Source: an uncultured Syntrophorhabdus sp.
GTDB lineage: Bacteria; Desulfobacterota; BSN033; UBA1163
NCBI GenBank assembly: GCA_964638215.1
Contig: CAZXBI010000002.1
Location: forward strand, 1 to 40,620
Direction of reading: 5' to 3'
DNA: 40,620 nucleotides
Shown: positions 1 through 40,620 of the stretch, one piece after another
How the letters are laid out: each line of letters starts with the position of its first letter
How positions within the stretch are numbered: position 1 is the stretch's first letter
The notes under the pieces: generated by a model
Seen by the model: only the letters and a program-made list of their open reading frames with translations
What the model was told of the DNA's origin: nothing
Databases searched by the model: none
Made by a program: the position numbers and the translations under genes

Positions 1-239
1 TGATTTTGGGTATCTCGAATGGCATGATGTTTCCCTCCCTCCGGTGATGACTTAGCAGGAAGCTGAAAAACGCCCATCTACTTCGTTTCCCTCATCCTTC
101 GTCGTTGCGACGTACATCCAAGTACGCCTCACTCCTCAGGATTTCGCCTGCCTGCGCGAAGCCGCTTCGGCGAAGGCAGGGGCGCCTCGTATCTGGGCAT
201 TTTTGAGCATCCTGAATAAAAGACTTTTTCAACAAACTT

Positions 240-455
240 TCAGGCCTTTGTCTTTCGTTTCTCACTGCCAAACCATTCGTCACTGAACCAGTAACGTTCC
301 CCTGTCTTGAGATAGGCAAGCATCTCTTCCCGATTTCTCAATTTTTCTCTCCAGTTCATCGGGGTCTCGGGAATTCCTTCCTCAAAAGTGGAGCCCAAAA
401 TCTCCACTTTTTTTCCGTTGAAAGCGACTTTTTCTTCCCTTTTATATTCGACCAT
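240..455 (-). CDS. small hypothetical protein (71 aa)
   Basis: Intact ORF. The reverse complement of 456-470 reads GAAAGGAGACGCCTT directly before the ATG, giving an AGGAG Shine-Dalgarno with a 7-nt spacer. No family recognised. The overlapping 92..319(-) ORF runs through a GC-rich repeat and is discounted. Confidence 0.45.
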   Translation of the reverse strand: MVEYKREEKVAFNGKKVEILGSTFEEGIPETPMNWREKLRNREEMLAYLKTGERYWFSDEWFGSEKRKTKA

Positions 456-712
456 AAGGCGTCTCCTTTCTAAGAGATCCCCTAACTTTTATCGTAACAC
501 TCGAACCCCAAGTTGTCCATTATTCGAAAATTAGCGGGTGGCCGAAAAACTTGATTATAGCCCCATATACAATTCAAAATATCACAACATCCTATGACAG
601 ATCATTGACTTAAATCAATATTCGGTTTAAAAATATAAATACGTTTATTTTTTATAGCAATCCTTCATAGCAGAACGTCACCATCGAACAATGAAAATTG
701 ATTCTAAACAAT

Positions 713-801
713 CCCCTCCCCCTTCGATGGGGGAGGGCGAGGGTGGGGGTGGATAGGTCGTTTGCCCCCTCACCCTTACCCTCTCCCACCAAGGGAGAGG
801 G
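713..801. repeat. pair of G/C-only hairpins (REP-like intergenic element)
   Basis: CCCCTCCCCC (713-722) pairs with GGGGGAGGGC (729-738), 9 of 10 positions. CCCTCTCCC (779-787) pairs perfectly with GGGAGAGGG (793-801). Located in the divergent intergenic region upstream of the LUD gene. Confidence 0.5.
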
Positions 802-852
802 AGATAATAGGTTTATTTTCTAAGCAATACATGAAAAAAGGAGGAAGAAAAT

Positions 853-1494
853 ATGGAGCAGTGGCAGCAGTGGTTTCAGGAGAAGCAGGTCGAAAGAACG
901 ATTAACGCATTGAAGAAGAATAACTTCGAGGCCGTCTTTGTTCCGGATTCCAAATCCGCCTGCGAAGAGGTTATGAAGCGGATACCGGATGGAGCGACAG
1001 TCGGGGTGGGAGGGTCTATCACCCTGACACAGATCGGATTGCTGGACGGCCTTGGAAATCGGAATGTCCGTCTAATCTGGCCTTTTCGACAGGGCAAGAC
1101 GCCGGAGGAAATTCTCGACCTGATCCGAAAGTCCTTTTCGGCAGATGTCTTTCTTTCAGGCACGAATGCGTTAACCGAGGATGGGAAGTTATTCAACGTG
1201 GATGCTACAGGAAACAGGGTGGGGGCCATGTTCATCGGGCCGAAAAAGACGATCATCGTCTGCGGAGTGAATAAGATTGTAAAGGATATGGAAGCCGCAG
1301 AGAAGAAGGTGAAGGAATGGACCGCCCCCCAGAATGCCAAACGGCTCGGCAAGAAAACACCCTGCGTCGAGACAGGTGTGTGTGCGGATTGCAAATCTCC
1401 TGATCGAATCTGCAATATCTATGTTACTTTGGCGAAGAAACCCGCCCGCACCGAAGTTATTGTCATTCTTGTTGGAGAAAAGTTGGGAATCTAA
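853..1494 (+). CDS. LUD-domain protein (lactate-utilisation LutC/YkgG-like, DUF162)
   Basis: 213 aa. GGAGGAAGAAAAT precedes the ATG. The N-terminal segment ...ATVGVGGSITL... and the C-terminal Cys-rich tail (CVETGVCADCKSPDRICNIYV) are as I recall for stand-alone LUD proteins. Confidence 0.75.
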   Translation: MEQWQQWFQEKQVERTINALKKNNFEAVFVPDSKSACEEVMKRIPDGATVGVGGSITLTQIGLLDGLGNRNVRLIWPFRQGKTPEEILDLIRKSFSADVFLSGTNALTEDGKLFNVDATGNRVGAMFIGPKKTIIVCGVNKIVKDMEAAEKKVKEWTAPQNAKRLGKKTPCVETGVCADCKSPDRICNIYVTLAKKPARTEVIVILVGEKLGI

Positions 1495-1526
1495 TAATGA
1501 TGAAATCGTAGAAAGTCCAACCACAT

Positions 1527-1705
1527 GTCATTGCGAGGAGCGTAGCGACGAAGCCTTGTCCTGAGCGTAGCGAAGGAACTTTTGAGATTGCCACGGGCTT
1601 TGCCCTCGCAACGACTTCGTCGGATTGCTTCGCTCCGCTCTGAACGCCATGCGGTGCCCCGAACCGTGCCGGTTCGGGGCACCGCATGGCTTCGCTCGCA
1701 ATGAC
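1527..1705. repeat. 179-nt GC-rich palindromic intergenic element
   Basis: Terminal inverted repeat GTCATTGCGAG (1527-1537) / CTCGCAATGAC (1695-1705). Internal perfect 18-bp hairpin CATGCGGTGCCCCGAACC (1648-1665) / GGTTCGGGGCACCGCATG (1671-1688). Internal direct repeat GAGCGTAGCGA x2. The ORFs crossing it (1334..1564, 1463..1708, 1491..1751) look like translation artefacts of the repeat. Confidence 0.6.
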
Positions 1706-1797
1706 CACTCTGGGGACTTTTTACGAGACCATCAAATTTTAAATCTATCAAAAAGTGTGCACTTTTAATTTTTAATTGACAAGACGTAATTTTTTTC

Positions 1798-1853
1798 TTG
1801 ACAAAAAAATTTGGTTCTGGTAAATAGGCCCAAAAACCGAATGATTATTCGGT
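1798..1853 (+). promoter_or_regulatory. putative sigma70 promoter plus palindromic operator of the ABC-importer operon
   Basis: TTGACA (1798-1803), 17-nt spacer, TAAATA (1821-1826). Perfect palindrome ACCGAAT-GATT-ATTCGGT at 1836-1853 lies just downstream of the -10. The block AATTTTTTTCTTGAC (1788-1802) recurs exactly at 13478-13492 in front of the TetR gene. Confidence 0.45.
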
Positions 1854-1937
1854 AATAAAAAAAGCTCCATGTCATGCGACTATTAGTTCGCTTTAAATAG
1901 AAGTTAAATTTGTTGATCAATTAAGGGAAGAATAACA

Positions 1938-2717
1938 ATGGAAAAAATTTTAAGGGTAAATCACATTGATCTCAGTTTTGGGGGTGTACAAGTTTTAATG
2001 GATATCAGTTTTGATATGGAGGAAAGATCCATCTATGCCATTATCGGACCCAATGGGGCGGGTAAGACTTCTTTAGTAAACTGCATTAATGGATTTTATC
2101 GGCCTCAGAAAGGTGAAATCTACTATAGGGATTACCAAATTAACAAACTTCCATCACACCGGACTGCGAAATTAGGGGTTGGAAGAACCTTTCAACAGAT
2201 TGAATTATATACGGGTCTCACGACTGTGGAGAACCTTCTGGCGGGAAGGCACATGCTCTTTAAATCGGGTATGGTGGCAGGGGCTCTTTTCTATGGAAAA
2301 GCTCGAGGAGAAGAGGTCCAGCATCGAAGAGCAGTAGAAGAGATCATCGACCTTTTGGAAATGGAGGCCATTCGAGACGAGGTCGTTGGCAATCTCTCCT
2401 ACGGACTTCGAAAGCGGGTTGAATTGGGAAGGGCTTTGGCGATGGAGCCCAAGTTGCTCGTTTTGGATGAGCCCATGGCTGGGATGAATGTCGAAGAAAA
2501 GGAGGACATGGTACGATTTGTCCTCGACATTTACGACCTCAAAGGAACTTCCATTCTGCTGATTGAGCACGATATGGGTGTCGTCATGGATATCAGCCAA
2601 AAAGTCATTGTCCTTGACTTTGGGGTAAAAATTGCAGAGGGAACTCCTAACGAGATCGCCAAAAATCCTGATGTCATTAAGGCTTACCTTGGAACGAAGG
2701 GAAGGAAGGCAGCATAG
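1938..2717 (+). CDS. ABC transporter ATP-binding protein, LivG-like
   Basis: 259 aa. Walker A GPNGAGKTS, signature LSYGLRKRVELGRAL, Walker B LLVLDEPMAG. The LivG-type insertion is present. Confidence 0.9.
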   Translation: MEKILRVNHIDLSFGGVQVLMDISFDMEERSIYAIIGPNGAGKTSLVNCINGFYRPQKGEIYYRDYQINKLPSHRTAKLGVGRTFQQIELYTGLTTVENLLAGRHMLFKSGMVAGALFYGKARGEEVQHRRAVEEIIDLLEMEAIRDEVVGNLSYGLRKRVELGRALAMEPKLLVLDEPMAGMNVEEKEDMVRFVLDIYDLKGTSILLIEHDMGVVMDISQKVIVLDFGVKIAEGTPNEIAKNPDVIKAYLGTKGRKAA

Positions 2718-2772
2718 AGAGACTTAGGAGAAAAGAGTCAACCCATCCTTTTGAAAAGGAGTATTCGAGTTT

Positions 2773-4674
2773 ATGAAGGTAGATACATTACCAAAGCTTT
2801 TATTTGAAAATTATCAACGGTATGGTGCCAATAAGGTAGCGATGCGTCGGAAGGATTTAGGCCTCTGGTATGAGTATACATGGGAAGATAGCTACGAGAG
2901 CGTCAAATATTTTTTCTACGGTTTGTTGAGCTTGGGCCTTAAACCCCAGGACAAAGTCGCCATTATTGGAGAGAATGACCCAGAATGGTATTGGGCCGAA
3001 TATGCTACACAGGCAGCCCATGCCATACCGTTTGGTATTTTCGTTGATGCCCACCATGAGGAGTTGAAATATTATTTAGAGCATTCCGATAGTACCATTG
3101 TCGTGGCCCATGATCAGGAACAGACAGATAAATGTTTGGGTTTAATCGATGAACTTCCCAAGCTCAAGAAGATTATTTATTGGGATCCAAAAGGGCTGTG
3201 GACTTATGAGGATGATCGAATCGTCTACTTCTATGATGTGATCAAATTGGGGAAAGAGTATGAAAAAGCACACCCGGGTCTCTTTGAAGAGATGGTGGAG
3301 AAGACCAAAGAGGATGATATTGCCTGTTTCTGCTACACCTCAGGGACCACAGGGCTTGCCAAAGCTGCTATGCTTTGCCATTCGGGTATCATTGAGACCG
3401 CTCGGAATTGGTTTGCCATCGATCCTTGGTATCCCACCGACGAATACCTTTCTTACCTTCCTCCAGCCTGGGCGGCGGAACAGTTTTTAGGCGTTACAGG
3501 TGGAATGTTGAGCGCCATCACGGTCAATTTTCCTGAAAGGGCTGAGACGGTTCAGGAGAACATGCGCGAGATTGGTCCTCAAATCGTATTCTACAGTTCC
3601 CGTCTCTGGGAAAGCACGGCATCCTCAGTACAAGCAAAGATCACAGATACCATCAAGATAAAAAGATTCCTTTATAATCTCTTTATGCCAATAGGGAATA
3701 AAGTCGCAGATATGCGCTTTGATAAGGAGAACCCAAACCTTTTATGGAGAAGTCTCCGTTTTCTGGGTGAATGGATGATTTATCGGCCCCTCAGGGATAA
3801 GATCGGGATGCGAGATATCCGATACGGCTATTCCTCAGGAGCAGCCATCAGCCCAGAAATGATCCGGCTTTTCCATGCCATGGGAGTCAATTTGAAGTCA
3901 CTCTACGGCCTCAGTGAAACAGGGATCAACGTGATCGGCCGTGATGAAAATTTCAGTCCGGATGTCACCGGCAATGCACTTCCCAATTCCGAAGTAAAGG
4001 TCAATGAGGATGGAGAAATTATCATCCGGAGCAAGAGCATGCTCAAGGGATACTATAAAAATCCAGCCGCTTATGAAGAGAAGGTAAGGGATGGATGGTT
4101 TCATACAGGCGACTTCGGATATATCGATGAGAAAAACCGATTAACCGTCATCGATCGGATTGAGGATATAAGGGAGTTAAGGACGGGAACCAAATTTTCA
4201 CCCCAGTTTACCGAAATTCGGTTGAGGTTCTCCCCTTATATTAAGGATGGCCTTACTCTCGGAGGCAAGGATAGGGATTTTGTTTCAGCAATTATTAATA
4301 TCAATTTTGAAAATGTGGGCAAGTGGGCCGAAGCAAAGCACATTGCTTATACGACCTTTGTTGATCTTTCTCAGAAGGAACAGGTCTATGACCTCATCCT
4401 ACAATACATCCAACGGATCAATAAAGTCGTTCCTGAAGGGGCGAGAATAAAGAAGTTCGTCAATCTTCATAAGGAATTCGATGCGGATGAAGCTGAACTG
4501 ACAAGAAGTAGGAAGATAAGAAGATCCTTTGTCGAAGAGCGTTATGCCAACCTGATCAATGCCATCTATAGTGATATGGACCAAATTGTCATTGATGCCC
4601 CTGTGACTTACCGAGACGGAAGAACAGGGGTGATTAAGACTGCTGTCAGCATCAAGAAGGTGCCGGAAGTTTAG
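2773..4674 (+). CDS. AMP-forming acyl-CoA synthetase (FadD-like, long form) embedded in the ABC operon
   Basis: 633 aa. AMP-binding motif YTSGTTGLAKAAM; GWFHTGDFGYIDE..RLTVIDR motif. Confidence 0.9.
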   Translation: MKVDTLPKLLFENYQRYGANKVAMRRKDLGLWYEYTWEDSYESVKYFFYGLLSLGLKPQDKVAIIGENDPEWYWAEYATQAAHAIPFGIFVDAHHEELKYYLEHSDSTIVVAHDQEQTDKCLGLIDELPKLKKIIYWDPKGLWTYEDDRIVYFYDVIKLGKEYEKAHPGLFEEMVEKTKEDDIACFCYTSGTTGLAKAAMLCHSGIIETARNWFAIDPWYPTDEYLSYLPPAWAAEQFLGVTGGMLSAITVNFPERAETVQENMREIGPQIVFYSSRLWESTASSVQAKITDTIKIKRFLYNLFMPIGNKVADMRFDKENPNLLWRSLRFLGEWMIYRPLRDKIGMRDIRYGYSSGAAISPEMIRLFHAMGVNLKSLYGLSETGINVIGRDENFSPDVTGNALPNSEVKVNEDGEIIIRSKSMLKGYYKNPAAYEEKVRDGWFHTGDFGYIDEKNRLTVIDRIEDIRELRTGTKFSPQFTEIRLRFSPYIKDGLTLGGKDRDFVSAIININFENVGKWAEAKHIAYTTFVDLSQKEQVYDLILQYIQRINKVVPEGARIKKFVNLHKEFDADEAELTRSRKIRRSFVEERYANLINAIYSDMDQIVIDAPVTYRDGRTGVIKTAVSIKKVPEV

Positions 4675-4704
4675 TTCATATAAAATCAATACGGAGAGAC
4701 AAAA

Positions 4705-5574
4705 ATGACATTTTTCTTACAATTGACGGTAACGGGTCTTCTGACGGGGAGTTTATATGCCCTGATCGCCTTGGGCATCGTTCTTATTTATAAGGCGACG
4801 CGAGTTTTTAATTTTGCCCAGGGCGAAGTGCTCATCATCAGCGGCCTGATGACGACGACTTTTATTAGTATGTTTGGGATCGCTTTAGGATTGATTTGTG
4901 GAATTATCATTGCTTTTTTCATGGGACTGGTTGTAGAAAGGTTGACCCTTCGTCCACTCATAGGACAGCCCATTCTATCTACCATTATGATGACCCTTGG
5001 ACTAGCTTGGGCACTCAGAGGGTTCGGTACCATCGGTTGGCAATCGACCATACGCCATATGCCAGAATTTGTTCCAACCGGACAGTTTAAACTGGGCGAA
5101 GTGGGAATTAGCCAGACCCATCTTGTTGCCTTCATTACCTCGATGTTGGCCTTTGTTCTCTTTGCCATCTTTTTCCAGAAGACGAAACTGGGTCTTGGAA
5201 TGAGGGCCACCGCTGAAAATCATCAGTATGCCCAAAGCACAGGGATCAATGTGAGGGGAGTCTTTGCCATGACCTGGGCCATCTCTTGTATGACGGCCAG
5301 TTTGGCAGCCATTTTGCTCGGTGCGATCGGAGGTGGGATCAGCCCTACGGTTTCTATTATTGGATTGAAGGCTTTCCCAGCCGTCATCGTGGGCGGAATG
5401 GAGTCGCTCCCCGGTGCAGTGATAGGGGGGCTTGCAATCGGTTTGATCGAAGCCTGGGCAGGGGGATTGATTCATCCTTCTTTGATCGATATCACCCCTT
5501 ATGTCATTTTGCTTTTTGTTTTATTTATCAAACCTTATGGTATTTTCGGATTAATTCGAATAGAAAGGGTATGA
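4705..5574 (+). CDS. ABC transporter permease, LivH-like
   Basis: 289 aa, multi-pass hydrophobic protein with the typical LivH N-terminus (QLTVTGLLTGSLYALIALGIVLIYK). Confidence 0.9.
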   Translation: MTFFLQLTVTGLLTGSLYALIALGIVLIYKATRVFNFAQGEVLIISGLMTTTFISMFGIALGLICGIIIAFFMGLVVERLTLRPLIGQPILSTIMMTLGLAWALRGFGTIGWQSTIRHMPEFVPTGQFKLGEVGISQTHLVAFITSMLAFVLFAIFFQKTKLGLGMRATAENHQYAQSTGINVRGVFAMTWAISCMTASLAAILLGAIGGGISPTVSIIGLKAFPAVIVGGMESLPGAVIGGLAIGLIEAWAGGLIHPSLIDITPYVILLFVLFIKPYGIFGLIRIERV

Positions 5575-5577
5575 GCG

Positions 5578-6648
5578 ATGAAACTTTTCGGAACTTATGA
5601 TGTTCGGTATACTCAGTGTTCGGCCATCTTCAGGACTCGTGTCCACAAGGTCACCTTTGCTCTATTTCTCGTTCTCCTTTTCTTTCTGCCGATGTTAACC
5701 GGATCCCAATTTATCTCACTCATCAATCAAATTGCCGTGACTTCTATCAGTACGATTGGCCTCATGATTCTGGTCGGTTATACTGGCCAGATCTCTTTAG
5801 GGCAATCGGCTTTTATGGCGGTGGGAGCTTATACCTCTGGATTGCTGGTCACCCTTGCCGGGTTTCCCTTCTTATTAGCTCTGCCTTGTGCCGGTTTAGC
5901 CGCAGGTTTAGCAGGATTGATATTCGGTATTCCCTCCCTTCGATTGAAGGGGTTCTATTTAGCCATGGCAACATTGGCTGCTTCTTTTATCATTCCATGG
6001 CTCATCATCTGGGTTAGGCCTGATATCACCGGTGGAGTCTATCCGGGGCTTACTGTACCCCCCCCAGACATATTTGGCATTCGTTGCGATACAGAAACCT
6101 CTATATATTATCTCTTCATTTCGGTCACCATTATCATGGTTTATTTCGCCAAGAATATTACACGCACCCGTGTTGGACGAGCTCTTGTAGCGATAAGAGA
6201 CAATGACCTTGCAGCCGAAGTATTAGGTATTAATATCTTTAAATATAAACTGATCGCTTTTTTTATCTGCTCCGTCTATGCAGGGGTGGCTGGGGCCCTC
6301 TGGGGGCATTGGCAGCGGGCACTGAATCCAGAACATTTCACACTGATGGACTCCGTATGGTACTTAGGGATGATTGTCATCGGTGGCCTGGGGAGTATTA
6401 TGGGAGCTATTTTTGGTACCACTTTTATCAGGGTTCTGGAGCACTTTGTCACCTTTATTGCGCCGGTTTTAGAAGGGCTTCTGCCTGAAGGTTTAGCAGG
6501 GGGATACGGGATTTATATCTTTGTAGGATTGGGGGCGTTAACCTTTGGCCTTTCAATGGTTCTCTTCCTTATCTTTGAGCCGAGGGGGATCAACCATGCA
6601 TGGAGAGTTTTCCTGGCCTCATGGCGCCTTCATCCATTTTCAGATTAA
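5578..6648 (+). CDS. ABC transporter permease, LivM-like
   Basis: 356 aa hydrophobic protein with the GQISLGQSAFMAVGAYT motif typical of LivM. Starts 4 nt after the LivH-like stop. Confidence 0.9.
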   Translation: MKLFGTYDVRYTQCSAIFRTRVHKVTFALFLVLLFFLPMLTGSQFISLINQIAVTSISTIGLMILVGYTGQISLGQSAFMAVGAYTSGLLVTLAGFPFLLALPCAGLAAGLAGLIFGIPSLRLKGFYLAMATLAASFIIPWLIIWVRPDITGGVYPGLTVPPPDIFGIRCDTETSIYYLFISVTIIMVYFAKNITRTRVGRALVAIRDNDLAAEVLGINIFKYKLIAFFICSVYAGVAGALWGHWQRALNPEHFTLMDSVWYLGMIVIGGLGSIMGAIFGTTFIRVLEHFVTFIAPVLEGLLPEGLAGGYGIYIFVGLGALTFGLSMVLFLIFEPRGINHAWRVFLASWRLHPFSD

Positions 6649-6721
6649 AAACTCATTTTAGAAAGGAGGTGTGTCTCATTTCCAAAAATAATTCATAAAT
6701 TTTAAAGGAAGGAGGTCTAAA

Positions 6722-7960
6722 ATGGTCAAAAAAAAGATGAAGGAAAAGAGTATGGGTGGGGTTTTTGGTATTCTTGTAAGTATCCTCTTAATCTTAACAG
6801 CCCTGGTGATATTTGAACCAGCACAGGCAGCGGACAAGGTCATCACAATCTATGCCATGGGTGACTATTCAGGCCCCTATGGAGGCATCACCACTCCTGG
6901 TCTGGCAGCCCATCGTGATGTGATAAAATATTGGGAAAAGAATAATTTGATTCCCGGTGCCAAATATGAGCTCAAATGGTCAGATAGCGGTGGTGTCCTT
7001 GCTCGGGCAACTTCTATATTTCGTCGCTTGAGGGATTCAAAACCTAAGCCCCTATTGATCGTAATAGCCCAGACCGGAGAAGCGGAGGCCCTAAGACACC
7101 TTTTTGAGGAGTCTAAGATCGTGCTTTTTAGCTGGGGGGCTAGCGCAAAGGTCACCTATCCCGTAGGGAAGTACGTTTTCGGTAATATGGTCTCCTACCC
7201 TGACCAGTTTGGCTTTTTTATCGATTATGTTTCCAAGAATTGGGATTATGCCAAGATGAAGAGGAATCCGAAAGTCGGGATCCTCACCTGGGATACTGCC
7301 TTTGGCCGAGGTTTCGAGAGTGATGTGACAATGGCCTATGCTGCCCAAGAGAAGGTCGATCTCATTAAGCCATTCCAATTTGCACCAACCGCTCCGGTCG
7401 ATGTCAGCACTCAGCTATTATCCTTGAACAAGGAAGGTGCTGACTGGATATATTCGAGTTGGTTAGCTCCTCAAACAGCAACCGTATGCAAGGATCTCGC
7501 ACGCCTTGGTTTTAAGGATAAGATCAAATATGCCGGTTCTTGCCCGACGGGCGATATGTTTCTCAAGAGGCTGGCTGGAGATGATGCTGAAGGTTTTCTC
7601 AGTACCCATTCCTATGCCACTTTTGATGAAGATCCAAATAGCCTTTGGATAAAGATCTTTAAAGAGAATAAACGGAAACCAGAAGATATGGCTTATGGTT
7701 ATCCTCAAATGGTATCTGGAACGATGACGATCCTTGAGGCATACAAACGGGCGACTCAGAAGGTCGGTTGGGAAAAGTTGAACTCCGATGCCCTATCAGA
7801 GGCATTGGAGAGCCTAAAAGATTTCGATGCTTGGACAGCTCCGACCACTTATGCACCGAACAGGCATAGCCATAATAAATTAAGGCTTATTCAATGGCAG
7901 AAAGGCAAACTGTTGCCTGTAACGGGTTGGACAGAAGCACCCAATATGAATCCTAAATAG
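6722..7960 (+). CDS. periplasmic/extracytoplasmic substrate-binding protein of Liv-type ABC system
   Basis: 412 aa. N-terminal signal peptide ending AQA/AD. AGGAGG Shine-Dalgarno at 6710-6715. Position is between the permeases and the second ATPase. Confidence 0.8.
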   Translation: MVKKKMKEKSMGGVFGILVSILLILTALVIFEPAQAADKVITIYAMGDYSGPYGGITTPGLAAHRDVIKYWEKNNLIPGAKYELKWSDSGGVLARATSIFRRLRDSKPKPLLIVIAQTGEAEALRHLFEESKIVLFSWGASAKVTYPVGKYVFGNMVSYPDQFGFFIDYVSKNWDYAKMKRNPKVGILTWDTAFGRGFESDVTMAYAAQEKVDLIKPFQFAPTAPVDVSTQLLSLNKEGADWIYSSWLAPQTATVCKDLARLGFKDKIKYAGSCPTGDMFLKRLAGDDAEGFLSTHSYATFDEDPNSLWIKIFKENKRKPEDMAYGYPQMVSGTMTILEAYKRATQKVGWEKLNSDALSEALESLKDFDAWTAPTTYAPNRHSHNKLRLIQWQKGKLLPVTGWTEAPNMNPK

Positions 7961-8035
7961 GAGTCATCCGTTTGAAAAATTTTTGGGTATTTGAGAAGGG
8001 AGCTTTCCAATTCAGATCTTAAAAGGAGTGGCAAC

Positions 8036-8830
8036 GTGTTAGATATCCTGAATATAGAGGTCCGTTATAGCGGGGTCATTTTAGTGCTGAAAGGAGTGAG
8101 CTTGAAAGTACCGGAAGGAAAGATTGTTGCCCTTCTGGGTGCAAATGGTGCCGGGAAGAGTACCACCCTCAAGGCCATATCCGGTTTGCTGTCTACTGAG
8201 CTGGGGAAGGTTACGGATGGCGCGATCTTTTTTGAAGGGGAGCGGATACATAATAAGAATCCCCAAGATATCGTCAAAAAAGGGATTGTTCAGGTGATTG
8301 AAGGTCGCGCTATTTTTGAGCACCTCACAACCGAAGAAAATTTGATGACCGGTGCCTATCTTCGCCACAATAGGAGTCAGGTCAAGAAAGACTTAGATAA
8401 GGTTTATGCCTATTTTCCAAGACTTAGCTCGCTTCAGAACAGAACGAGTGGTTATCTTTCTGGTGGGGAGCAGCAAATGTTGGTCATTGGACGAGGCTTG
8501 ATGTCACAACCCAAGATCATGCTTATCGATGAGGCCTCTCTGGGGCTCGCCCCCCTGCTGGTCGATGAAATCTTTGAGATCATAAAAAATATCAACCTTG
8601 AAGAGAAGAGGGCTATTTTGTTGGTGGAGCAGAATGCCATGGCTGCCCTCGATATTGCCAGCTATGGCTATGTGATGGAAGATGGCAGAATTGTCTTAGA
8701 TGGACCGAGTGAGGCGCTTAAGAATAATGAGGACATCAAAGAGTTCTACCTAGGACTCAGTGAGGTGGGAACCAAGAAAAGCTATCGTGAGATAAAACAT
8801 TACAAGAGGCGTAAAAGGTGGATGGGGTAA
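8036..8830 (+). CDS. ABC transporter ATP-binding protein, LivF-like
   Basis: Walker A GANGAGKST, signature LSGGEQQML, Walker B IMLIDEASLG. The ORF is open from TTG 7991. The in-frame GTG at 8036 is preceded by AAAGGAG (8022-8028) and is the more likely start. Confidence 0.9.
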   Translation: MLDILNIEVRYSGVILVLKGVSLKVPEGKIVALLGANGAGKSTTLKAISGLLSTELGKVTDGAIFFEGERIHNKNPQDIVKKGIVQVIEGRAIFEHLTTEENLMTGAYLRHNRSQVKKDLDKVYAYFPRLSSLQNRTSGYLSGGEQQMLVIGRGLMSQPKIMLIDEASLGLAPLLVDEIFEIIKNINLEEKRAILLVEQNAMAALDIASYGYVMEDGRIVLDGPSEALKNNEDIKEFYLGLSEVGTKKSYREIKHYKRRKRWMG

Positions 8831-8873
8831 AGAAAGAATTAATTGAAAAGTAATAAGAAAGGAGGAGGGAAAA

Positions 8874-9392
8874 ATGCGTAAACTGATGATGATATTAACC
8901 ATGGGAGTGCTCCTACTATCTGTGAGCTGTCAGACGATGACCGGTAGTATGAAAGGAACTACGGAAATTCAACCCGTCAGCGTAAAGTTAGTGGATCTAT
9001 CCAAAATCTTTACAGGTTCAGAAGCGATTATTGTTGAGATGTTATTTGAAATATCCAATCCAAATCCATTTCTAATTAATGTGACTCAGTTGGAATGGAC
9101 GGTCAGCATCGAAAAGATCCGATTAGGGACTTTGGCCATTCCCGAGGGTATCTATATTCCTGCCAAAAAGGAAGCTCAGGTGAGGAAGACCTATTTTCTG
9201 AATCCGAAGACGGGACCGGTCAATCTTCTTCTCGCGGGAGCGGTCATTAACTTACAGAAGGGATCTGAGGTCTTCGGTGGCATCAGCAAGGCGATCACTG
9301 AAGATAAGGCTGTGTGGAATCTCGATGGAGCCGCTTTTGTAGATAGTGAAAAGGGTTCGAGTTCAACGACATTTACTGCTGAATGGAAATAA
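8874..9392 (+). CDS. lipoprotein with LEA_2 / WHy-like domain
   Basis: 172 aa. Signal peptide with lipobox-like LSVSC. The central segment FEISNPNPFLINVTQLEWTVSIEKIRLG resembles the NPN...L.Y.L..ng motif of LEA14/WHy domains. GGAGGAGGG Shine-Dalgarno. Confidence 0.55.
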   Translation: MRKLMMILTMGVLLLSVSCQTMTGSMKGTTEIQPVSVKLVDLSKIFTGSEAIIVEMLFEISNPNPFLINVTQLEWTVSIEKIRLGTLAIPEGIYIPAKKEAQVRKTYFLNPKTGPVNLLLAGAVINLQKGSEVFGGISKAITEDKAVWNLDGAAFVDSEKGSSSTTFTAEWK

Positions 9393-9562
9393 ATAACACC
9401 CTTAAAGTAGGGATGACGTGAAAGGTGTTCAAGGGGATGGTGAGATGATGACGATTCCTTCTCACCCGTTTCACTTTCTTCAGTTTTTCGATTTGGAAGA
9501 AGGAGAGGGCTCCCTTTTCAAATATGAGATGGTACTCGTTAGATGGAGGAGGATTTAAGAGT

Positions 9563-10489
9563 ATGAAAGTGGAGGATGTGAAAAAAATAACCGTCATTGG
9601 AGGCGGCGGCTCCATGGGCCATGGTATCATTTTGGCCTGTATTCAGGGGGGGAGCTATCACGTAACATTGTTATCCAGGAGAAATGAGTCCTGTCAACAC
9701 GGTCTGAATCTGATTAAAGATGGGCCATTCGGGTTAAACAAGGCAGTTAAACGCGACAAAATCACACAGGATCAAGCTGATGAGATGCTATCCCGGGTGA
9801 GCGTCACGACCGACTATGCCCTGGGGCTAAAGGATACCGATCTGGTCTTCGAATCCCTACCAGAAGAGATAGATATCAAGATGAATTGTTTTCAAGAGTT
9901 GGAAAAATATGCACCTGAACATTGTGTCATCGCCACAGGAACCTCTGCCATTTTAATTAGTGAACTGGCAGGCTCGTTAAAAAAGAGAGAAAAGAATCTG
10001 GTGGGAACTCACTGGTTCTTCCCATCGAATGTAATGAAGCTGGTGGAGGTTGGACGAAGCGAATTGACCAGTGGTGATACTTTCAAGTTCATCATAGATT
10101 TTTTGGTCAAAATCGGTAAAAGTCCGATCGCCGTTAATGATTCTCCGGGTTTTTTCATGACCCGATTTATTAACACCTATATTACCGAGGCCATCCGTTT
10201 GGTCGAACTGGGCATTGTGGGCATTTCAGAGATTGACGAAATGTGTAAAACGGGCAGTCGGTGGCCCATGGGCGTATTTGAGCTACTCGATGAAACAGCC
10301 TCTTTTGATGCTTACTATCACGCCCAGTGCTACCTTTATGAAACTCTGGGTGAACGCTACCAGATTCCTGCCTTGGCACGCAAGGTATTCAAGGCAGGTT
10401 ATCTTGGCAATCCACAACTGAAACCAGGTTCAAAGGGTGGGTGGTATGATTTTTTTGGTGTGGAAAAAAAATACTTAAAAAAGAAATAA
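9563..10489 (+). CDS. 3-hydroxyacyl-CoA dehydrogenase (Hbd-like, NAD-binding)
   Basis: Rossmann motif ITVIGGGGSMGHGI. HWFFPSNVMKLVEV and PGFFMTRF motifs typical of 3-hydroxybutyryl-CoA dehydrogenases. The ORF is open from 9524; ATG 9563 follows GGAGGA (9546-9551). Confidence 0.85.
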   Translation: MKVEDVKKITVIGGGGSMGHGIILACIQGGSYHVTLLSRRNESCQHGLNLIKDGPFGLNKAVKRDKITQDQADEMLSRVSVTTDYALGLKDTDLVFESLPEEIDIKMNCFQELEKYAPEHCVIATGTSAILISELAGSLKKREKNLVGTHWFFPSNVMKLVEVGRSELTSGDTFKFIIDFLVKIGKSPIAVNDSPGFFMTRFINTYITEAIRLVELGIVGISEIDEMCKTGSRWPMGVFELLDETASFDAYYHAQCYLYETLGERYQIPALARKVFKAGYLGNPQLKPGSKGGWYDFFGVEKKYLKKK

Positions 10490-10621
10490 ATTGAGTCGTG
10501 TTATCCAGGAAAAACATCAACATGGGGGTTGAATCTTCGGAGACCGAGGGAAAGCAACCGCCCAATCATTCTACTCTGATGAGAGGCAATGAATTTTAAG
10601 GAAGTGTGAGAGGGGAGAAGA

Positions 10622-11917
10622 ATGTCGGAAGGCAATTTTTATCATCAAGCGAACGAGACGATGACGGCGAAACAAAGAGCCTCCTACCTCAACACGAAAT
10701 TGAAGTGGATAGCTCAGTATGCTTATGACCATTCTCCAGCGATGAAAGAGATTATGGACAATGCTGGTGTGAAGCCTTCTCAAATTCGCACCACTCAGGA
10801 TTTGGAGAAGATTCCCATCACCATGAGAGATCATCTCATCGGTTACCAAAAGAAGGCTCCCCCTTTTGGTGGATTTTTAGGAATACCTCTCCATGAACTT
10901 GGACGGATGTTTATCCATGCGGGTCCAGCCAATGTTGCCGTGCCACTTCCGAATTTAGGTTCAGCAAAAAAGTATTGGGAGCGCTGGGCTGAGACCATGT
11001 ATGGGTTGGGGGTGAGAAGAGGAGACATTGCCATCGTCACCCTGAGCTTCCATTGGGTGGGAGCCGGGCAAATGTGCAGCGAGGCAGTCAATTCAGTGGG
11101 GGCGGTAACGATACCGTCAGGACCTGGAAACCTTGAACTTCAGGTGAAGACGATGATTGACAATGGGGTCACGGTCTATTTTGGAACGCCTACCTTTCTT
11201 TATGACATTGCCAATAAGGCAAAAGAGTTAGGTTATAATTTTCCCAAAGATTTTTTCCTAAGGCTTTGTCTATTTACAACGGAAAGAATATCTGCGTCGC
11301 TCAGAGAGATTTACGAAAAGGGATATGGAATTGATGTCCGGGGTCTTTACAGTACGAATGAGACCGGAGGGCTCGCCTACGAGTGTCCGGCGAAAAATGG
11401 CATGCATGTTCCTCATAATGTCATCATCGAAATCGTCAATCCTGAAACAGGGAAGCAGGTCGGTCCAGGTGAAGTCGGGCAAATCGTGGTCACTCTCCTC
11501 GATACTTATCAGCCCATACTGAGACTCGGTACCCCGGACCTTTCCTTATATACAGCTGAACCCTGCGCCTGTGGTAGAACTTCACCTCGAATCCTTGGGG
11601 TGGTGGGCAAAATCGGTGACGCCATTAAAATAAGGACCATGTTCTGCCATCATTATCAAGTGAACGAGGTGGTCTCGAAGATTCCGCAGATTGCCAAGTA
11701 TCAAATTGTTGTCTCTCATGGGGCGAACTATAGGGATGATATGACTTTTAAAGTCGAACTGGTCCAGGAGGACGTGGATAAAGAACAGGTATCTCAAGTC
11801 CTTAAGAAGAACATGAAGGAAGTATGTAAACTCACAGTGGATAAGGTGGAGTTCCTTCCTCAGGGGGTTTTTCCGGAGAAATACGAATGGGTCGTAGACA
11901 CTCGAACCTATGAGTAG
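10622..11917 (+). CDS. PaaK-like (phenylacetate-CoA ligase / F390 synthetase family) adenylate-forming ligase, copy 1
   Basis: 431 aa. N-terminal architecture (LKWIAQYAYDHSPAMKEIMDNAGVKPSQIRTTQDLEKIPIT) and overall size fit the PaaK family. The phosphate-binding loop is degenerate compared with copy 2. Confidence 0.7.
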   Translation: MSEGNFYHQANETMTAKQRASYLNTKLKWIAQYAYDHSPAMKEIMDNAGVKPSQIRTTQDLEKIPITMRDHLIGYQKKAPPFGGFLGIPLHELGRMFIHAGPANVAVPLPNLGSAKKYWERWAETMYGLGVRRGDIAIVTLSFHWVGAGQMCSEAVNSVGAVTIPSGPGNLELQVKTMIDNGVTVYFGTPTFLYDIANKAKELGYNFPKDFFLRLCLFTTERISASLREIYEKGYGIDVRGLYSTNETGGLAYECPAKNGMHVPHNVIIEIVNPETGKQVGPGEVGQIVVTLLDTYQPILRLGTPDLSLYTAEPCACGRTSPRILGVVGKIGDAIKIRTMFCHHYQVNEVVSKIPQIAKYQIVVSHGANYRDDMTFKVELVQEDVDKEQVSQVLKKNMKEVCKLTVDKVEFLPQGVFPEKYEWVVDTRTYE

Positions 11918-11980
11918 GATTTATGAGATTATGTTTTCAAGGTGATAAATCCGCCGAATAAAGAGGATAGAGAAGTTTTT

Positions 11981-13369
11981 ATGTCACAGAAAGTTTGGAA
12001 TGAAAAAGCAGAGACCATGCCAAGGGAGAAGATGGAGGGGCTCAGGTTTGAGAAGTTAAAGAGACAGCTAAAGCGTAGCTATCAGAAGTCGTTATTTTAC
12101 AGGAGAAAATTTGATGAAATAAAAGTTCGACCAGAAGATATTAGGACCTGGGAAGACTTCAGGCGGCTTCCCATCTTTATGACCAAAGAGGATGAGAGGG
12201 AAAGTGAGGCTGAATCGAGGGAGAAGACGGGATATTCCTTTGGGATGCATTGTTTGGTTCCTCCACAGAAGGTGATGATTGTCAGAACGACTTCTGGGAC
12301 GACTGGCACGCCTACCTTTGGTTATTCCTATACGAAGCGCGACTATGAAAGATTCAAGGAATGCCTTGCCAGGGTCTATTGGTTAGCCTCTTTGAGGCCA
12401 GGGGATAGAGTCCTCAATTGTTTTCCCGCATTAGGAGGGATACACAGCAGCGGAGGCCTGTGGAGTGGAGTCCTCCTCCGGATGGGGATTGTTCCTTTGG
12501 AGGTGGGTGCTGAGGCTGGGCCGGAAAGGGCATTGCAATTTGCGATGTTAACAAAGCCTACCGCCCTGTTCGGTTCTCCTTCCTTTGCACAGTCACTCAT
12601 TGAGATATCACCGAAGGTCATAGGAAAGGAAATAAGAGATTTGGGGATTAGAAAGTTGTTGCTCAGCGGCGAACCAGGGATTGAAATGCCAGTAATAAGA
12701 AGGAGGATTGAAGAAGACTTCGGTGGTAAATGGTATGTGTGGTGGGCATTATACGGAGAGGCCTGCGCCGCCTCCTGTCTCGAGGAGGAATACCAAGGGA
12801 TGCACGAAGTGGCTCCTGAATTTAGCATCCATGCCGAGGATATTGTCGATCCGGTGACCCAAGAACCCGTGAAAGTGGAAGAGGGTGCTATCGGTGAAAC
12901 CGTCTTGACGGCGTTAGATCGCGAAGGTTTGTCCTTTATCAAGTATGCAACCGGAGACGTGATTCAACTTTTTACAAAACCTTGCCCATGTGGCTATCCA
13001 GGTCCAGGCTTCCGATTTAAGATGGTAGGCAGAGTTGAAGATATGCTTATTGTAGAAGGTAAGAGGGTATTTCCTATAAGCCTAAGGCAGGTGATCAGTT
13101 CATTTTCACCGAGGCTGACAGGGGCTATGCGAATCGTCCTCTTCGAAAAGCCACCCGAAATCAATCCCCCGATGAGGATGAAAGTGGAACATGGATCAGG
13201 GATAGAGAAGAAGGATCTGACGAACTTGAAAAGGGAAGTAGAGGCGAAAATTCAGATGACCTGTGGCGTCATGCCCGAGATCGAGCTTGTGCCACCGGAA
13301 TCTTTAGGCAGAAGTGTCTGGAAAACGTCTATGTTTGAAAGGAAATACGAAGGAGAAGAAGACAAATAG
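11981..13369 (+). CDS. PaaK-like adenylate-forming CoA ligase, copy 2
   Basis: TSGTTGTPTF P-loop. N-terminus FEKLKRQLKRSYQKSLFYRRKFDEIKVRPEDIRTWEDFRRLPIFMTKED is typical of PaaK. The ORF is open from GTG 11942; the first ATG is at 11981. Confidence 0.8.
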   Translation: MSQKVWNEKAETMPREKMEGLRFEKLKRQLKRSYQKSLFYRRKFDEIKVRPEDIRTWEDFRRLPIFMTKEDERESEAESREKTGYSFGMHCLVPPQKVMIVRTTSGTTGTPTFGYSYTKRDYERFKECLARVYWLASLRPGDRVLNCFPALGGIHSSGGLWSGVLLRMGIVPLEVGAEAGPERALQFAMLTKPTALFGSPSFAQSLIEISPKVIGKEIRDLGIRKLLLSGEPGIEMPVIRRRIEEDFGGKWYVWWALYGEACAASCLEEEYQGMHEVAPEFSIHAEDIVDPVTQEPVKVEEGAIGETVLTALDREGLSFIKYATGDVIQLFTKPCPCGYPGPGFRFKMVGRVEDMLIVEGKRVFPISLRQVISSFSPRLTGAMRIVLFEKPPEINPPMRMKVEHGSGIEKKDLTNLKREVEAKIQMTCGVMPEIELVPPESLGRSVWKTSMFERKYEGEEDK

Positions 13370-13487
13370 CGAACAAAGATGCTCGAAGAGCCAGCCCGCG
13401 GTCCTTCCGCCTTTAGAGTCGTTCGGTGTCATGGCGAGAAGCCGTTACGAGAACCTTTGATGACTGGAAGAGATACCAATTTTTTTC

Positions 13488-13516
13488 TTGACGGAATAGA
13501 TCATTCGATATATATA
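13488..13516 (+). promoter_or_regulatory. putative promoter of the TetR-headed operon with operator-like dyad
   Basis: TTGACG (13488-13493), 17-nt spacer, TATATA (13511-13516). The spacer holds CGGAATAGATCATTCG (13492-13507). Its reverse complement CGAATGATCTATTCCG resembles CCGAATGATTATTCGG at 1837-1852. Confidence 0.4.
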
Positions 13517-13550
13517 TATCAAATTGCTAACAAGTATTGGGTAATATAAA

Positions 13551-14186
13551 TTGAAAAATCCAGTTCATATCAAGCAATCGGAAATCAAGAACAAGGACCT
13601 GGTAGAGAAACGCCGTTTCCAGATTTGTAAGGCGGCTGAGAAGCTGTTCTCAAAAAAGGGATACCATCGAACATCGGTGAAGGAGATTGCAAAGGCCTCA
13701 GGAATAAGCATTGGCTCCCTCTACGATTACATCAAGAATAAGGAGGATATTTTATACTTTTTCTATGAGCGATATGCTCAAGACCTTGAACGCCGGATAA
13801 AACAATCGACTCAAGGCACTCAGGACCCCATCGAGGAGCTTCGGGCCGCCTTTTTAGCCTTCATGGATACGGTCGATCTATTTCAGGAATATGTCTTATT
13901 TTTTTTCCAAGAATCGAAATATATGAAGAAAAGGGATTTGATCAACATCTTCAAATTGGAACTCTACAGCATGGATTTCTTCATCAATATTGTCAAAAAA
14001 GGGAATAATAAATATTTCTCAGTAAAGGACCCCTTTCTCTTTGGAGTATTCCTCAGTTTACTCACCTGCGGATGGGCTCTTAAAAGGTGGAATTTGAAAA
14101 AATATAAGCTCAAGGATTACAAAGAATTTCTGATCGATTTTTGTTTCAATGGTATCCGGGTTCAAAAAGAAGTGGGCAAAGGATAA
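13551..14186 (+). CDS. TetR/AcrR family transcriptional regulator
   Basis: 211 aa. N-terminal HTH signature AAEKLFSKKGYHRTSVKEIAKASGISIGSLYDYIKNKEDIL. TTG start as given by the ORF track. Confidence 0.85.
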   Translation: MKNPVHIKQSEIKNKDLVEKRRFQICKAAEKLFSKKGYHRTSVKEIAKASGISIGSLYDYIKNKEDILYFFYERYAQDLERRIKQSTQGTQDPIEELRAAFLAFMDTVDLFQEYVLFFFQESKYMKKRDLINIFKLELYSMDFFINIVKKGNNKYFSVKDPFLFGVFLSLLTCGWALKRWNLKKYKLKDYKEFLIDFCFNGIRVQKEVGKG

Positions 14187-14256
14187 AAATAGAAATTATT
14201 TTTTTAATTTATTTACAAACGAACGCTCACTAAATATTTTCAAAAAGGAAAATCAT

Positions 14257-15300
14257 TTGGTCGAAAAAAAGGAAAAAAGAAAAAATATTGAAGATCTCAT
14301 TGACCGGCTTCTGACTGGGGAACATGCAGCAGCGGCCAGAATCATCACCTTACTGGAGAATGAGAGAGGAACCCAAGAGACCATCGAACTAATGGAACGC
14401 ATCTTTCCACATACTGGCAAAGCATGGTTAATTGGCATCACGGGTGCTCCAGGAGTAGGCAAGAGTACATTGGTGGATCGCCTCATCGGCCTCATCCGGG
14501 AGGAGGGGTTGTCGGTGGGCGTGATCGGGGTGGACGCGTCGAGCCCCTTCAGTGGAGGCGCCCTGCTGGGCGACCGGATTCGGATGACCTCATGCCAAGG
14601 GGATAATGGGGTGTTCATTCGGAGTATGGCCACCAGGGGGCATCTGGGAGGATTGGCGCTTGCCACACAGGGTGCTATCCGTGTTCTCGATGCGATGGGA
14701 ATGAACGTGGTCCTCGTTGAGACGGTCGGGGTTGGACAGATTGAGTTGGATATCATGCAGACCGTCGATTCTGTCGTCCTGGTCCTAGTTCCTCGAGCTG
14801 GGGATAGGATTCAGGCAATGAAGGCAGGAATCATGGAGATCGCTGATATCTTTGTTGTGAACAAAAGTGACACCGAAGGTGCTGATGCGATGGTGCAGGA
14901 TATCAGGACGGTCCAGGAGATGAGCAAAGTTGGAGGGATGGGTGAACAGGAAGCTTGGATTCCCCCGATCTTGAAGACCGTCGCCACCGCAATCAATACT
15001 CGCGATCTTAACCCACTCTGGGAGGCCATTCGATCCCACCGGCAATTTCTGGTCAGCCATGAAAAACTGCAGGAAAAGAGGGAGAATCAGGATTATCACG
15101 AAATTGTACGGATATTAACCGAGGAGGTGGAAGGGGGGTGTTGGAAGTTACTTCGGGGTAACAGGGAGCTTCAACCGCTTCTGGAAAAGATGTCGAAGAG
15201 AGAGATGGGTCCTTTCCAGGTATCCAGCTTCATTCTATCCAATTTCTACATACCCAAATGGGGTGTCATCGCCATGAAAGGAAAAGGGAGAAAGACATGA
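14257..15300 (+). CDS. meaB: MeaB/ArgK-type G-protein chaperone for B12 mutases
   Basis: P-loop GAPGVGKST, VDASSPFSGGALLGDRIRM, ETVGVGQ and NKSD motifs. The ORF is open from 14149 but that overlaps the TetR gene. The in-frame TTG at 14257 follows AAAGGAA (14244-14250). Confidence 0.85.
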   Translation: MVEKKEKRKNIEDLIDRLLTGEHAAAARIITLLENERGTQETIELMERIFPHTGKAWLIGITGAPGVGKSTLVDRLIGLIREEGLSVGVIGVDASSPFSGGALLGDRIRMTSCQGDNGVFIRSMATRGHLGGLALATQGAIRVLDAMGMNVVLVETVGVGQIELDIMQTVDSVVLVLVPRAGDRIQAMKAGIMEIADIFVVNKSDTEGADAMVQDIRTVQEMSKVGGMGEQEAWIPPILKTVATAINTRDLNPLWEAIRSHRQFLVSHEKLQEKRENQDYHEIVRILTEEVEGGCWKLLRGNRELQPLLEKMSKREMGPFQVSSFILSNFYIPKWGVIAMKGKGRKT

Positions 15301-16085
15301 ACTATGAGACAGTCCTATTAAACAAAGCAGGCTCCATCCTTCATATCAAGTTAAACCGTCCCGAATCTTTAAATTCGATTAGCCTCAAAATGGCCGAAGA
15401 ATTAAACCAAATCGTCGAAGAGGTAAATCGGGATGAAGAAGTGAAGGCCGTTGTCCTTTCTGGTGAGGGAAGAGCTTTCTGCTCAGGGGGAGATATATCC
15501 TTTCTTCAAGTCATTTCTAAAATGACTGCCTCAGAAGTGAGAAGTTTTGTCTACGATGTGCAGAGAAAGCTCGGAAGTATTGCTTACATCGAAAAACCTG
15601 TCATCGCATCTATTCATGGGTTTGCCCTTGGAGCCGGGCTCAGCTTGGCTCTCCTTTGCGATATCCGTATTGCAACAGAAAATACCCTTTTGGGCATGGA
15701 GTTTATCAAGATCGGAATCATTCCTGAACTGGGGGCAAAGCATTTTCTTCCACATCTTGTAGGGGTAGGGAAAGGGTTGGAATTGGCAATGACAGGAGAC
15801 CGAATCAATGGAAAAGAGGCAGAGAGGATCGGGCTGATCAATCGGGCTGTCCCTGAAGATCAACTGGGACCTGTTACTTTAGAGCTGGCAAAGAAGATCT
15901 CAAACTTAGCGCCCATTGCTGTTCAATTGGTAAAGAGATCCTTCAAGGGAGATTTTCTACGGGACCTTGATGCCGCTTTCGAATATGAGGCAGATTTGAA
16001 CTCCATCTGTTATCTCACTGAGGATTTTCGAGAAGCGGCTCAGGCCTTTATGGAAAAGAGGAAACCAGTATTTAAGGGAAGATAG
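15297..16085 (+). CDS. crotonase-fold protein (enoyl-CoA hydratase/isomerase superfamily), copy 1
   Basis: The ATG overlaps the meaB stop (ATGA, 15297-15300). Motifs AFCSGGD and IHGFALGAGLSLALLCD. At the position of the first catalytic Glu of hydratases the sequence reads S. Confidence 0.85.
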   Translation: MNYETVLLNKAGSILHIKLNRPESLNSISLKMAEELNQIVEEVNRDEEVKAVVLSGEGRAFCSGGDISFLQVISKMTASEVRSFVYDVQRKLGSIAYIEKPVIASIHGFALGAGLSLALLCDIRIATENTLLGMEFIKIGIIPELGAKHFLPHLVGVGKGLELAMTGDRINGKEAERIGLINRAVPEDQLGPVTLELAKKISNLAPIAVQLVKRSFKGDFLRDLDAAFEYEADLNSICYLTEDFREAAQAFMEKRKPVFKGR

Positions 16086-16105
16086 AGAATAAAAGGAGGT
16101 GGATT

Positions 16106-16504
16106 ATGGACAAACTATCTGTTGAAGCCATGAACCTTTTCAACAGTGCCGGAGCGTCTAAGGTCGTGGCGACGATCGACTCTTTGGGGTCGCTCAATGT
16201 CGTTCCCAAGGGCTCATTGAGTGCAATTGATGAGAAGACACTGATCTATGCTGAGATTTCAGGGGGAAAGACCGAGACCAACTTGAAGCCAGGGAATCGG
16301 GTGGCTGCTCTGGCATTTACAGCCTCTCCTCTTAACGGGTATCAGGCTAAGGGAAGATTCGAGGGATTTCAAACTAATGGTCCCCTCTTCGAAAAAGTGG
16401 GCAAAAAGGTGAAGGAGATGATCCATGTGGATATCCGAAGTGTGGGGGTGATCAAGATAGAAGAGATCTATTCAGTATCCCCAAACTTCCTCCCGAAGAG
16501 ATGA
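16106..16504 (+). CDS. PNPOx-like / FMN-binding split-barrel protein (tentative)
   Basis: 132 aa. AAGGAGG Shine-Dalgarno at 16093-16099. The pattern ...VVATIDSLGSLNVVPKGSLSAIDEKTLIYAEISGGKT.NL..N.RVA resembles pyridoxamine-5-phosphate-oxidase-related small proteins. No cofactor motif verifiable by eye. Confidence 0.45.
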   Translation: MDKLSVEAMNLFNSAGASKVVATIDSLGSLNVVPKGSLSAIDEKTLIYAEISGGKTETNLKPGNRVAALAFTASPLNGYQAKGRFEGFQTNGPLFEKVGKKVKEMIHVDIRSVGVIKIEEIYSVSPNFLPKR

Positions 16505-16577
16505 AATACTGGCACAATCGAAGGCCTTACAGCATGTTTACCTTACAAAAACGGGCAAAGCAAGGAGGAGGATAAAG

Positions 16578-18281
16578 ATGTTTGACAAAAAAACGTTAGA
16601 AGAAGCAAAAAAGCTTTCGCAGGAATGGCAGGGTATATGTGAAAAACGCTATCCTGGTAAGGATTTTAGCTCGACCACCAATTCAGGGATACCCATCAAA
16701 CCCGTCTATACTCCAGTAGATGTGGAGCATATTGATTATGGAAAAGACATTGGATTGCCGGGCATTTATCCTTACATGAGAGATAACTATGCCATTCATT
16801 ATCAATTCCAGCCCTGGATCAACCAACAGACCCATGGATATGGGTTACCAGAACACACCAGGGAGAGAATGGATTTACTCGCCAAAGCAGGAATGAAGGG
16901 GTATTTTGGCGGCCGGGCATACAATCTGGTATGGGATTTGCCCTCTTATTCGGGTATCGATCCAGATGAGCCCGAAGCGATAGGCTATATTGGCAAAGAT
17001 GGGGTGAGTTGTGTGACCGATGAGGATTTTGACCGGATGCTCCATGACTTAGACTTAACCAAAACAAATGTAGTGATGATTAATTCGGATACCCTTCCTA
17101 TTTTTGCCCATTTCATTGCTTATGCAGACCAAAAAGGAGTTCCCAGAAATAAGCTACGCGGCAACACGATGAACTGGCAGTTTACGGCCTGGTGGCTTCC
17201 AAGCATGTTATGGGAGCCTGAGGGTGGACTGAAACTGGCTACAGACCTAATTCATTTTTGCTGTCGAGAAATGCCCGATTGGAATCACACCAATTTCGAG
17301 TGCCATGCTATTTCAGAAATGGGTGCCAATGCGGTGCAACAGATGGCTTTTGGCATTGCGACCGCCATAGCTGTTGCCGATTCGTGTGTCAAGGCCGGAA
17401 TCGATCCAGATGCATTCATGCCAGGAATGGGATTCCAAATTGCAAATTGTAACGACTTTTTTGAATATGTCTGTATGTTTCGGGCTTGGAGAAGATTATG
17501 GGCGAGAATCGCTCATGAAAGATATGGGTGCAAAAAACCTTCCTCCATGCATCTCAGGGTTCATACCCATACTTCCTGTTATGAGCTAACGAAGCAACAA
17601 CCTCTGGTGAATCTCATTCGGACAACACTTCATGCCTTAGGGGCAGTCTTCTCTGGAACGACCGCCATGGAATTGCCGGGATATGATGAACCGATTGGTA
17701 TCCCCACTGAGAAAGCCGCGATTCTTTCGCTGAGAATTCAGCAGGTCATTTTGGAAGAAACAGGTATTACCAAAGTAACCGATCCACTATCTGGCTCTTA
17801 CTACATAGAATCGCTTACCAATAAGATTGAAGAAGAAGGTAAAAAGATCCTCAAACAGATTGAAGATATAGGTGGCTTCATGAAGGCCCTGAAGGGTGGA
17901 TGGCTTATTTCCCAGTGTCGTGAGAATGCGGTTAGATGGCGTCGCCAGGTGGATAGTGGAGAAAGAGTGGTGATCGGCTGGAACAAGTTTGCTGTGGAGG
18001 AAGAAGAGGAAGTCAAACCGTTTCGTGTCGATCCAGAGGTAGCGCGAGTTGCCATCGAACGAATCAAGAAATATAAAGCGAACCGTGATCAGGCGAAAAC
18101 AGAAAAGGCTTTGAGCAATCTGGTTTCTGCGGCAGAGAGGTTAGACAAAGGAGAATACGGGGTGGTCATGCCGGCAGCGATCGAAGCAGCTAAAGCCAGG
18201 GCGACTTGCGGAGAAATTTCAAAAGCGCTGGGAAAAGTCTTTAAATGGGGACCGAATTTTAGTCCGCTCATGTCATACTAA
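16578..18281 (+). CDS. methylmalonyl-CoA-mutase-family large (substrate-binding TIM barrel) subunit, divergent (mutase 1)
   Basis: 567 aa, colinear with MCM alpha chains: ...GIPIKPVYTP...GLPGIYPYMR..., FRAWRRLWARI, VHTHTSCYELT, LIRTTLHALGAVFSGT, DPLSGSYYIESLT. AAGGAGGAGG Shine-Dalgarno. Confidence 0.85.
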   Translation: MFDKKTLEEAKKLSQEWQGICEKRYPGKDFSSTTNSGIPIKPVYTPVDVEHIDYGKDIGLPGIYPYMRDNYAIHYQFQPWINQQTHGYGLPEHTRERMDLLAKAGMKGYFGGRAYNLVWDLPSYSGIDPDEPEAIGYIGKDGVSCVTDEDFDRMLHDLDLTKTNVVMINSDTLPIFAHFIAYADQKGVPRNKLRGNTMNWQFTAWWLPSMLWEPEGGLKLATDLIHFCCREMPDWNHTNFECHAISEMGANAVQQMAFGIATAIAVADSCVKAGIDPDAFMPGMGFQIANCNDFFEYVCMFRAWRRLWARIAHERYGCKKPSSMHLRVHTHTSCYELTKQQPLVNLIRTTLHALGAVFSGTTAMELPGYDEPIGIPTEKAAILSLRIQQVILEETGITKVTDPLSGSYYIESLTNKIEEEGKKILKQIEDIGGFMKALKGGWLISQCRENAVRWRRQVDSGERVVIGWNKFAVEEEEEVKPFRVDPEVARVAIERIKKYKANRDQAKTEKALSNLVSAAERLDKGEYGVVMPAAIEAAKARATCGEISKALGKVFKWGPNFSPLMSY

Positions 18282-18298
18282 AAAGGAAATAGGGGGTA

Positions 18299-18709
18299 AT
18301 GACTATGGCATCCAATAAAAAGGCAAGGGTATTAGTGGCAAAGCATATTCTAGAAGGTCATGATCGAGGAGGAAAAACGGTTATTAGGATGTTGAGGGAT
18401 GCAGGGGTTGAGGTCATCTATATCATTTATCGGATTCCAGAAGATGTCGTCATGGCAGCGAAGCAAGAAGATGTTGATGTCATCGGTTTAAGCTTTTTCA
18501 GTGGAGGATATCTTGAAAATGTCCCGAGGTTAATGAAATTAATGGAAGAAAATAGGATGAAAGATGTCCTCGTCATCCTCGGAGGGTTAATCCCAGATGT
18601 GGATAAACCAGAGTTAGTCAAAATGGGTGTCAAAGGAGTATTCGGACCTGGGGACGATCTGACAGGATTTATCAACATGGTTAAAAGCCATGCCGAAGCA
18701 AGGGTCTAG
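18299..18709 (+). CDS. B12-binding small subunit of mutase 1
   Basis: 136 aa. RVLVAKHILEGHDRGGK is the B12 His-loop but reads ExHxxG. Also VDVIGLSFFSGGY and ILGGLIP motifs. Starts 18 nt after the large subunit. Confidence 0.85.
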   Translation: MTMASNKKARVLVAKHILEGHDRGGKTVIRMLRDAGVEVIYIIYRIPEDVVMAAKQEDVDVIGLSFFSGGYLENVPRLMKLMEENRMKDVLVILGGLIPDVDKPELVKMGVKGVFGPGDDLTGFINMVKSHAEARV

Positions 18710-18923
18710 ATTCTTTTTCCGACTCGAATATGGAGGAGGTAGAAAAGAGCATCCATCTGGCTGAAGTAAAACTTATTTCTAAGTTCCCGCTCTCGAAAAG
18801 AGATAGAGACGATATTTTCAACCCACAATTGGTGTTAGTCAATCTCATCCATCTCCTGAGTGCTTTCAAAGGCGAACCTTGTAAATGAGAGAATGTTCAT
18901 CCCTAAAGATAGGGGGCTGATCA

Positions 18924-19718
18924 GTGGAGAATAGCTGGAAATTGGGTAGATATTTCACTTTAGAGAAGAGAGATGCTTGTGGGATCGTCTATATGGATCG
19001 ACCCCCTGTCAATTCCTTAGATGTCGAGTTTTTACAAGACTTAGCGAAGATGTCTGACTCGATTTCTGGAGCATCAGAGATAAGAGCTATCGTCCTCACA
19101 AGCCGACTTAAAGTTTTTTGCGCGGGTCTCGATCTGAAGATGGCCTCTCAGATGGATCTTAAAGCGTGGACCCGATATGAAATGGAGTTGGATCATGGTT
19201 TTGGCAAACTGTTGAATCTTCCAAAACCTGTCATTGCAGCCATCAATGGACCTGCCCTTGGAGGAGGGATGGTGATTGCCTTGGCCTCTGACTTTCGTTT
19301 CATTGCTGAGGAGAAAGGAAGAATGGGTCTCCCCGAAGTCAACCTTGGGATTCCTCTTTTAGGGGGATCCACCCAACTTCTGGCTCGAATGTTCAACCGG
19401 GGAGTGGCCATAGAGATTGCTTTTTCTGGAAATACATATAACAGTCATAAGGCTTTGCGTATTGGACTCGTCCACCGGGTCTTCAAGGATGAAGAGCTTC
19501 TGGAGAGATCGGTCGCCTATGCTCAAAAGCTGGCTAAAAAGGGTCCAGTGGCCTTGGCTATGATCAAATGCTGCATCAATGGGAGTTTGAGAAGGGAGAT
19601 TCAGGGAGTACTTCCTTTAGAATTAGAGGCGGTGGAGAAAACGGCCGAAACCGAGGACATGAGAGAGGGGTTTTCCTCTTTCTTTGAGAAACGGAAGCCT
19701 ATTTACAAGGGAAGGTAA
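18924..19718 (+). CDS. crotonase-fold protein, copy 2
   Basis: 264 aa, GTG start. Motifs VFCAGLDL, INGPALGGGMVIALASD, GLPEVNLGI. V replaces the first catalytic Glu. Confidence 0.85.
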   Translation: MENSWKLGRYFTLEKRDACGIVYMDRPPVNSLDVEFLQDLAKMSDSISGASEIRAIVLTSRLKVFCAGLDLKMASQMDLKAWTRYEMELDHGFGKLLNLPKPVIAAINGPALGGGMVIALASDFRFIAEEKGRMGLPEVNLGIPLLGGSTQLLARMFNRGVAIEIAFSGNTYNSHKALRIGLVHRVFKDEELLERSVAYAQKLAKKGPVALAMIKCCINGSLRREIQGVLPLELEAVEKTAETEDMREGFSSFFEKRKPIYKGR

Positions 19719-19731
19719 TGAAAGGAGATAG

Positions 19732-20937
19732 ATGATGAATGACCGTGAAGTTGTCTTTGTATCAGCCGCTCGCACCCCGATCGGAGACTTTGGGGGATCA
19801 TTGAAGGATTTCAGGGCCACTCAACTGGCTGCCATTGCCATTGAGGAGGTCATCCGGAGGATCAATCTTCCTAAGGATCAGATCGAGGATTCGATCTTCG
19901 GTTGCTGCATCCAGAATACTGACGAGATCACTGTGGGTCGGATCGCTGCCCAGTTAGCTGGGCTTCCAGATACCATTCCTGGGGTAACCATTCATCGTCA
20001 GTGCACTTCTTCTATGCAGGCTTTGGTCTATGGTGCTCAGCAGATCCTTTTGGGAGAGGCAGAGATCCTTCTGATCGGAGGAACGGAAAGCATGAGCAAT
20101 ACTCCTTTTACGCTCAAGACTGTTCGATGGGGTGCAAGACTTCGCCATGGAGAGATGACCGATGCCTTATGGGATGCCCTGCATGCCGGAAGTGGAATCT
20201 TAGGGAAGCCCATGATCATGGGTTCTACTGGAGAAAATTTAGCGGAGAAATATAACTTGACTCGAGAACAACAGGATGAAGTTGCGCTGACCAGCCAGCA
20301 CCGTGCTGTGAAGGCGATCAAGGAGGGGAGGTTTAAAGAGGAGATTGTCCCTGTCACCATTCCGCAGAAAAAGGGCCCTCCAAAGATTTTTGATACCGAT
20401 GAACACCCCAGGGAGGGTCTTACCATGGAGGATCTGGCCAGGCTTGAACCTGTCTTCAAAAAGGATGGGACAGTGACAGTAGGAAATGCCTCAGGGATCA
20501 ATGATGGTGCCTGTGCTGCCATCCTCATGTCGAGAAAGAAGGCCGAGAAACTGGGTCTTGAACCATTGGCCAAGCTTCGGATGCCGGGTTATGCTGTTGT
20601 CGGGGTTGATCCCCGATATATGGGATATGCGCCTATTCCAGCAACCGAGATCGCACTGCAAAAAGCAGGTTTGACCCTTAAAGACATTGAGTTGATCGAA
20701 TGTAATGAGGCCTTTGCTGCTCAATACCTCACCTGCGAAAAGCTCTTGGGGTGGGATCGGGAGATCGCCAATGTGAATGGAAGTGGGATCGCCCTTGGTC
20801 ATCCCGTGGGTATGAGTGGGCTCAGGATCGTGATTACCCTCATTTATGAGATGAGAAGAAGGGGTTTGAAAAAGGGCCTGGCTACACTCTGTGGCGGTGG
20901 TGGACAAGGAATGGCAGTGATTCTTGAAAGGGACTAA
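19732..20937 (+). CDS. acetyl-CoA C-acyltransferase (thiolase)
   Basis: 401 aa. Motifs VFVSAARTPIG, nucleophile Cys in HRQCTSSMQAL, NEAFAAQ, GHPVGMSG, CGGGGQG. Confidence 0.9.
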   Translation: MMNDREVVFVSAARTPIGDFGGSLKDFRATQLAAIAIEEVIRRINLPKDQIEDSIFGCCIQNTDEITVGRIAAQLAGLPDTIPGVTIHRQCTSSMQALVYGAQQILLGEAEILLIGGTESMSNTPFTLKTVRWGARLRHGEMTDALWDALHAGSGILGKPMIMGSTGENLAEKYNLTREQQDEVALTSQHRAVKAIKEGRFKEEIVPVTIPQKKGPPKIFDTDEHPREGLTMEDLARLEPVFKKDGTVTVGNASGINDGACAAILMSRKKAEKLGLEPLAKLRMPGYAVVGVDPRYMGYAPIPATEIALQKAGLTLKDIELIECNEAFAAQYLTCEKLLGWDREIANVNGSGIALGHPVGMSGLRIVITLIYEMRRRGLKKGLATLCGGGGQGMAVILERD

Positions 20938-21052
20938 CCTTTGGAACCCATCCCCTCTTGACTGATCGAAATCTCGGCAAAACCGACACCCAACCCCAAA
21001 ATGTGATGAAGGTTGTCCATGAAGGATTTTCGATGGGATTGGAGATTTGGCG

Positions 21053-22180
21053 ATGAAAAGAGTGGAACGATTGAAGGAGGCATTAAGGCAGCCTGAACAG
21101 TGGGCCAATCGATGGAAGGCCCAAGGCGGGAAGGTAATAGGATATCTCTGCACGAATATCCCAGAGGAAATTCTCTTTGCAGCCTCCGCTCTTCCCATAC
21201 GGATCATGGGAAATCCCGGAGAGACAACATCTCTCGCCAATGCCTATCTTCAGAGCAATATCTGTCCTTTTGTTCGAAGTTGCCTGGACCAGGGGCTCAA
21301 AAGAAGATATTCGTATCTCGATGGCATCATATTTCCTCATACCTGTGATGGCATTTGTAAACTCCACGATGCATGGAAGAGATATATTTCCATTCCCTTT
21401 GTCTATATGATGGATTATCCCCACCGTATCTCTTCCATGTCTTACGACTACTTCTCAAAAGAGATCTTGAAGTTGAGGAGGGCTCTTGAAGAATTGACTG
21501 GTCATGAGATAACTGACGATTCCCTTGCCCAGGCCATTGAGATTTATAATGAGAATCGGAGACTCCTTAAATCTCTCTATTCTCTCAGGAAGAGATCAGG
21601 TCCTGATATTTCTGGTTCTGAAATCCTTCAAATCATGAAATTGGGCATGATCATGCCAAAAACAGAACATAATATTTTATTGAAAGAATGGATTGATGAG
21701 ATCAAGAAGAGAGAAAAGGGTGCGGATGAGAAACCAAGAATTGTCATCTCGGGAAGCATCCTGGATAATCCTGATCTCATTCAGGAGATCGAGAAAGGGG
21801 GATGCAGAATAGTAGCAGACGACCTCTGCATAGGAACCCGTTACTTCTGGGATGAGGTAGCACTTGGGGGGAGTCCATGGGAGGCACTGAGTCGACGATA
21901 CCTTGATAAGATTCCTTGTTCATGTATCAACTCTGCGCGTAGCCGATTGGACCATATATTATCAATGGTCAAGGAATTTGAAGCGGATGGGGTCATTTTC
22001 TATAAACTCAAATTCTGCGACAATTATCATTATGATGCGCCACCCTTCCGAGAAAGGTTGAAGTCCTTAGGAGTCCCAGTATTGGAATTGGAATCAGAGT
22101 ATGCCTCCACAGGATACGGTCAATTGAAGACGCGGATTCAGGCCTTTTTGGAGATGATCTCTATCAAAGTAAGAGTATAG
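21053..22180 (+). CDS. HgdB/HadC/BcrC-like subunit of 2-hydroxyacyl-CoA dehydratase / benzoyl-CoA reductase family
   Basis: About 375 aa. N-terminus ...GGKVIGYLCTNIPEEILFAA.ALPIR and C-terminal DGVIFYKLKFCDNYHYD are typical of the HGD-D family. The ORF is open from TTG 21047; ATG 21053 follows GGAG (21041-21044). Confidence 0.8.
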   Translation: MKRVERLKEALRQPEQWANRWKAQGGKVIGYLCTNIPEEILFAASALPIRIMGNPGETTSLANAYLQSNICPFVRSCLDQGLKRRYSYLDGIIFPHTCDGICKLHDAWKRYISIPFVYMMDYPHRISSMSYDYFSKEILKLRRALEELTGHEITDDSLAQAIEIYNENRRLLKSLYSLRKRSGPDISGSEILQIMKLGMIMPKTEHNILLKEWIDEIKKREKGADEKPRIVISGSILDNPDLIQEIEKGGCRIVADDLCIGTRYFWDEVALGGSPWEALSRRYLDKIPCSCINSARSRLDHILSMVKEFEADGVIFYKLKFCDNYHYDAPPFRERLKSLGVPVLELESEYASTGYGQLKTRIQAFLEMISIKVRV

Positions 22181-22182
22181 TC

Positions 22183-22707
22183 ATGGAACGTGGTCTTATC
22201 CAGGTCTATACTGGGAATGGTAAGGGTAAAACGACTGCTGCCTTGGGGTTAGCCTTGAGGGCGGTCGGCCATGGGTTAAAGGTCTTGATCGTTCAGTTTA
22301 TGAAAGGGAGTGTAAACTATGGCGAAAAGGAATCTGCAAGAAAACTTTCTCCCTATTTGACGATAAAAAAGATGGGGAGGGAGACCTTTGTTTCTAAATC
22401 TCATCCCGATCCAGTGGATTTTAGGAATGCTCAAGAGGGGTTCTCCTTAGCAAGAGAAGCGATCAAGAATGAAGAATTTGACATCGTGGTTCTTGACGAG
22501 ATCAATTTGGCTATTGATTATGGCTTAATCCCTCTGTCTGATCTTCTCCAGCTCATCGATTCAAAACCGAAGACAGTAGAACTCATCCTCACCGGTAGAA
22601 ATGCGAAACCAGAAATCTTGGAAAAGGCCGATTTGGTAACAGAAATGGTGGAAAGGAAACACTACTATCATAAAGGGGTTCCAGCACGGCAAGGTATAGA
22701 AATATAA
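22183..22707 (+). CDS. cobO: ATP:cob(I)alamin adenosyltransferase, CobO/CobA/BtuR type
   Basis: 174 aa. GLIQVYTGNGKGKTTAALGLALRAVGHG..V.IVQFMKG and VVLDEIN motifs. Starts 2 nt after the preceding stop. Confidence 0.85.
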   Translation: MERGLIQVYTGNGKGKTTAALGLALRAVGHGLKVLIVQFMKGSVNYGEKESARKLSPYLTIKKMGRETFVSKSHPDPVDFRNAQEGFSLAREAIKNEEFDIVVLDEINLAIDYGLIPLSDLLQLIDSKPKTVELILTGRNAKPEILEKADLVTEMVERKHYYHKGVPARQGIEI

Positions 22708-22846
22708 TTCCAAAAGTTCGGGGTAGGAGATCCGAACGTATTCTATGGAAGGGAAATGCGCTTTTTCTCAATTGGGCTGCCGTCCAAAGTGCAACGGAGT
22801 GGGGAGAGGAGAACGCAAAGCCCAAGGGATAGGAGAGATAGTTCAC

Positions 22847-23620
22847 ATGATCACTGTAGGGATCGATATTGGGGCTTTAACGGCAAAGGCCGTTGTGACG
22901 AAGGATGGAACGATCCTCTCTTGGGCAATCCTGACGACAGGAGAAGAAGGGGCTGTGGCCGCTCAGAAGGTCTTGCAAGAAGCCCTTGAAAAGGCGCAGC
23001 TTTCAATCAAAGAGATTCATCGGATTGCCTCGACAGGCTATGGAAAAGAAACGGTCCACTTTTCCAAACAGCAGGTTCCAGATATGATCTGTCAGGCTAA
23101 AGGGAGTCGATGGTTCTTACCAACAGGAAAGACCTTTATCGACATTGGCGCTGAGACAAGTCGGGCCATCCGATTGGATGGACGGGGAAAGGTGGTTGAC
23201 TTTGCGGTCAATGATAAATGTGCATCAGGAACAGGGATCTTCTTAGAGACTATGGCAAAGGTCTTGGAGGTTCCTCTGGCTGATATGGGGAAATTGGCAT
23301 CCCTATCGAAAGAGCCGGTGGCCATCAGCAGTATGTGTGCGGTTTTCGCCGAATCAGAGATCGTTTCTCATATTCACCAGAAAGTTCCAAAATCTGACAT
23401 TGCCGCGGGAATCCATCAATCTGTGGCTCAGAGGATTATGGGACTTTTAGATAAGATTGGAGTTGAAGTGGATGTGGGGTTGACAGGAGGAGTCGCCAAA
23501 AACTCAGGTGTGGTAAAGGCCCTTGAAGAGCGAATCGGGCTTTCTATTTTTCTCCCGGAGGAACCTCAGATCATAGGGGCTGTCGGTTGTGCTCTGGTGG
23601 CGGCAGGAGTGAATAGATGA
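22847..23620 (+). CDS. activase-type ATPase 1 (BcrAD_BadFG / HgdC family)
   Basis: ITVGIDIGALTAKAVV phosphate-1 motif. The two cluster-ligand Cys sit in NDKCASGTG and SSMCAVFAESE. Also TGGVAKN. The ORF is open from 22745, but AGGAGAG (22831-22837) precedes ATG 22847. Confidence 0.85.
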   Translation: MITVGIDIGALTAKAVVTKDGTILSWAILTTGEEGAVAAQKVLQEALEKAQLSIKEIHRIASTGYGKETVHFSKQQVPDMICQAKGSRWFLPTGKTFIDIGAETSRAIRLDGRGKVVDFAVNDKCASGTGIFLETMAKVLEVPLADMGKLASLSKEPVAISSMCAVFAESEIVSHIHQKVPKSDIAAGIHQSVAQRIMGLLDKIGVEVDVGLTGGVAKNSGVVKALEERIGLSIFLPEEPQIIGAVGCALVAAGVNR

Positions 23621-24819
23621 ACTTCCAAACATCAAAAAAGACGGTCAACCTTTCGAAAGAGATCTGGCCGATGGTGAAACAGTACTATGCCTGGTGCAAG
23701 GAAGCAAAACAGGCTGGTAAGAAAGTGGTCTGGACTGTCGGTCTTGGACCGAATGAACTTCTCCACGCCTTCGGTCTTGCCCCAATTTTTTTGGAACAGT
23801 ACTCCATCGTCATGGCAGGGAGACATCAGGTGACGAGGTACCTGGAAATGGCGGAGAATCTGGGTTTTTCAAGAGACAGTTGCTCTTATCATCGGGCCTT
23901 GATCGGTTACGGTTTGGAACCCGATGGTTTGATGATTCCGAAGCCAGACCTGGTCTTAGCCACGGCGACCCCATGCGACAGTTCAAGTAAGAGTTTCATC
24001 GCCTTGGTGAATCGTCTCGGTATCCCTTACTACTATCTGGATATCCCATTCAACTGCACGGAGGGCGCTGGAGAGGCCCATCAGTTCGACTATGTCGAGG
24101 AGCAGTTAAAAGAACTTGTCTCCTTTTTGGAGAAGGAGACTGGAGTATCACTAACCAGTGAGAGGCTTGGAAAAGTGGTGGGATTGGCCAATCGGGCTAA
24201 TGATCTTTGGGCCAAGATCAATGATTTGCGGAAGGCCGTTCCCTGCCCCATGACTGTGGCAGATGAGATGGGCCTCGCCTATCCACTCTTTCAGTTGCCT
24301 GGGACCGAACAGACGGTGCAATTTTACGAGAAGGTGCTTGCTGAGGTGGGAGAGCGAGTTCGGAAAGAGGAAGGAGCCATCCCAAATGAGCGATATCGAA
24401 TTCTATGGCTCGGACCTGCAGCATGGTATCACTTACGGCTTCTCAATTATGTTGAGGATTACGGCGGGGTTCTCGTGAAATCTGACTTTGACTACCTGAC
24501 CCATGGATGGATTGATCCTGGGAATCCCTTGAGAGGAATAGGAGAGAAGATGATCTCCGGATTCCTCAATGGTGTTGTGGAGAACCGCATCCAGCTGGCA
24601 CGACGATTCGTCCAAGACTACCGGATCAATGGCGTCATCGCCTTTTCTCACTTTGGATGTCGCCAATATGGAGGCGGGCAGAGAGCGGTCAAGGATGCCC
24701 TTTTTGAGGAGTTCGGAATTCCGACCCTTATCCTTGAGGGGGATAACATCGATGAGAGAAACTATGCCGATGACCAAGTGAGGAGTCGGATTGAGGACTT
24801 TATTTCTTTAATGATGTAG
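23617..24819 (+). CDS. HgdA/HadB/BcrB-like subunit of 2-hydroxyacyl-CoA dehydratase / benzoyl-CoA reductase family
   Basis: 400 aa. ATGA overlap with the upstream ATPase gene. Motifs KKVVWTVGLGPNELLHAFGL.P, ATPCDSSSK, INGVIAFSHFGCRQYGG. Confidence 0.8.
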   Translation: MNFQTSKKTVNLSKEIWPMVKQYYAWCKEAKQAGKKVVWTVGLGPNELLHAFGLAPIFLEQYSIVMAGRHQVTRYLEMAENLGFSRDSCSYHRALIGYGLEPDGLMIPKPDLVLATATPCDSSSKSFIALVNRLGIPYYYLDIPFNCTEGAGEAHQFDYVEEQLKELVSFLEKETGVSLTSERLGKVVGLANRANDLWAKINDLRKAVPCPMTVADEMGLAYPLFQLPGTEQTVQFYEKVLAEVGERVRKEEGAIPNERYRILWLGPAAWYHLRLLNYVEDYGGVLVKSDFDYLTHGWIDPGNPLRGIGEKMISGFLNGVVENRIQLARRFVQDYRINGVIAFSHFGCRQYGGGQRAVKDALFEEFGIPTLILEGDNIDERNYADDQVRSRIEDFISLMM

Positions 24820-24831
24820 GAGGGGAGAGAG

Positions 24832-25632
24832 ATGTTTTTTGCTGGGGTAGATGTTGGTTCCTTGAGTGCTGACACAGTGATCATGGACGATGGAAAGGTA
24901 GTTGCTTATAGCGTTCTTCCCACTGGAGGGGATAGTACGAACGCAGCTTATAAAGCCATGGAGGTTGCACTGAATCAAGGGGCTCTTAAACTCGGGGACA
25001 TGGCCTACACGGTTGCAACGGGCTATGGCAGAGTGAATGTTCCCTTTGCCAGAGAAAACGTCACAGAGATCTCGTGCCATGCACGAGGTGCTCATTGGCT
25101 CTTTCCTTCAACGAGGACCATCCTGGATATGGGAGGCCAGGACTGCAAGGCCATTCGATGTGATGAACAAGGAAATGTCGTAGACTTCGCCATGAATGAG
25201 AAGTGTGCTGCCGGAACAGGAAGGTATCTGGAGATCATTGCTGAAGTCTTGGAGATGAGACTCGAAGAGATTGGGCCGAGATCTTTGGAGGCAAAGCAGG
25301 AAGTAGGGATCAGCTCAGCATGTGCTGTTTTTGCTCGCTCAGAGGTGCTCTCATTGGTTCGGAAGGGAGTTCCTAAAAATGATGTCCTTGGAGGGATCCA
25401 CGAGGCCATTGTTTGTCGAGTCCTAGCCCTGATCATGCGAGTGGGAATTGAAAAGGATTTTATCATCACCGGAGGGATTGCTAAGAATATTGGGGTGGTG
25501 CGCCGATTGGAAAAAAGGATGGAATTGGACGCTAAGATACCAACAGAGCCCCAAATTGTGGGGGCCCTCGGAGCAGCCCTCTTCGCAGAGGAGAGGTTTC
25601 GTTCTGGATTTCAAAAAACGGGAGGTGTGTGA
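24832..25632 (+). CDS. activase-type ATPase 2 (BcrAD_BadFG / HgdC family)
   Basis: 266 aa. FAGVDVGSLSADTVI, NEKCAAGTG, SSACAVFARSE, TGGIAKN. A clearly different paralogue of ATPase 1. GGAGGGGAGAG Shine-Dalgarno. Confidence 0.85.
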   Translation: MFFAGVDVGSLSADTVIMDDGKVVAYSVLPTGGDSTNAAYKAMEVALNQGALKLGDMAYTVATGYGRVNVPFARENVTEISCHARGAHWLFPSTRTILDMGGQDCKAIRCDEQGNVVDFAMNEKCAAGTGRYLEIIAEVLEMRLEEIGPRSLEAKQEVGISSACAVFARSEVLSLVRKGVPKNDVLGGIHEAIVCRVLALIMRVGIEKDFIITGGIAKNIGVVRRLEKRMELDAKIPTEPQIVGALGAALFAEERFRSGFQKTGGV

Positions 25633-26786
25633 TGGATTTTGAGCTTTCGGAGGAACAGAAGGGAATCAAGCGGGCAGCTTTCGAGTTTGCAAAAGGGGAG
25701 TTCGACAAGGATCTCGCTATGGAGTTGACAAAGAATCATGCCTTTCCTGCGGAGATTCATAAGAAGACCTGTAAACTTGGATTTATCGGGATGCATTATC
25801 CGGAGGCCTATGGTGGGCAGGGTTATGGAATCCTTGAGAATGGTTTGGTCATGGAGGAATTCTGTCGTCAAGACTCCAGTATCGGGATTGCTCTCAGCGT
25901 TTGCAATTTTTCTTCGGAGATCATCTTGCGTTTCGGCAATGAAGAACAGAAAAAGAAATATTTGATTCCTTTAACCAAGGGTGAAATGATCTCCTCGGGT
26001 GCTTTTACAGAGCCAGATCACGGGAGCGATATTACCCAGATGTTCACCACTGCCATGTTGGAGGATGGAGGGTTCGTCGTTAATGGCACAAAGACGTTCA
26101 TCACCAATGGGACGATTGCAAAATTCGCCATCGTCCTTTGTCAAACCGATTCTAATGCCAAGCCCACTTATCGAGGACAATCCACCATCCTCGTAGAGAC
26201 AGGTCGAGAGGGATTTGAGATTTCAGATGTGGGTGAAAAGATGGGAATCAAGATGAGCCCCACGACGGAGATGTCATTCAACAATGTAAGGGTCCCCAAA
26301 GAAAATCTCATAGGAGAGCTCAATAAAGGGTTTTACAATGTTCTCGGGTTCTTTGATGAAAGCCGTGTTTTGGTAGGGTCCCAAGGTCTTGGGATCGCTC
26401 AGGGGGCCTTTGATCGGGCCTTGGATTATACCAAAAAGAGGACTCAGTTTGGGCAAAAATTGGTGGATTTTCAGGTGACCCAACATAAACTGGCAGATAT
26501 GGCGACAAAGATAGAGGTTGCCCGATTGCTGGTTTACAAGGCCGGATGGAACTTCGACCAGGGGAGGATTGATCCCAAACTCACATCGATGGCCAAGATG
26601 TTTGCAGCTCGGGTGGCGGTGGAGGTTGCAGACGAAGCGATTCAAATGTTAGGAGGATATGGTTATATTACGGAATATGAGGTGGAGCGGTTCTACCGAG
26701 ATGCAAAAATCACTGAGATTTATGAAGGGACGCGGGAGATCCAGAAGAATACGATTGCGAGTTACCTGATTGGCAAGAACAAATGA
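25632..26786 (+). CDS. acyl-CoA dehydrogenase (butyryl/medium-chain type)
   Basis: About 384 aa. The ATG overlaps the stop of the ATPase 2 gene (TGATG 25630-25634). Motifs AFTEPDHGSD, GTKTFITNG, and catalytic-base context IYEGTREIQ. Confidence 0.9.
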   Translation: MDFELSEEQKGIKRAAFEFAKGEFDKDLAMELTKNHAFPAEIHKKTCKLGFIGMHYPEAYGGQGYGILENGLVMEEFCRQDSSIGIALSVCNFSSEIILRFGNEEQKKKYLIPLTKGEMISSGAFTEPDHGSDITQMFTTAMLEDGGFVVNGTKTFITNGTIAKFAIVLCQTDSNAKPTYRGQSTILVETGREGFEISDVGEKMGIKMSPTTEMSFNNVRVPKENLIGELNKGFYNVLGFFDESRVLVGSQGLGIAQGAFDRALDYTKKRTQFGQKLVDFQVTQHKLADMATKIEVARLLVYKAGWNFDQGRIDPKLTSMAKMFAARVAVEVADEAIQMLGGYGYITEYEVERFYRDAKITEIYEGTREIQKNTIASYLIGKNK

Positions 26787-26975
26787 ACTCAACAATAATA
26801 AGGGGGATTTAAGATGCGGAAGGTTGCGCTGTTTCTGGATGATTCCAAAGAATGATCATTGTCCTCCCTGTCATTGGGTTCTTTAGTTTCTCTACAGCCC
26901 CCTTAGGGAATGATAGACTAAAAAATGTATAAAATATCAGTCGCTAAATAGAACGGATTTGAAGAGGGAAACAGG

Positions 26976-28658
26976 ATGTTTAAAGAAGAAGAAATTAAAA
27001 GAATTGAAAAAGAAAGAATGGAGTGGACGGAGAAGACAAAGGATTTCATGGAACAGAAGAAGGAATTTGTAACCCCTTCGGGGATAAAGATTAAGAACAT
27101 TTATACTCCTGAAGACATTAAAGGTTTAGATTATGTGAAAGATATTGGTTTTCCGGGTGTCTATCCTAATGTCAGGGGTGTCTACCCCACGATGTACAGG
27201 GGGCAACCCTGGACCATCCGAATGTTTTCAGGTTTTGGGACCCCTGAAGAAACCAATAAAAGGTGGAGGTTACTTTATGAAGAAGGGGAAACCGGTTTTT
27301 CAGCGGCCTGTGACGTCCTTACCTTTAATGGGATTGATCCTGATGACCCTGAGGTTGATGCCCAGGGAGAAGTGGGGACTTCAGGGACTCCCCTTTATTC
27401 TATTAAGGCTGTCGAGGAAATGATTAAAGACTTACCCATTGATAAAGTCACAGTAGCTCTGGTGGTAGAGTGTATGACCGCCACAAGCCTCACGTCCATG
27501 TACTTCAATGCTGCTAAAAAAAGAGGGTATTCTCTGAACCAGATAGGGGGGACCACTCAAAATGATATTGGCACGATGTTGATTGGTTATATTACGCGCA
27601 ATTCCTTAAAACCCGATGTACTTTTAAAACTAGCATGCGATTTAATAGAATATTGCATTCCGATGAAGAATGCCCCGCGCTGGAATCCGATTAATTTTAC
27701 GACCTATAATTATCGCGAAGGCGGGATCGATGCAGTTCAAGAGATCGCCTTTGGCTTTACCAACGCCATAGACCATATTGATGAGTTGTTAAGACGAGGC
27801 TGGGAGATCGACGAATTTGCCCACAGGCTGGCATTCCATCTTTCTGCAGACCGCCATTTCTTTGAAGAGATTGCCAAATACCGTGCTGCTCGGAGAATCT
27901 GGGCCAAATTGATGACCGAAAGATATGGCGCCAAGAACCCCCAATCGATTGCTATGAAATATCATGTTCAAACGGCCGGGAGTTCCCTGGCCAATAAACA
28001 ACCAATGGTGAATATTATCAGGACTACTATTCAGGGTTTGGAAGCTGTTCTGGGGGGAACACAATCCATGCATACTAACTCCTGGGATGAGGCCATCTGT
28101 CTTCCTTCGGATGAGGCAGTAAAATTAGCCGTAAAAACCCAACAGGTCATCCGGGAGGAGACAGGGGTTACGGATACCATTGATCCCTTGGCCGGTTCCT
28201 ATTATGTAGAATGGCTTACCAATGAAATGGAGAAGCGTATCTTGAGTTACATGGGAGAGATTGAAGCACAAGGAGGTTTTGTCAAAGCCCTTGAAAATGG
28301 TTGGATTTTTAACGAAATGACCAAGGCTTTTCATAAGCGACAAAGAGCCATTGCCAGTGGAGAGGAAAAATTTCTTGGAATAAACTGTTTTACCAGTCAG
28401 GAGGAATCCACCATCATTCCTTTCCGGACTAATCCTAAAGCGGCAGAGATTGAAATCGAAAGGCTAAAGAAACTGAGAAAAGAACGTAATAACAACCGTG
28501 TTACTGCCTTGCTGGACGAATTACGCCGTGTTTGTGAAAGGAAAGAAAATGTCATGCCTAAAGTAATGGAACTCACCGCGGAAGGGGCTACCTTGGGTGA
28601 AATCACTAAAGTTTATCGCCAAATTTTTGGAGTTTGGGAATTGCCCATTGCTGTTTAG
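26976..28658 (+). CDS. methylmalonyl-CoA-mutase-family large subunit (mutase 2)
   Basis: 560 aa. Motifs GFPGVYPNVRGVYPTMYRGQPWTIRMFSGFGTPEETN, GGTTQNDI, KYRAARRIWAKL, HVQTAGSSL, DPLAGSYYVEWLT. Confidence 0.9.
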   Translation: MFKEEEIKRIEKERMEWTEKTKDFMEQKKEFVTPSGIKIKNIYTPEDIKGLDYVKDIGFPGVYPNVRGVYPTMYRGQPWTIRMFSGFGTPEETNKRWRLLYEEGETGFSAACDVLTFNGIDPDDPEVDAQGEVGTSGTPLYSIKAVEEMIKDLPIDKVTVALVVECMTATSLTSMYFNAAKKRGYSLNQIGGTTQNDIGTMLIGYITRNSLKPDVLLKLACDLIEYCIPMKNAPRWNPINFTTYNYREGGIDAVQEIAFGFTNAIDHIDELLRRGWEIDEFAHRLAFHLSADRHFFEEIAKYRAARRIWAKLMTERYGAKNPQSIAMKYHVQTAGSSLANKQPMVNIIRTTIQGLEAVLGGTQSMHTNSWDEAICLPSDEAVKLAVKTQQVIREETGVTDTIDPLAGSYYVEWLTNEMEKRILSYMGEIEAQGGFVKALENGWIFNEMTKAFHKRQRAIASGEEKFLGINCFTSQEESTIIPFRTNPKAAEIEIERLKKLRKERNNNRVTALLDELRRVCERKENVMPKVMELTAEGATLGEITKVYRQIFGVWELPIAV

Positions 28659-28737
28659 TTGAAAAGAAAATCCTTCTAAGGATTTATCTCTCATTGCAAA
28701 CGACATTTTCCATTTCAAGGATGGAGGGAGTTAAGGA

Positions 28738-29160
28738 ATGGGCACTGGTAAAAAGATCAGGGTCTTAATGGTAAAAGTAGGGTTTGATGGCCACTGGCGA
28801 GGAGCCGTCAGCGTTTCTTCATTATTAAAAGATGCTGGCATGGAGGTCATTTTTGGAGGCTTCCAGGAAATTGACACGATTATTAATACGGCAATTCAGG
28901 AAGATGTGGATGTTATTGGTCTGAGTATTCATTCCGGTGCCCATATCTACTGGACAAGAAAAATAGTTGAACGGCTTGCAGAAAGAAGTCTGGCCAATGA
29001 ATTCATTTTAATGGTCGGAGGTGCTATTCCCGAATATGACTTTGAGGAGCTGCGAAATTTAGGTGTTTATGGGATATTTTCACCAGGCACTCTTCCAGAG
29101 AGGATCGTCAGCGAGTTCAGGGAAAGTGTATCGGGAAAAAAGATGGCCCGTTTACATTAG
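28738..29160 (+). CDS. B12-binding small subunit of mutase 2
   Basis: 140 aa. Canonical DxHxxG (FDGHWRG), VDVIGLSIHSGAH, VGGAIP. Confidence 0.85.
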   Translation: MGTGKKIRVLMVKVGFDGHWRGAVSVSSLLKDAGMEVIFGGFQEIDTIINTAIQEDVDVIGLSIHSGAHIYWTRKIVERLAERSLANEFILMVGGAIPEYDFEELRNLGVYGIFSPGTLPERIVSEFRESVSGKKMARLH

Positions 29161-29170
29161 GGGTACAGGG

Positions 29171-29453
29171 CAAGAAAAGAATAACCATTTAATGGCCTTT
29201 CCTTTGGAAATAGAGGTCCAAGAGATAGCTAAGAAGAGTATGGGTATGGGAGGATCTTTCTATCACGACTCATTTCTACAATAAAATTGTATTAGAACTT
29301 CCAATGGACTTTTCAACAGGCGAGGAGCAATCAGTCGTCTCTTCAGACTGAAATTCTCCAGATCGGATTTGCAATATTTATATGACCTCGGCTAAAAAAC
29401 CGAACCGCACAGAAGTGGTGGTTATCCTGGGTAGAGAAAATTTAGGAATCTAA
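29171..29453 (+). pseudogene. decayed LUD-domain gene (paralogue of 853..1494): N- and C-terminal fragments in different frames
   Basis: Frame of 29171..29284: QEKNNHLMAFPLEIEVQEIAKKSMGMGGSFYH, versus KKNNFEAVFVPDSKSACEEVMKRIPDGATVGVGGSITL in the intact copy. Frame of 29352..29453: NSPDRICNIYMTSAKKPNRTEVVVILGRENLGI*, versus KSPDRICNIYVTLAKKPARTEVIVILVGEKLGI*. An in-frame TGA at 29349-29351 and the missing middle of the protein show it is not functional. Confidence 0.65.
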
Positions 29454-29509
29454 TTCGGAATTGAGGAATGTAGAATGCGGATTGTGGAATTCTAAAACAC
29501 ATAGCACTG

Positions 29510-29571
29510 AGAGCAGAGTGCATAGCGTAAATGATTTTGGGTTTACTTTTATGCGCTATGCTCTCTGCTCT
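29510..29571. terminator. long hairpin between convergent gene sets (possible bidirectional terminator)
   Basis: AGAGCAGAGTGCATAGCG (29510-29527) is the reverse complement of CGCTATGCTCTCTGCTCT (29554-29571) with one mismatch; the loop is 26 nt. The right arm overlaps the last codons of the minus-strand synthetase gene. There is no clean U-tract, so function is uncertain. Confidence 0.35.
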
Positions 29572-31637
29572 TTGCTTAAAACGATGCGGGCATCCACTGC
29601 TATTGCCCCTTTCTCCATCGCCATCACCGGATTGATGTCAATTCCTTCGATTTCAGGAAAGTCCACCATCAACTGAGAGAGCCTGAGAAGCATCTCGACG
29701 ATCGCCTCGATGTCCAGAGGTCGTTCTCCCCGAACCCCATGGAGAATAGCAGACGATTTTAACTCCGAAATCATCTCCGCTGCTTCGGAGCGATTGATGG
29801 GAGCCACCCGAAGGGAGGTCTCCTTCAGAACCTCCACATAGATTCCACCCAGACCAAAAAGGATGACCGGTCCAAAGGAGGGATCCCGTTTCGCCCCCAG
29901 GATGACTTCTTTCCCCGCAGAGATCATCTTTTGAAGGAGCACACCGGTCCTATTCCCCGGATTCAGGCTCATCACCCTGTCATAGGCCTCTTCCGCCTTT
30001 TTCAGAGAATCGATATGGAGAATCACTCCGCCCACGTCTGATTTGTGTGAGATTTCCGGAGAGATGACCTTCATGGCTGCGGGAAATCCGATCTTTTCAA
30101 TGGCCTGCCCCAAATCTTCCTTTCGATAAACCAACTCGTAGTCGGCAACGGGAATGCCGCATGCCCGGAGCAATTCCATTGCTTCTGGAAGGAGGAGATC
30201 CCTTTTCTCTCCTATTGCTTTTTGAAGAACCAGGGCAGCACGGCTCTTATCAATGGGATAGAAAGGAGATTCTTCCTTCGATGTTGTCAATCTACGGTAG
30301 TGGTCCCTTGAGATGGCTAACGCCGCTAAGGCATCTTCAGGCTCTGTGAAGATAGGATAATCGAGGGCCCTCTTGATATAAGCCAGCTCTTCCTCATCGG
30401 TATTGTATTGAAGGGCAACCGGTTTCTGATAACGGAAGGAGAGCTCCTTGACAGCCTGGACAAATTTTCTGGAAGGCTCTTTCTCCTCAGCCGTTGCCCC
30501 GTGCTGGAAAAGGATCCCATTGACCATCGGGAATCTAAGAGCCTGTTCGAGGATGCTCGTGTAGAGGTCGAAGTTGAAGAGGTCTCCGAGATCGAGAGGA
30601 TTGGTAGGCTGAATCACTTTTGCCCGAAAGAGACTATGGAACTGCTCCTGGAGTTTTGGGTCAGGGGGAAGAAGTCGAAATCCGTGCCGTTCTGCCGAGT
30701 CGGCGGCCACCACACCGATCCCTCCGGAGCGTGAGATGATCACGAGGTTTTTCCCTTTGCAGGGTGGCAGAGAAAGGATCTTCACGGCATTCACAAAGGA
30801 TCGGAAGTCTTTGGTGCGAATGATGTCGGCCTGTTTCAAGGCGGCCTCCACGACCCTGTCGTCGTTGGCCAGGGCGGCGGTGTGAAGCTTTGCAATCTGA
30901 CGGCTTCCCTCTCCGGTGTTGGCCTTGTGAATGATAATGGGTTTGGATGTGGAGTGGGCAATCTCCATCAATTCCCTTCCCCGCCCAAGGCTCTCAAGGT
31001 AGAGCCCGATAATGTCGGTCTTAGGATCATCGATGAGATACTTCAGGTAGTCGATCTCGTTGAGGTCTAATTTATTTCCCATGCTCACCATTTTTGACAG
31101 GCCCACATTGGCGCTAATCATGAGGTTCGCATAGGTGAGAAGAACGCCTCCGCTTTGAGCCAGGATGGAAAGTTTCCCCTTGCTCACCGGCCCTCTCTTC
31201 AGCTTGACAAAGGGGACGACAAAGCCATTATCGACATTGGTGATTCCGATCCCGTTCGGTCCCACGATTCGGATTCCCCATTTTCGGGCAGTCTGAAGAA
31301 CGGTTTGTTCAAGCTGGCCTCCTTCTTCCGAATATTCTCTGAACCCTCCGGTTTCGATAATGACCCAGGGGATCTTCTTTCGTCCGCAGGCTTCGATGAA
31401 GTCAGGCACGGTTTGAGCAGGGGTGAGGATGACGGCCACATCGATGCCATCGGGAAGCTGATCCACAGAGGTTAGGATTCTACGTCCAAAGAGGACGCTA
31501 TCTTTTCTTCCCACAAGGAAGATTTCACCGTTGAATTGAAATTCGAAGAGGTTTTCTACGATATTTCTTGCAAGGTTATCCGGTCTTTCTGAGACACCGA
31601 TTACGACCACCGATTTCGGATAGAAAAGCTGATGCAT
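29556..31637 (-). CDS. NDP-forming acyl-CoA (acetyl-CoA) synthetase, fused alpha-beta
   Basis: 693 aa. CoA-binding N-terminus LFYPKSVVVIGVSERPDNLARNIVENL. Ligase-CoA middle domain, C-terminal ATP-grasp part. GGAGG Shine-Dalgarno (reverse complement of 31644-31648). Confidence 0.85.
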   Translation of the reverse strand: MHQLFYPKSVVVIGVSERPDNLARNIVENLFEFQFNGEIFLVGRKDSVLFGRRILTSVDQLPDGIDVAVILTPAQTVPDFIEACGRKKIPWVIIETGGFREYSEEGGQLEQTVLQTARKWGIRIVGPNGIGITNVDNGFVVPFVKLKRGPVSKGKLSILAQSGGVLLTYANLMISANVGLSKMVSMGNKLDLNEIDYLKYLIDDPKTDIIGLYLESLGRGRELMEIAHSTSKPIIIHKANTGEGSRQIAKLHTAALANDDRVVEAALKQADIIRTKDFRSFVNAVKILSLPPCKGKNLVIISRSGGIGVVAADSAERHGFRLLPPDPKLQEQFHSLFRAKVIQPTNPLDLGDLFNFDLYTSILEQALRFPMVNGILFQHGATAEEKEPSRKFVQAVKELSFRYQKPVALQYNTDEEELAYIKRALDYPIFTEPEDALAALAISRDHYRRLTTSKEESPFYPIDKSRAALVLQKAIGEKRDLLLPEAMELLRACGIPVADYELVYRKEDLGQAIEKIGFPAAMKVISPEISHKSDVGGVILHIDSLKKAEEAYDRVMSLNPGNRTGVLLQKMISAGKEVILGAKRDPSFGPVILFGLGGIYVEVLKETSLRVAPINRSEAAEMISELKSSAILHGVRGERPLDIEAIVEMLLRLSQLMVDFPEIEGIDINPVMAMEKGAIAVDARIVLSKEQRA

Positions 31638-31743
31638 CTTAGACCTCCATGCCTATGGCTTATTACTTATGGCAGATAGTTGGGTTCATGTATTTATTTA
31701 GTTTTGGCTATCGGCTATCAGCCAATTGCTATGTGCCAAATGT

Positions 31744-32892
31744 TCATATTCCTTTATTAAACGGTTTCGCATATCCTGTCAATTCGGCATAGCCTCTTCC
31801 TTTGATGGGATTGCCCTGGGATTTCCCTTCGATCTTCACACTTCCTTCCCAATAAGTCACCCGGGTGGAGACCTCAGTGATCAATTCCTGATCCTTTATC
31901 GTTGGAGATAGGTTCAATTCGATTCCATAACGGGGAACCTTGATCTTCCACCGGGAAGGGTAGGTGGCTTTACTCTTTGGGCTCTTCCATCGGTCCAGAG
32001 AATCGATCTGGAATTCTTTGAGGGGGAGGTGGTCGCTTCTTCCATCGGGAAAGATGATCGTTCCGCTGGAATAAGGGTCCGGTTTCCCATTCTGATGCCG
32101 AATCTGATAAAACATCAATTCGATTCTATTCTCCAGTTGAATGCTGAACCAGTCCCAACCCTCATGATATTGACGGAGCTGGTTGGAGCCGAATTCATGA
32201 TCCACCCAGCTCATTCCCTGGACAGGAAATTCTTTTCCTTTTAAAAAAATCTTCCCTTCGGTCTTCAAGCGGGTAATCGAATAGTAGTGAGAGGCGTATC
32301 CCTCACCTTCTGCCTTCTGACTGACGCCGTTCTTTCCATGGATGACCGCATTCTTTTCAGGCAAGAGCTGAAGTTCGATGCCGAAATCCTTCCTTCCCGC
32401 CTTCAAAAGGTGATTCTGCAATTGAATTCCTTTCAACTCCATGGACCAGTCGTCAATCCATACACGGAAAGGCTCTTTGCTCCCATAAATTGAAGCTCCT
32501 GCCTCACCAAAGGTTCCCCGGCTCATCTTCTCCCGGTATTCAAAGCGTTTCTTCGATTCATCGGTGATAGCGAGATGGGCAAAATAGAGATCCTGAATTG
32601 CCCACTTCGATTGCCCTCCTTTGGCACCCCTTCGGAAGGCCACCCTGAAAAAGGTAAGCTGATAGCCATAGGGTTTTTTATCCTCAGACTGGAGATGGCC
32701 GGTGTAATACCACCATTCGGTCTTAAATTCAGGATGGGAGTAATGATCCTGAGGAAAAGAAAAGACTTTTCCCGGAAGGGCCCGCTGAAACTCCTCACCG
32801 TATGTTGTTGAAGCAGTGAGAAGAAGGATAAAAAGGATTCCCGCAACGACGAGATTCCTTTTTATCGCCCATTTTGGATGAGAGAGGGTCAT
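31744..32892 (-). CDS. AttH/CrtC-like (carotenoid 1,2-hydratase / lipocalin_9) secreted protein
   Basis: 382 aa. Signal peptide. Hallmark FSFPQDHYSHPEFKTEWWYYTGHL motif, later SWVDHEFG. Confidence 0.8.
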   Translation of the reverse strand: MTLSHPKWAIKRNLVVAGILFILLLTASTTYGEEFQRALPGKVFSFPQDHYSHPEFKTEWWYYTGHLQSEDKKPYGYQLTFFRVAFRRGAKGGQSKWAIQDLYFAHLAITDESKKRFEYREKMSRGTFGEAGASIYGSKEPFRVWIDDWSMELKGIQLQNHLLKAGRKDFGIELQLLPEKNAVIHGKNGVSQKAEGEGYASHYYSITRLKTEGKIFLKGKEFPVQGMSWVDHEFGSNQLRQYHEGWDWFSIQLENRIELMFYQIRHQNGKPDPYSSGTIIFPDGRSDHLPLKEFQIDSLDRWKSPKSKATYPSRWKIKVPRYGIELNLSPTIKDQELITEVSTRVTYWEGSVKIEGKSQGNPIKGRGYAELTGYAKPFNKGI

Positions 32893-32909
32893 TTGTAAAG
32901 AGTGTGCAA

Positions 32910-33119
32910 GCTGTTGCCCAAACCAACCATTTGCATTTCGACTCTCCGTTCGCCCTGCCCGTCCCGGGCCGGGTCGGGCCGGGGAGGCTCTCGAAGGGTG
33001 AACGGTTTGCTCAGCCTCCGGCTCAGGCTCCGCCCCAGAGGGGCTTCTGCCCCGGAGGGAGAGCCTCTGGCTCGGAGAGAACAGGCTTGTCGAAGCGTAA
33101 AATCGATTTGGGCAACGGC
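32910..33119. other. 210-nt GC-rich nested-helix element (structured RNA or long imperfect palindromic repeat)
   Basis: Four nested complementary pairs. H1: 32910-32922 / 33107-33119. H2: 32937-32948 / 33073-33079 plus 33089-33094. H3: 32984-32992 / 33059-33067. H4: 33015-33021 / 33052-33058. No credible ORF. Sits between the AttH-like start codon and the TA islet. Confidence 0.4.
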
Positions 33120-33229
33120 CTGTGTAGACACGACACCAATTCCTTGTAATAGTTCAATTTTTATTATTTTATCGAAAACTCATCTACAATTCAATGACTT
33201 TGAGCTAAAAATGAGCTAATTTATTAGAG

Positions 33230-33258
33230 TTGCCAAAAAGCACACAATGTGCTAATGT
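33230..33258 (+). promoter_or_regulatory. putative promoter/operator of the first TA pair (leaderless geometry)
   Basis: TTGCCA (33230-33235), 17-nt spacer, TAATGT (33253-33258). Palindrome AGCACA-CAA-TGTGCT at 33239-33253 lies inside the spacer. The ATG at 33266 is only 7 nt past the -10 and has no Shine-Dalgarno. Confidence 0.4.
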
Positions 33259-33265
33259 GAAATAA

Positions 33266-33544
33266 ATGAAACGCATCAACTGGAATACGGGGAAAAGTCA
33301 AAAACTTAAAACGTCAAGGGGAATTTGTTTTGAGGATGTGGTTTACCATATTGAAAAGGGTGACATTTTGCATGACTATGTGCACCCCAATCAAGATAGA
33401 TATTTCGGACAACGAATAATGGTAATCGGAATAAATAATTATGCCTATCTTGTTCCCTATGTTGAAAATGAAGAAGAAATATTCCTAAAAACAATCATCC
33501 CAAGGAGAAAAGCGACGGAAATTTATTTTGGAGGAAAGCCATGA
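33266..33544 (+). CDS. type II toxin, BrnT-like (DUF497-like) - family tentative
   Basis: 92 aa. ATGA overlap with the downstream RHH antitoxin gene. The C-terminal LKTIIPRRKATEIY resembles the ..IISAR.A...E...Y end of BrnT-type toxins. Confidence 0.55.
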   Translation: MKRINWNTGKSQKLKTSRGICFEDVVYHIEKGDILHDYVHPNQDRYFGQRIMVIGINNYAYLVPYVENEEEIFLKTIIPRRKATEIYFGGKP

Positions 33545-33819
33545 AAACAACATTAACCAAAGAGGAAAAGAAAATATTGGACAGTTTTGAAAAGGGCGAA
33601 TGGATCCCTGTTAAGAACATGGCAAAAAGGAAAGAAGAACTCATAAAATACGCAAGAAATACCTTAAAGAAAGACAAGAGATTAAATATAAGAATTTCTG
33701 GGAGAGACTTAAATGAATTGCAAAGAAAAGCGATCATTGAAGGATTGCCTTATCAGACATATGTCTCAAGTATCATTCATAAATTTATTAATGGGAAATT
33801 GATCGAGGCGAAAAGTTAA
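33541..33819 (+). CDS. BrnA-like CopG/RHH antitoxin
   Basis: 92 aa. EEKKILDSFEKGEWIPVKN...KDKRLNIRISGRDLNELQRKAIIEGLPYQTYVSSIIHKF is the pattern I associate with BrnA/COG5304 antitoxins. Confidence 0.7.
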   Translation: MKTTLTKEEKKILDSFEKGEWIPVKNMAKRKEELIKYARNTLKKDKRLNIRISGRDLNELQRKAIIEGLPYQTYVSSIIHKFINGKLIEAKS

Positions 33820-33840
33820 ATCCCTTACGGGTTTATTCCC

Positions 33841-33901
33841 CGCCGCTTGCGGCGTAATATATATGCACAAGCAGATAATACCCCGTCCGCTTGCGGCGGG
33901 G
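33841..33901. repeat. two copies of a GC hairpin motif flanking an AT-rich spacer
   Basis: CGCCGC-TT-GCGGCG (33841-33854) and CCCCGTCCGC-TT-GCGGCGGGG (33881-33901). The shared core is CCGCTTGCGGCG (33843-33854, 33887-33898). May terminate the brnTA-like transcript. Confidence 0.5.
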
Positions 33902-33959
33902 TGGTTTATCAGCCAACACTTATGGCTTACAGCCACCGCTGACCTAAGATGTTCGACAG

Positions 33960-34826
33960 ATGAAATGCTACCAGAGCACCCTTCAGCAGCACCTGGGAAA
34001 CTACGCGAGACACCGCCTCGGCGTCTTCGAAAAAGGGACCTACGGGGGACGCCTGTACTCACATGTCCTCCCCTCCCGGCTACGCTATCTGAACATCCTT
34101 GAATCGATCCGCGCAGAACTGCAAGACTACCTCAGGGCTCACCCGTCAACCAGTCTCCACCGGTACTTCCACCACTTAAACTCGTCGCAGGCCTTCGCGC
34201 TGAACCTTTTCTATCCGTACTTCGCGGCTGGCGGGTCTGAGGCCAGAGCGTTGAGTGCGTCCTTGGGAGAGGACGCCAACGTATCGGATTGGGAATTCGA
34301 GGGAGTACCTGACGAGAAAGAAGGCACGAACGTGGATGTTGTTTGGCACACCCCTGCAGGGGCGTGCGTGTTCTGCGAGGTCAAGCTCTCCGAAGCCGGA
34401 TTTGGTACCGCAGAGAATGACTCAAGGCACCGGAAGAAGCTGGCGGAGATCTACAAACCCCGCCTGACACCTCTTGTCTCGGAAGATCTACTGAAAGACA
34501 AGGCTTTTTTCGATAACTACCAGCTCCTCCGAAATGTCGCCCTTCTTGCCGGTGGCGAGGGACACCAACTCGTGATACTCGCACCGCGGGAGAACGAGTC
34601 GCTTCATCCACCATTGCGCAAGGTATTGGCAAGCGTTGAGCCTTCCGTGCGCAAGCGCATCAGTGTCGCTTACATTGAGGACTGTCTCCATAGCCTCAGG
34701 GAAAGCCCTTCGCTCTCGCTAGACCTTCGCCTCCACGCCGCAAGAATGCAGGAGAAGTATGTTGTTCCATCAACACCTGGTTGCCCCGGCGCAGCAGGGG
34801 ACGGGCCACAAGCGGCGCGCCCCTGA
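33960..34826 (+). CDS. hypothetical protein with PD-(D/E)xK-like nuclease motif, compositionally foreign
   Basis: 288 aa ORF. Candidate motif D...E-x-K in TNVDVVWHTPAGACVFCEVKLSE, preceded by HHLNSSQAFALNLF. Hand count gives 35/60 G+C at 33961-34020, against 19/60 at 33541-33600 in the neighbouring gene. No obvious Shine-Dalgarno. Confidence 0.5.
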   Translation: MKCYQSTLQQHLGNYARHRLGVFEKGTYGGRLYSHVLPSRLRYLNILESIRAELQDYLRAHPSTSLHRYFHHLNSSQAFALNLFYPYFAAGGSEARALSASLGEDANVSDWEFEGVPDEKEGTNVDVVWHTPAGACVFCEVKLSEAGFGTAENDSRHRKKLAEIYKPRLTPLVSEDLLKDKAFFDNYQLLRNVALLAGGEGHQLVILAPRENESLHPPLRKVLASVEPSVRKRISVAYIEDCLHSLRESPSLSLDLRLHAARMQEKYVVPSTPGCPGAAGDGPQAARP

Positions 34827-34848
34827 GCTTGGTCGTTAAATTTTAACT

Positions 34849-34869
34849 TTCCACGTCTAATTTTGCCCC
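34849..34869 (+). repeat. 21-nt exact direct repeat, copy A (TTCCACGTCTAATTTTGCCCC)
   Basis: Identical to 36164-36184. Both copies are followed within about 20 nt by ATTGAC (-35-like) and then a TA module. Confidence 0.9.
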
Positions 34870-34878
34870 AATAACATA

Positions 34879-34907
34879 TTGACAAGTATAAATATTATTT
34901 GTACAAT
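34879..34907 (+). promoter_or_regulatory. near-consensus sigma70 promoter of the PIN-Phd pair (leaderless geometry)
   Basis: TTGACA (34879-34884), 17-nt spacer, TACAAT (34902-34907). The ATG at 34914 is 6 nt after the -10 and has no Shine-Dalgarno. Confidence 0.5.
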
Positions 34908-34913
34908 TAAATC

Positions 34914-35303
34914 ATGGAAATTGTTTCGGATGCGAGCGTATTTTTATCAATTGCCCTTGACGAGAATGATCGTGGATGGATTATTGAAAAGACAGCCGGG
35001 TGTAGCATCATTTCTCCGGAAGTCTTGCCCTATGAGATTGGCAATGCCTTAATCGCAGTGAACAGAAAAGGGCGTCTCAACGATCGGGAAATCCTTCGGG
35101 CATTCGATATCTCACAGAAAATACCTGTTAGACTGGTGCCAGTGAAGATATCTGATGCTATGAAAATTGCTGTTCGGTTCAATATCTATGCATATGATGC
35201 TTATTATGTGCAGTGTTGTATTGAAAACAAATTGCCGCTTATCAGCCTTGATAACCGCATGCGTGACGTGGCAATAAATCTTGGGATAAAGGTGGTGGAA
35301 TGA
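34914..35303 (+). CDS. vapC: PIN-domain toxin (VapC-like)
   Basis: 129 aa. Acidic residues are in the expected positions (SDASV near the N-terminus, PEVLPYE, YDAYY, SLDNRM). Confidence 0.8.
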   Translation: MEIVSDASVFLSIALDENDRGWIIEKTAGCSIISPEVLPYEIGNALIAVNRKGRLNDREILRAFDISQKIPVRLVPVKISDAMKIAVRFNIYAYDAYYVQCCIENKLPLISLDNRMRDVAINLGIKVVE

Positions 35304-35306
35304 TTT

Positions 35307-35528
35307 ATGAAGATATATACGTATTCTAAAGCACGGGAAAAGCTGGCGGATATTCTTGAAGAGTCAAAGAAAGAAGAAGTTGTAATTCGTCGTCGTAAGG
35401 GTGATATGTTTTCCATTGTCCCTAAATCTCAGCGTATACGGTCTCCATTTGATGTTCCGGGCTTGAGCAAAAAGATTACTCGAAAGGAAATATTAGAAGC
35501 ATTACGCGAATCCAGAAAACAGGCCTAA
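35307..35528 (+). CDS. Phd/YefM-family antitoxin
   Basis: 73 aa. MKIYTYSKAREKLADILEESKKEEVVIRRRKGDMFSIVP is the classic Phd/YefM N-terminal fold signature. Starts 3 nt after the PIN gene stop. Confidence 0.8.
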   Translation: MKIYTYSKAREKLADILEESKKEEVVIRRRKGDMFSIVPKSQRIRSPFDVPGLSKKITRKEILEALRESRKQA

Positions 35529-35675
35529 ATCACTCCAGCAGATGAGAAATTAGGGACGGGTTCCTATTTCCTACCGGATTTTCTTCCAATAGTTTCAGTG
35601 AGAGAAAATGATCATTTCTTATTTCCGAGTTAGCAGGAGGAGCGCTTTTTAAAAAATGAATTTTCTACAGACTCG

Positions 35676-36101
35676 TTGGCTGAGAATAAAATGAAAACAA
35701 AAGTGACCGAGGTCTGTGCAATCTGTGGTTGTTTGCTTCACCGGACCAAGAACACTTATGCAACTCCGACTGCTGAAGGTCGATCACATGCGTCAACACA
35801 TCATTATCTTCCAGAAAGGTTCTTTGGGCGGTCAAAGAATCGTAGAGGTACGCAAAGACAAAAAATATTCGAGAGCTACCCTTGGGCTCATGAAGGTGAA
35901 ACTGCTACCTTATGTTATGACTGCCACGAGGAATTGCTCCACAATCCAGTGCTCCTACCTGAAGACATCAAACGATTCGCGGACATCGTTCGGAGCAAAG
36001 GACTTTCTGAAGATACAAAGACCGAGTCGCGAGAGAAGATTGCTGGAAGAATCAAATTGTTTCACGAAGTCATCCACCGTGGACTTGAAGAAATAGATTA
36101 A
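35676..36101 (+). CDS. stand-alone HNH-like zinc-finger nuclease candidate
   Basis: 141 aa (136 aa from ATG 35691). Pattern CAICGC ... THHYLPERFFG ... LCYDCHEELLHN matches CxxC ... HH..P ... CxxCH...H(N) of HNH endonucleases. Neither start has a convincing Shine-Dalgarno. Confidence 0.5.
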   Translation: MAENKMKTKVTEVCAICGCLLHRTKNTYATPTAEGRSHASTHHYLPERFFGRSKNRRGTQRQKIFESYPWAHEGETATLCYDCHEELLHNPVLLPEDIKRFADIVRSKGLSEDTKTESREKIAGRIKLFHEVIHRGLEEID

Positions 36102-36163
36102 GGAGAACAGCCAAGCGGCTCTACAGGATCGCCGACAAATCCGGCTCCCGATGAGATTTCCCG

Positions 36164-36184
36164 TTCCACGTCTAATTTTGCCCC
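36164..36184 (+). repeat. 21-nt exact direct repeat, copy B (TTCCACGTCTAATTTTGCCCC)
   Basis: Identical to 34849-34869. Followed by TTGACT (36187-36192), 17-nt spacer, CATAAT (36210-36215) and the dyad ATTGT-GAT-ACAAT (36214-36226). Confidence 0.9.
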
Positions 36185-36244
36185 TATTGACTTTTCGTAT
36201 GCTCACGTACATAATTGTGATACAATAGCATCAGGAGGCGCTTC

Positions 36245-36463
36245 ATGACTACAGCAGTATCAATTAGGCTTCCCAAACCCCTTGCGGATCAATTAGAAAG
36301 CATAGCCAAGGAAACTGAAAGACCACGGTCGTTCATCATCCAAAAAGCTCTGGAGTCCTACATAGAAGACTACGCGGATCTCCAGGTGGCATTGGACCGA
36401 CTCCATGATAAAACAGACCCGGTTATTTCAGGCAAAGATTTGAGGAAGTCCCTTGGCCTATAA
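36245..36463 (+). CDS. RHH (CopG/RelB-like) antitoxin
   Basis: 72 aa. VSIRLPKPLADQLESIAKETERPRSFIIQKALESYIED is a ribbon-helix-helix signature. AGGAGG at 36233-36238. Confidence 0.8.
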   Translation: MTTAVSIRLPKPLADQLESIAKETERPRSFIIQKALESYIEDYADLQVALDRLHDKTDPVISGKDLRKSLGL

Positions 36464-36713
36464 TATCGTTTACAAGAAGTCAGTCCAGCGAGATCTGAAG
36501 AGACTTTCCAAGGCCGAATCTCAACGCGTTCTAAATCGAATTGAGGAAGAACTTTCAGAGAATGCTGATACCTATCCAGTTCTCAAGGGGCCGTTCACAG
36601 GTCTGCGAAAATATCGCATCGGAGACTACAGGGTAATCTATGCTATTTTAGGAGATGATGTCCTTGTGCTCAGAATCGGTCACAGGAAAGAAGTCTATAA
36701 GAAAAAAATTTAA
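36453..36713 (+). CDS. RelE/ParE-family toxin
   Basis: 86 aa. TTG start overlapping the antitoxin gene by 11 nt. Motifs KKSVQRDLKRL, LRKYRIGDYRVIY.I..D.VLVLRIGHRKEVY. Confidence 0.85.
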   Translation: MAYNIVYKKSVQRDLKRLSKAESQRVLNRIEEELSENADTYPVLKGPFTGLRKYRIGDYRVIYAILGDDVLVLRIGHRKEVYKKKI

Positions 36714-36764
36714 CAAGTTGCTCAAGAGAGGTGCGGCAGAAAGCCACCTCGCCCCTTTTTCGGT

Positions 36765-37859
36765 TCAGAATCTTCTTTCCCTTAAAATCTGCTCATGCAA
36801 TTTTTTAAAGTCTTTGGGTGGCAGGGCGTCTGTCTTTCTCACCAGTTTTACCGCTGAGGTGGGACAGGGGACAGCACAGACCCCGCAGCCGATGCACCAT
36901 TCTTTATCCACTACAGGGAAATCGCCTTCCATCCGGATCACATTGACAGGACAAATATCAACACACGCACCGCATCCAGTGCATCGTTCCTGATCCGTCT
37001 CCCTGAGAAAGTAGGTGGCCATCAGGACATCCCTCGGGATCTTCTTTCTGCGGATCGTCCCCACGGACCAGCAACAACAGCCGCAGCAGTTGCAAGTGTG
37101 TTTGATGCCCTCGCGTGCATTGTCAACCATGTGAACCAGACCTGCCTCCTCTGATTTCCGGATGATATCAAGGGCCTCCTGTTTTGTGATCTCTTTTCCG
37201 ATGCCCTTATCAATCAGATATTCCGCCAGCTCGTCATACTTGATACAGTTTTCGAGTGAATGATCACAGCGTTTTTTACCAATCAGATGGGCGGTCGCCC
37301 GGCAGGGGCAGTGGACCAGGGCAATCACTTTGACTTTCTTAATGACTTCTTCCATCATTTCAAAAGGGAATACGGCATGACTCTCTGGCTCAAAAGATGG
37401 AGTGGCAGGGAGATAACGAAAGGCCTTTGTTTTGGTGTCTCCATACACCTCTTTGAGTTGTTCTTTTCCAGAATATTTGACGACCAACTCAGCCATCTTT
37501 TTCGCATTCGGCGTGTTCACACCTCTCCAGAAAAAAGTCTGAGGGAAACCATATCCGAATTGTTGGAGGGCATATCCCATCTCTCCATCCTTGATCCGTT
37601 TAGAATAGAGAAGGCCCCTCTGAGCCAGATTGGATAGGATCTGCTCCAATTCATCTTGTGGGATGCTCAGGTGAGGTGCGATCTTTGACACGGGAGCAGG
37701 CTCAAAAGGGATCGTTTTTGTGGGAATTGCCAATGCTACCTCAGCCTCCTGGGGGGTGAAGTTCTCCCTGAGGATTTCAAGAAGTTCCTCTTTCTCAGGA
37801 TACCCCATACCCAATGACGACAGATGTTTTGCAAGTTTACGATAGATGCTTTCGCTCAT
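36765..37859 (-). CDS. Cys-rich 4Fe-4S dicluster-domain protein
   Basis: 364 aa. Two ferredoxin motifs CTGCGACVDICP and CIGCGVCAVPCP, plus CPCRATAHLIGKKRCDHSLENC and the unusual run CNCCGCCCW. Strong AGGAGG Shine-Dalgarno (reverse complement of 37865-37870). Confidence 0.75.
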   Translation of the reverse strand: MSESIYRKLAKHLSSLGMGYPEKEELLEILRENFTPQEAEVALAIPTKTIPFEPAPVSKIAPHLSIPQDELEQILSNLAQRGLLYSKRIKDGEMGYALQQFGYGFPQTFFWRGVNTPNAKKMAELVVKYSGKEQLKEVYGDTKTKAFRYLPATPSFEPESHAVFPFEMMEEVIKKVKVIALVHCPCRATAHLIGKKRCDHSLENCIKYDELAEYLIDKGIGKEITKQEALDIIRKSEEAGLVHMVDNAREGIKHTCNCCGCCCWSVGTIRRKKIPRDVLMATYFLRETDQERCTGCGACVDICPVNVIRMEGDFPVVDKEWCIGCGVCAVPCPTSAVKLVRKTDALPPKDFKKLHEQILRERRF

Positions 37860-37971
37860 TGTTTCCTCCTAAAAACGCATAGCGCTCAGCGCATAGCGCA
37901 TGGCGTCTAACCATGATTTGTATTGATCATTGCGAATTGCTCATTGCCAATTGATAACTGATCATTTGAAA

Positions 37972-40530
37972 TTATTCCATCCTCAATGATTCTACCGGAT
38001 TTGTCCTGGCGGCCCTGCGGGCAGGGATAAAGCCTGCGATCAGAGAGGCAACCATCACCATCGCCCAGAACTCTACCAATCTCATCACAGGGATGGTGAA
38101 CTGGATGGTCCATCCAAAGGACTGCTTATTGATCACATAGATGAGGAGGAGGGAGAGTAAGAAGCCACAGAGGAGGCCGAGGATGAGGCTGAAGAAGCCG
38201 ATCAATCCTGCCTCGATCAGAATGATCTTCTGAATCTGACTCCGAAGTCCGCCAATTGACCTGAGGATTCCTATATCTCTCTGCCTTTCGATCACCAGTC
38301 CGTTTAATGAGTTGATGATTCCAAGGATCGCTACGAAGATAGCGATCAATTCGAGGGCATAGGTGATGGCAAAGGTCTGGTCGAAGACCTTAAGAATCTC
38401 ATGTCGCAACTCACGATGAGAGACCACAAAGAGTTGATAGGGTTTTGAGAATCTCTCGCGGATCATCTCTTTAAACGAGTCGAGAGAGGCTCCTTCCTTC
38501 AGATAGATTCCAGCGCTATGGAAGGTCTCGTCATTCCAGAGGGACTGAAAGAGGTTCCTTTCCATCAAAATCATTCCCCAGTCGGTTGAGTAATCGTAGA
38601 AGACGCCGGAGATTAAAAAATCTCTTTCCCCCTGCGGGGTGTTGATTTTGATTCGGTCCCCTGCATCGACCTGATGCCGGAGCGAGAAGCTTTCTGTCAC
38701 CAGAACGGATTGGCCTGAGGCAAACCGGCTGAGGATCGTTTTGGAGTCACCACGGGTGAAACGGATCACCTTCATATCGAGGAAGACCTCTCCATTCACA
38801 GAGGCGATCAGGGCGGGCTGGCCCCGATATTCCACTTCCAGGGCCCTGAAGGAATCAACGGCTTTGACTCCGGGAAGGGAAGGGAGAGCCTTTGAGACCT
38901 CGAGGGGAAGGAGTGCAGAGTAACCGGTCAGGGAATAGGAGCCCGGAAAGATGAAGACATCGCCGTTAAGCGACTGCTCCACCCAGAGATCAACGGTCTT
39001 TCTGAAGCTGAGGATCATGATGGAGATGCTGATGAGCATGGCGAGGGCGGTCATCAATGCGGCGATCGTGATCATTGTTCTTGCCAGGGAGTCTCTGAGG
39101 TACCGGTTGGCAAGCCTCCCCTCCACACCGAACAGGAGATGAAGAACGGGCGAAAGAAGACGGCTGAGCAGGAGGGTGATGGAAGGGATCAGAAAAGATA
39201 TCCCGATGACGATGAGGAGGGCGGCGAGAAAACCGAAGACAGGTTTCTGATCAAGAGGCTTTTGAAGAGCGAAGATCAGCGAGAGAATGAGAAGACTGAG
39301 ACCGATGAAGCTGAGGAGGTTGAGGCGAATCTTCACCTTTCTTTCAAGAGTTCCGAGAGAGAGGGCTTCTTTGGGCGCAATCTCGGATGCCTCTTTCGCA
39401 GGGCCGATCGAAGAGAAGATCGAGGCGAGACATCCCAGCAGCCATCCTGCGATGAGAAGGAAGGGGGAGATGATCAGGTCTTCTGTCCTCACCAGAATAT
39501 AGAGTGAGGTGATGGTCCTTGAGACGAAGTAGAGCATCACTTTTGCCAGACCGATTCCCACTCCTATCCCGATGAGACTCCCTAACCCTCCAATCAGCCC
39601 AGCCTCGCATAAGAAGAGGCTAAGGATCTGTGACCGGGTGGCGCCGATGGACCGGAGAATTCCGATCTCCCGCCTCCTCTGGATGACAGAGATGGAGATG
39701 GCGTTGTAAATGAGAAACATTCCTACGACCAGAGAAATGAAGCTGAGGGCCGTCAGGTTGAGATGGAAAGCGGAGACCATCTTTTCGATCTGGCCGCTCC
39801 GGGTATCGGAACGCCGGACTTCGGTTCCCGGGGGAATGACTTTTCTCAACTCTTTCTCCACCTCTTCGAAAGAGATTGATGGATCCACCAGCAGATCGAT
39901 CCGGTCAATGAGCCCCACCTTCTCCAGCGCCTCCTGAGCGGCGGCAATATCCATGAGGCCAAAATTTCCCTCAAGAGATTTTGCGGGCCCTTCCATCTTC
40001 AGAAGGTGTGTAATATTGAGGGTGGCCTTTTTTGAACCGAAGATGACAGGCAAAGCGTCTCCCTTCTTCAATCCATGCCGGTGGGCCAGCTTCTCTGTGA
40101 TGGCAATGGCTTGGGGATCTTTTAGAAATCGGAGATCTTCTTCCGAGGATCCATAGAATTGATAATCCCTGAATGGCTGATCGCTGAAGATATCAATTCC
40201 AAGAAGGTAAAGAGGCTCCCCAACAGGTTCGTCGATCTTTGAGATGAACTGGATGACGGGTGTAGCCGCCTTTATTCCAACCACTGTTTTGACCTTAAGG
40301 TAAACCTCTTCGGGAAATCCCCTTCCGGAGGAGGTGACCTGGAGCTGGGCCTTTCCTGAAACGTGGTCCACGGTGGCATTGAAGGCTTCGATAGCGGTGT
40401 GGATGGCCATCTGAACGCTGACAAAGACGCTGACACCGAGGCAGATTCCAATGACGGAGAGGAAGGTCCGCCCTTTATTGAGGCGGAGGTGTTGAAGAGT
40501 GATGGTTTTAAGTAGGTAAAATAGAACCAT
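37972..40530 (-). CDS. ABC transporter permease with two FtsX domains (MacB/YbbP-like)
   Basis: 852 aa. Two copies of the ...RRREIGILRSIGA / RQRDIGILRSIGG cytoplasmic loop motif, each followed by transmembrane helices, with large extracytoplasmic segments. Confidence 0.85.
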   Translation of the reverse strand: MVLFYLLKTITLQHLRLNKGRTFLSVIGICLGVSVFVSVQMAIHTAIEAFNATVDHVSGKAQLQVTSSGRGFPEEVYLKVKTVVGIKAATPVIQFISKIDEPVGEPLYLLGIDIFSDQPFRDYQFYGSSEEDLRFLKDPQAIAITEKLAHRHGLKKGDALPVIFGSKKATLNITHLLKMEGPAKSLEGNFGLMDIAAAQEALEKVGLIDRIDLLVDPSISFEEVEKELRKVIPPGTEVRRSDTRSGQIEKMVSAFHLNLTALSFISLVVGMFLIYNAISISVIQRRREIGILRSIGATRSQILSLFLCEAGLIGGLGSLIGIGVGIGLAKVMLYFVSRTITSLYILVRTEDLIISPFLLIAGWLLGCLASIFSSIGPAKEASEIAPKEALSLGTLERKVKIRLNLLSFIGLSLLILSLIFALQKPLDQKPVFGFLAALLIVIGISFLIPSITLLLSRLLSPVLHLLFGVEGRLANRYLRDSLARTMITIAALMTALAMLISISIMILSFRKTVDLWVEQSLNGDVFIFPGSYSLTGYSALLPLEVSKALPSLPGVKAVDSFRALEVEYRGQPALIASVNGEVFLDMKVIRFTRGDSKTILSRFASGQSVLVTESFSLRHQVDAGDRIKINTPQGERDFLISGVFYDYSTDWGMILMERNLFQSLWNDETFHSAGIYLKEGASLDSFKEMIRERFSKPYQLFVVSHRELRHEILKVFDQTFAITYALELIAIFVAILGIINSLNGLVIERQRDIGILRSIGGLRSQIQKIILIEAGLIGFFSLILGLLCGFLLSLLLIYVINKQSFGWTIQFTIPVMRLVEFWAMVMVASLIAGFIPARRAARTNPVESLRME

Positions 40531-40620
40531 CCATCAAACCTGAAATTCGAAATTCGAATATCGAAATGGATCGAGTTATAGCCACCCTATATAAGTTTGC
40601 CATCACTCATTCTGAGGACC

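What the first reader, a model, noticed from the sequence alone, without database searches (positions are those of the whole stretch)
13478..29160. TetR-headed cluster uniting two B12 acyl-CoA mutases with an ATP-driven HgdAB/BCR-type Fe-S radical enzyme
Sixteen co-directional genes (13551-29160) have small gaps or overlapping stop/start codons (ATGA at 15297-15300 and 23617-23620, TGATG at 25630-25634). In order they encode TetR, MeaB, crotonase, PNPOx-like, mutase-1 large+small, crotonase, thiolase, HgdB/HadC/BcrC-like, CobO-type adenosyltransferase, activase ATPase, HgdA/HadB/BcrB-like, a second activase ATPase, acyl-CoA dehydrogenase, and mutase-2 large+small. Every catalytic gene acts on CoA thioesters. 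The upstream array (1938-13369) supplies uptake plus three acid-CoA ligases. Partial analogues I know are: hadIBC-acdB and fldIBC-acdA (dehydratase next to acyl-CoA dehydrogenase); E. coli sbm-ygfD-ygfG (mutase, MeaB-type G protein, crotonase-fold decarboxylase); hcm clusters (2-hydroxyisobutyryl-CoA mutase with a ligase); and the mutase steps proposed for alkylsuccinate and indoleacetate degradation. To my knowledge none of these joins ketyl-radical Fe-S chemistry and two AdoCbl carbon-skeleton mutases in one regulon. Working hypothesis: anaerobic catabolism of a branched or aryl-substituted (possibly 2-hydroxy) carboxylic acid, where skeleton rearrangement makes the chain beta-oxidisable. 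No EtfAB or ferredoxin partner is present in the window.
Basis: partly seen in the sequence, partly recalled or inferred. Interest (0 to 1): 0.85.

Follow-up and report, generated by a model that had tools for sequence, protein, structure and literature searches.

The report
B12 mutases beside ATP-driven Fe-S reductase
An uncultured anaerobe (probably a spore-forming sulfate-reducer relative) carries a real, conserved gene cluster that joins two uncharacterised vitamin-B12 carbon-skeleton mutases to an ATP-driven iron-sulfur enzyme, but a similar unexplained pairing is already published for acetone-degrading sulfate reducers, so this is a new variant and not a new kind.

Summary
Sixteen co-directional genes (13551-29160) carry the stated domains and overlapping junctions. 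The order recurs in independent assemblies: 100% identical in L179, 93.5% in L099, about 85% in L001 and L010.

- The Fe-S enzyme is benzoyl-CoA-reductase-type in build. It has two HGD-D subunits and two different ATPases. All six double-cubane cysteines of BzdN are kept. The catalytic subunit lacks BzdO His131 and Trp46, so it is neither a true benzoyl-CoA reductase nor a classical dehydratase.
- Both mutases belong to orphan clades with rewritten active sites.
- The mutase-1 module (MeaB, mutase, crotonase-like, thiolase, Hbd-like dehydrogenase, ligases, ABC importer) is widespread, including in aerobes. It has the gene set of 2-hydroxyisobutyrate-type pathways.
- Mutase-2 is a swappable accessory: absent in L099 and free-standing in Peptococcaceae.
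- The claim of no precedent fails. Acetone-induced clusters of Desulfotomaculum arcticum and D. geothermicum already combine a B12 mutase with BCR/HGD subunits of unknown role.

Most likely this is a catabolic island for a small branched or 2-hydroxy carboxylic acid. The substrate is unproven. Verdict: new variant of a known kind, interest 0.6.

The parts
1938..8830 (+). Liv-type ABC importer: ATPases 1938-2717 and 7991-8830, permeases 4705-5574 and 5578-6648, binding protein 6722-7960. A 633-aa FadD-like acyl-CoA ligase (2773-4674) is embedded in it.
   Evidence: Pfam and NCBIfam. The ABC ATPases are about 56% identical and the ligase about 36% identical to genes flanking mutase-1 homologues in Burkholderiales, Roseiarcus and Nocardioides.
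9524..10489 (+). 3-hydroxyacyl-CoA dehydrogenase of the Hbd family (3HCDH_N plus 3HCDH).
   Evidence: Pfam. It is 50-64% identical to the dehydrogenase next to mutase-1 homologues in aerobes.
10622..11917 (+). PaaK-like acyl-CoA ligase 1.
   Evidence: Pfam and NCBIfam, below all cut-offs. It is 32-34% identical to a ligase in the Burkholderiales clusters.
11942..13369 (+). PaaK/HCL-like acyl-CoA ligase 2.
   Evidence: The best solved-structure match is 2-hydroxyisobutyryl-CoA synthetase 6HDW (163 bits), against 140 bits for PaaK. It is only 24% identical to the ligase of the ELW1 2-HIBA cluster.
13489..13524 (+). Candidate promoter (TTGACG followed by a TATATA-rich stretch) with an AT-rich palindrome at 13503-13524. 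This may be the TetR operator.
   Evidence: Sequence read and inverted repeat of 11 nt, 91% complementary. Its function was not tested.
13551..14186 (+). TetR-family regulator.
   Evidence: Pfam TetR_N, 54.7 bits. It holds the same position in L001, L010 and L179.
14257..15300 (+). MeaB G-protein chaperone. The ORF opens at 14149; the likely start is 14257.
   Evidence: TIGR00750, 322 bits, above its cut-off. Start choice. Homologues are 347-349 aa.
15297..16085 (+). Crotonase-fold protein ECH1. It is non-canonical: Ser replaces the first catalytic Glu and the second Glu is displaced.
   Evidence: Pfam and alignment with a canonical ECH from L101.
16106..16504 (+). Small PNPOx-like (split-barrel flavin-binding) protein.
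   Evidence: Pfam 26 bits, below the cut-off. No NCBIfam match. It is conserved between ECH1 and mutase-1 in L001, L004, L010, L011, L099 and L179.
16578..18709 (+). Mutase-1: large subunit 16578-18281, B12-binding subunit 18299-18709. An orphan acyl-CoA mutase clade.
   Evidence: Pfam 477 bits. Active-site positions are Y89 to Thr, Q197 to Met, R207 lost, Y243-H244 to His-Ala, and Val at the HcmA Asp117 position. Family distribution.
18924..19718 (+). Crotonase-fold protein ECH2. It is non-canonical: Val replaces the first catalytic Glu.
   Evidence: Pfam and alignment.
19732..20937 (+). Thiolase, acetoacetyl-CoA/BktB-like.
   Evidence: Pfam. TIGR01930, 453 bits, above its cut-off.
21053..22180 (+). 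BzdN/BcrC-like subunit (HGD1) with all six [8Fe-9S] double-cubane cysteines: C35, C73, C100, C261, C291, C324.
   Evidence: The best PDB match is BzdN 8S02_B, 220 bits, with the alignment. Ligand list from PMC11971306. The best NCBIfam match is 'double_cubane', 266 bits against a cut-off of 350.
22183..22707 (+). CobA/CobO-type ATP:cob(I)alamin adenosyltransferase, embedded among the reductase genes.
   Evidence: TIGR00708, 180 bits, above its cut-off. It holds the same position in L099, L100, L101 and L179.
22847..23620 (+). ASKHA ATPase 1 (BcrAD_BadFG). The ORF opens at 22745.
   Evidence: Pfam. The best equivalog is BzdQ at 172 bits, below its cut-off. Both cluster cysteine motifs are present.
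23617..24819 (+). BzdO/HadB-like catalytic subunit (HGD2). It has C89, C120, C348 and Glu60, but Ser at the BzdO His131 position and Gly at the Trp46 position.
   Evidence: PDB alignments with 8S02_A and 3O3M_A. Residue roles from PMC11971306.
24832..25632 (+). ASKHA ATPase 2 (BcrAD_BadFG).
   Evidence: Pfam. BzdQ at 265 bits, below its cut-off of 380.
25632..26786 (+). Acyl-CoA dehydrogenase of the Bcd/AcrC type, with the canonical YEG motif.
   Evidence: NCBIfam: AcrC at 384 bits is the best match, below its cut-off. Sequence. Relatives at 70-74% identity sit in thiolase-ECH-ACAD-mutase-MeaB clusters.
26976..29160 (+). Mutase-2: large subunit 26976-28658, B12-binding subunit 28738-29160. A second orphan clade and a variable accessory of the cluster.
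   Evidence: The best PDB match is HcmA, 451 bits. The active-site signature is F/A/Q/R/Y/N. Context varies between relatives.

Best explanation
This is a modular catabolic island, fronted by a TetR regulator, in an uncultured Firmicute of the Desulfotomaculum/Desulfovirgula type. Its likely substrate is a small branched carboxylic acid, most likely a tertiary 2-hydroxy acid or an alpha-methyl-branched acid of the 2-hydroxyisobutyrate kind.

Inferred steps:
1. The acid enters through the Liv-type ABC importer.
2. One of three ligases thioesterifies it. One of these ligases is closest to 2-hydroxyisobutyrate-CoA ligase.
3. Mutase-1 moves the thioester carbon by one position, so the chain can be oxidised. 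Mutase-1 is an orphan adenosylcobalamin acyl-CoA mutase. MeaB, the CobO adenosyltransferase and perhaps the small flavoprotein service it.
4. The crotonase-like proteins, the Hbd-type dehydrogenase and the thiolase convert the product to acetyl-CoA.

A second branch is formed by a four-subunit ATP-driven enzyme of the benzoyl-CoA-reductase/2-hydroxyacyl-CoA-dehydratase family. It has a BzdN-type double-cubane electron store and a catalytic site unlike that of BCR. The Bcd/AcrC-like acyl-CoA dehydrogenase sits beside it. This branch probably dehydrates or reductively dehydroxylates a 2-hydroxyacyl-CoA, or reduces an unsaturated CoA ester. Mutase-2, and in relatives an ICM-type mutase, are exchangeable accessories that linearise other short branched acyl-CoAs.

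Shown: the domain identities, cofactor-ligand conservation, synteny and modularity. Inferred: the substrate and every reaction.
For: - The domains and the operon-like packing are confirmed.
- Synteny is conserved across samples.
- The mutase-1 family travels with MeaB, an Hbd-type dehydrogenase, a thiolase, an ECH, ligases and the same ABC system in Burkholderiales, Alphaproteobacteria, Streptomyces and Nocardioides, often without any ACAD. A mutase product that needs no ACAD is expected to be already a 3-hydroxyacyl-CoA.
- The best solved-structure match of ligase 2 is the 2-HIBA-CoA ligase.
- Mutase-1 has Val at the HcmA Asp117 position. From my own recollection of Weichler et al. 2015, the (R)-specific 2-HIBA-CoA mutase RcmA also has Val there.
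- Acetone-degrading Desulfotomaculum species have a B12 2-HIBA-CoA mutase, BCR/HGD subunits, crotonases, thiolases and a dehydrogenase in one induced cluster (PMC8084838).
- The ACAD is closest to AcrC/Bcd. Its 70-74% relatives sit next to short-chain mutase clusters.
- In L100 and L101 a mutase with the ICM signature sits between CobO and ATPase1, inside the reductase gene set.
- In a Chloroflexota genome, mutase-1 lies next to 2-hydroxyacid dehydrogenase, 2-oxoacid:ferredoxin oxidoreductase, ligase and HGD-D genes.
Against: - Neither mutase has the HCM signature (Ile90/Asp117) or the ICM signature.
- Mutase-1 has also lost Gln197, Arg207, Tyr243 and His244, and has an aromatic-rich stretch (NWQFTAWW). 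This could instead fit a bulky non-polar substrate.
- Ligase 2 is only 24% identical to a bona fide HCL.
- A six-cysteine double cubane with two distinct ATPases is the build of a stoichiometric two-electron reductase, not of a catalytic dehydratase.
- Old-yellow-enzyme-type reductases (L004, L010) and an SCP-x thiolase with DUF35 (L099, L101) accompany the module in relatives, as in aromatic or alicyclic pathways.
- All Thl/Hbd/Crt/Bcd assignments are below the curated cut-offs.
- No expression or biochemical data exist.
Confidence: 0.4

Rival explanations
1. This is a pathway for an aromatic or alicyclic acid. Mutase-1 shifts the thioester on an aryl- or ring-substituted branched chain, for example 2-arylpropionyl-CoA to 3-arylpropionyl-CoA. 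Beta-oxidation then releases an aroyl- or cyclohexenoyl-CoA, and the BCR-type enzyme reduces that product with ATP.
For: - The enzyme has the BCR-type build: two HGD-D subunits, two different ATPases and all six BzdN double-cubane cysteines. Its best PDB matches are BzdN and BzdO.
- Mutase-1 has lost every polar substrate-binding residue and has an aromatic-rich pocket stretch.
- Two of the ligases are PaaK-like.
- Old-yellow-enzyme-type reductases sit next to the module in L004 and L010, and beside relatives of the Fe-S subunit in L005.
- An SCP-x thiolase with DUF35 occurs in L099 and L101.
- A different BCR-like four-gene set lies beside the 83%-identical mutase-1 gene in a Desulfovirgula MAG.
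Against: - The catalytic subunit lacks BzdO His131 and Trp46.
- All BCR equivalog scores are far below their cut-offs.
- No ring-hydrolase (Oah/BadI-type) match appears among the best crotonase hits.
- The ACAD, thiolase and dehydrogenase are of short-chain types.
- The same mutase family in aerobes has no link to an aromatic pathway.
- DUF35 with a thiolase also occurs in the acetone clusters.
Confidence: 0.25
2. This is a ketone (acetone or butanone) degradation cluster like those of Desulfotomaculum arcticum and D. geothermicum. Mutase-1 or mutase-2 would be the 2-hydroxyisobutyryl-CoA mutase, and the BCR/HGD enzyme would help in ketone activation.
For: [quoted passage not shown] The host lineage is related.
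Against: - The two hallmark genes, the thiamine-diphosphate enzyme and the HMG-CoA-lyase-like protein, are absent from the whole 40.6-kb window and from L099, L101 and L179.
- An ABC importer and three acid-CoA ligases point to a free acid as substrate.
- D. arcticum and D. geothermicum did not appear among the 80 best genome matches to mutase-1. This is weak evidence, because candidates were picked by peptide patterns.
Confidence: 0.1
3. There is no single pathway. The array is a recombination mosaic of independent units that only share a strand: the importer and ligases, the mutase-1 module, the reductase with its ACAD, and mutase-2.
For: - Gene content is modular across relatives. Mutase-2 is present, absent or elsewhere. 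CobO and the ICM-type mutase are inserted or missing. An OYE gene replaces other genes in L004 and L010.
- Protein identity to L099 ranges from 83% to 100% gene by gene.
- There are gaps of 109-214 nt, and a promoter-like site lies before mutase-2.
Against: - The mutase-1 family adjoins BCR/HGD-family genes in at least four different arrangements: the window with L099, L001, L012, and L041 with L043.
- B12 service genes and a mutase lie inside the reductase gene set.
- Stop and start codons overlap across functional boundaries.
- The acetone-induced clusters show co-expression of such gene pairs.
Confidence: 0.15

Closest known systems
Acetone/butanone-induced gene clusters of sulfate reducers (Desulfotomaculum arcticum, D. 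geothermicum; co-induced proteins in Desulfococcus biacutus and Desulfosarcina cetonica)
   Same: A B12-dependent acyl-CoA mutase (large and small subunits, MeaB in D. cetonica) occurs together with two BCR/HGD-family subunits, crotonases, thiolases, a 3-hydroxyacyl-CoA dehydrogenase and acyl-CoA synthetases. In the Desulfotomaculum species these sit in one induced cluster. The host lineage is related (PMC8084838, PMC7888143).
   Different: The window has no thiamine-diphosphate enzyme and no HMG-CoA-lyase-like gene. It has an ABC importer, a TetR regulator, CobO, two ATPase genes interleaved with the HGD-D genes, and a second mutase.
2-Hydroxyisobutyrate mutase pathway (hcl-hcmAB/rcmAB-meaH; ibc cluster 2 of Mycolicibacterium sp. 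ELW1)
   Same: The gene set matches: PaaK-family acid-CoA ligase, mutase large and small subunits, MeaB-type chaperone, CobO-type adenosyltransferase, 3-hydroxybutyryl-CoA dehydrogenase and thiolase. Ligase 2's best structural match is HCL.
   Different: Mutase-1 and mutase-2 lack the HCM Ile90/Asp117 signature, which ELW1 IbcP has. They are only 36-38% identical to IbcP, and the ligases are only 24% identical. The regulator is TetR, not GntR. An Fe-S reductase is present.
Class I benzoyl-CoA reductase of the Bzd type (BzdNOPQ; structure 8S02)
   Same: It has a four-gene build with two HGD-D subunits and two ASKHA ATPases. All six [8Fe-9S] cysteines of BzdN, the three [4Fe-4S] cysteines of BzdO and Glu65 are conserved.
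   Different: BzdO His131 is Ser and Trp46 is Gly. The scores are 115-265 bits against equivalog cut-offs of 380-454. The gene order is interrupted by CobO.
2-Hydroxyacyl-CoA dehydratases next to an acyl-CoA dehydrogenase (hadIBC-acdB, lcdABC with acrC)
   Same: An HGD-D pair with ASKHA ATPase is followed directly by a Bcd/AcrC-like ACAD. The catalytic subunit has no His at the BzdO-131 position, as in HadB, which has Ala there.
   Different: The beta-like subunit keeps the full double-cubane ligand set, which HadC has lost. There are two different ATPases instead of one homodimeric activator. HadB and HadC score 145 and 218 bits against cut-offs of 750 and 700.
E. coli sbm-ygfD-ygfG and the indoleacetate (iaa) operon (IaaGH mutase with IaaF dehydrogenase)
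   Same: A mutase, a MeaB-type G protein and a crotonase-fold protein lie side by side. As in iaaF-iaaGH, an ACAD is adjacent to a mutase.
   Different: Neither mutase has the methylmalonyl-CoA signature. The ACAD has YEG, not the GGG motif of IaaF. No other iaa gene type is present in the window.

Membership tests
AdoCbl-dependent acyl-CoA mutase superfamily | A large subunit with the MM_CoA_mutase barrel, plus a separate or fused B12-binding domain with the DxHxxG motif. | tested here: met
   Pfam scores are 477 and 556 bits for the large subunits and 76 and 84 bits for the B12 domains. Mutase-2 small subunit has DGHWRG. Mutase-1 small subunit has EGHDRG, with Glu in place of Asp.
Methylmalonyl-CoA mutase (MCM) | Carboxylate-binding Tyr89 and Arg207, plus Tyr243-His244 (P. 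shermanii numbering). | tested here: not met
   Mutase-1 has Thr, none, and His-Ala. Mutase-2 has Phe, Arg, and Tyr-Asn. The NF006944 equivalog scores are 364 and 455 bits against a cut-off of 876.
Isobutyryl-CoA mutase (ICM) | Phe at the Tyr89 position and Gln at the Arg207 position, with His244 kept. | tested here: not met
   Mutase-2 has Phe but Arg at 207 and Asn at 244. Mutase-1 differs throughout. In contrast, the extra mutase in L101 has the full F/Q/Y/H signature.
2-Hydroxyisobutyryl-CoA mutase, HCM type | Ile90 and Asp117 (A. tertiaricarbonis HcmA numbering). | tested here: not met
   Mutase-1 has Thr and Val. Mutase-2 has Phe and Ala. The controls HcmA (4R3U) and ELW1 IbcP both have Ile and Asp.
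2-Hydroxyisobutyryl-CoA mutase, RCM type (Kyrpidia tusciae RcmAB) | Val in place of HcmA Asp117, and overall orthology to RcmA. | tested here: inconclusive
   Mutase-1 has Val at that position. The RcmA feature rests on my recollection of Weichler et al. 2015. No RcmA sequence or paper was available.
Class I benzoyl-CoA reductase | Two HGD-D subunits plus two distinct ASKHA ATPase subunits. | tested here: met
   Pfam. The two ATPases are separate genes of 257-291 and 266 aa, both with cluster cysteine motifs.
Class I benzoyl-CoA reductase | Six cysteines that ligate the [8Fe-9S] double cubane in the BzdN-type subunit. | tested here: met
   C35, C73, C100, C261, C291 and C324 align with BzdN C36, C73, C100, C263, C293 and C327.
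Class I benzoyl-CoA reductase | The BzdO active site: Cys95, Cys128 and Cys380, plus Glu65, His131 and Trp46. | tested here: not met
   The three Cys and the Glu are conserved, but His131 is Ser123 and Trp46 is Gly44. All Bcr and Bzd equivalog scores are below their cut-offs.
2-Hydroxyacyl-CoA dehydratase (HAD) | A beta subunit reduced to a [4Fe-5S] site, with the double-cubane ligands lost, and one homodimeric activator ATPase. | tested here: not met
   HGD1 keeps all six cysteines, whereas HadC lacks those aligned with BzdN C36 and C263. There are two different ATPase genes. The description of HAD comes from PMC11971306.
Acetone-type cluster of sulfate reducers | A thiamine-diphosphate (acetolactate-synthase-like) enzyme and an HMG-CoA-lyase-like protein next to the mutase. 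| tested here: not met
   No such Pfam domain occurs in any ORF of at least 90 aa in the window or in L099 and L101.
Indoleacetate (iaa) pathway | An IaaF-type decarboxylating ACAD with a GGG motif in place of YEG. | tested here: not met
   The ACAD carries ...ITEIYEGTREIQ.... The motif definition is from PMC8360864.
Canonical enoyl-CoA hydratase (crotonase) | Two catalytic glutamates (GGGxE...PE motif). | tested here: not met
   ECH1 has GAGLS...GMEF. ECH2 has GGGMV...LPEV. The canonical control from L101 has GGGCE...QPEV.

The most novel reading that the evidence does not exclude
The BCR/HAD-family enzyme is a previously undescribed partner of B12 acyl-CoA mutases. Two forms of this reading are open.
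1. It is an ATP-driven reductive dehydroxylase or dehydratase for tertiary 2-hydroxyacyl-CoAs such as 2-hydroxyisobutyryl-CoA. This would open a reductive route to isobutyryl-CoA that the neighbouring mutases then linearise.
2. It is an ATP-driven low-potential electron source that re-reduces cob(II)alamin for the embedded CobO adenosyltransferase. This would make it a mutase repair system.

Either form would also explain the unexplained acetone-induced BCR/HGD proteins of sulfate reducers. It would also mean that mutase-1 and mutase-2 are two new substrate specificities in the acyl-CoA mutase family.
Probability: 0.15. Interest if true: 0.9.

Novelty: new variant of a known kind. Interest (0 to 1): 0.6.

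Why it matters
Four acetone-degrading sulfate reducers induce BCR/HGD-type proteins together with a B12 2-hydroxyisobutyryl-CoA mutase. The authors of that work single out these proteins as being of special interest, and their role is unknown.

This window shows the same partnership in a cluster that has an acid importer and CoA ligases but no ketone-activating genes. That argues the Fe-S enzyme acts on a CoA-ester intermediate and not in ketone activation.

The window also gives a compact and well-conserved gene set for expression. It points to two sizeable uncharacterised clades of acyl-CoA mutases with rewritten active sites:
- one spans Dehalococcoidia to Burkholderiales and Streptomyces;
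- the other spans Asgard archaea, Syntrophoarchaeum and Actinomycetota.

Finally, it contains a BCR/HAD hybrid that combines the BzdN double cubane with a non-BCR catalytic site. This is relevant to how that radical enzyme family diversified.

Tried and rejected
- **Indoleacetate/phenylsuccinyl-CoA pathway.** I considered it because an ACAD lies next to a mutase that keeps Arg207. I rejected it because the ACAD has YEG, not IaaF's GGG, and no other iaa gene types are present.
- **Naphthalene thn-type pathway.** Literature searches found no mutase link.
- **Alkylsuccinate mutase role for mutase-2.** Its closest named relative is from the alkane-degrading Peptococcaceae SCADC. There, however, the genes lie among housekeeping genes, and the window has no decarboxylase or CoA-transferase. 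This stays unresolved and was not adopted.
- **Binding-protein specificity.** The solved-structure search was uninformative.
- **Promoter and terminator scans.** Counts were at chance level.
- **RNA elements.** There is no B12 riboswitch, other Rfam family or tRNA in the window.
- **A reference RcmA or D. arcticum sequence.** I could not obtain one, and no description of the RcmA active site either.
- **L041 as an acetone-type cluster.** The gene upstream of the HMGL-like gene is a sigma-54 regulator, not a thiamine-diphosphate enzyme.
- **Plasmid search with mutase-1.** It gave only hits of 41% identity or less, in unrelated contexts.
- **Exact look-up of the HGD1 protein.** The look-up with the longest ORF found nothing, because the true start is two codons downstream.

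Full report
**1. Observation**

The window carries 16 co-directional ORFs between 13551 and 29160. Pfam assigns them, in order:
- TetR_N
- MeaB
- ECH
- a weak PNPOx-like match (26 bits, below the cut-off)
- MM_CoA_mutase, then B12-binding
- ECH
- thiolase
- HGD-D
- CobA/CobO
- BcrAD_BadFG
- HGD-D
- BcrAD_BadFG
- acyl-CoA dehydrogenase (ACAD)
- MM_CoA_mutase, then B12-binding

Intergenic gaps range from -4 to 214 nt. Ribosome-binding sites and homologue lengths place the true starts of MeaB, ECH1, HGD1, ATPase1 and ACAD at 14257, 15297, 21053, 22847 and 25632.

Upstream (1938-13369) lie a Liv-type ABC importer with an embedded 633-aa FadD-like ligase, an Hbd-type 3-hydroxyacyl-CoA dehydrogenase and two PaaK-like ligases.

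The array recurs in other assemblies:
- L179 is 100% identical over 5297-26085.
- L099 is 93.5% identical.
- L001 and L010 are about 85% identical.
- L101 is 82-94% identical.

**2. Host**

No marker gene is present. Three lines of evidence bear on the host:
- The best genome match to mutase-1 is a Desulfovirgula MAG, at 83%.
- Mutase-2 is 69-87% identical to genes on Peptococcaceae-SCADC-type contigs that also carry SpoIIID and SpoIID.
- GC skew follows the coding strand.

The host is probably a Desulfotomaculum-type Firmicute.

**3. The Fe-S enzyme**

NCBIfam places all four subunits between benzoyl-CoA reductases and 2-hydroxyacyl-CoA dehydratases, far below every equivalog cut-off. The best solved-structure matches are BzdN (220 bits) and BzdO (105 bits), just ahead of HadC and HadB.

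The 2025 BzdNO structure paper lists six cysteines for the [8Fe-9S] double cubane of BzdN. For the water-bearing [4Fe-4S] site of BzdO it lists three cysteines plus Glu65, His131 and Trp46. It also states that dehydratases have lost the double cubane, keeping a [4Fe-5S] remnant, and have Ala at the His131 position (PMC11971306).

In the alignments:
- HGD1 keeps all six cysteines, whereas HadC lacks two of them.
- HGD2 keeps the three cysteines and the Glu, but has Ser for His131 and Gly for Trp46.
- Both ATPases keep the cluster cysteine motifs.

The enzyme therefore has the build of a stoichiometric ATP-driven two-electron reductase, but its catalytic pocket is not that of a benzoyl-CoA reductase. 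It cannot be filed as a BCR or as a HAD.

**4. The mutases**

I aligned both large subunits to P. shermanii MCM and to HcmA.

Mutase-1 has:
- Thr for Tyr89
- Met for Gln197
- no counterpart of Arg207
- His-Ala for Tyr243-His244
- Val at the HcmA Asp117 position
- an inserted GYFGGRxYN loop and an aromatic-rich NWQFTAWW stretch

Its family has two branches. One, at 62-93% identity, is found in Firmicutes and many Dehalococcoidia. The other, at 43-51% identity, is found in Burkholderiales, Alphaproteobacteria, Acidimicrobiia, Streptomyces, Nocardioides and Desulfobacterota.

Mutase-2 is closest to HcmA (451 bits), but its signature is Phe/Ala/Gln/Arg/Tyr/Asn. Across 120 relatives the pattern is F-A-Q-[Y/W/R/F]-Y-N. 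Arg occurs only in the nine closest relatives. The rest come from Actinomycetota, Syntrophoarchaeum and Asgard archaea.

Neither mutase meets the MCM, ICM or HCM signatures. The controls behave as expected: HcmA and ELW1 IbcP show I/D/Q/Q/Y/H, and the extra mutase in L101 shows the ICM signature F/Q/Y/H.

**5. Modularity**

tblastn synteny with all window proteins gave the following.

(a) In aerobes, mutase-1 homologues sit in a self-contained operon. It holds a TetR regulator, MeaB, an Hbd-type dehydrogenase (50-64% identical to the window's), a thiolase, the mutase large and small subunits, an ECH, a FadD-like ligase, ABC ATPases (56% identical) and a PaaK-like ligase. Often there is no ACAD.

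(b) In Dehalococcoidia the core is ECH-mutase-ECH. In one genome it lies next to genes for a 2-hydroxyacid dehydrogenase, a 2-oxoacid:ferredoxin oxidoreductase, a ligase and an HGD-D protein.

(c) In the Firmicute clade the module adjoins BCR-like genes in several different arrangements:
- the window, L099 and L179;
- L001, where the allele is 71% identical and CobO is absent;
- L004 and L010, where an old-yellow-enzyme-type reductase is present;
- L012, where a different four-gene BCR-like set and a sigma-54 regulator lie beside an 83%-identical mutase-1 gene.

(d) L100 and L101 carry an ICM-signature mutase between CobO and ATPase1. After the ACAD they carry an SCP-x-type thiolase, DUF35, a canonical ECH and a flavoprotein, and only then mutase-2.

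(e) L099 lacks mutase-2 altogether. In Peptococcaceae SCADC-type contigs mutase-2 stands alone between SIR2 and EcsC/MreB/SpoIIID.

The link between mutase-1 and the Fe-S enzyme is therefore recurrent. Mutase-2 is an exchangeable accessory, and a 189-nt gap with a promoter-like site precedes it.

**6. Other enzymes**

- The ACAD has the ordinary YEG motif. It is closest to AcrC and Bcd types. Its 70-74% relatives sit in thiolase-ECH-ACAD-mutase-MeaB clusters.
- The thiolase is BktB/acetoacetyl-CoA-like.
- Both crotonase-fold proteins that flank mutase-1 lack the first catalytic glutamate, unlike the canonical ECH of L101. They may be isomerases, or they may act on unusual substrates.

**7. Comparison with what is known**

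The literature searches found no paper that describes this cluster. They did find a precedent.

In Desulfotomaculum arcticum and D. geothermicum, one acetone-, butanone- and isopropanol-induced cluster holds:
- a B12 mutase (large and small subunits)
- two BCR/HGD subunits
- crotonases
- thiolases
- DUF35
- a 3-hydroxyacyl-CoA dehydrogenase
- an HMG-CoA-lyase-like protein
- a thiamine-diphosphate enzyme

This is reported in PMC8084838. The BCR/HGD subunits are also acetone-induced in D. biacutus and D. cetonica (PMC7888143). Their role is unknown, and the authors suspect a part in acetone activation. The D. biacutus mutase is described as RcmAB-like (PMC7176365).

The window lacks the two ketone-specific genes and has an importer and ligases instead.

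The experimentally supported 2-hydroxyisobutyrate cluster of Mycolicibacterium ELW1 has the same functional set as the mutase-1 module, including a CobO-type adenosyltransferase. Ligase 2's best structural match is the 2-HIBA-CoA ligase, at 163 bits against 140 for PaaK. It is nevertheless only 24% identical to the ELW1 ligase.

**8. Best explanation and rivals**

I favour a catabolic island for a small branched acid or 2-hydroxy acid (confidence 0.4). Mutase-1 makes the skeleton oxidisable, and Thl/Hbd/Crt-like enzymes finish the job. The Fe-S enzyme and the ACAD form a dehydrating or reducing branch on a 2-hydroxy or unsaturated CoA ester.

The rivals are:
- An aromatic or alicyclic reading (0.25). 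It rests on the BCR-type build, the apolar mutase-1 pocket, and the OYE and DUF35 neighbours.
- A ketone cluster (0.1). The missing hallmark genes disfavour it.
- A functionless mosaic (0.15). The repeated and varied adjacency disfavours it, as do the B12 genes inside the reductase set.

No reaction has been shown.

**9. Verdict**

Its novelty was overstated.
- The pairing of a B12 acyl-CoA mutase with a BCR/HGD enzyme is already published, though unexplained.
- One of the two mutases is not a stable member of the cluster.

What remains of interest:
- two orphan mutase clades;
- a hybrid Fe-S enzyme that combines a BzdN-type double cubane with a non-BCR active site;
- a cluster variant suggesting that the Fe-S enzyme works on CoA esters downstream of activation.

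I rate it a new variant of a known kind, with interest 0.6.

Noticed in passing
L101 1672-3861 and the same position in L100: In close relatives, a third mutase pair with the full isobutyryl-CoA-mutase signature (Phe/Gln/Tyr-His) is inserted between CobO and ATPase1, inside the reductase gene set. L101 therefore carries at least two mutase systems within 15 kb.
   Followed up: partly
window 15633-26824 compared with L099: Identity to the close relative L099 is mosaic, gene by gene. ECH1 and HGD2 are 100% identical, ATPases 98%, Mut1L 93%, Mut1S 85% and CobO 83%. This suggests recombination between strains within the cluster.
   Followed up: partly
L092/L093, L052, L065, L073, L075, L078, L082: A self-contained operon is widespread in Burkholderiales, Roseiarcus, Streptomyces colonosanans and Nocardioides sp. 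Root140. It holds TetR, MeaB, an Hbd-type dehydrogenase, a thiolase, a mutase-1-like large and small subunit, an ECH, a FadD-like ligase, ABC ATPases and a PaaK-like ligase. Its substrate is unknown.
   Followed up: partly
Proteins P0268-P0386 (relatives of window 26976-28658): The mutase-2 family has a conserved active-site pattern, F-A-Q-[Y/W/R/F]-Y-N, with His244 always replaced by Asn. It occurs in Asgard archaea, Syntrophoarchaeum, Actinomycetota and Peptococcaceae. In L182 it sits in an SDR-thiolase-ACAD-mutase-acetyl-CoA-synthetase context.
   Followed up: partly
window 33266-35303: A small island with defence or toxin-antitoxin features: a BrnT-like toxin (33266-33544) overlapping a 92-aa partner ORF, a REase-ARP/PD-(D/E)XK nuclease (33960-34826) and a PIN-domain protein (34914-35303).
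   Followed up: no
window 29511-29570: A 17-nt inverted repeat, 94% complementary with a 26-nt spacer, lies at the end of the convergent ADP-forming acyl-CoA synthetase gene (29556-31637, minus strand). It may be a terminator between the convergent units.
   Followed up: no
window 29556-32892 (minus strand): An ADP-forming acyl-CoA synthetase (693 aa) and a CrtC-like double-lipocalin protein (382 aa) converge on the cluster. The synthetase could recover ATP from a CoA-ester end product.
   Followed up: no
window 36765-40530 (minus strand): A 364-aa protein with a C-terminal 2x[4Fe-4S] ferredoxin-type domain lies next to an 852-aa MacB/FtsX-type permease. This is the only ferredoxin-like gene in the window, and it is not adjacent to the cluster.
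   Followed up: no
L041 and L043 (Desulfobacterota MAGs, one from a tar biofilm): A mutase-1-like gene (49% identical) is flanked on both sides by HGD-D gene pairs without nearby ATPases. The surrounding genes include an HMG-CoA-lyase-like gene, two ACADs, MaoC-type hydratases, SDRs and a glyoxalase-fold (epimerase-like) gene.
   Followed up: partly
window 18299-18709: The B12-binding subunit of mutase-1 reads EGHDRG where the canonical motif is DxHxxG, so Glu replaces Asp.
   Followed up: no

Follow-up and report, generated by a model that had tools for sequence, protein, structure and literature searches.

We found that the two genes at positions 16578..18709 of the window (the whole stretch of 40,620 nucleotides analysed here) encode the large and small subunits of an acyl-CoA mutase, designated M1, which we infer to be a functional AdoCbl-dependent enzyme. 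It appears to belong to an uncharacterised lineage in which, to judge from the sequence, the acyl pocket has been rebuilt throughout and the CoA channel in part. Since nearly all substrate-contacting residues are replaced, M1 probably rearranges a different small branched acid than the known mutases do. The reading we favour, with a probability of about 0.45, is that M1 is active and performs a 1,2-shift in a short hydroxylated branched acyl-CoA, served by MeaB and an adenosyltransferase.

The large, substrate-binding TIM-barrel subunit (16578..18281, + strand, 567 aa) matched PF01642 (E=1.1e-142) from residue 33 to 555, corresponding to profile positions 1-511 of 512 and hence to a full-length domain; the small, B12-binding subunit (18299..18709, + strand, 136 aa) matched PF02310 (E=3e-21). 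M1 scored 442.8 bits against TIGR00641 (cutoff 303.8) and fell below the cutoffs of both NF006944, the MCM/ECM test (363.8 bits, cutoff 876), and NF045497, the ICM test (160 bits, cutoff 1500). HMMER matched the large subunit to HCM 4R3U (E=1.6e-96) and human MCM (E=2e-95), and 4R3U also ranked first in Foldseek (TM 0.84). The confidence of the AF2 model is low exactly in the pocket segments. Glu370, the adenosyl-ribose ligand, and the framework residues His328 and Gly91 correspond to E371, H329 and G87 of M1, and all three are identical in 40/40 aligned M1-clade sequences.

Residues were numbered on the P. shermanii MCM chain (literature number = chain index + 1, checked on 13 known residues), M1 was aligned to human MCM, P. 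shermanii MCM and HCM by HMMER, and two MAFFT alignments were made as well. All three independent alignments placed GNTMNWQFTAWWLPS (M1 residues 195-209) opposite GTIQNDILKEFMVRN with no hidden indel: M198 lies opposite Gln197, W200 opposite Asp199, and either Pro208 or a one-residue gap opposite Arg207. The earlier note had claimed that Gln, Asp and Arg of this stretch are lost, and proposed an alignment to see whether they were merely shifted; none of the three alignments showed a shifted QND/Arg segment in M1, and the claim holds. Two of its residue mappings were wrong. The tyrosine of TMY, which it took for a retained Tyr89, is Tyr79, and Tyr89 itself (the Y of TIRQY-AGF) aligns to M1 Thr85 in WINQQTHGYG. 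The histidine of ECHAISEMGA, read as a retained His244, is at position 243; the stretch from anchor WN to anchor E(x)GA is free of indels, so M1 His243 stands opposite Tyr243 and Ala244 opposite His244. M1 is therefore a deeper outlier than had been claimed.

At positions 89, 195, 197, 199, 207, 243, 244, 330 and 366, M1 is unlike MCM, HCM, the ICM-like enzyme and PCM. The M1 lineage replaces Tyr89 by Thr or Val, Thr195 by Asn, Gln197 by Met, Asp199 by Trp, Tyr243 by His, His244 by Ala or Gly, Gln330 by His or Asn and Asn366 by Pro, and has lost Arg207. The re-tooled pocket of M1 consists of T85, H86, N116, V118, W119, N196, M198, W200, P208, H243, A244, H331, C334, E365 and P367. His244, the hydrogen-bond or proton donor to the thioester carbonyl, is kept in the MCM, HCM, ICM-like and PCM references; position 244 is Ala, Gly or Cys in 40/40 clade sequences, and mostly Gly or Phe across a wider superclade. 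The acyl pocket of M1 has no Arg or Lys, which makes a non-carboxylate substrate plausible. The suggestion of a "bulky or non-carboxylate" substrate thus survives in its second half; bulkiness is unsupported, because the change of Gln/Asp/Phe to Met/Trp/Trp fills space and the partner enzymes and ligase look short-chain or HCL-like.

The CoA-binding Arg82, Arg87 and Arg283 of MCM are all lost in M1. The large subunit also carries an inserted 6-aa loop, GYFGGR (G108-YFGGR-A114), with an invariant arginine (Arg113). As the insertion precedes strand beta-2, the loop should, by analogy with MCM/HCM topology, sit at the CoA-nucleotide end of the barrel and not in the acyl pocket. The gain of the loop coincides with the loss of the three arginines.

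The small subunit was aligned to 2YXB and to HcmB (4R3U_C), and the choice of Glu or Asp was surveyed in the partner subunits of the relatives. It reads VAKHILEGHDRGG against the canonical AK(M/V)G(L/Q)DGHDRG and, as the spacing matches the canonical loop, Asp608 is Glu. The base-off/His-on loop (K-HIL-E-G-H-DRG) is therefore ExHxxG, as first described: the cobalt-ligand His and the upstream Lys are present at canonical spacing, and the strict Asp is absent, with the carboxylate kept as Glu.

Signatures were compared with those of P. shermanii MCM, two HCMs (HcmA of M. petroleiphilum and IbcP of ELW1), the Deinococcus split F/Q (ICM-like) enzyme and the PCM Xaut_5043. The defining residues are Y/R in MCM, I/D/Q in HCM, F/Q in the ICM-like enzyme and L/N in PCM; M1, at 30-36% identity to these references, resembles none of them, in agreement with the earlier note. 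The carboxylate pair Tyr89 and Arg207 of MCM and ECM (for ECM taken from the literature, not from sequence) is absent. For the Phe89 and Gln207 of ICM, set in a canonical TxQxD / YH / Q330 pocket, M1 has Thr and Pro, and for the Ile90/Asp117/Gln208 of HCM it has Thr85/Val118/Pro208. The Leu89/Leu116/Asn207/Gln243 of PCM, with His244 kept, was not found in M1, nor did M1 cluster with Xaut_5043.

The new pocket is invariant in about 38 relatives of 62-93% identity, mostly Dehalococcoidia MAGs but from several phyla. N196, M198 and W200 are identical in 40/40 M1-clade sequences (the window and 39 relatives), and W212 is invariant in a 38-sequence clade alignment with 75% mean column identity. Because the replacement residues are invariant across the clade, the changes are not random decay. 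We defined a larger GYFG/GNxMNW superclade by six inserted residues, G-Y-F-G-x-x, ahead of the strand on which position 114 lies, with Asn114, Asn195, Met197, Trp199, absence of His244, and His or Asn at 330 as further marks. M1 carries all of them, and each is common to 72-80 of 81 further homologues (45-51% identity) from Proteobacteria, Actinomycetota, Acidobacteriota and others. In an NJ tree the superclade was monophyletic and M1 fell outside all references included, not inside a characterised mutase clade. The description of M1 as a deep outlier is thus apt for its pocket, which is unlike that of every reference, but M1 is not alone, being part of a conserved clade within a larger superclade.

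M1 lies in a cluster encoding an HCL-like ligase, TetR, MeaB, crotonase, mutase, crotonase, thiolase and 3-hydroxyacyl-CoA dehydrogenase. The PaaK-fold acyl-CoA ligase (11942..13369, +) has the 2-hydroxyisobutyrate-CoA ligase (HCL) 6HDW as its nearest solved relative (E=3.5e-47), ahead of phenylacetate-CoA ligases (2e-39), and is 27-29% identical to HCLs from three HCM operons; a second ligase (10622-11917) is closest to that of the X. autotrophicus PCM operon. A TetR-family regulator gene (13551..14186, +; PF00440) heads the operon, is kept in L070, the locus of a 90% identical relative, and occurs also in the X. autotrophicus PCM operon and L009. The MeaB-type G-protein chaperone gene (14149..15300, +; PF03308, E=1e-85) has a 347-aa counterpart at the same position in L070; its true start is probably downstream of 14149, as the ORF overlaps the TetR gene. 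M1 begins 1.3 kb downstream of meaB on the same strand and the order is the same in L070, so M1 is indeed the MeaB-linked copy. Just upstream of M1 is a crotonase-family enoyl-CoA hydratase (15258..16085, +; PF00378, E=2e-61); among solved structures 3-hydroxypropionyl-CoA dehydratase 5ZAI matches it best and short-chain hydratases come next, and its L070 orthologue is 79% identical. Between it and the mutase sits a 132-aa split-barrel, HupZ/PNPOx-like protein (16106..16504, +; weak PF01243; HupZ 5ESC, E=6e-11); L070 and L071 have a 94% identical orthologue in the corresponding place. This protein may handle a tetrapyrrole or flavin. On the 3′ side are a second crotonase-family hydratase (18924..19718, +; PF00378, E=4.5e-51; L070 orthologue 82% identical), again with short-chain hydratases as top solved matches, and a thiolase (19732..20937, +; PF00108 and PF02803) in the same position in L070. 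An (S)-type 3-hydroxyacyl-CoA dehydrogenase (3HCDH; 9524..10489, +; PF02737 and PF00725) lies upstream; in L070 and L068 this function comes after the mutase. A CobO/BtuR-type ATP:cob(I)alamin adenosyltransferase (22183..22707, +; PF02572, E=6e-66) presumably supplies or repairs AdoCbl. The window further encodes an acyl-CoA dehydrogenase (25629-26786), a Liv-type ABC transporter with a fused FadD-like gene, and a benzoyl-CoA-reductase / 2-hydroxyacyl-CoA-dehydratase-like (BCR/HGD-like) four-gene set, found also in L012 (an 83% relative). The window and L012 are the two closest long-contig contexts.

Among the relatives, L070 has the order TetR-MeaB-ECH-132aa-MutL-MutS-ECH-thiolase-3HCDH, with no acyl-CoA dehydrogenase in this compact operon and no BCR-like genes within its 10-kb contig. 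The order is MutLS-ECH-3HCDH-ligase in L068, thiolase-3HCDH-MutS-MutL in L036 and thiolase-MutLS-3HCDH(-MeaB) in distant superclade members. In Dehalococcoidia loci, a true 4-hydroxybutyryl-CoA dehydratase homologue (1U8V, E=5e-106) with conserved cluster ligands recurs by the mutase, as do 3HCDH and a D-2-hydroxyacid dehydrogenase; type-A loci show ECH-Mut-ECH with adjoining AbfD-3HCDH. A glutaconate-CoA-transferase-family pair is present at 29/39 M1-clade loci; the CoA-transferase found beside most Dehalococcoidia homologues is glutaconate-CoA-transferase-like, with the IpdAB ring hydrolase and AibAB decarboxylase scoring about equally, so alicyclic or isoprenoid-derived acids may be processed there.

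Of the known systems, HcmAB (Aquincola / Methylibium, 4R3U) is the top match of M1 in both sequence and fold and is likewise split, with large and small subunits of equal sizes. Its operon is hcl-hcmB-meaH-hcmA, and HCM operons share with the M1 cluster a PaaK-fold ligase, MeaB, adenosyltransferase, 3-hydroxyacyl-CoA dehydrogenase and thiolase. The HCM-type complement of HCL ligase, MeaB-like chaperone, 3-hydroxybutyryl-CoA dehydrogenase and thiolase was found in the window and L070, a likeness of context and not of the enzyme. The validated 2-HIBA cluster of Mycolicibacterium ELW1 has the gene set of M1-type operons (PMC13188929); so have, by their gene orders, the clusters of M. petroleiphilum and X. 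autotrophicus, which are 2-HIBA operons (PMC7176365). However, HcmAB is only ~33% identical to M1 and keeps His244 and Thr195-Gln197-Asp199, where M1 has Ala244 and Asn-Met-Trp; M1 adds the GYFGGR loop, two flanking crotonases and the HupZ-like gene, and its regulator is TetR instead of GntR.

RcmAB, the (R)-3-hydroxybutyryl-CoA-forming mutase of Kyrpidia tusciae / B. massiliosenegalensis, and the acetone-pathway mutase of Desulfococcus biacutus / Desulfosarcina cetonica are also split enzymes, from Firmicutes and sulfate reducers. They are clustered with MeaB and a 3-hydroxybutyryl-CoA dehydrogenase (PMC7888143). Val is reported for the HCM Asp117 position (Weichler 2015), where M1 has Val118. 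Published descriptions single out this Asp117 to Val exchange as the principal change of the pocket, which would not fit the wholesale replacement in M1; a possible kinship with these enzymes is the main remaining risk to the novelty of M1.

In PCM, as in M1, the ILKE segment is not canonical and both Tyr89 and Tyr243 are replaced (by Leu and Gln in PCM). Its operon shares with the window TetR and MeaB, a PaaK-like ligase, and the Liv-type ABC transporter with its fused FadD-like gene. We take Xaut_5043/5044 of X. autotrophicus to be this isovaleryl-/pivalyl-CoA mutase (Kitanishi et al. 2015). Unlike M1, it keeps Thr195, Gln197, Asp199, His244 and Gln330 and has no GYFG insertion; it is 30% identical to M1 and on a separate NJ branch. 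IcmAB and IcmF, in which neither Tyr89 nor Arg207 is kept, act on a non-carboxylate substrate, but the Phe/Gln signature (in the Deinococcus split enzyme) sits in an otherwise canonical pocket, and IcmF matched M1 only partially (E=4e-37; 23-24% structural-alignment identity). MCM (P. shermanii MutB, human MMUT, ScpA) shares with M1 the fold, the B12 module, the MeaB/MMAA chaperone system and Glu370, His328 and Gly91, while its Tyr89, Gln197, Arg207, Tyr243, His244, Gln330 and Asn366 are all replaced.

The substrate that we infer for M1 is a short, non-carboxylated and likely hydroxylated acyl-CoA. In the route we propose, a small branched (hydroxy)acid would be taken up and activated by the HCL-like ligase; M1, serviced by MeaB and the adenosyltransferase, would linearise it through a 1,2-shift in which the CoA-thioester carbon of a C4-C5 non-carboxylated branched acyl-CoA migrates, by a logic as in 2-hydroxyisobutyryl-CoA mutase; and the flanking crotonases, 3-hydroxyacyl-CoA dehydrogenase and thiolase would yield acetyl-CoA units. 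His243, His331 or His86 presumably assumes the acid/base role of the lost His244, and the Glu of ExHxxG would maintain the Lys-carboxylate-His relay to cobalt. Several observations weigh against a hydroxyacyl substrate. The HCM-defining Ile90, Asp117, Gln208 and His244 are all absent, so an HCM-like reaction needs a different binding mode; a simple HCM route needs no two crotonases; the AF2 model is of low confidence in the pocket; and the BCR/HGD-like genes and the hint of alicyclic or isoprenoid acids from the CoA-transferase-like pair point elsewhere. The changes Gln to Met, Asp to Trp, Arg to Pro, His to Ala and Asn to Pro, and the acyl-CoA dehydrogenases near several relatives and in the window, would also suit a purely alkyl substrate.

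That M1 is an alkyl-type mutase (cf. isobutyryl-CoA / pivalyl-CoA mutase), converting a saturated, branched acyl-CoA (such as isobutyryl-CoA derived from valine or isobutyrate) to a straight-chain one for ordinary beta-oxidation by acyl-CoA dehydrogenase, crotonase, 3HCDH and thiolase, is the strongest competitor, though an unlikely one. The replacements are largely polar to hydrophobic (M198, W200, P208, A244, P367, V118, W119), position 89 is small and aliphatic (cf. Ile in HCM, Leu in PCM), acyl-CoA dehydrogenase adjoins the mutase in L006, L034, L004/5 and L017-21, 2-oxoacid:ferredoxin oxidoreductase genes recur in type-B loci, and the cluster mirrors the X. autotrophicus PCM operon, down to the ligase at 10622-11917. 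Yet the L070 operon has two crotonases and no acyl-CoA dehydrogenase, the minimal superclade clusters hold only 3HCDH and thiolase, and the pocket gains three histidines, two asparagines and one glutamate, unlike ICM or PCM. A second mutase in the window, M2, moreover already has the ICM-like Phe at position 89.

A carboxylated substrate, such as an alkyl-, aryl- or hydroxymethyl-succinyl-CoA-like succinyl-/malonyl-CoA bound through the new histidines or Arg113 instead of Arg207, is distinctly improbable. Such mutases exist, as in indoleacetate iaaGH (PMC8360864) and actinonin/matlystatin ActD/MatB (PMC5719088), the glutaconate-CoA-transferase-family pair is frequent, and one distant superclade member is flanked by a glycyl-radical enzyme, a CoA-transferase and a carboxyltransferase. 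But both MCM ligands, Arg207 and Tyr89, are gone; Arg113 lies in the loop that is expected at the CoA-nucleotide end and whose gain coincides with the loss of three arginines; the glycyl-radical enzyme of L010 is PFL2/HypD-like, not fumarate-adding; and the M1 operon has no decarboxylase or carboxyltransferase. More remote still is the idea that M1 removes a quaternary or branched carbon from a bulky alicyclic or aromatic acyl-CoA alongside BCR-like or Ipd-like ring-opening enzymes. The BCR/HGD-like set of the window and L012, the OYE, Gct/IpdAB-like, EchA19-like, SDR and FadD3-like genes of Dehalococcoidia loci, and a Trp-rich pocket that could stack on a ring would fit it; the lack of BCR-like genes on the L070 contig, the short-chain look of the hydratases and ligase, and the Trp and Met in place of small residues, which would shrink the pocket, do not. 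Although Tyr89, His244 and Arg207, which matter in MCM according to mutagenesis, are lost, M1 is hardly a dead paralogue comparable to MutA, the beta chain of P. shermanii MCM, that serves only in structure or regulation: the B12-binding subunit that belongs to it has an intact His ligand, it has its own MeaB and retains Glu370/His328/Gly91, its replacement residues are invariant in several phyla, and MutA-type chains match the domain only partly, with far lower scores.

We consider it improbable that the M1 clade naturally interconverts a hydroxyacyl-CoA pair for which so far there are only hypothetical or engineered reactions. Candidate pairs would be 3-hydroxyisobutyryl-CoA to 4-hydroxybutyryl-CoA (or 2-hydroxybutyryl-CoA) and lactyl-CoA to 3-hydroxypropionyl-CoA. 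In a hypothetical anaerobe route, methacrylyl-CoA would be hydrated by a crotonase to 3-hydroxyisobutyryl-CoA, rearranged by M1 to 4- or 2-hydroxybutyryl-CoA, converted by an AbfD-type or HGD-type dehydratase to crotonyl-CoA, and passed by the second crotonase to 3-hydroxybutyryl-CoA and on to acetoacetyl-CoA. This would employ every gene of the Dehalococcoidia type-A loci and, in the window, the acyl-CoA dehydrogenase, both ECHs, M1, the HGD/BCR-like set, 3HCDH and thiolase; if true, it would mean a catalytic solution without Tyr89 and His244. Lactyl-CoA and 4-hydroxybutyryl-CoA mutases are wanted for synthetic CO2 fixation and for methacrylate/3-HP, and have so far only been engineered (PMC11599936).

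The core Thr195-Gln197-Asp199 / His244 / Gln330 is the same in all MCM, HCM, ICM-like and PCM references tested, whose specificity is read from two or three positions. Acyl-CoA mutases catalyse the textbook B12 radical carbon-skeleton rearrangement, and to our knowledge no more than half a dozen or so substrate specificities have been described for them. In this conserved, multi-phylum lineage the whole core is swapped, His244 and Tyr89 included, yet the cofactor machinery and a dedicated chaperone are retained; if M1 is active, it represents a second way of building a mutase active site and, almost certainly, a new substrate for the family. The surrounding genes suggest small acids that are branched or hydroxylated and, as the clade is abundant in Dehalococcoidia, it may partly explain the use of branched or recalcitrant organic acids by these uncultured bacteria. 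The mutase family was also seen to hold many other non-canonical pockets.

Mutase 1 (M1) consists of a large subunit (16578-18281, +; 567 aa) with a full-length PF01642 match (E=1e-142) and a small subunit (18299-18709, +; 136 aa) with a PF02310 B12-binding domain. HMMER alignment with human methylmalonyl-CoA mutase (MCM), P. shermanii MCM and 2-hydroxyisobutyryl-CoA mutase (HCM) and three MAFFT alignments agreed that the KLxGT(I/V)Q(N/A)DILKE(F/Y)xx(R/Q) segment of the references is replaced by KLRGNTMNWQFTAWWLP in M1, and revealed no displaced QND or Arg; the segment is therefore truly replaced, with no hidden indel, as the earlier note had claimed. The small subunit reads AKHILEGHDRGG, compared with AK(V/M)G(L/Q)DGHDRG in HcmB and MCM. 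Since the spacing is identical, the Asp of DxHxxG has become Glu, which bears out the ExHxxG loop previously read from the sequence. ExHxxG was also found in two relatives (loci L036 and L006) and in a Dehalococcoidia type of ~70% identity (KHWME[CI]HDRG), and the small subunit of a ~65%-identity Dehalococcoidia type reads KHWIDIHDRG. This recurrence indicates that the Glu/Asp exchange is a tolerated lineage-specific variant and no lesion.

Positions were numbered on the P. shermanii chain (chain index + 1 gives the literature number), an anchor which reproduces Tyr75, Thr77, Met78, Arg82, Thr85, Arg87, Gln197, Arg207, Tyr243, His244, Gln330, Asn366 and Glu370. Two residues that the earlier note regarded as kept, Tyr89 and His244, proved to be lost: the Tyr of "TMY" is Tyr79, and the real Tyr89 (TIRQY-AGF) lies opposite M1 Thr85 (WINQQTHGYG). 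As there is no indel between the anchors WN and E-x-G-A, M1 His243 occupies the position of Tyr243 and M1 Ala244 that of the catalytic His244. With both assignments failing, M1 deviates more than had been reported; the outlier finding is real, its residue-level case is stronger once corrected, and the functional reading needs adjustment. An interim argument that a retained Tyr89 meant a neutral polar substituent was dropped, because the re-anchored numbering puts Thr85 there.

The acyl pocket replacements (MCM/M1) are Tyr89/Thr85, Ala90/His86, Ser114/Asn116, Ala116/Val118 (Asp117 in HCM), Phe117/Trp119, Thr195/Asn196, Gln197/Met198, Asp199/Trp200, Arg207/Pro208 or a gap, Tyr243/His243, His244/Ala244, Gln330/His331, Gly333/Cys334, His364/Glu365 and Asn366/Pro367. 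The CoA contacts Thr77, Met78, Arg82, Thr85, Arg87, Arg283, Ser285 and Phe287 became Ile, His, Gln, Ile, Gln, Gly, Gly and Gln, respectively; Tyr75, Gly91, Glu247, His328 and Glu370 are kept. M1 also carries a 6-residue loop insertion, G108-YFGGR-A114, before the strand bearing position 114. Structure prediction (pLDDT 71; <50 at residues 60-124, 331-340 and 362-382) served for fold assignment only. M1 is probably enzymatically active. The inserted loop may compensate for the lost CoA-binding arginines; since it comes ahead of strand β2, its invariant Arg113 is expected at the barrel's CoA-nucleotide end. One of the new histidines could take over from His244.

For comparison, annotated plasmids supplied these references: HcmA of M. 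petroleiphilum and X. autotrophicus, IbcP of Mycolicibacterium ELW1, Xaut_5043/5044, which we take to be the pivalyl-CoA mutase (PCM) of Kitanishi et al. 2015, a Deinococcus enzyme resembling isobutyryl-CoA mutase (ICM-like; Phe89/Gln207), split MCM-like enzymes of Brevibacillus and S. parvulus, and ScpA of Azospirillum. At positions 89/116/195/197/199/207/243/244/330 the signature is Y/A/T/Q/D/R/Y/H/Q in MCM, I/D/T/Q/D/Q/Y/H/Q in HCM, F/A/T/Q/D/Q/Y/H/Q in the ICM-like enzyme, L/L/T/Q/D/N/Q/H/Q in PCM and T/V/N/M/W/-/H/A/H in M1. M1 shares 30-36% identity with each reference, and in an NJ tree the superclade defined below, with a Sphingobium plasmid enzyme (41% identity) as a member, was monophyletic and fell outside HCM, PCM, ICM-like, MCM and the second split mutase of the window, M2. 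The M1 pocket thus fits none of the tested specificity classes, and the claim that it matches no known pattern holds for the MCM, HCM, ICM-like and PCM references compared. M2 (26976-29160, +; large subunit 26976-28658, small subunit 28738-29160) shares 36% identity with M1 and 40-43% with the HCM and split-MCM references. M2 is non-canonical as well: position 89 is Phe, as in the ICM-like enzyme, an Arg is found around 207, as in MCM, and Asn takes the place of His244. Three residues are inserted into the QND segment (GTTQNDIGTMLIGYITRNS), and the small subunit carries DGHWRG.

Homologue searching found 39 clusters at 62-93% identity to M1, followed by a drop to 45-51%. In the close clade (n=38, 75% mean column identity), N116, N196, M198, W200, G283, G285, Q287 and R113 are invariant and H86, H243, C334 and P367 almost so. 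The next tier comprises 81 listed homologues (45-51% identity) of Alpha-, Beta- and Gammaproteobacteria, Polyangia, Acidobacteriota, Actinomycetota, Methylomirabilia and Bacillota. They have in common with M1 the GYFG insertion, Asn114, Asn195, Met197, Trp199, His330 and the loss of His244; they keep Tyr243, with Gly or Asp at 207. These common features define a "GYFG/GNxMNW" superclade, in which the M1 clade is nested with its own marks His243, Pro208, Cys334 and Trp119. With one genome per GTDB species scanned, the M1 clade proved nearly confined to Dehalococcoidia/Chloroflexota MAGs, which often hold two paralogues each; it was also present in a Desulfobacteraceae MAG and in a Desulfovirgula MAG, the latter (83% identity) being the named relative closest to the window. 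In a 50%-identity representative library, 1,170 proteins matched at E<=1e-30, the best full-length representative being just 47% identical. Among the 129 full-length representatives in the 150 closest matches listed, positions 197/199/207/244 carry the MCM pattern in 26 and the ICM/HCM pattern in 8. Uncharacterised pockets form a long tail in the acyl-CoA mutase family, and that of M1 is one well-conserved example. The searched literature yielded neither a clade nor a sequence-similarity network described for acyl-CoA mutases. M1 is a known kind of enzyme; what is new is its mutase lineage, which is uncharacterised, conserved across several phyla and rebuilt in the active site.

M1 lies in an acyl-CoA catabolic cluster on a single strand (+, ~46% GC). 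The cluster runs from a Liv-type ABC transporter with a fused FadD-like gene (1938-8830) and a 3-hydroxyacyl-CoA dehydrogenase (3HCDH; 9524-10489) through two PaaK-fold ligases, the first (10622-11917) nearest to the ligase of the PCM operon and the second (11942-13369), directly 5′ of the M1 operon, nearest to the 2-HIBA-CoA ligase 6HDW (E=3.5e-47). Then follow TetR (13551-14186), MeaB (14149-15300), a crotonase (15258-16085), a split-barrel protein, M1, a second crotonase (18924-19718; both nearest to short-chain hydratases), a thiolase (19732-20937), a four-gene set resembling benzoyl-CoA reductase/2-hydroxyacyl-CoA dehydratase (BCR/HGD; 21047-25632), an acyl-CoA dehydrogenase (25629-26786) and M2. 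Of the four genes in this set, two are HGD-D/BcrB/C-like and two encode different BcrA/D-type ATPases, and a CobO-type adenosyltransferase gene interrupts the set behind its first member. Its scores stay below the cutoffs of the models for benzoyl-CoA reductase, for 2-hydroxyisocaproyl-CoA dehydratase and for double-cubane reductase. The 132-aa split-barrel protein (16106-16504), between crotonase and M1, has haem-binding HupZ as best solved relative (E=6e-11) and counterparts in the loci L070 (2629-3027; 94% conserved, same position) and L071 (412-810); it might bind or reduce corrinoid. MeaB overlaps TetR by 38 nt (14149-14186) and the crotonase overlaps MeaB by 43 nt (15258-15300), and MeaB has 383 aa versus 347 aa in L070; both overlapping ORFs probably have their true starts further 3′, an arrangement suggestive of tight translational coupling. 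Scanning 13200-21200 for promoters and terminators gave nothing above shuffled expectation.

The opposite strand (29556-32892, -) encodes a CrtC/AttH-like lipocalin hydratase (382 aa) and an ADP-forming acyl-CoA synthetase (693 aa); with the synthetase, ATP could be conserved from the acyl-CoAs that the cluster forms as end-products. Further 3′, 33960-36101 (+) encodes a PD-(D/E)XK nuclease of the 'REase-ARP' kind (33960-34826) and a PIN-domain protein (34914-35303); together they are probably a small islet of defence or toxin-antitoxin genes with no apparent link to the mutase. A lactate-utilisation link via the LUD-domain gene at 853-1494 was dropped, as no Lut partner was evident; bases 1-852 show many stop codons in frame 1, the one frame translated, and no listed ORF of at least 120 aa starts before 853.

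The 2-hydroxyisobutyrate cluster of Mycolicibacterium ELW1, which has been validated (PMC13188929), and the window both have a ligase, MeaB, split mutase, adenosyltransferase, 3-hydroxybutyryl-CoA dehydrogenase and thiolase, and most of this set recurs in the Methylibium and Xanthobacter operons. Among M1 relatives, L070 (90% identical) has a compact operon of TetR, MeaB, enoyl-CoA hydratase (ECH), the 132-aa protein, MutL, MutS, ECH, thiolase and 3HCDH, then an enoate-reductase-like gene; L068 (78%) has MutL, MutS, a 147-aa protein, ECH, 3HCDH and ligase; L036 has an ABC transporter, thiolase, 3HCDH, MutS and MutL; and L012 (83%), like the window, has the mutase beside the BCR/HGD-like four-gene set. 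Dehalococcoidia loci are of two types. Type A reads (OYE)-CrtI-like flavoprotein-Gct-like A/B-ECH-MutL-MutS-ECH, with a divergent set of 3HCDH, SDR and a genuine homologue of 4-hydroxybutyryl-CoA dehydratase (1U8V, E=5e-106) in which the cluster ligands are conserved. In type B, a ligase, 2-oxoacid:ferredoxin oxidoreductase and D-2-hydroxyacid dehydrogenase diverge from Gct-like-ECH-MutL-MutS. Positional orthology of the up- and downstream crotonases between window and Dehalococcoidia was unsupported, both window crotonases being more 'downstream'-like. Distant superclade members lie in thiolase-MutLS-3HCDH(-MeaB) clusters, some adding TetR, ligase, ECH, metallo-beta-lactamase-fold protein and biotin-carboxylase genes.

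The M1 pocket has no carboxylate ligand for the substrate, and the recurrent partners (crotonases, 3HCDH, thiolase, HCL-like ligase, 4-hydroxybutyryl-CoA dehydratase, D-2-hydroxyacid dehydrogenase) point to short hydroxyacyl/enoyl-CoA chemistry. We therefore favour, at a probability of about 0.45, a short-chain, probably hydroxylated, branched acyl-CoA as substrate in a pathway of HCM-like logic. Of the earlier proposal of a bulky or non-carboxylate substrate, the latter part is plausible, the pocket being without such a ligand, and there was no indication of bulk. That M1 is specifically a natural 3-hydroxyisobutyryl-CoA/4- (or 2-)hydroxybutyryl-CoA mutase, or a natural lactyl-CoA/3-hydroxypropionyl-CoA mutase, is rather unlikely. 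Natural 4-hydroxybutyryl-, 3-hydroxyisobutyryl- or lactyl-CoA mutases were not found in the searched literature, where the sole match was the engineered Lcm; lactyl-CoA mutase has been called new-to-nature (PMC11599936).

Four rival explanations each agree with some of the data. An ICM/PCM-like alkyl substrate deserves some weight, unlikely as it is on balance: many replacements are hydrophobic, acyl-CoA dehydrogenases lie close by and the operon resembles the PCM operon. A substituted succinyl- or malonyl-CoA, to be set beside a pocket devoid of a carboxylate ligand, is improbable. A bulky alicyclic or aryl substrate tied to the BCR-like or Ipd-like genes would accord with the equal scores of the Gct-like pair with IpdAB and AibAB, and is quite improbable. 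Least credible by far is that M1, which is an intact superfamily member under purifying selection with its own B12 subunit and chaperone, is a dead paralogue.

The 'CoA-transferase' pair (7365-9115 in L004, and equivalents) is glutaconate-CoA-transferase-like and present in 29 of the 39 M1-clade loci. Matches to the IpdAB steroid ring hydrolase and to the AibAB 3-methylglutaconyl-CoA decarboxylase score about equally, and the pair did not match the NCBIfam transferase models; beside the Dehalococcoidia mutases it may be no transferase. Type B loci often hold another divergent mutase on the opposite strand, back-to-back with the M1-like one. This third kind (L015 7160-8893, L018 12162-13919, L019 7574-9304 and L020 12146-13912, all -) has GV(I/V)TPPTVSAPVCLYGG, then a ~25-aa insertion replacing the QND/Arg segment, Ile at 244, Asn at 330 and a canonical GLDGHDRG in the small subunit.

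A 49%-identical superclade mutase in L010 (4166-13532) is flanked by a PFL2/HypD-like glycyl-radical enzyme, which is no fumarate-adding enzyme, with its activase, a two-subunit CoA-transferase and a carboxyltransferase. A glycyl-radical enzyme beside the 51%-identical homologue P0046 had prompted the reading 'alkylsuccinyl-CoA mutase of anaerobic alkane degraders', which was rejected because this neighbour scores as PFL2/HypD/sulfopropanediol-dehydratase-like, with no benzyl-/alkylsuccinate-synthase match. The 41%-identical superclade member of Sphingobium sp. WTD-1 (L011; plasmid NZ_CP119128.1, 175818-197440) has GGNLTNYIWDFFGH and IDSHDRA in the small subunit. Its neighbourhood is Liu/Atu-like, with isovaleryl-CoA dehydrogenase, carboxyltransferase, biotin carboxylase, AtuA, two NTF2 proteins, MeaB, SDR and OYE, which suggests a pivalate-like or quaternary-carbon substrate for this mutase, in a cultured organism.

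Follow-up and report, generated by a model that had tools for sequence, protein, structure and literature searches.

A predicted ATP-powered four-subunit iron-sulfur enzyme from an unstudied branch of the benzoyl-CoA reductase family, encoded alongside two unusual vitamin B12 mutases in a breakdown operon

In Aromatoleum sp. CIB, the class I benzoyl-CoA reductase of the BZD type, BzdNOPQ (PDB 8S02), carries an [8Fe-9S] cluster ligated by BzdN residues Cys36/73/100/263/293/327, and this BzdNO cluster has been proposed to store at least two electrons (Fuchs et al. 2025, PMC11971306). Further solved relatives are the 3-methylbenzoyl-CoA reductase MbdONQP of Thauera chlorobenzoica (PDB 9G87, 9GAI), the (R)-2-hydroxyisocaproyl-CoA dehydratase HadBC of Clostridioides difficile with HadI (PDB 3O3M, 4EHT), and DCCP with DCCP-R of Carboxydothermus hydrogenoformans (PDB 6ENO, 7YYL). 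Characterised 2-hydroxyacyl-CoA dehydratases (HADs) employ a single homodimeric activator, and gene order varies among the known benzoyl-CoA reductase (BCR) operons.

Within the window (the whole stretch of DNA analysed, 40,620 nucleotides), positions 21053-25632 hold five genes that all run in the same direction on the + strand, in the order given by the first-pass annotation (C-like, cobO, ATPase, B-like, ATPase). The first encodes a gamma-like (BzdN-like) HGD-D subunit (21053-22180; Pfam HGD-D, 1.9e-107) of 375 aa from the ATG at 21053, the start chosen previously, or of 377 aa from a TTG at 21047, with orthologues measuring 374-376 aa. It is followed by a CobO/CobA-type ATP:cob(I)alamin adenosyltransferase (22183-22707; CobA_CobO_BtuR, 6e-66; TIGR00708, 179.6 bits, over the cut-off of 167.75), a delta-like ATPase (22847-23620; BcrAD_BadFG, 2.4e-48), a beta-like catalytic HGD-D subunit of 400 aa (23617-24819; HGD-D, 1.7e-72), and an alpha-like (BzdQ/MbdQ-like) ATPase of 266 aa (24832-25632; BcrAD_BadFG, 4.7e-63), the Pfam matches of all five being far above chance level. 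The delta-like reading frame opens at 22745; starting at the ATG at 22847, which is preceded by GGAGAG, it yields 257 aa, the length of its orthologues. As had been noted, an acyl-CoA dehydrogenase (25629-26786, + strand; Pfam ACAD N, M and C domains; best NCBIfam match AcrC, 384 bits against a cut-off of 640) follows directly, its start overlapping the alpha-like stop. Since overlaps of 4 bases occur at 23617-23620 (delta-like ATPase/catalytic subunit) and 25629-25632 (alpha-like ATPase/acyl-CoA dehydrogenase), and a gap of 2 bases (22181-22182) lies between the gamma-like stop at 22180 and the cobO start at 22183, these genes appear to constitute a single operon. The genes are real and are predicted to encode an ATP-powered, four-subunit iron-sulfur enzyme that is akin to benzoyl-CoA reductase and belongs to an unstudied branch of the family: its subunits reach no NCBIfam equivalog cut-off and share 24-45% identity with solved relatives, among which, as among the NCBIfam equivalogs, no characterised orthologue of the four-subunit enzyme was found. 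The earlier placement outside the characterised enzymes is thus upheld.

The enzyme is set in a breakdown operon that includes two unusual vitamin B12 mutases, all of the following genes being on the + strand. The operon head (13551-16504) comprises a TetR regulator (13551-14186), a MeaB G-protein chaperone (14149-15300), a crotonase (15258-16085) and a PNPOx-like protein of 132 aa (16106-16504), a set and order that are kept in relatives L004 and L023. Adenosylcobalamin (AdoCbl) acyl-CoA mutase 1 follows at 16578-18709 (large subunit 16578-18281, B12-binding subunit 18299-18709; TIGR00641, 442.8 bits); it has Thr and Pro in place of MCM Tyr89 and Arg207, and is 86-93% identical in these same two relatives. 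A crotonase-family enzyme (18924-19718) and a thiolase (19732-20937), both assigned by NCBIfam, lie immediately 5' of the gamma gene and are kept in L004 and L027. Mutase 2 occupies 26976-29160 (large subunit 26976-28658, MM_CoA_mutase, 1e-166; B12-binding subunit 28738-29160, 1.1e-23); its specificity residues are non-canonical and its best solved relative is HcmA (451 bits, against 331 for MCM). Upstream of the operon head, a 3-hydroxyacyl-CoA dehydrogenase (9524-10489) and two PaaK-family acid-CoA ligases (10622-11917 and 11942-13369), all under their NCBIfam equivalog cut-offs, are likely to perform substrate activation (9524-13369), and an orthologue of PaaK475 is located upstream in L004. 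The operon is without a ferredoxin gene or ferredoxin-regenerating system. In agreement with the first-pass annotation, which had seen no ring-cleavage set, neither crotonase-family gene has a Dch, Had or Oah equivalent among its best NCBIfam matches.

CobO is not an enzyme subunit, because it is missing in L004, a 72%-identical relative, and because in L026 a mutase pair joins cobO at the same spot. It serves the AdoCbl mutases and belongs with MeaB and the two non-canonical mutases. In L026, L027 and L028, too, cobO comes after the gamma gene, and this interleaving of AdoCbl genes with subunit genes, common to these loci and the window, was counted in favour of a reductase.

The best solved relative of the gamma-like subunit is BzdN (8s02_B; 220 bits, 34% identity), with HadC at 197 bits, while its best NCBIfam match is the double_cubane model (265.8 bits, under the cut-off of 350). 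In the alignment, C35/C73/C100/C261/C291/C324 pair in order with the six BzdN ligands, and these are exactly the six columns at which BzdN and DCCP have Cys in common. All six are kept in 12 of the 15 family members examined; HadC and MbdN each have three. This subunit is therefore predicted, from its sequence, to carry an [8Fe-9S] double cubane, and the proposal that the BzdNO cluster holds two or more electrons makes a reductase reading fitting. The subunit sizes had been taken as a sign of Had/Fld affinity; size does not tell Had from Bzd (BzdN is 379 aa), and the telling feature is instead the six-Cys motif of the 377-aa subunit, which is absent from HadC.

The 400-aa subunit, aligned against BzdO, HadB, MbdO and DCCP, shows only 24-28% identity to any of them. 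Its C89, C120, C348, E60 and Y91 are equivalents of BzdO Cys95/128/380, Glu65 and Tyr97, and a catalytic [4Fe-4S] site at the three Cys, with E60 and Y91, is predicted. It departs from BzdO at four benzoyl-pocket or catalytic residues: Trp46, in the benzoyl pocket lining, is Gly; His131, which touches the water ligand of the cluster, is Ser; and Gln274 and Tyr298, which form hydrogen bonds to the thioester oxygen, are Pro and Phe. The best NCBIfam score is that of HadB (145 bits, against 119 for BcrB and 115 for BzdO). The AF2 model (pLDDT 89.8) superimposes on HadB and BzdO with TM scores of 0.91 and 0.90, respectively, and the subunit is about 45 residues shorter than BzdO. The suggestion of a hybrid architecture therefore has some merit, the catalytic subunit being equally HadB-like and BzdO-like.

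The two ATPases align without gaps over 252 residues at 42% identity, far from near-identity, and so are not recent duplicates; the earlier description of them as distinct paralogues holds, as does that of the cluster-Cys motifs, kept in both. The delta-like ATPase has degenerate nucleotide motifs (GAETSR replaces GGQDxK, GTGIF replaces GTGRF), and across the delta type GGQD becomes GAE(S/T) and the Arg after GTG is gone. The alpha-like ATPase has canonical GGQDCK and GTGRY motifs with Asp in place of the phosphate-1 Lys (GSLSAD), an exchange to Asp or Glu found in the alpha type of the window, L002, L004, L029 and L031. The alpha-like protein scores 243 bits against MbdQ (9gai_D, 45% identity) and 264.6 bits against TIGR03192 BzdQ (cut-off 380.2), and the delta-like protein scores best against HadI (215 bits). 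In neighbour-joining trees with few references, built without Bcr, Bad, Thn, Hgd, Fld or Lcd catalytic sequences, the alpha lineage was monophyletic in 200 of 200 bootstraps and the delta lineage in 182 of 200. The delta-like ATPase did not group with MbdP, the sole solved P/delta-type reference used (5 of 200 bootstraps). The delta lineage and MbdP have CASGTG and the loss of the Arg after GTG in common. The two ATPases belong to separate old lineages, the one canonical and the other degenerate, which distant relatives possess together. Since neither window ATPase has the full canonical motif set, an obligate heterodimer is argued for.

Relatives of Desulfobacterota-like and of Chloroflexota/Dehalococcoidia type (L002, L004, L014, L019, L020, L024 and L026) carry both lineages, as does L017, whose delta-type reading frame, truncated at the contig start, was left out of alignment and tree. 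Among relatives, the four genes appear in four orders (C-A1-B-A2, A2-B-C-A1, B-C-A1-A2 and A1-A2...B-C). The interleaved order, which had been noted as matching neither hadIBC nor bcrCBAD/bzdNOPQ, is consequently not a diagnostic signature. An OYE/FadH-type flavoenzyme adjoins the genes in L001, L002, L023 and L024, and likewise stands next to the reductase genes in known aryl-CoA reduction pathways.

On balance we lean towards a BZD-type, ATP-driven reductase acting on a non-benzoyl acyl-CoA. The alpha-like and degenerate delta-like ASKHA ATPases would form a heterodimer with a single bridging [4Fe-4S] cluster between them, and ATP hydrolysis would drive low-potential electrons to the double cubane of the gamma-like subunit; from there they would move on to the catalytic subunit and its [4Fe-4S] cluster, where the acyl-CoA would be bound. 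In the likeliest reaction, an unsaturated or aromatic acyl-CoA other than benzoyl-CoA would be reduced by two electrons, coupled to ATP. The sequence itself shows which subunits are present, their cluster-ligand residues, the two ATPase lineages and the linkage within the operon; the heterodimer, the course and stoichiometry of electron flow, a reductase instead of dehydratase chemistry and the class of substrate are inferred. The upstream PaaK-type ligases may make this acyl-CoA, the mutases, served by MeaB and CobO, may rearrange its carbon skeleton, and the operon's crotonases, dehydrogenases and thiolase may then shorten the chain. Clear domains and operon structure, the six-Cys subunit, the conserved Cys/Glu/Tyr site, the paired ATPase lineages, the OYE/FadH-type neighbours and the AMP-forming activation route were counted for a reductase. 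Counted against it were the slightly higher HadB score and at least equal HadB model fit, the four changed BzdO residues, the acyl-CoA dehydrogenase placed as in had operons, and the lack of ferredoxin genes or regeneration in the operon and of a Dch/Had/Oah set.

The first-pass annotation had left open a hybrid dehydratase or a non-benzoyl reductase, and its interpretation is partly supported, the reductase being the better supported option. A 2-hydroxyacyl-CoA (or other ketyl-radical) dehydratase with a heterodimeric activator is a tentative alternative: ATP would serve to put in one electron, which would be recycled, the enoyl-CoA product would pass to the adjacent acyl-CoA dehydrogenase or the crotonases, and the mutases would supply or remove branched skeletons. 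HadB is both the best NCBIfam profile and the top Foldseek match of the 400-aa subunit, with equal compact length, the downstream dehydrogenase is translationally coupled, as in had/fld operons, and no dedicated ferredoxin gene is present. The HadB and HadC equivalog scores are, however, far under their cut-offs (145 against 750 and 218 against 700), and the six-Cys motif of the partner subunit is lost from published HAD structures. Two ATPase lineages kept across phyla contrast with the single activator of characterised HADs; neither a family III CoA-transferase nor a 2-hydroxyacid dehydrogenase was detected among the window ORFs scanned (Pfam/NCBIfam), activation falling to AMP-forming ligases; and neither window mutase has Asp117 or Ile90, the marks of 2-hydroxyacyl-CoA mutase. 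It is improbable that the ATPases are separate homodimeric activators, redundant or for different partners. Each has both bridging-cluster Cys and could in principle homodimerise, one L024 cluster has three catalytic paralogues, and no HGD-D gene lies inside 10 kb of the ATPase pair in L029 and L031; but the lineages are always paired, stand-alone loci included, the canonical nucleotide motif that is missing differs between the two, and these losses parallel MbdQ/MbdP, the pair within a solved heterotetramer.

We give very little credence to an ATP-driven module tied to cobalamin chemistry, for which we know of no precedent; its very low-potential electrons might, for example, turn cob(II)alamin into the cob(I)alamin that CobO adenosylates, or reactivate the mutases. 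The position of cobO between the gamma and delta genes (window, L026, L027, L028), the L026 mutase pair and the cobU-cobT-cobS genes after the delta/alpha pair in L029 and L030 would suit it. Many family members nevertheless have no B12 genes nearby (L002, L014, L019, L020, L024), the catalytic subunit has an acyl-CoA enzyme fold with a Cys/Glu/Tyr site, and an AdoCbl-needing pathway carrying its own cofactor-supply genes is simpler. An ordinary, diverged benzoyl-CoA or tetrahydronaphthoyl-CoA (THNCoA) reductase seems just as remote. Relatives are labelled 'benzoyl-CoA reductase subunit C' or 'bzd-type N subunit' in their source annotations, and the gamma and alpha subunits are nearest BzdN and MbdQ; against this, every Bzd and Bcr equivalog score is about half its cut-off or below, four BzdO pocket or catalytic residues are changed in a catalytic subunit of 26% identity, and the Dch/Had/Oah set is absent. 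The MaoC, AtuA-like and other genes of the thn operon, in which thnBCDE are contiguous (PMC12016498), are also absent here, and the reported identity between THNCoA reductase and class I BCRs is 70-78% (PMC6849830).

Among the known systems, DCCP has the six double-cubane Cys but forms a homodimer, conserves a seventh Cys (Cys94) and has a reductase that is homodimeric too; the window protein lacks that seventh Cys, has a 3-Cys catalytic subunit as its partner and scores below 350 with the double_cubane model. HadBC/HadI resembles the window in catalytic length and fold, 3-Cys site with Glu, downstream acyl-CoA dehydrogenase and the HadI-like score of the 257-aa ATPase, and differs in the three cluster Cys of HadC against six, in the homodimeric HadI, and in an operon with CoA-transferase and 2-hydroxyacid dehydrogenase and without mutases. 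THNCoA reductase, compared from descriptions only, is likewise ATP-dependent and class I-type, acts on a non-benzoyl CoA ester, occurs in strict anaerobes, and belongs to a beta-oxidation-like operon and a pathway that includes OYE-type reductases; it differs in its contiguous thnBCDE, other operon content and much closer reported proximity to BCRs. MbdN is without three of the six double-cubane Cys, the Mbd catalytic subunit is 24% identical, and the window alpha type additionally lacks the phosphate-1 Lys; the asymmetry between canonical MbdQ (45% identity with the 266-aa protein) and degenerate MbdP (GGQT, CASGTGMF) nonetheless mirrors that of the window ATPases. From BzdNOPQ the window departs in its catalytic subunit (26% identity to BzdO), its order N-(cobO)-P-like-O-Q-like against NOPQ, its lack of a ferredoxin gene and benzoyl-CoA lower pathway, and its linked AdoCbl mutases. 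Both systems consist of four genes, and both combine a gamma subunit, whose six-Cys [8Fe-9S] motif has nearly matching spacing in the two, with a pair of distinct ASKHA ATPases and a catalytic subunit in which a Glu and a Tyr accompany the 3-Cys [4Fe-4S] site.

On the + strand of the window, a long co-directional gene run contains a γ-like HGD-D protein (21047/21053-22180; 377 aa from TTG, 375 aa from ATG), CobO (22183-22707), a δ-like BcrAD/BadFG-type ATPase (257 aa), a β-like HGD-D protein (23617-24819; 400 aa) and an α-like ATPase (24832-25632; 266 aa). An acyl-CoA dehydrogenase (ACAD) gene, also on the + strand (25629-26786), overlaps the stop codon of the last of these. The ORF of the δ-like ATPase opens at 22745 and runs to 23620 (+ strand), its most likely start being ATG 22847, since GGAGAG lies upstream and the orthologues are 257 aa long. 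Pfam E-values across the five-gene block range from 1e-48 to 1e-107, and the γ-like and β-like proteins form a paralogous PF06050 pair (1.9e-107 and 1.7e-72, respectively) of 21% identity. Indeed, what the first-pass annotation had described from the sequence, namely these genes, their order and the cysteines of the ATPases, was borne out in every particular by the ORF, Pfam and alignment checks. The sole sizeable intergenic gap within the block, 139 bases between cobO and the δ-like ATPase gene, contains a hairpin with a 7-bp stem (GTTCGGG...CCGAAC; 22716-22737), which is an unconvincing terminator because its T-tract is weak. A promoter and terminator scan returned counts not above those of shuffled sequence.

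None of the four subunits reaches an NCBIfam equivalog cut-off, including those for BzdN/O/Q, BcrA-D, HadB and HadC. For the γ-like subunit, the scores were 265.8 bits for the double-cubane model NF040772 (cut-off 350), 219.8 for BcrC (421), 217.9 for HadC (700) and 217.7 for BzdN (453.8), and the best solved-structure match is BzdN, at 34% identity. In BzdN, Cys36/73/100/263/293/327 ligate an [8Fe-9S] double cubane, half of which is lost in HadC (PMC11971306). Cysteines are common to BzdN and DCCP at exactly six alignment columns, and the 377-aa subunit matches every one of them (C35, C73, C100, C261, C291 and C324), aligned with the BzdN ligands at nearly the same spacing. HadC and MbdN have Cys at three of these columns, and HadC carries Pro and Ala at two of them, such that the six-Cys subunit does not resemble the three-Cys HAD β site. 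We predict from these residues that the 377-aa subunit is an [8Fe-9S] double-cubane carrier. Catalytic DCCPs have a further Cys, Cys94, which is not a ligand (PMC7317905); this seventh Cys corresponds to Ile in the 377-aa subunit and is also missing from BzdN; a DCCP-like CxC of the γ-like subunit was considered as this seventh Cys and was rejected, as DCCP Cys94 aligns with the Ile.

The catalytic, β-like subunit scores 145.2 bits against HadB (cut-off 750), 118.6 against BcrB (486.6) and 115.1 against BzdO (448.6), and its best solved-structure match is BzdO (partial; 26% identity), followed by HadB. Both of these reference proteins possess a three-Cys [4Fe-4S]-OH2 cluster (PMC11971306). Residues C89, C120 and C348 of the 400-aa subunit align with BzdO Cys95/128/380, are invariant in 17 homologues and are predicted to hold a [4Fe-4S] cluster with an open iron site; beyond this, the 17 sequences are too diverse for patterns, and an alignment of ten was used. 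The Glu and the thioester-binding Tyr of BzdO (Glu65, Tyr97) are retained as E60 and Y91. Four other BzdO residues are altered: Trp46, which lines the benzoyl pocket of BzdO, is Gly, His131, which touches the water ligand of the cluster, is Ser, and Gln274 and Tyr298, which form hydrogen bonds to the thioester oxygen, are Pro and Phe (PMC11971306). His131 was dropped as a decisive marker of reductase or dehydratase, since MbdO has Phe at this position. An AlphaFold (AF2) model of the subunit (pLDDT 89.8) superposes with TM-scores of 0.91 on HadB and 0.90 on BzdO (range 0.88-0.91 across HadB, BzdO and MbdO). Structure prediction and Foldseek do not, therefore, separate HadB-like from BzdO-like, and the catalytic subunit alone is silent as to reductase or dehydratase.

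The 266-aa ATPase scores 264.6 bits against BzdQ (cut-off 380.2), with MbdQ as its best solved match (45% identity), while the 257-aa ATPase scores 244 bits against a generic activase domain and 172.3 against BzdQ, with HadI as its best solved match (40% identity). Both carry the bridging-cluster Cys motifs (NDKCASGTG / SSMCAVFAESE and NEKCAAGTG / SSACAVFARSE), which align with those of HgdC, HadI, MbdQ and MbdP. One copy of each paralogue is present in related loci of very different organisms (L002, L004, L014, L019, L020, L024 and L026), and the pair likewise occurs in the stand-alone loci L029 and L031. In a further locus, L017, which holds both ATPases, the contig start cuts off the δ-type ORF; this ORF was excluded from the alignment and tree.

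The two types differ in a reciprocal manner. The 266-aa type retains GGQDCK and GTGR(F/Y), while in the window (24832-24870), L002, L004, L029 and L031 its phosphate-1 Lys is replaced by Asp (Asp10 in the window) or Glu (GSLSAD/E). The 257-aa type instead reads GAE(T/S)S(R/K) and GTG(I/V/L)F, frequently with CASGTG; in the same loci (22847-22885 in the window) it keeps the Lys, has GAE(S/T) and lacks the Arg, so that neither paralogue possesses the full canonical motif set. MbdP, a δ subunit (GGQT, CASGTGMF), is degenerate in the same way as the 257-aa type, whereas MbdQ, a known BCR α subunit, has all three motifs, in contrast to the α-like ATPase with its missing phosphate-1 Lys. In neighbour-joining trees of 200 bootstraps, for which the references were solved structures only (catalytic Bcr, Bad, Thn, Hgd, Fld and Lcd sequences being left out), the α lineage is monophyletic in 200/200 and the δ lineage in 182/200; the two are sisters in 129/200, and the δ lineage groups with MbdP in 5/200. 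As about 55 of the best 120 database homologues of the 257-aa ATPase have the GAE(S/T) variant, the δ lineage is widespread. The claim of two distinct paralogues in the first-pass annotation thus holds: at 42% identity over an alignment without gaps a near-identical duplication is ruled out, and judged by motifs and trees the pair is no simple duplication. Taken together, these features of the pair argue for an obligate α/δ heterodimer, as in class I BCRs.

The stand-alone loci (L029/L030, 10001-15337; L031, 10001-12058) consist of TetR followed by δ-like and α-like ATPases, and HGD-D genes are absent for 10 kb around them. The pair of L029/L030 precedes cobU-cobT-cobS and an ACAD gene, and two 2-oxoacid:ferredoxin oxidoreductase sets adjoin; in L031 a small ferredoxin follows.

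The interleaved gene order is present as first described, yet it does not serve as the distinguishing signature it was taken for, as the order varies among relatives. L026 (82-89% identical to the window) reads γ, cobO, mutase large and small subunits, δ, β, α; L004 (72-84%) reads γ, δ, β, α with no cobO; L027 and L028 (75%) share γ, cobO; and L023 (74%) has an OYE/FadH-type flavoenzyme immediately 5' of γ. More distant loci read PadR, γ, δ, β, OYE, FAD protein, α (L002 and L024, the latter with two extra β paralogues), α, β, γ, δ (L019 and L020) or β, γ, δ, α (L014). Hence, the interleaved order is typical of the subclade of the window and is no family signature. CobO belongs to the same set as both mutase pairs of the operon and MeaB, and the repeated interleaving of AdoCbl genes with subunit genes shows coupling at the level of the pathway. 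In L024 (10001-19544), one γ-like gene and one ATPase pair accompany three tandem catalytic paralogues, 37-39% identical to that of the window, together with the OYE/FadH-type flavoenzyme and an FAD_binding_3 protein, which suggests that catalytic subunits may be interchangeable on a common electron-activating module.

A GTDB genome scan with the 400-aa subunit as single protein query found no relative. Among 50%-identity cluster representatives, 443 match it at E <= 1e-30, the best being only 45% identical, and γ-like relatives of 40-52% identity number in the hundreds in Dehalococcoidia, Tectomicrobia, Thermodesulfobacteriota, Bathyarchaeota and other MAGs, all generically named. The genome matches are MAGs from aquifers, groundwater and tar biofilm. 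A subfamily of 47% identity (L008-L013 and L025), in MAGs of Desulfobacterales, Spirochaetota, Nitrospinae and others, has the order C-like (γ-like) subunit, PHP-domain protein, ADP-forming acyl-CoA synthetase alpha-like protein (ACS-alpha), B-like (β-like) subunit, followed by CoaE, an HdrD-like Fer4+CCG pair and a mutase pair; no ATPase lies in the vicinity, and these loci provide no functional clue.

Within the window, the order of genes around the block is an ABC uptake system accompanied by an AMP-binding enzyme, a 3-hydroxyacyl-CoA dehydrogenase and two PaaK-family ligases, then TetR, MeaB, a crotonase, a PNPOx-like protein, mutase 1, a second crotonase and a thiolase, then the four subunit genes and cobO, the ACAD and mutase 2. 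A solute-binding protein is encoded at 6722-7960. No ferredoxin gene and no Dch/Had/Oah set, as expected of a BZD-type operon, were found among the ORFs scanned, and the Dch and Oah models are absent from the best 25 NCBIfam matches of the crotonases. As listed, the MeaB ORF (383 aa) shares 14149-14186 with the 3' end of TetR; its true start is probably further downstream, since the L023 orthologue has 349 aa. The 693-aa ADP-forming acyl-CoA synthetase (CoA-binding, Succ_CoA_lig and ATP-grasp domains), encoded at 29556-31637 on the - strand and convergent on the operon end, could conserve energy from acyl-CoA products. Downstream of the catabolic cluster, 33960-35303 encodes two proteins unrelated to this finding, a 288-aa restriction-endonuclease-like one (REase-ARP/PD-(D/E)XK) and a 129-aa one with a PIN domain.

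Comparison of motifs in the window with two PDB references indicates that both mutases are non-canonical. The large subunit of mutase 1 (16578-18281), conserved at 86-93% in L004 and L023, has PWINQQTHGYG where MCM has PWTIRQYAGFS (Tyr89 to Thr), NWQFTAWWLPSMLW where MCM has NDILKEFMVRNTYI (Arg207 to Pro, in an aromatic-rich stretch) and Cys for MCM Tyr243; the MCM, ICM and HCM signatures are all absent from it. Its best PDB match is HcmA, and a role as a 2-hydroxyacyl-CoA mutase feeding a dehydratase was considered and rejected, Ile90 and Asp117 being Thr and Val. Immediately 5' of mutase 1 there is always a gene (16106-16504) for a 132-aa protein whose PNPOx-like match is weak (E 1e-5, below the Pfam cut-off); this holds for L004 and L023 as well, where the protein is 80-91% identical. 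The large subunit of mutase 2 (26976-28658) is nearest to the 2-hydroxyisobutyryl-CoA mutase HcmA (451 bits, versus 331 for MCM) but its residues at Ile90 and Asp117 are Phe and Ala, with Arg in place of the Gln of HCM/ICM and Asn in place of MCM His244.

On balance, we lean slightly towards a reductase that couples ATP to the two-electron reduction of an acyl-CoA other than benzoyl-CoA. Speaking for it are the double cubane as an electron store, the conservation of the α/δ pair, the OYE genes that recur nearby and the use of ligases for activation. In such an enzyme, electrons would pass from the two-ATPase dimer with its bridging [4Fe-4S] cluster to the [8Fe-9S] store of the γ-like subunit and on to the [4Fe-4S] cluster of the β-like subunit, where ATP-coupled two-electron reduction would take place. 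A ketyl-radical dehydratase with a heterodimeric activator is a less probable but serious alternative; it would agree with a catalytic subunit that is at least as HadB-like as BzdO-like, with the ACAD directly downstream and with the absence of a dedicated ferredoxin.

Three minor alternatives carry little weight. That the ATPases act as separate homodimeric activators is at odds with their conservation as a two-lineage pair, and an ordinary BCR or a THNCoA reductase is difficult to reconcile with the altered pocket and the scores below every cut-off. A direct role of the ATP-driven module in corrinoid reduction would suit the interleaved AdoCbl genes, which we read instead as coupling at the pathway level. 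Beyond the preferred reductase, a broader proposal is less likely than not: a widespread, unstudied ATP-driven double-cubane class, in which a heterodimeric δ/α 'archerase', a six-Cys γ subunit and a HadB-sized catalytic subunit would carry out low-potential radical reactions of acyl-CoAs that are non-aromatic, branched or alicyclic and, with AdoCbl mutases of new specificity, form an undescribed anaerobic route for recalcitrant carboxylic acids. As a bolder sub-case of this proposal, the module may be coupled directly to corrinoid reduction.

Some of the lowest-potential reactions in biology are those of class I BCR and HAD enzymes, for which, to our knowledge, only a handful of substrates have been described. 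The present clade joins features so far found in separate enzymes, namely the predicted double cubane of BzdN type, the altered pocket in a catalytic subunit of HadB size and a reciprocally degenerate ATPase pair, and its subunit genes are interleaved with those of two acyl-CoA mutases. Once identified, the substrate would extend the known reactions of anaerobic carbon degradation and would allow a test of whether double cubanes serve generally to store electrons when two-electron reductions are coupled to ATP.

Our literature search returned only the BzdNO paper, DCCP papers and PAH reviews, and no characterized member of this enzyme type. HAD enzymes employ one homodimeric activator ATPase, whereas the window has two paralogues, each of a conserved lineage of its own, and the enzyme appears to depart from HADs in both its activator and its β cluster. 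As for gene context, an ACAD lies downstream, as in HAD operons, and the scan of the window showed neither a CoA-transferase nor a 2-hydroxyacid dehydrogenase. DCCP/YjiM systems combine a homodimeric seven-Cys protein with a homodimeric reductase, whereas here the γ-like protein is paired with a three-Cys subunit and two ATPases. THNCoA reductase is encoded by contiguous thnBCDE in an operon that differs from the window in content and order (PMC12016498 Table 1), and is reported to be 70-78% identical to class I BCRs (PMC6849830), in contrast to the 26-34% identity of the window enzyme to Bzd; the published description thus sets the two apart. The closest parallel is the BZD-type class I BCR, with which the enzyme shares two different ATPases (α and δ) of separate sequence lineages and the predicted cofactor set of bridging [4Fe-4S] in the ATPase dimer, [8Fe-9S] in γ and [4Fe-4S] in β. 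It would, then, work like a BZD-type class I BCR, yet in sequence, active site and gene context it does not appear to be a benzoyl-CoA reductase.
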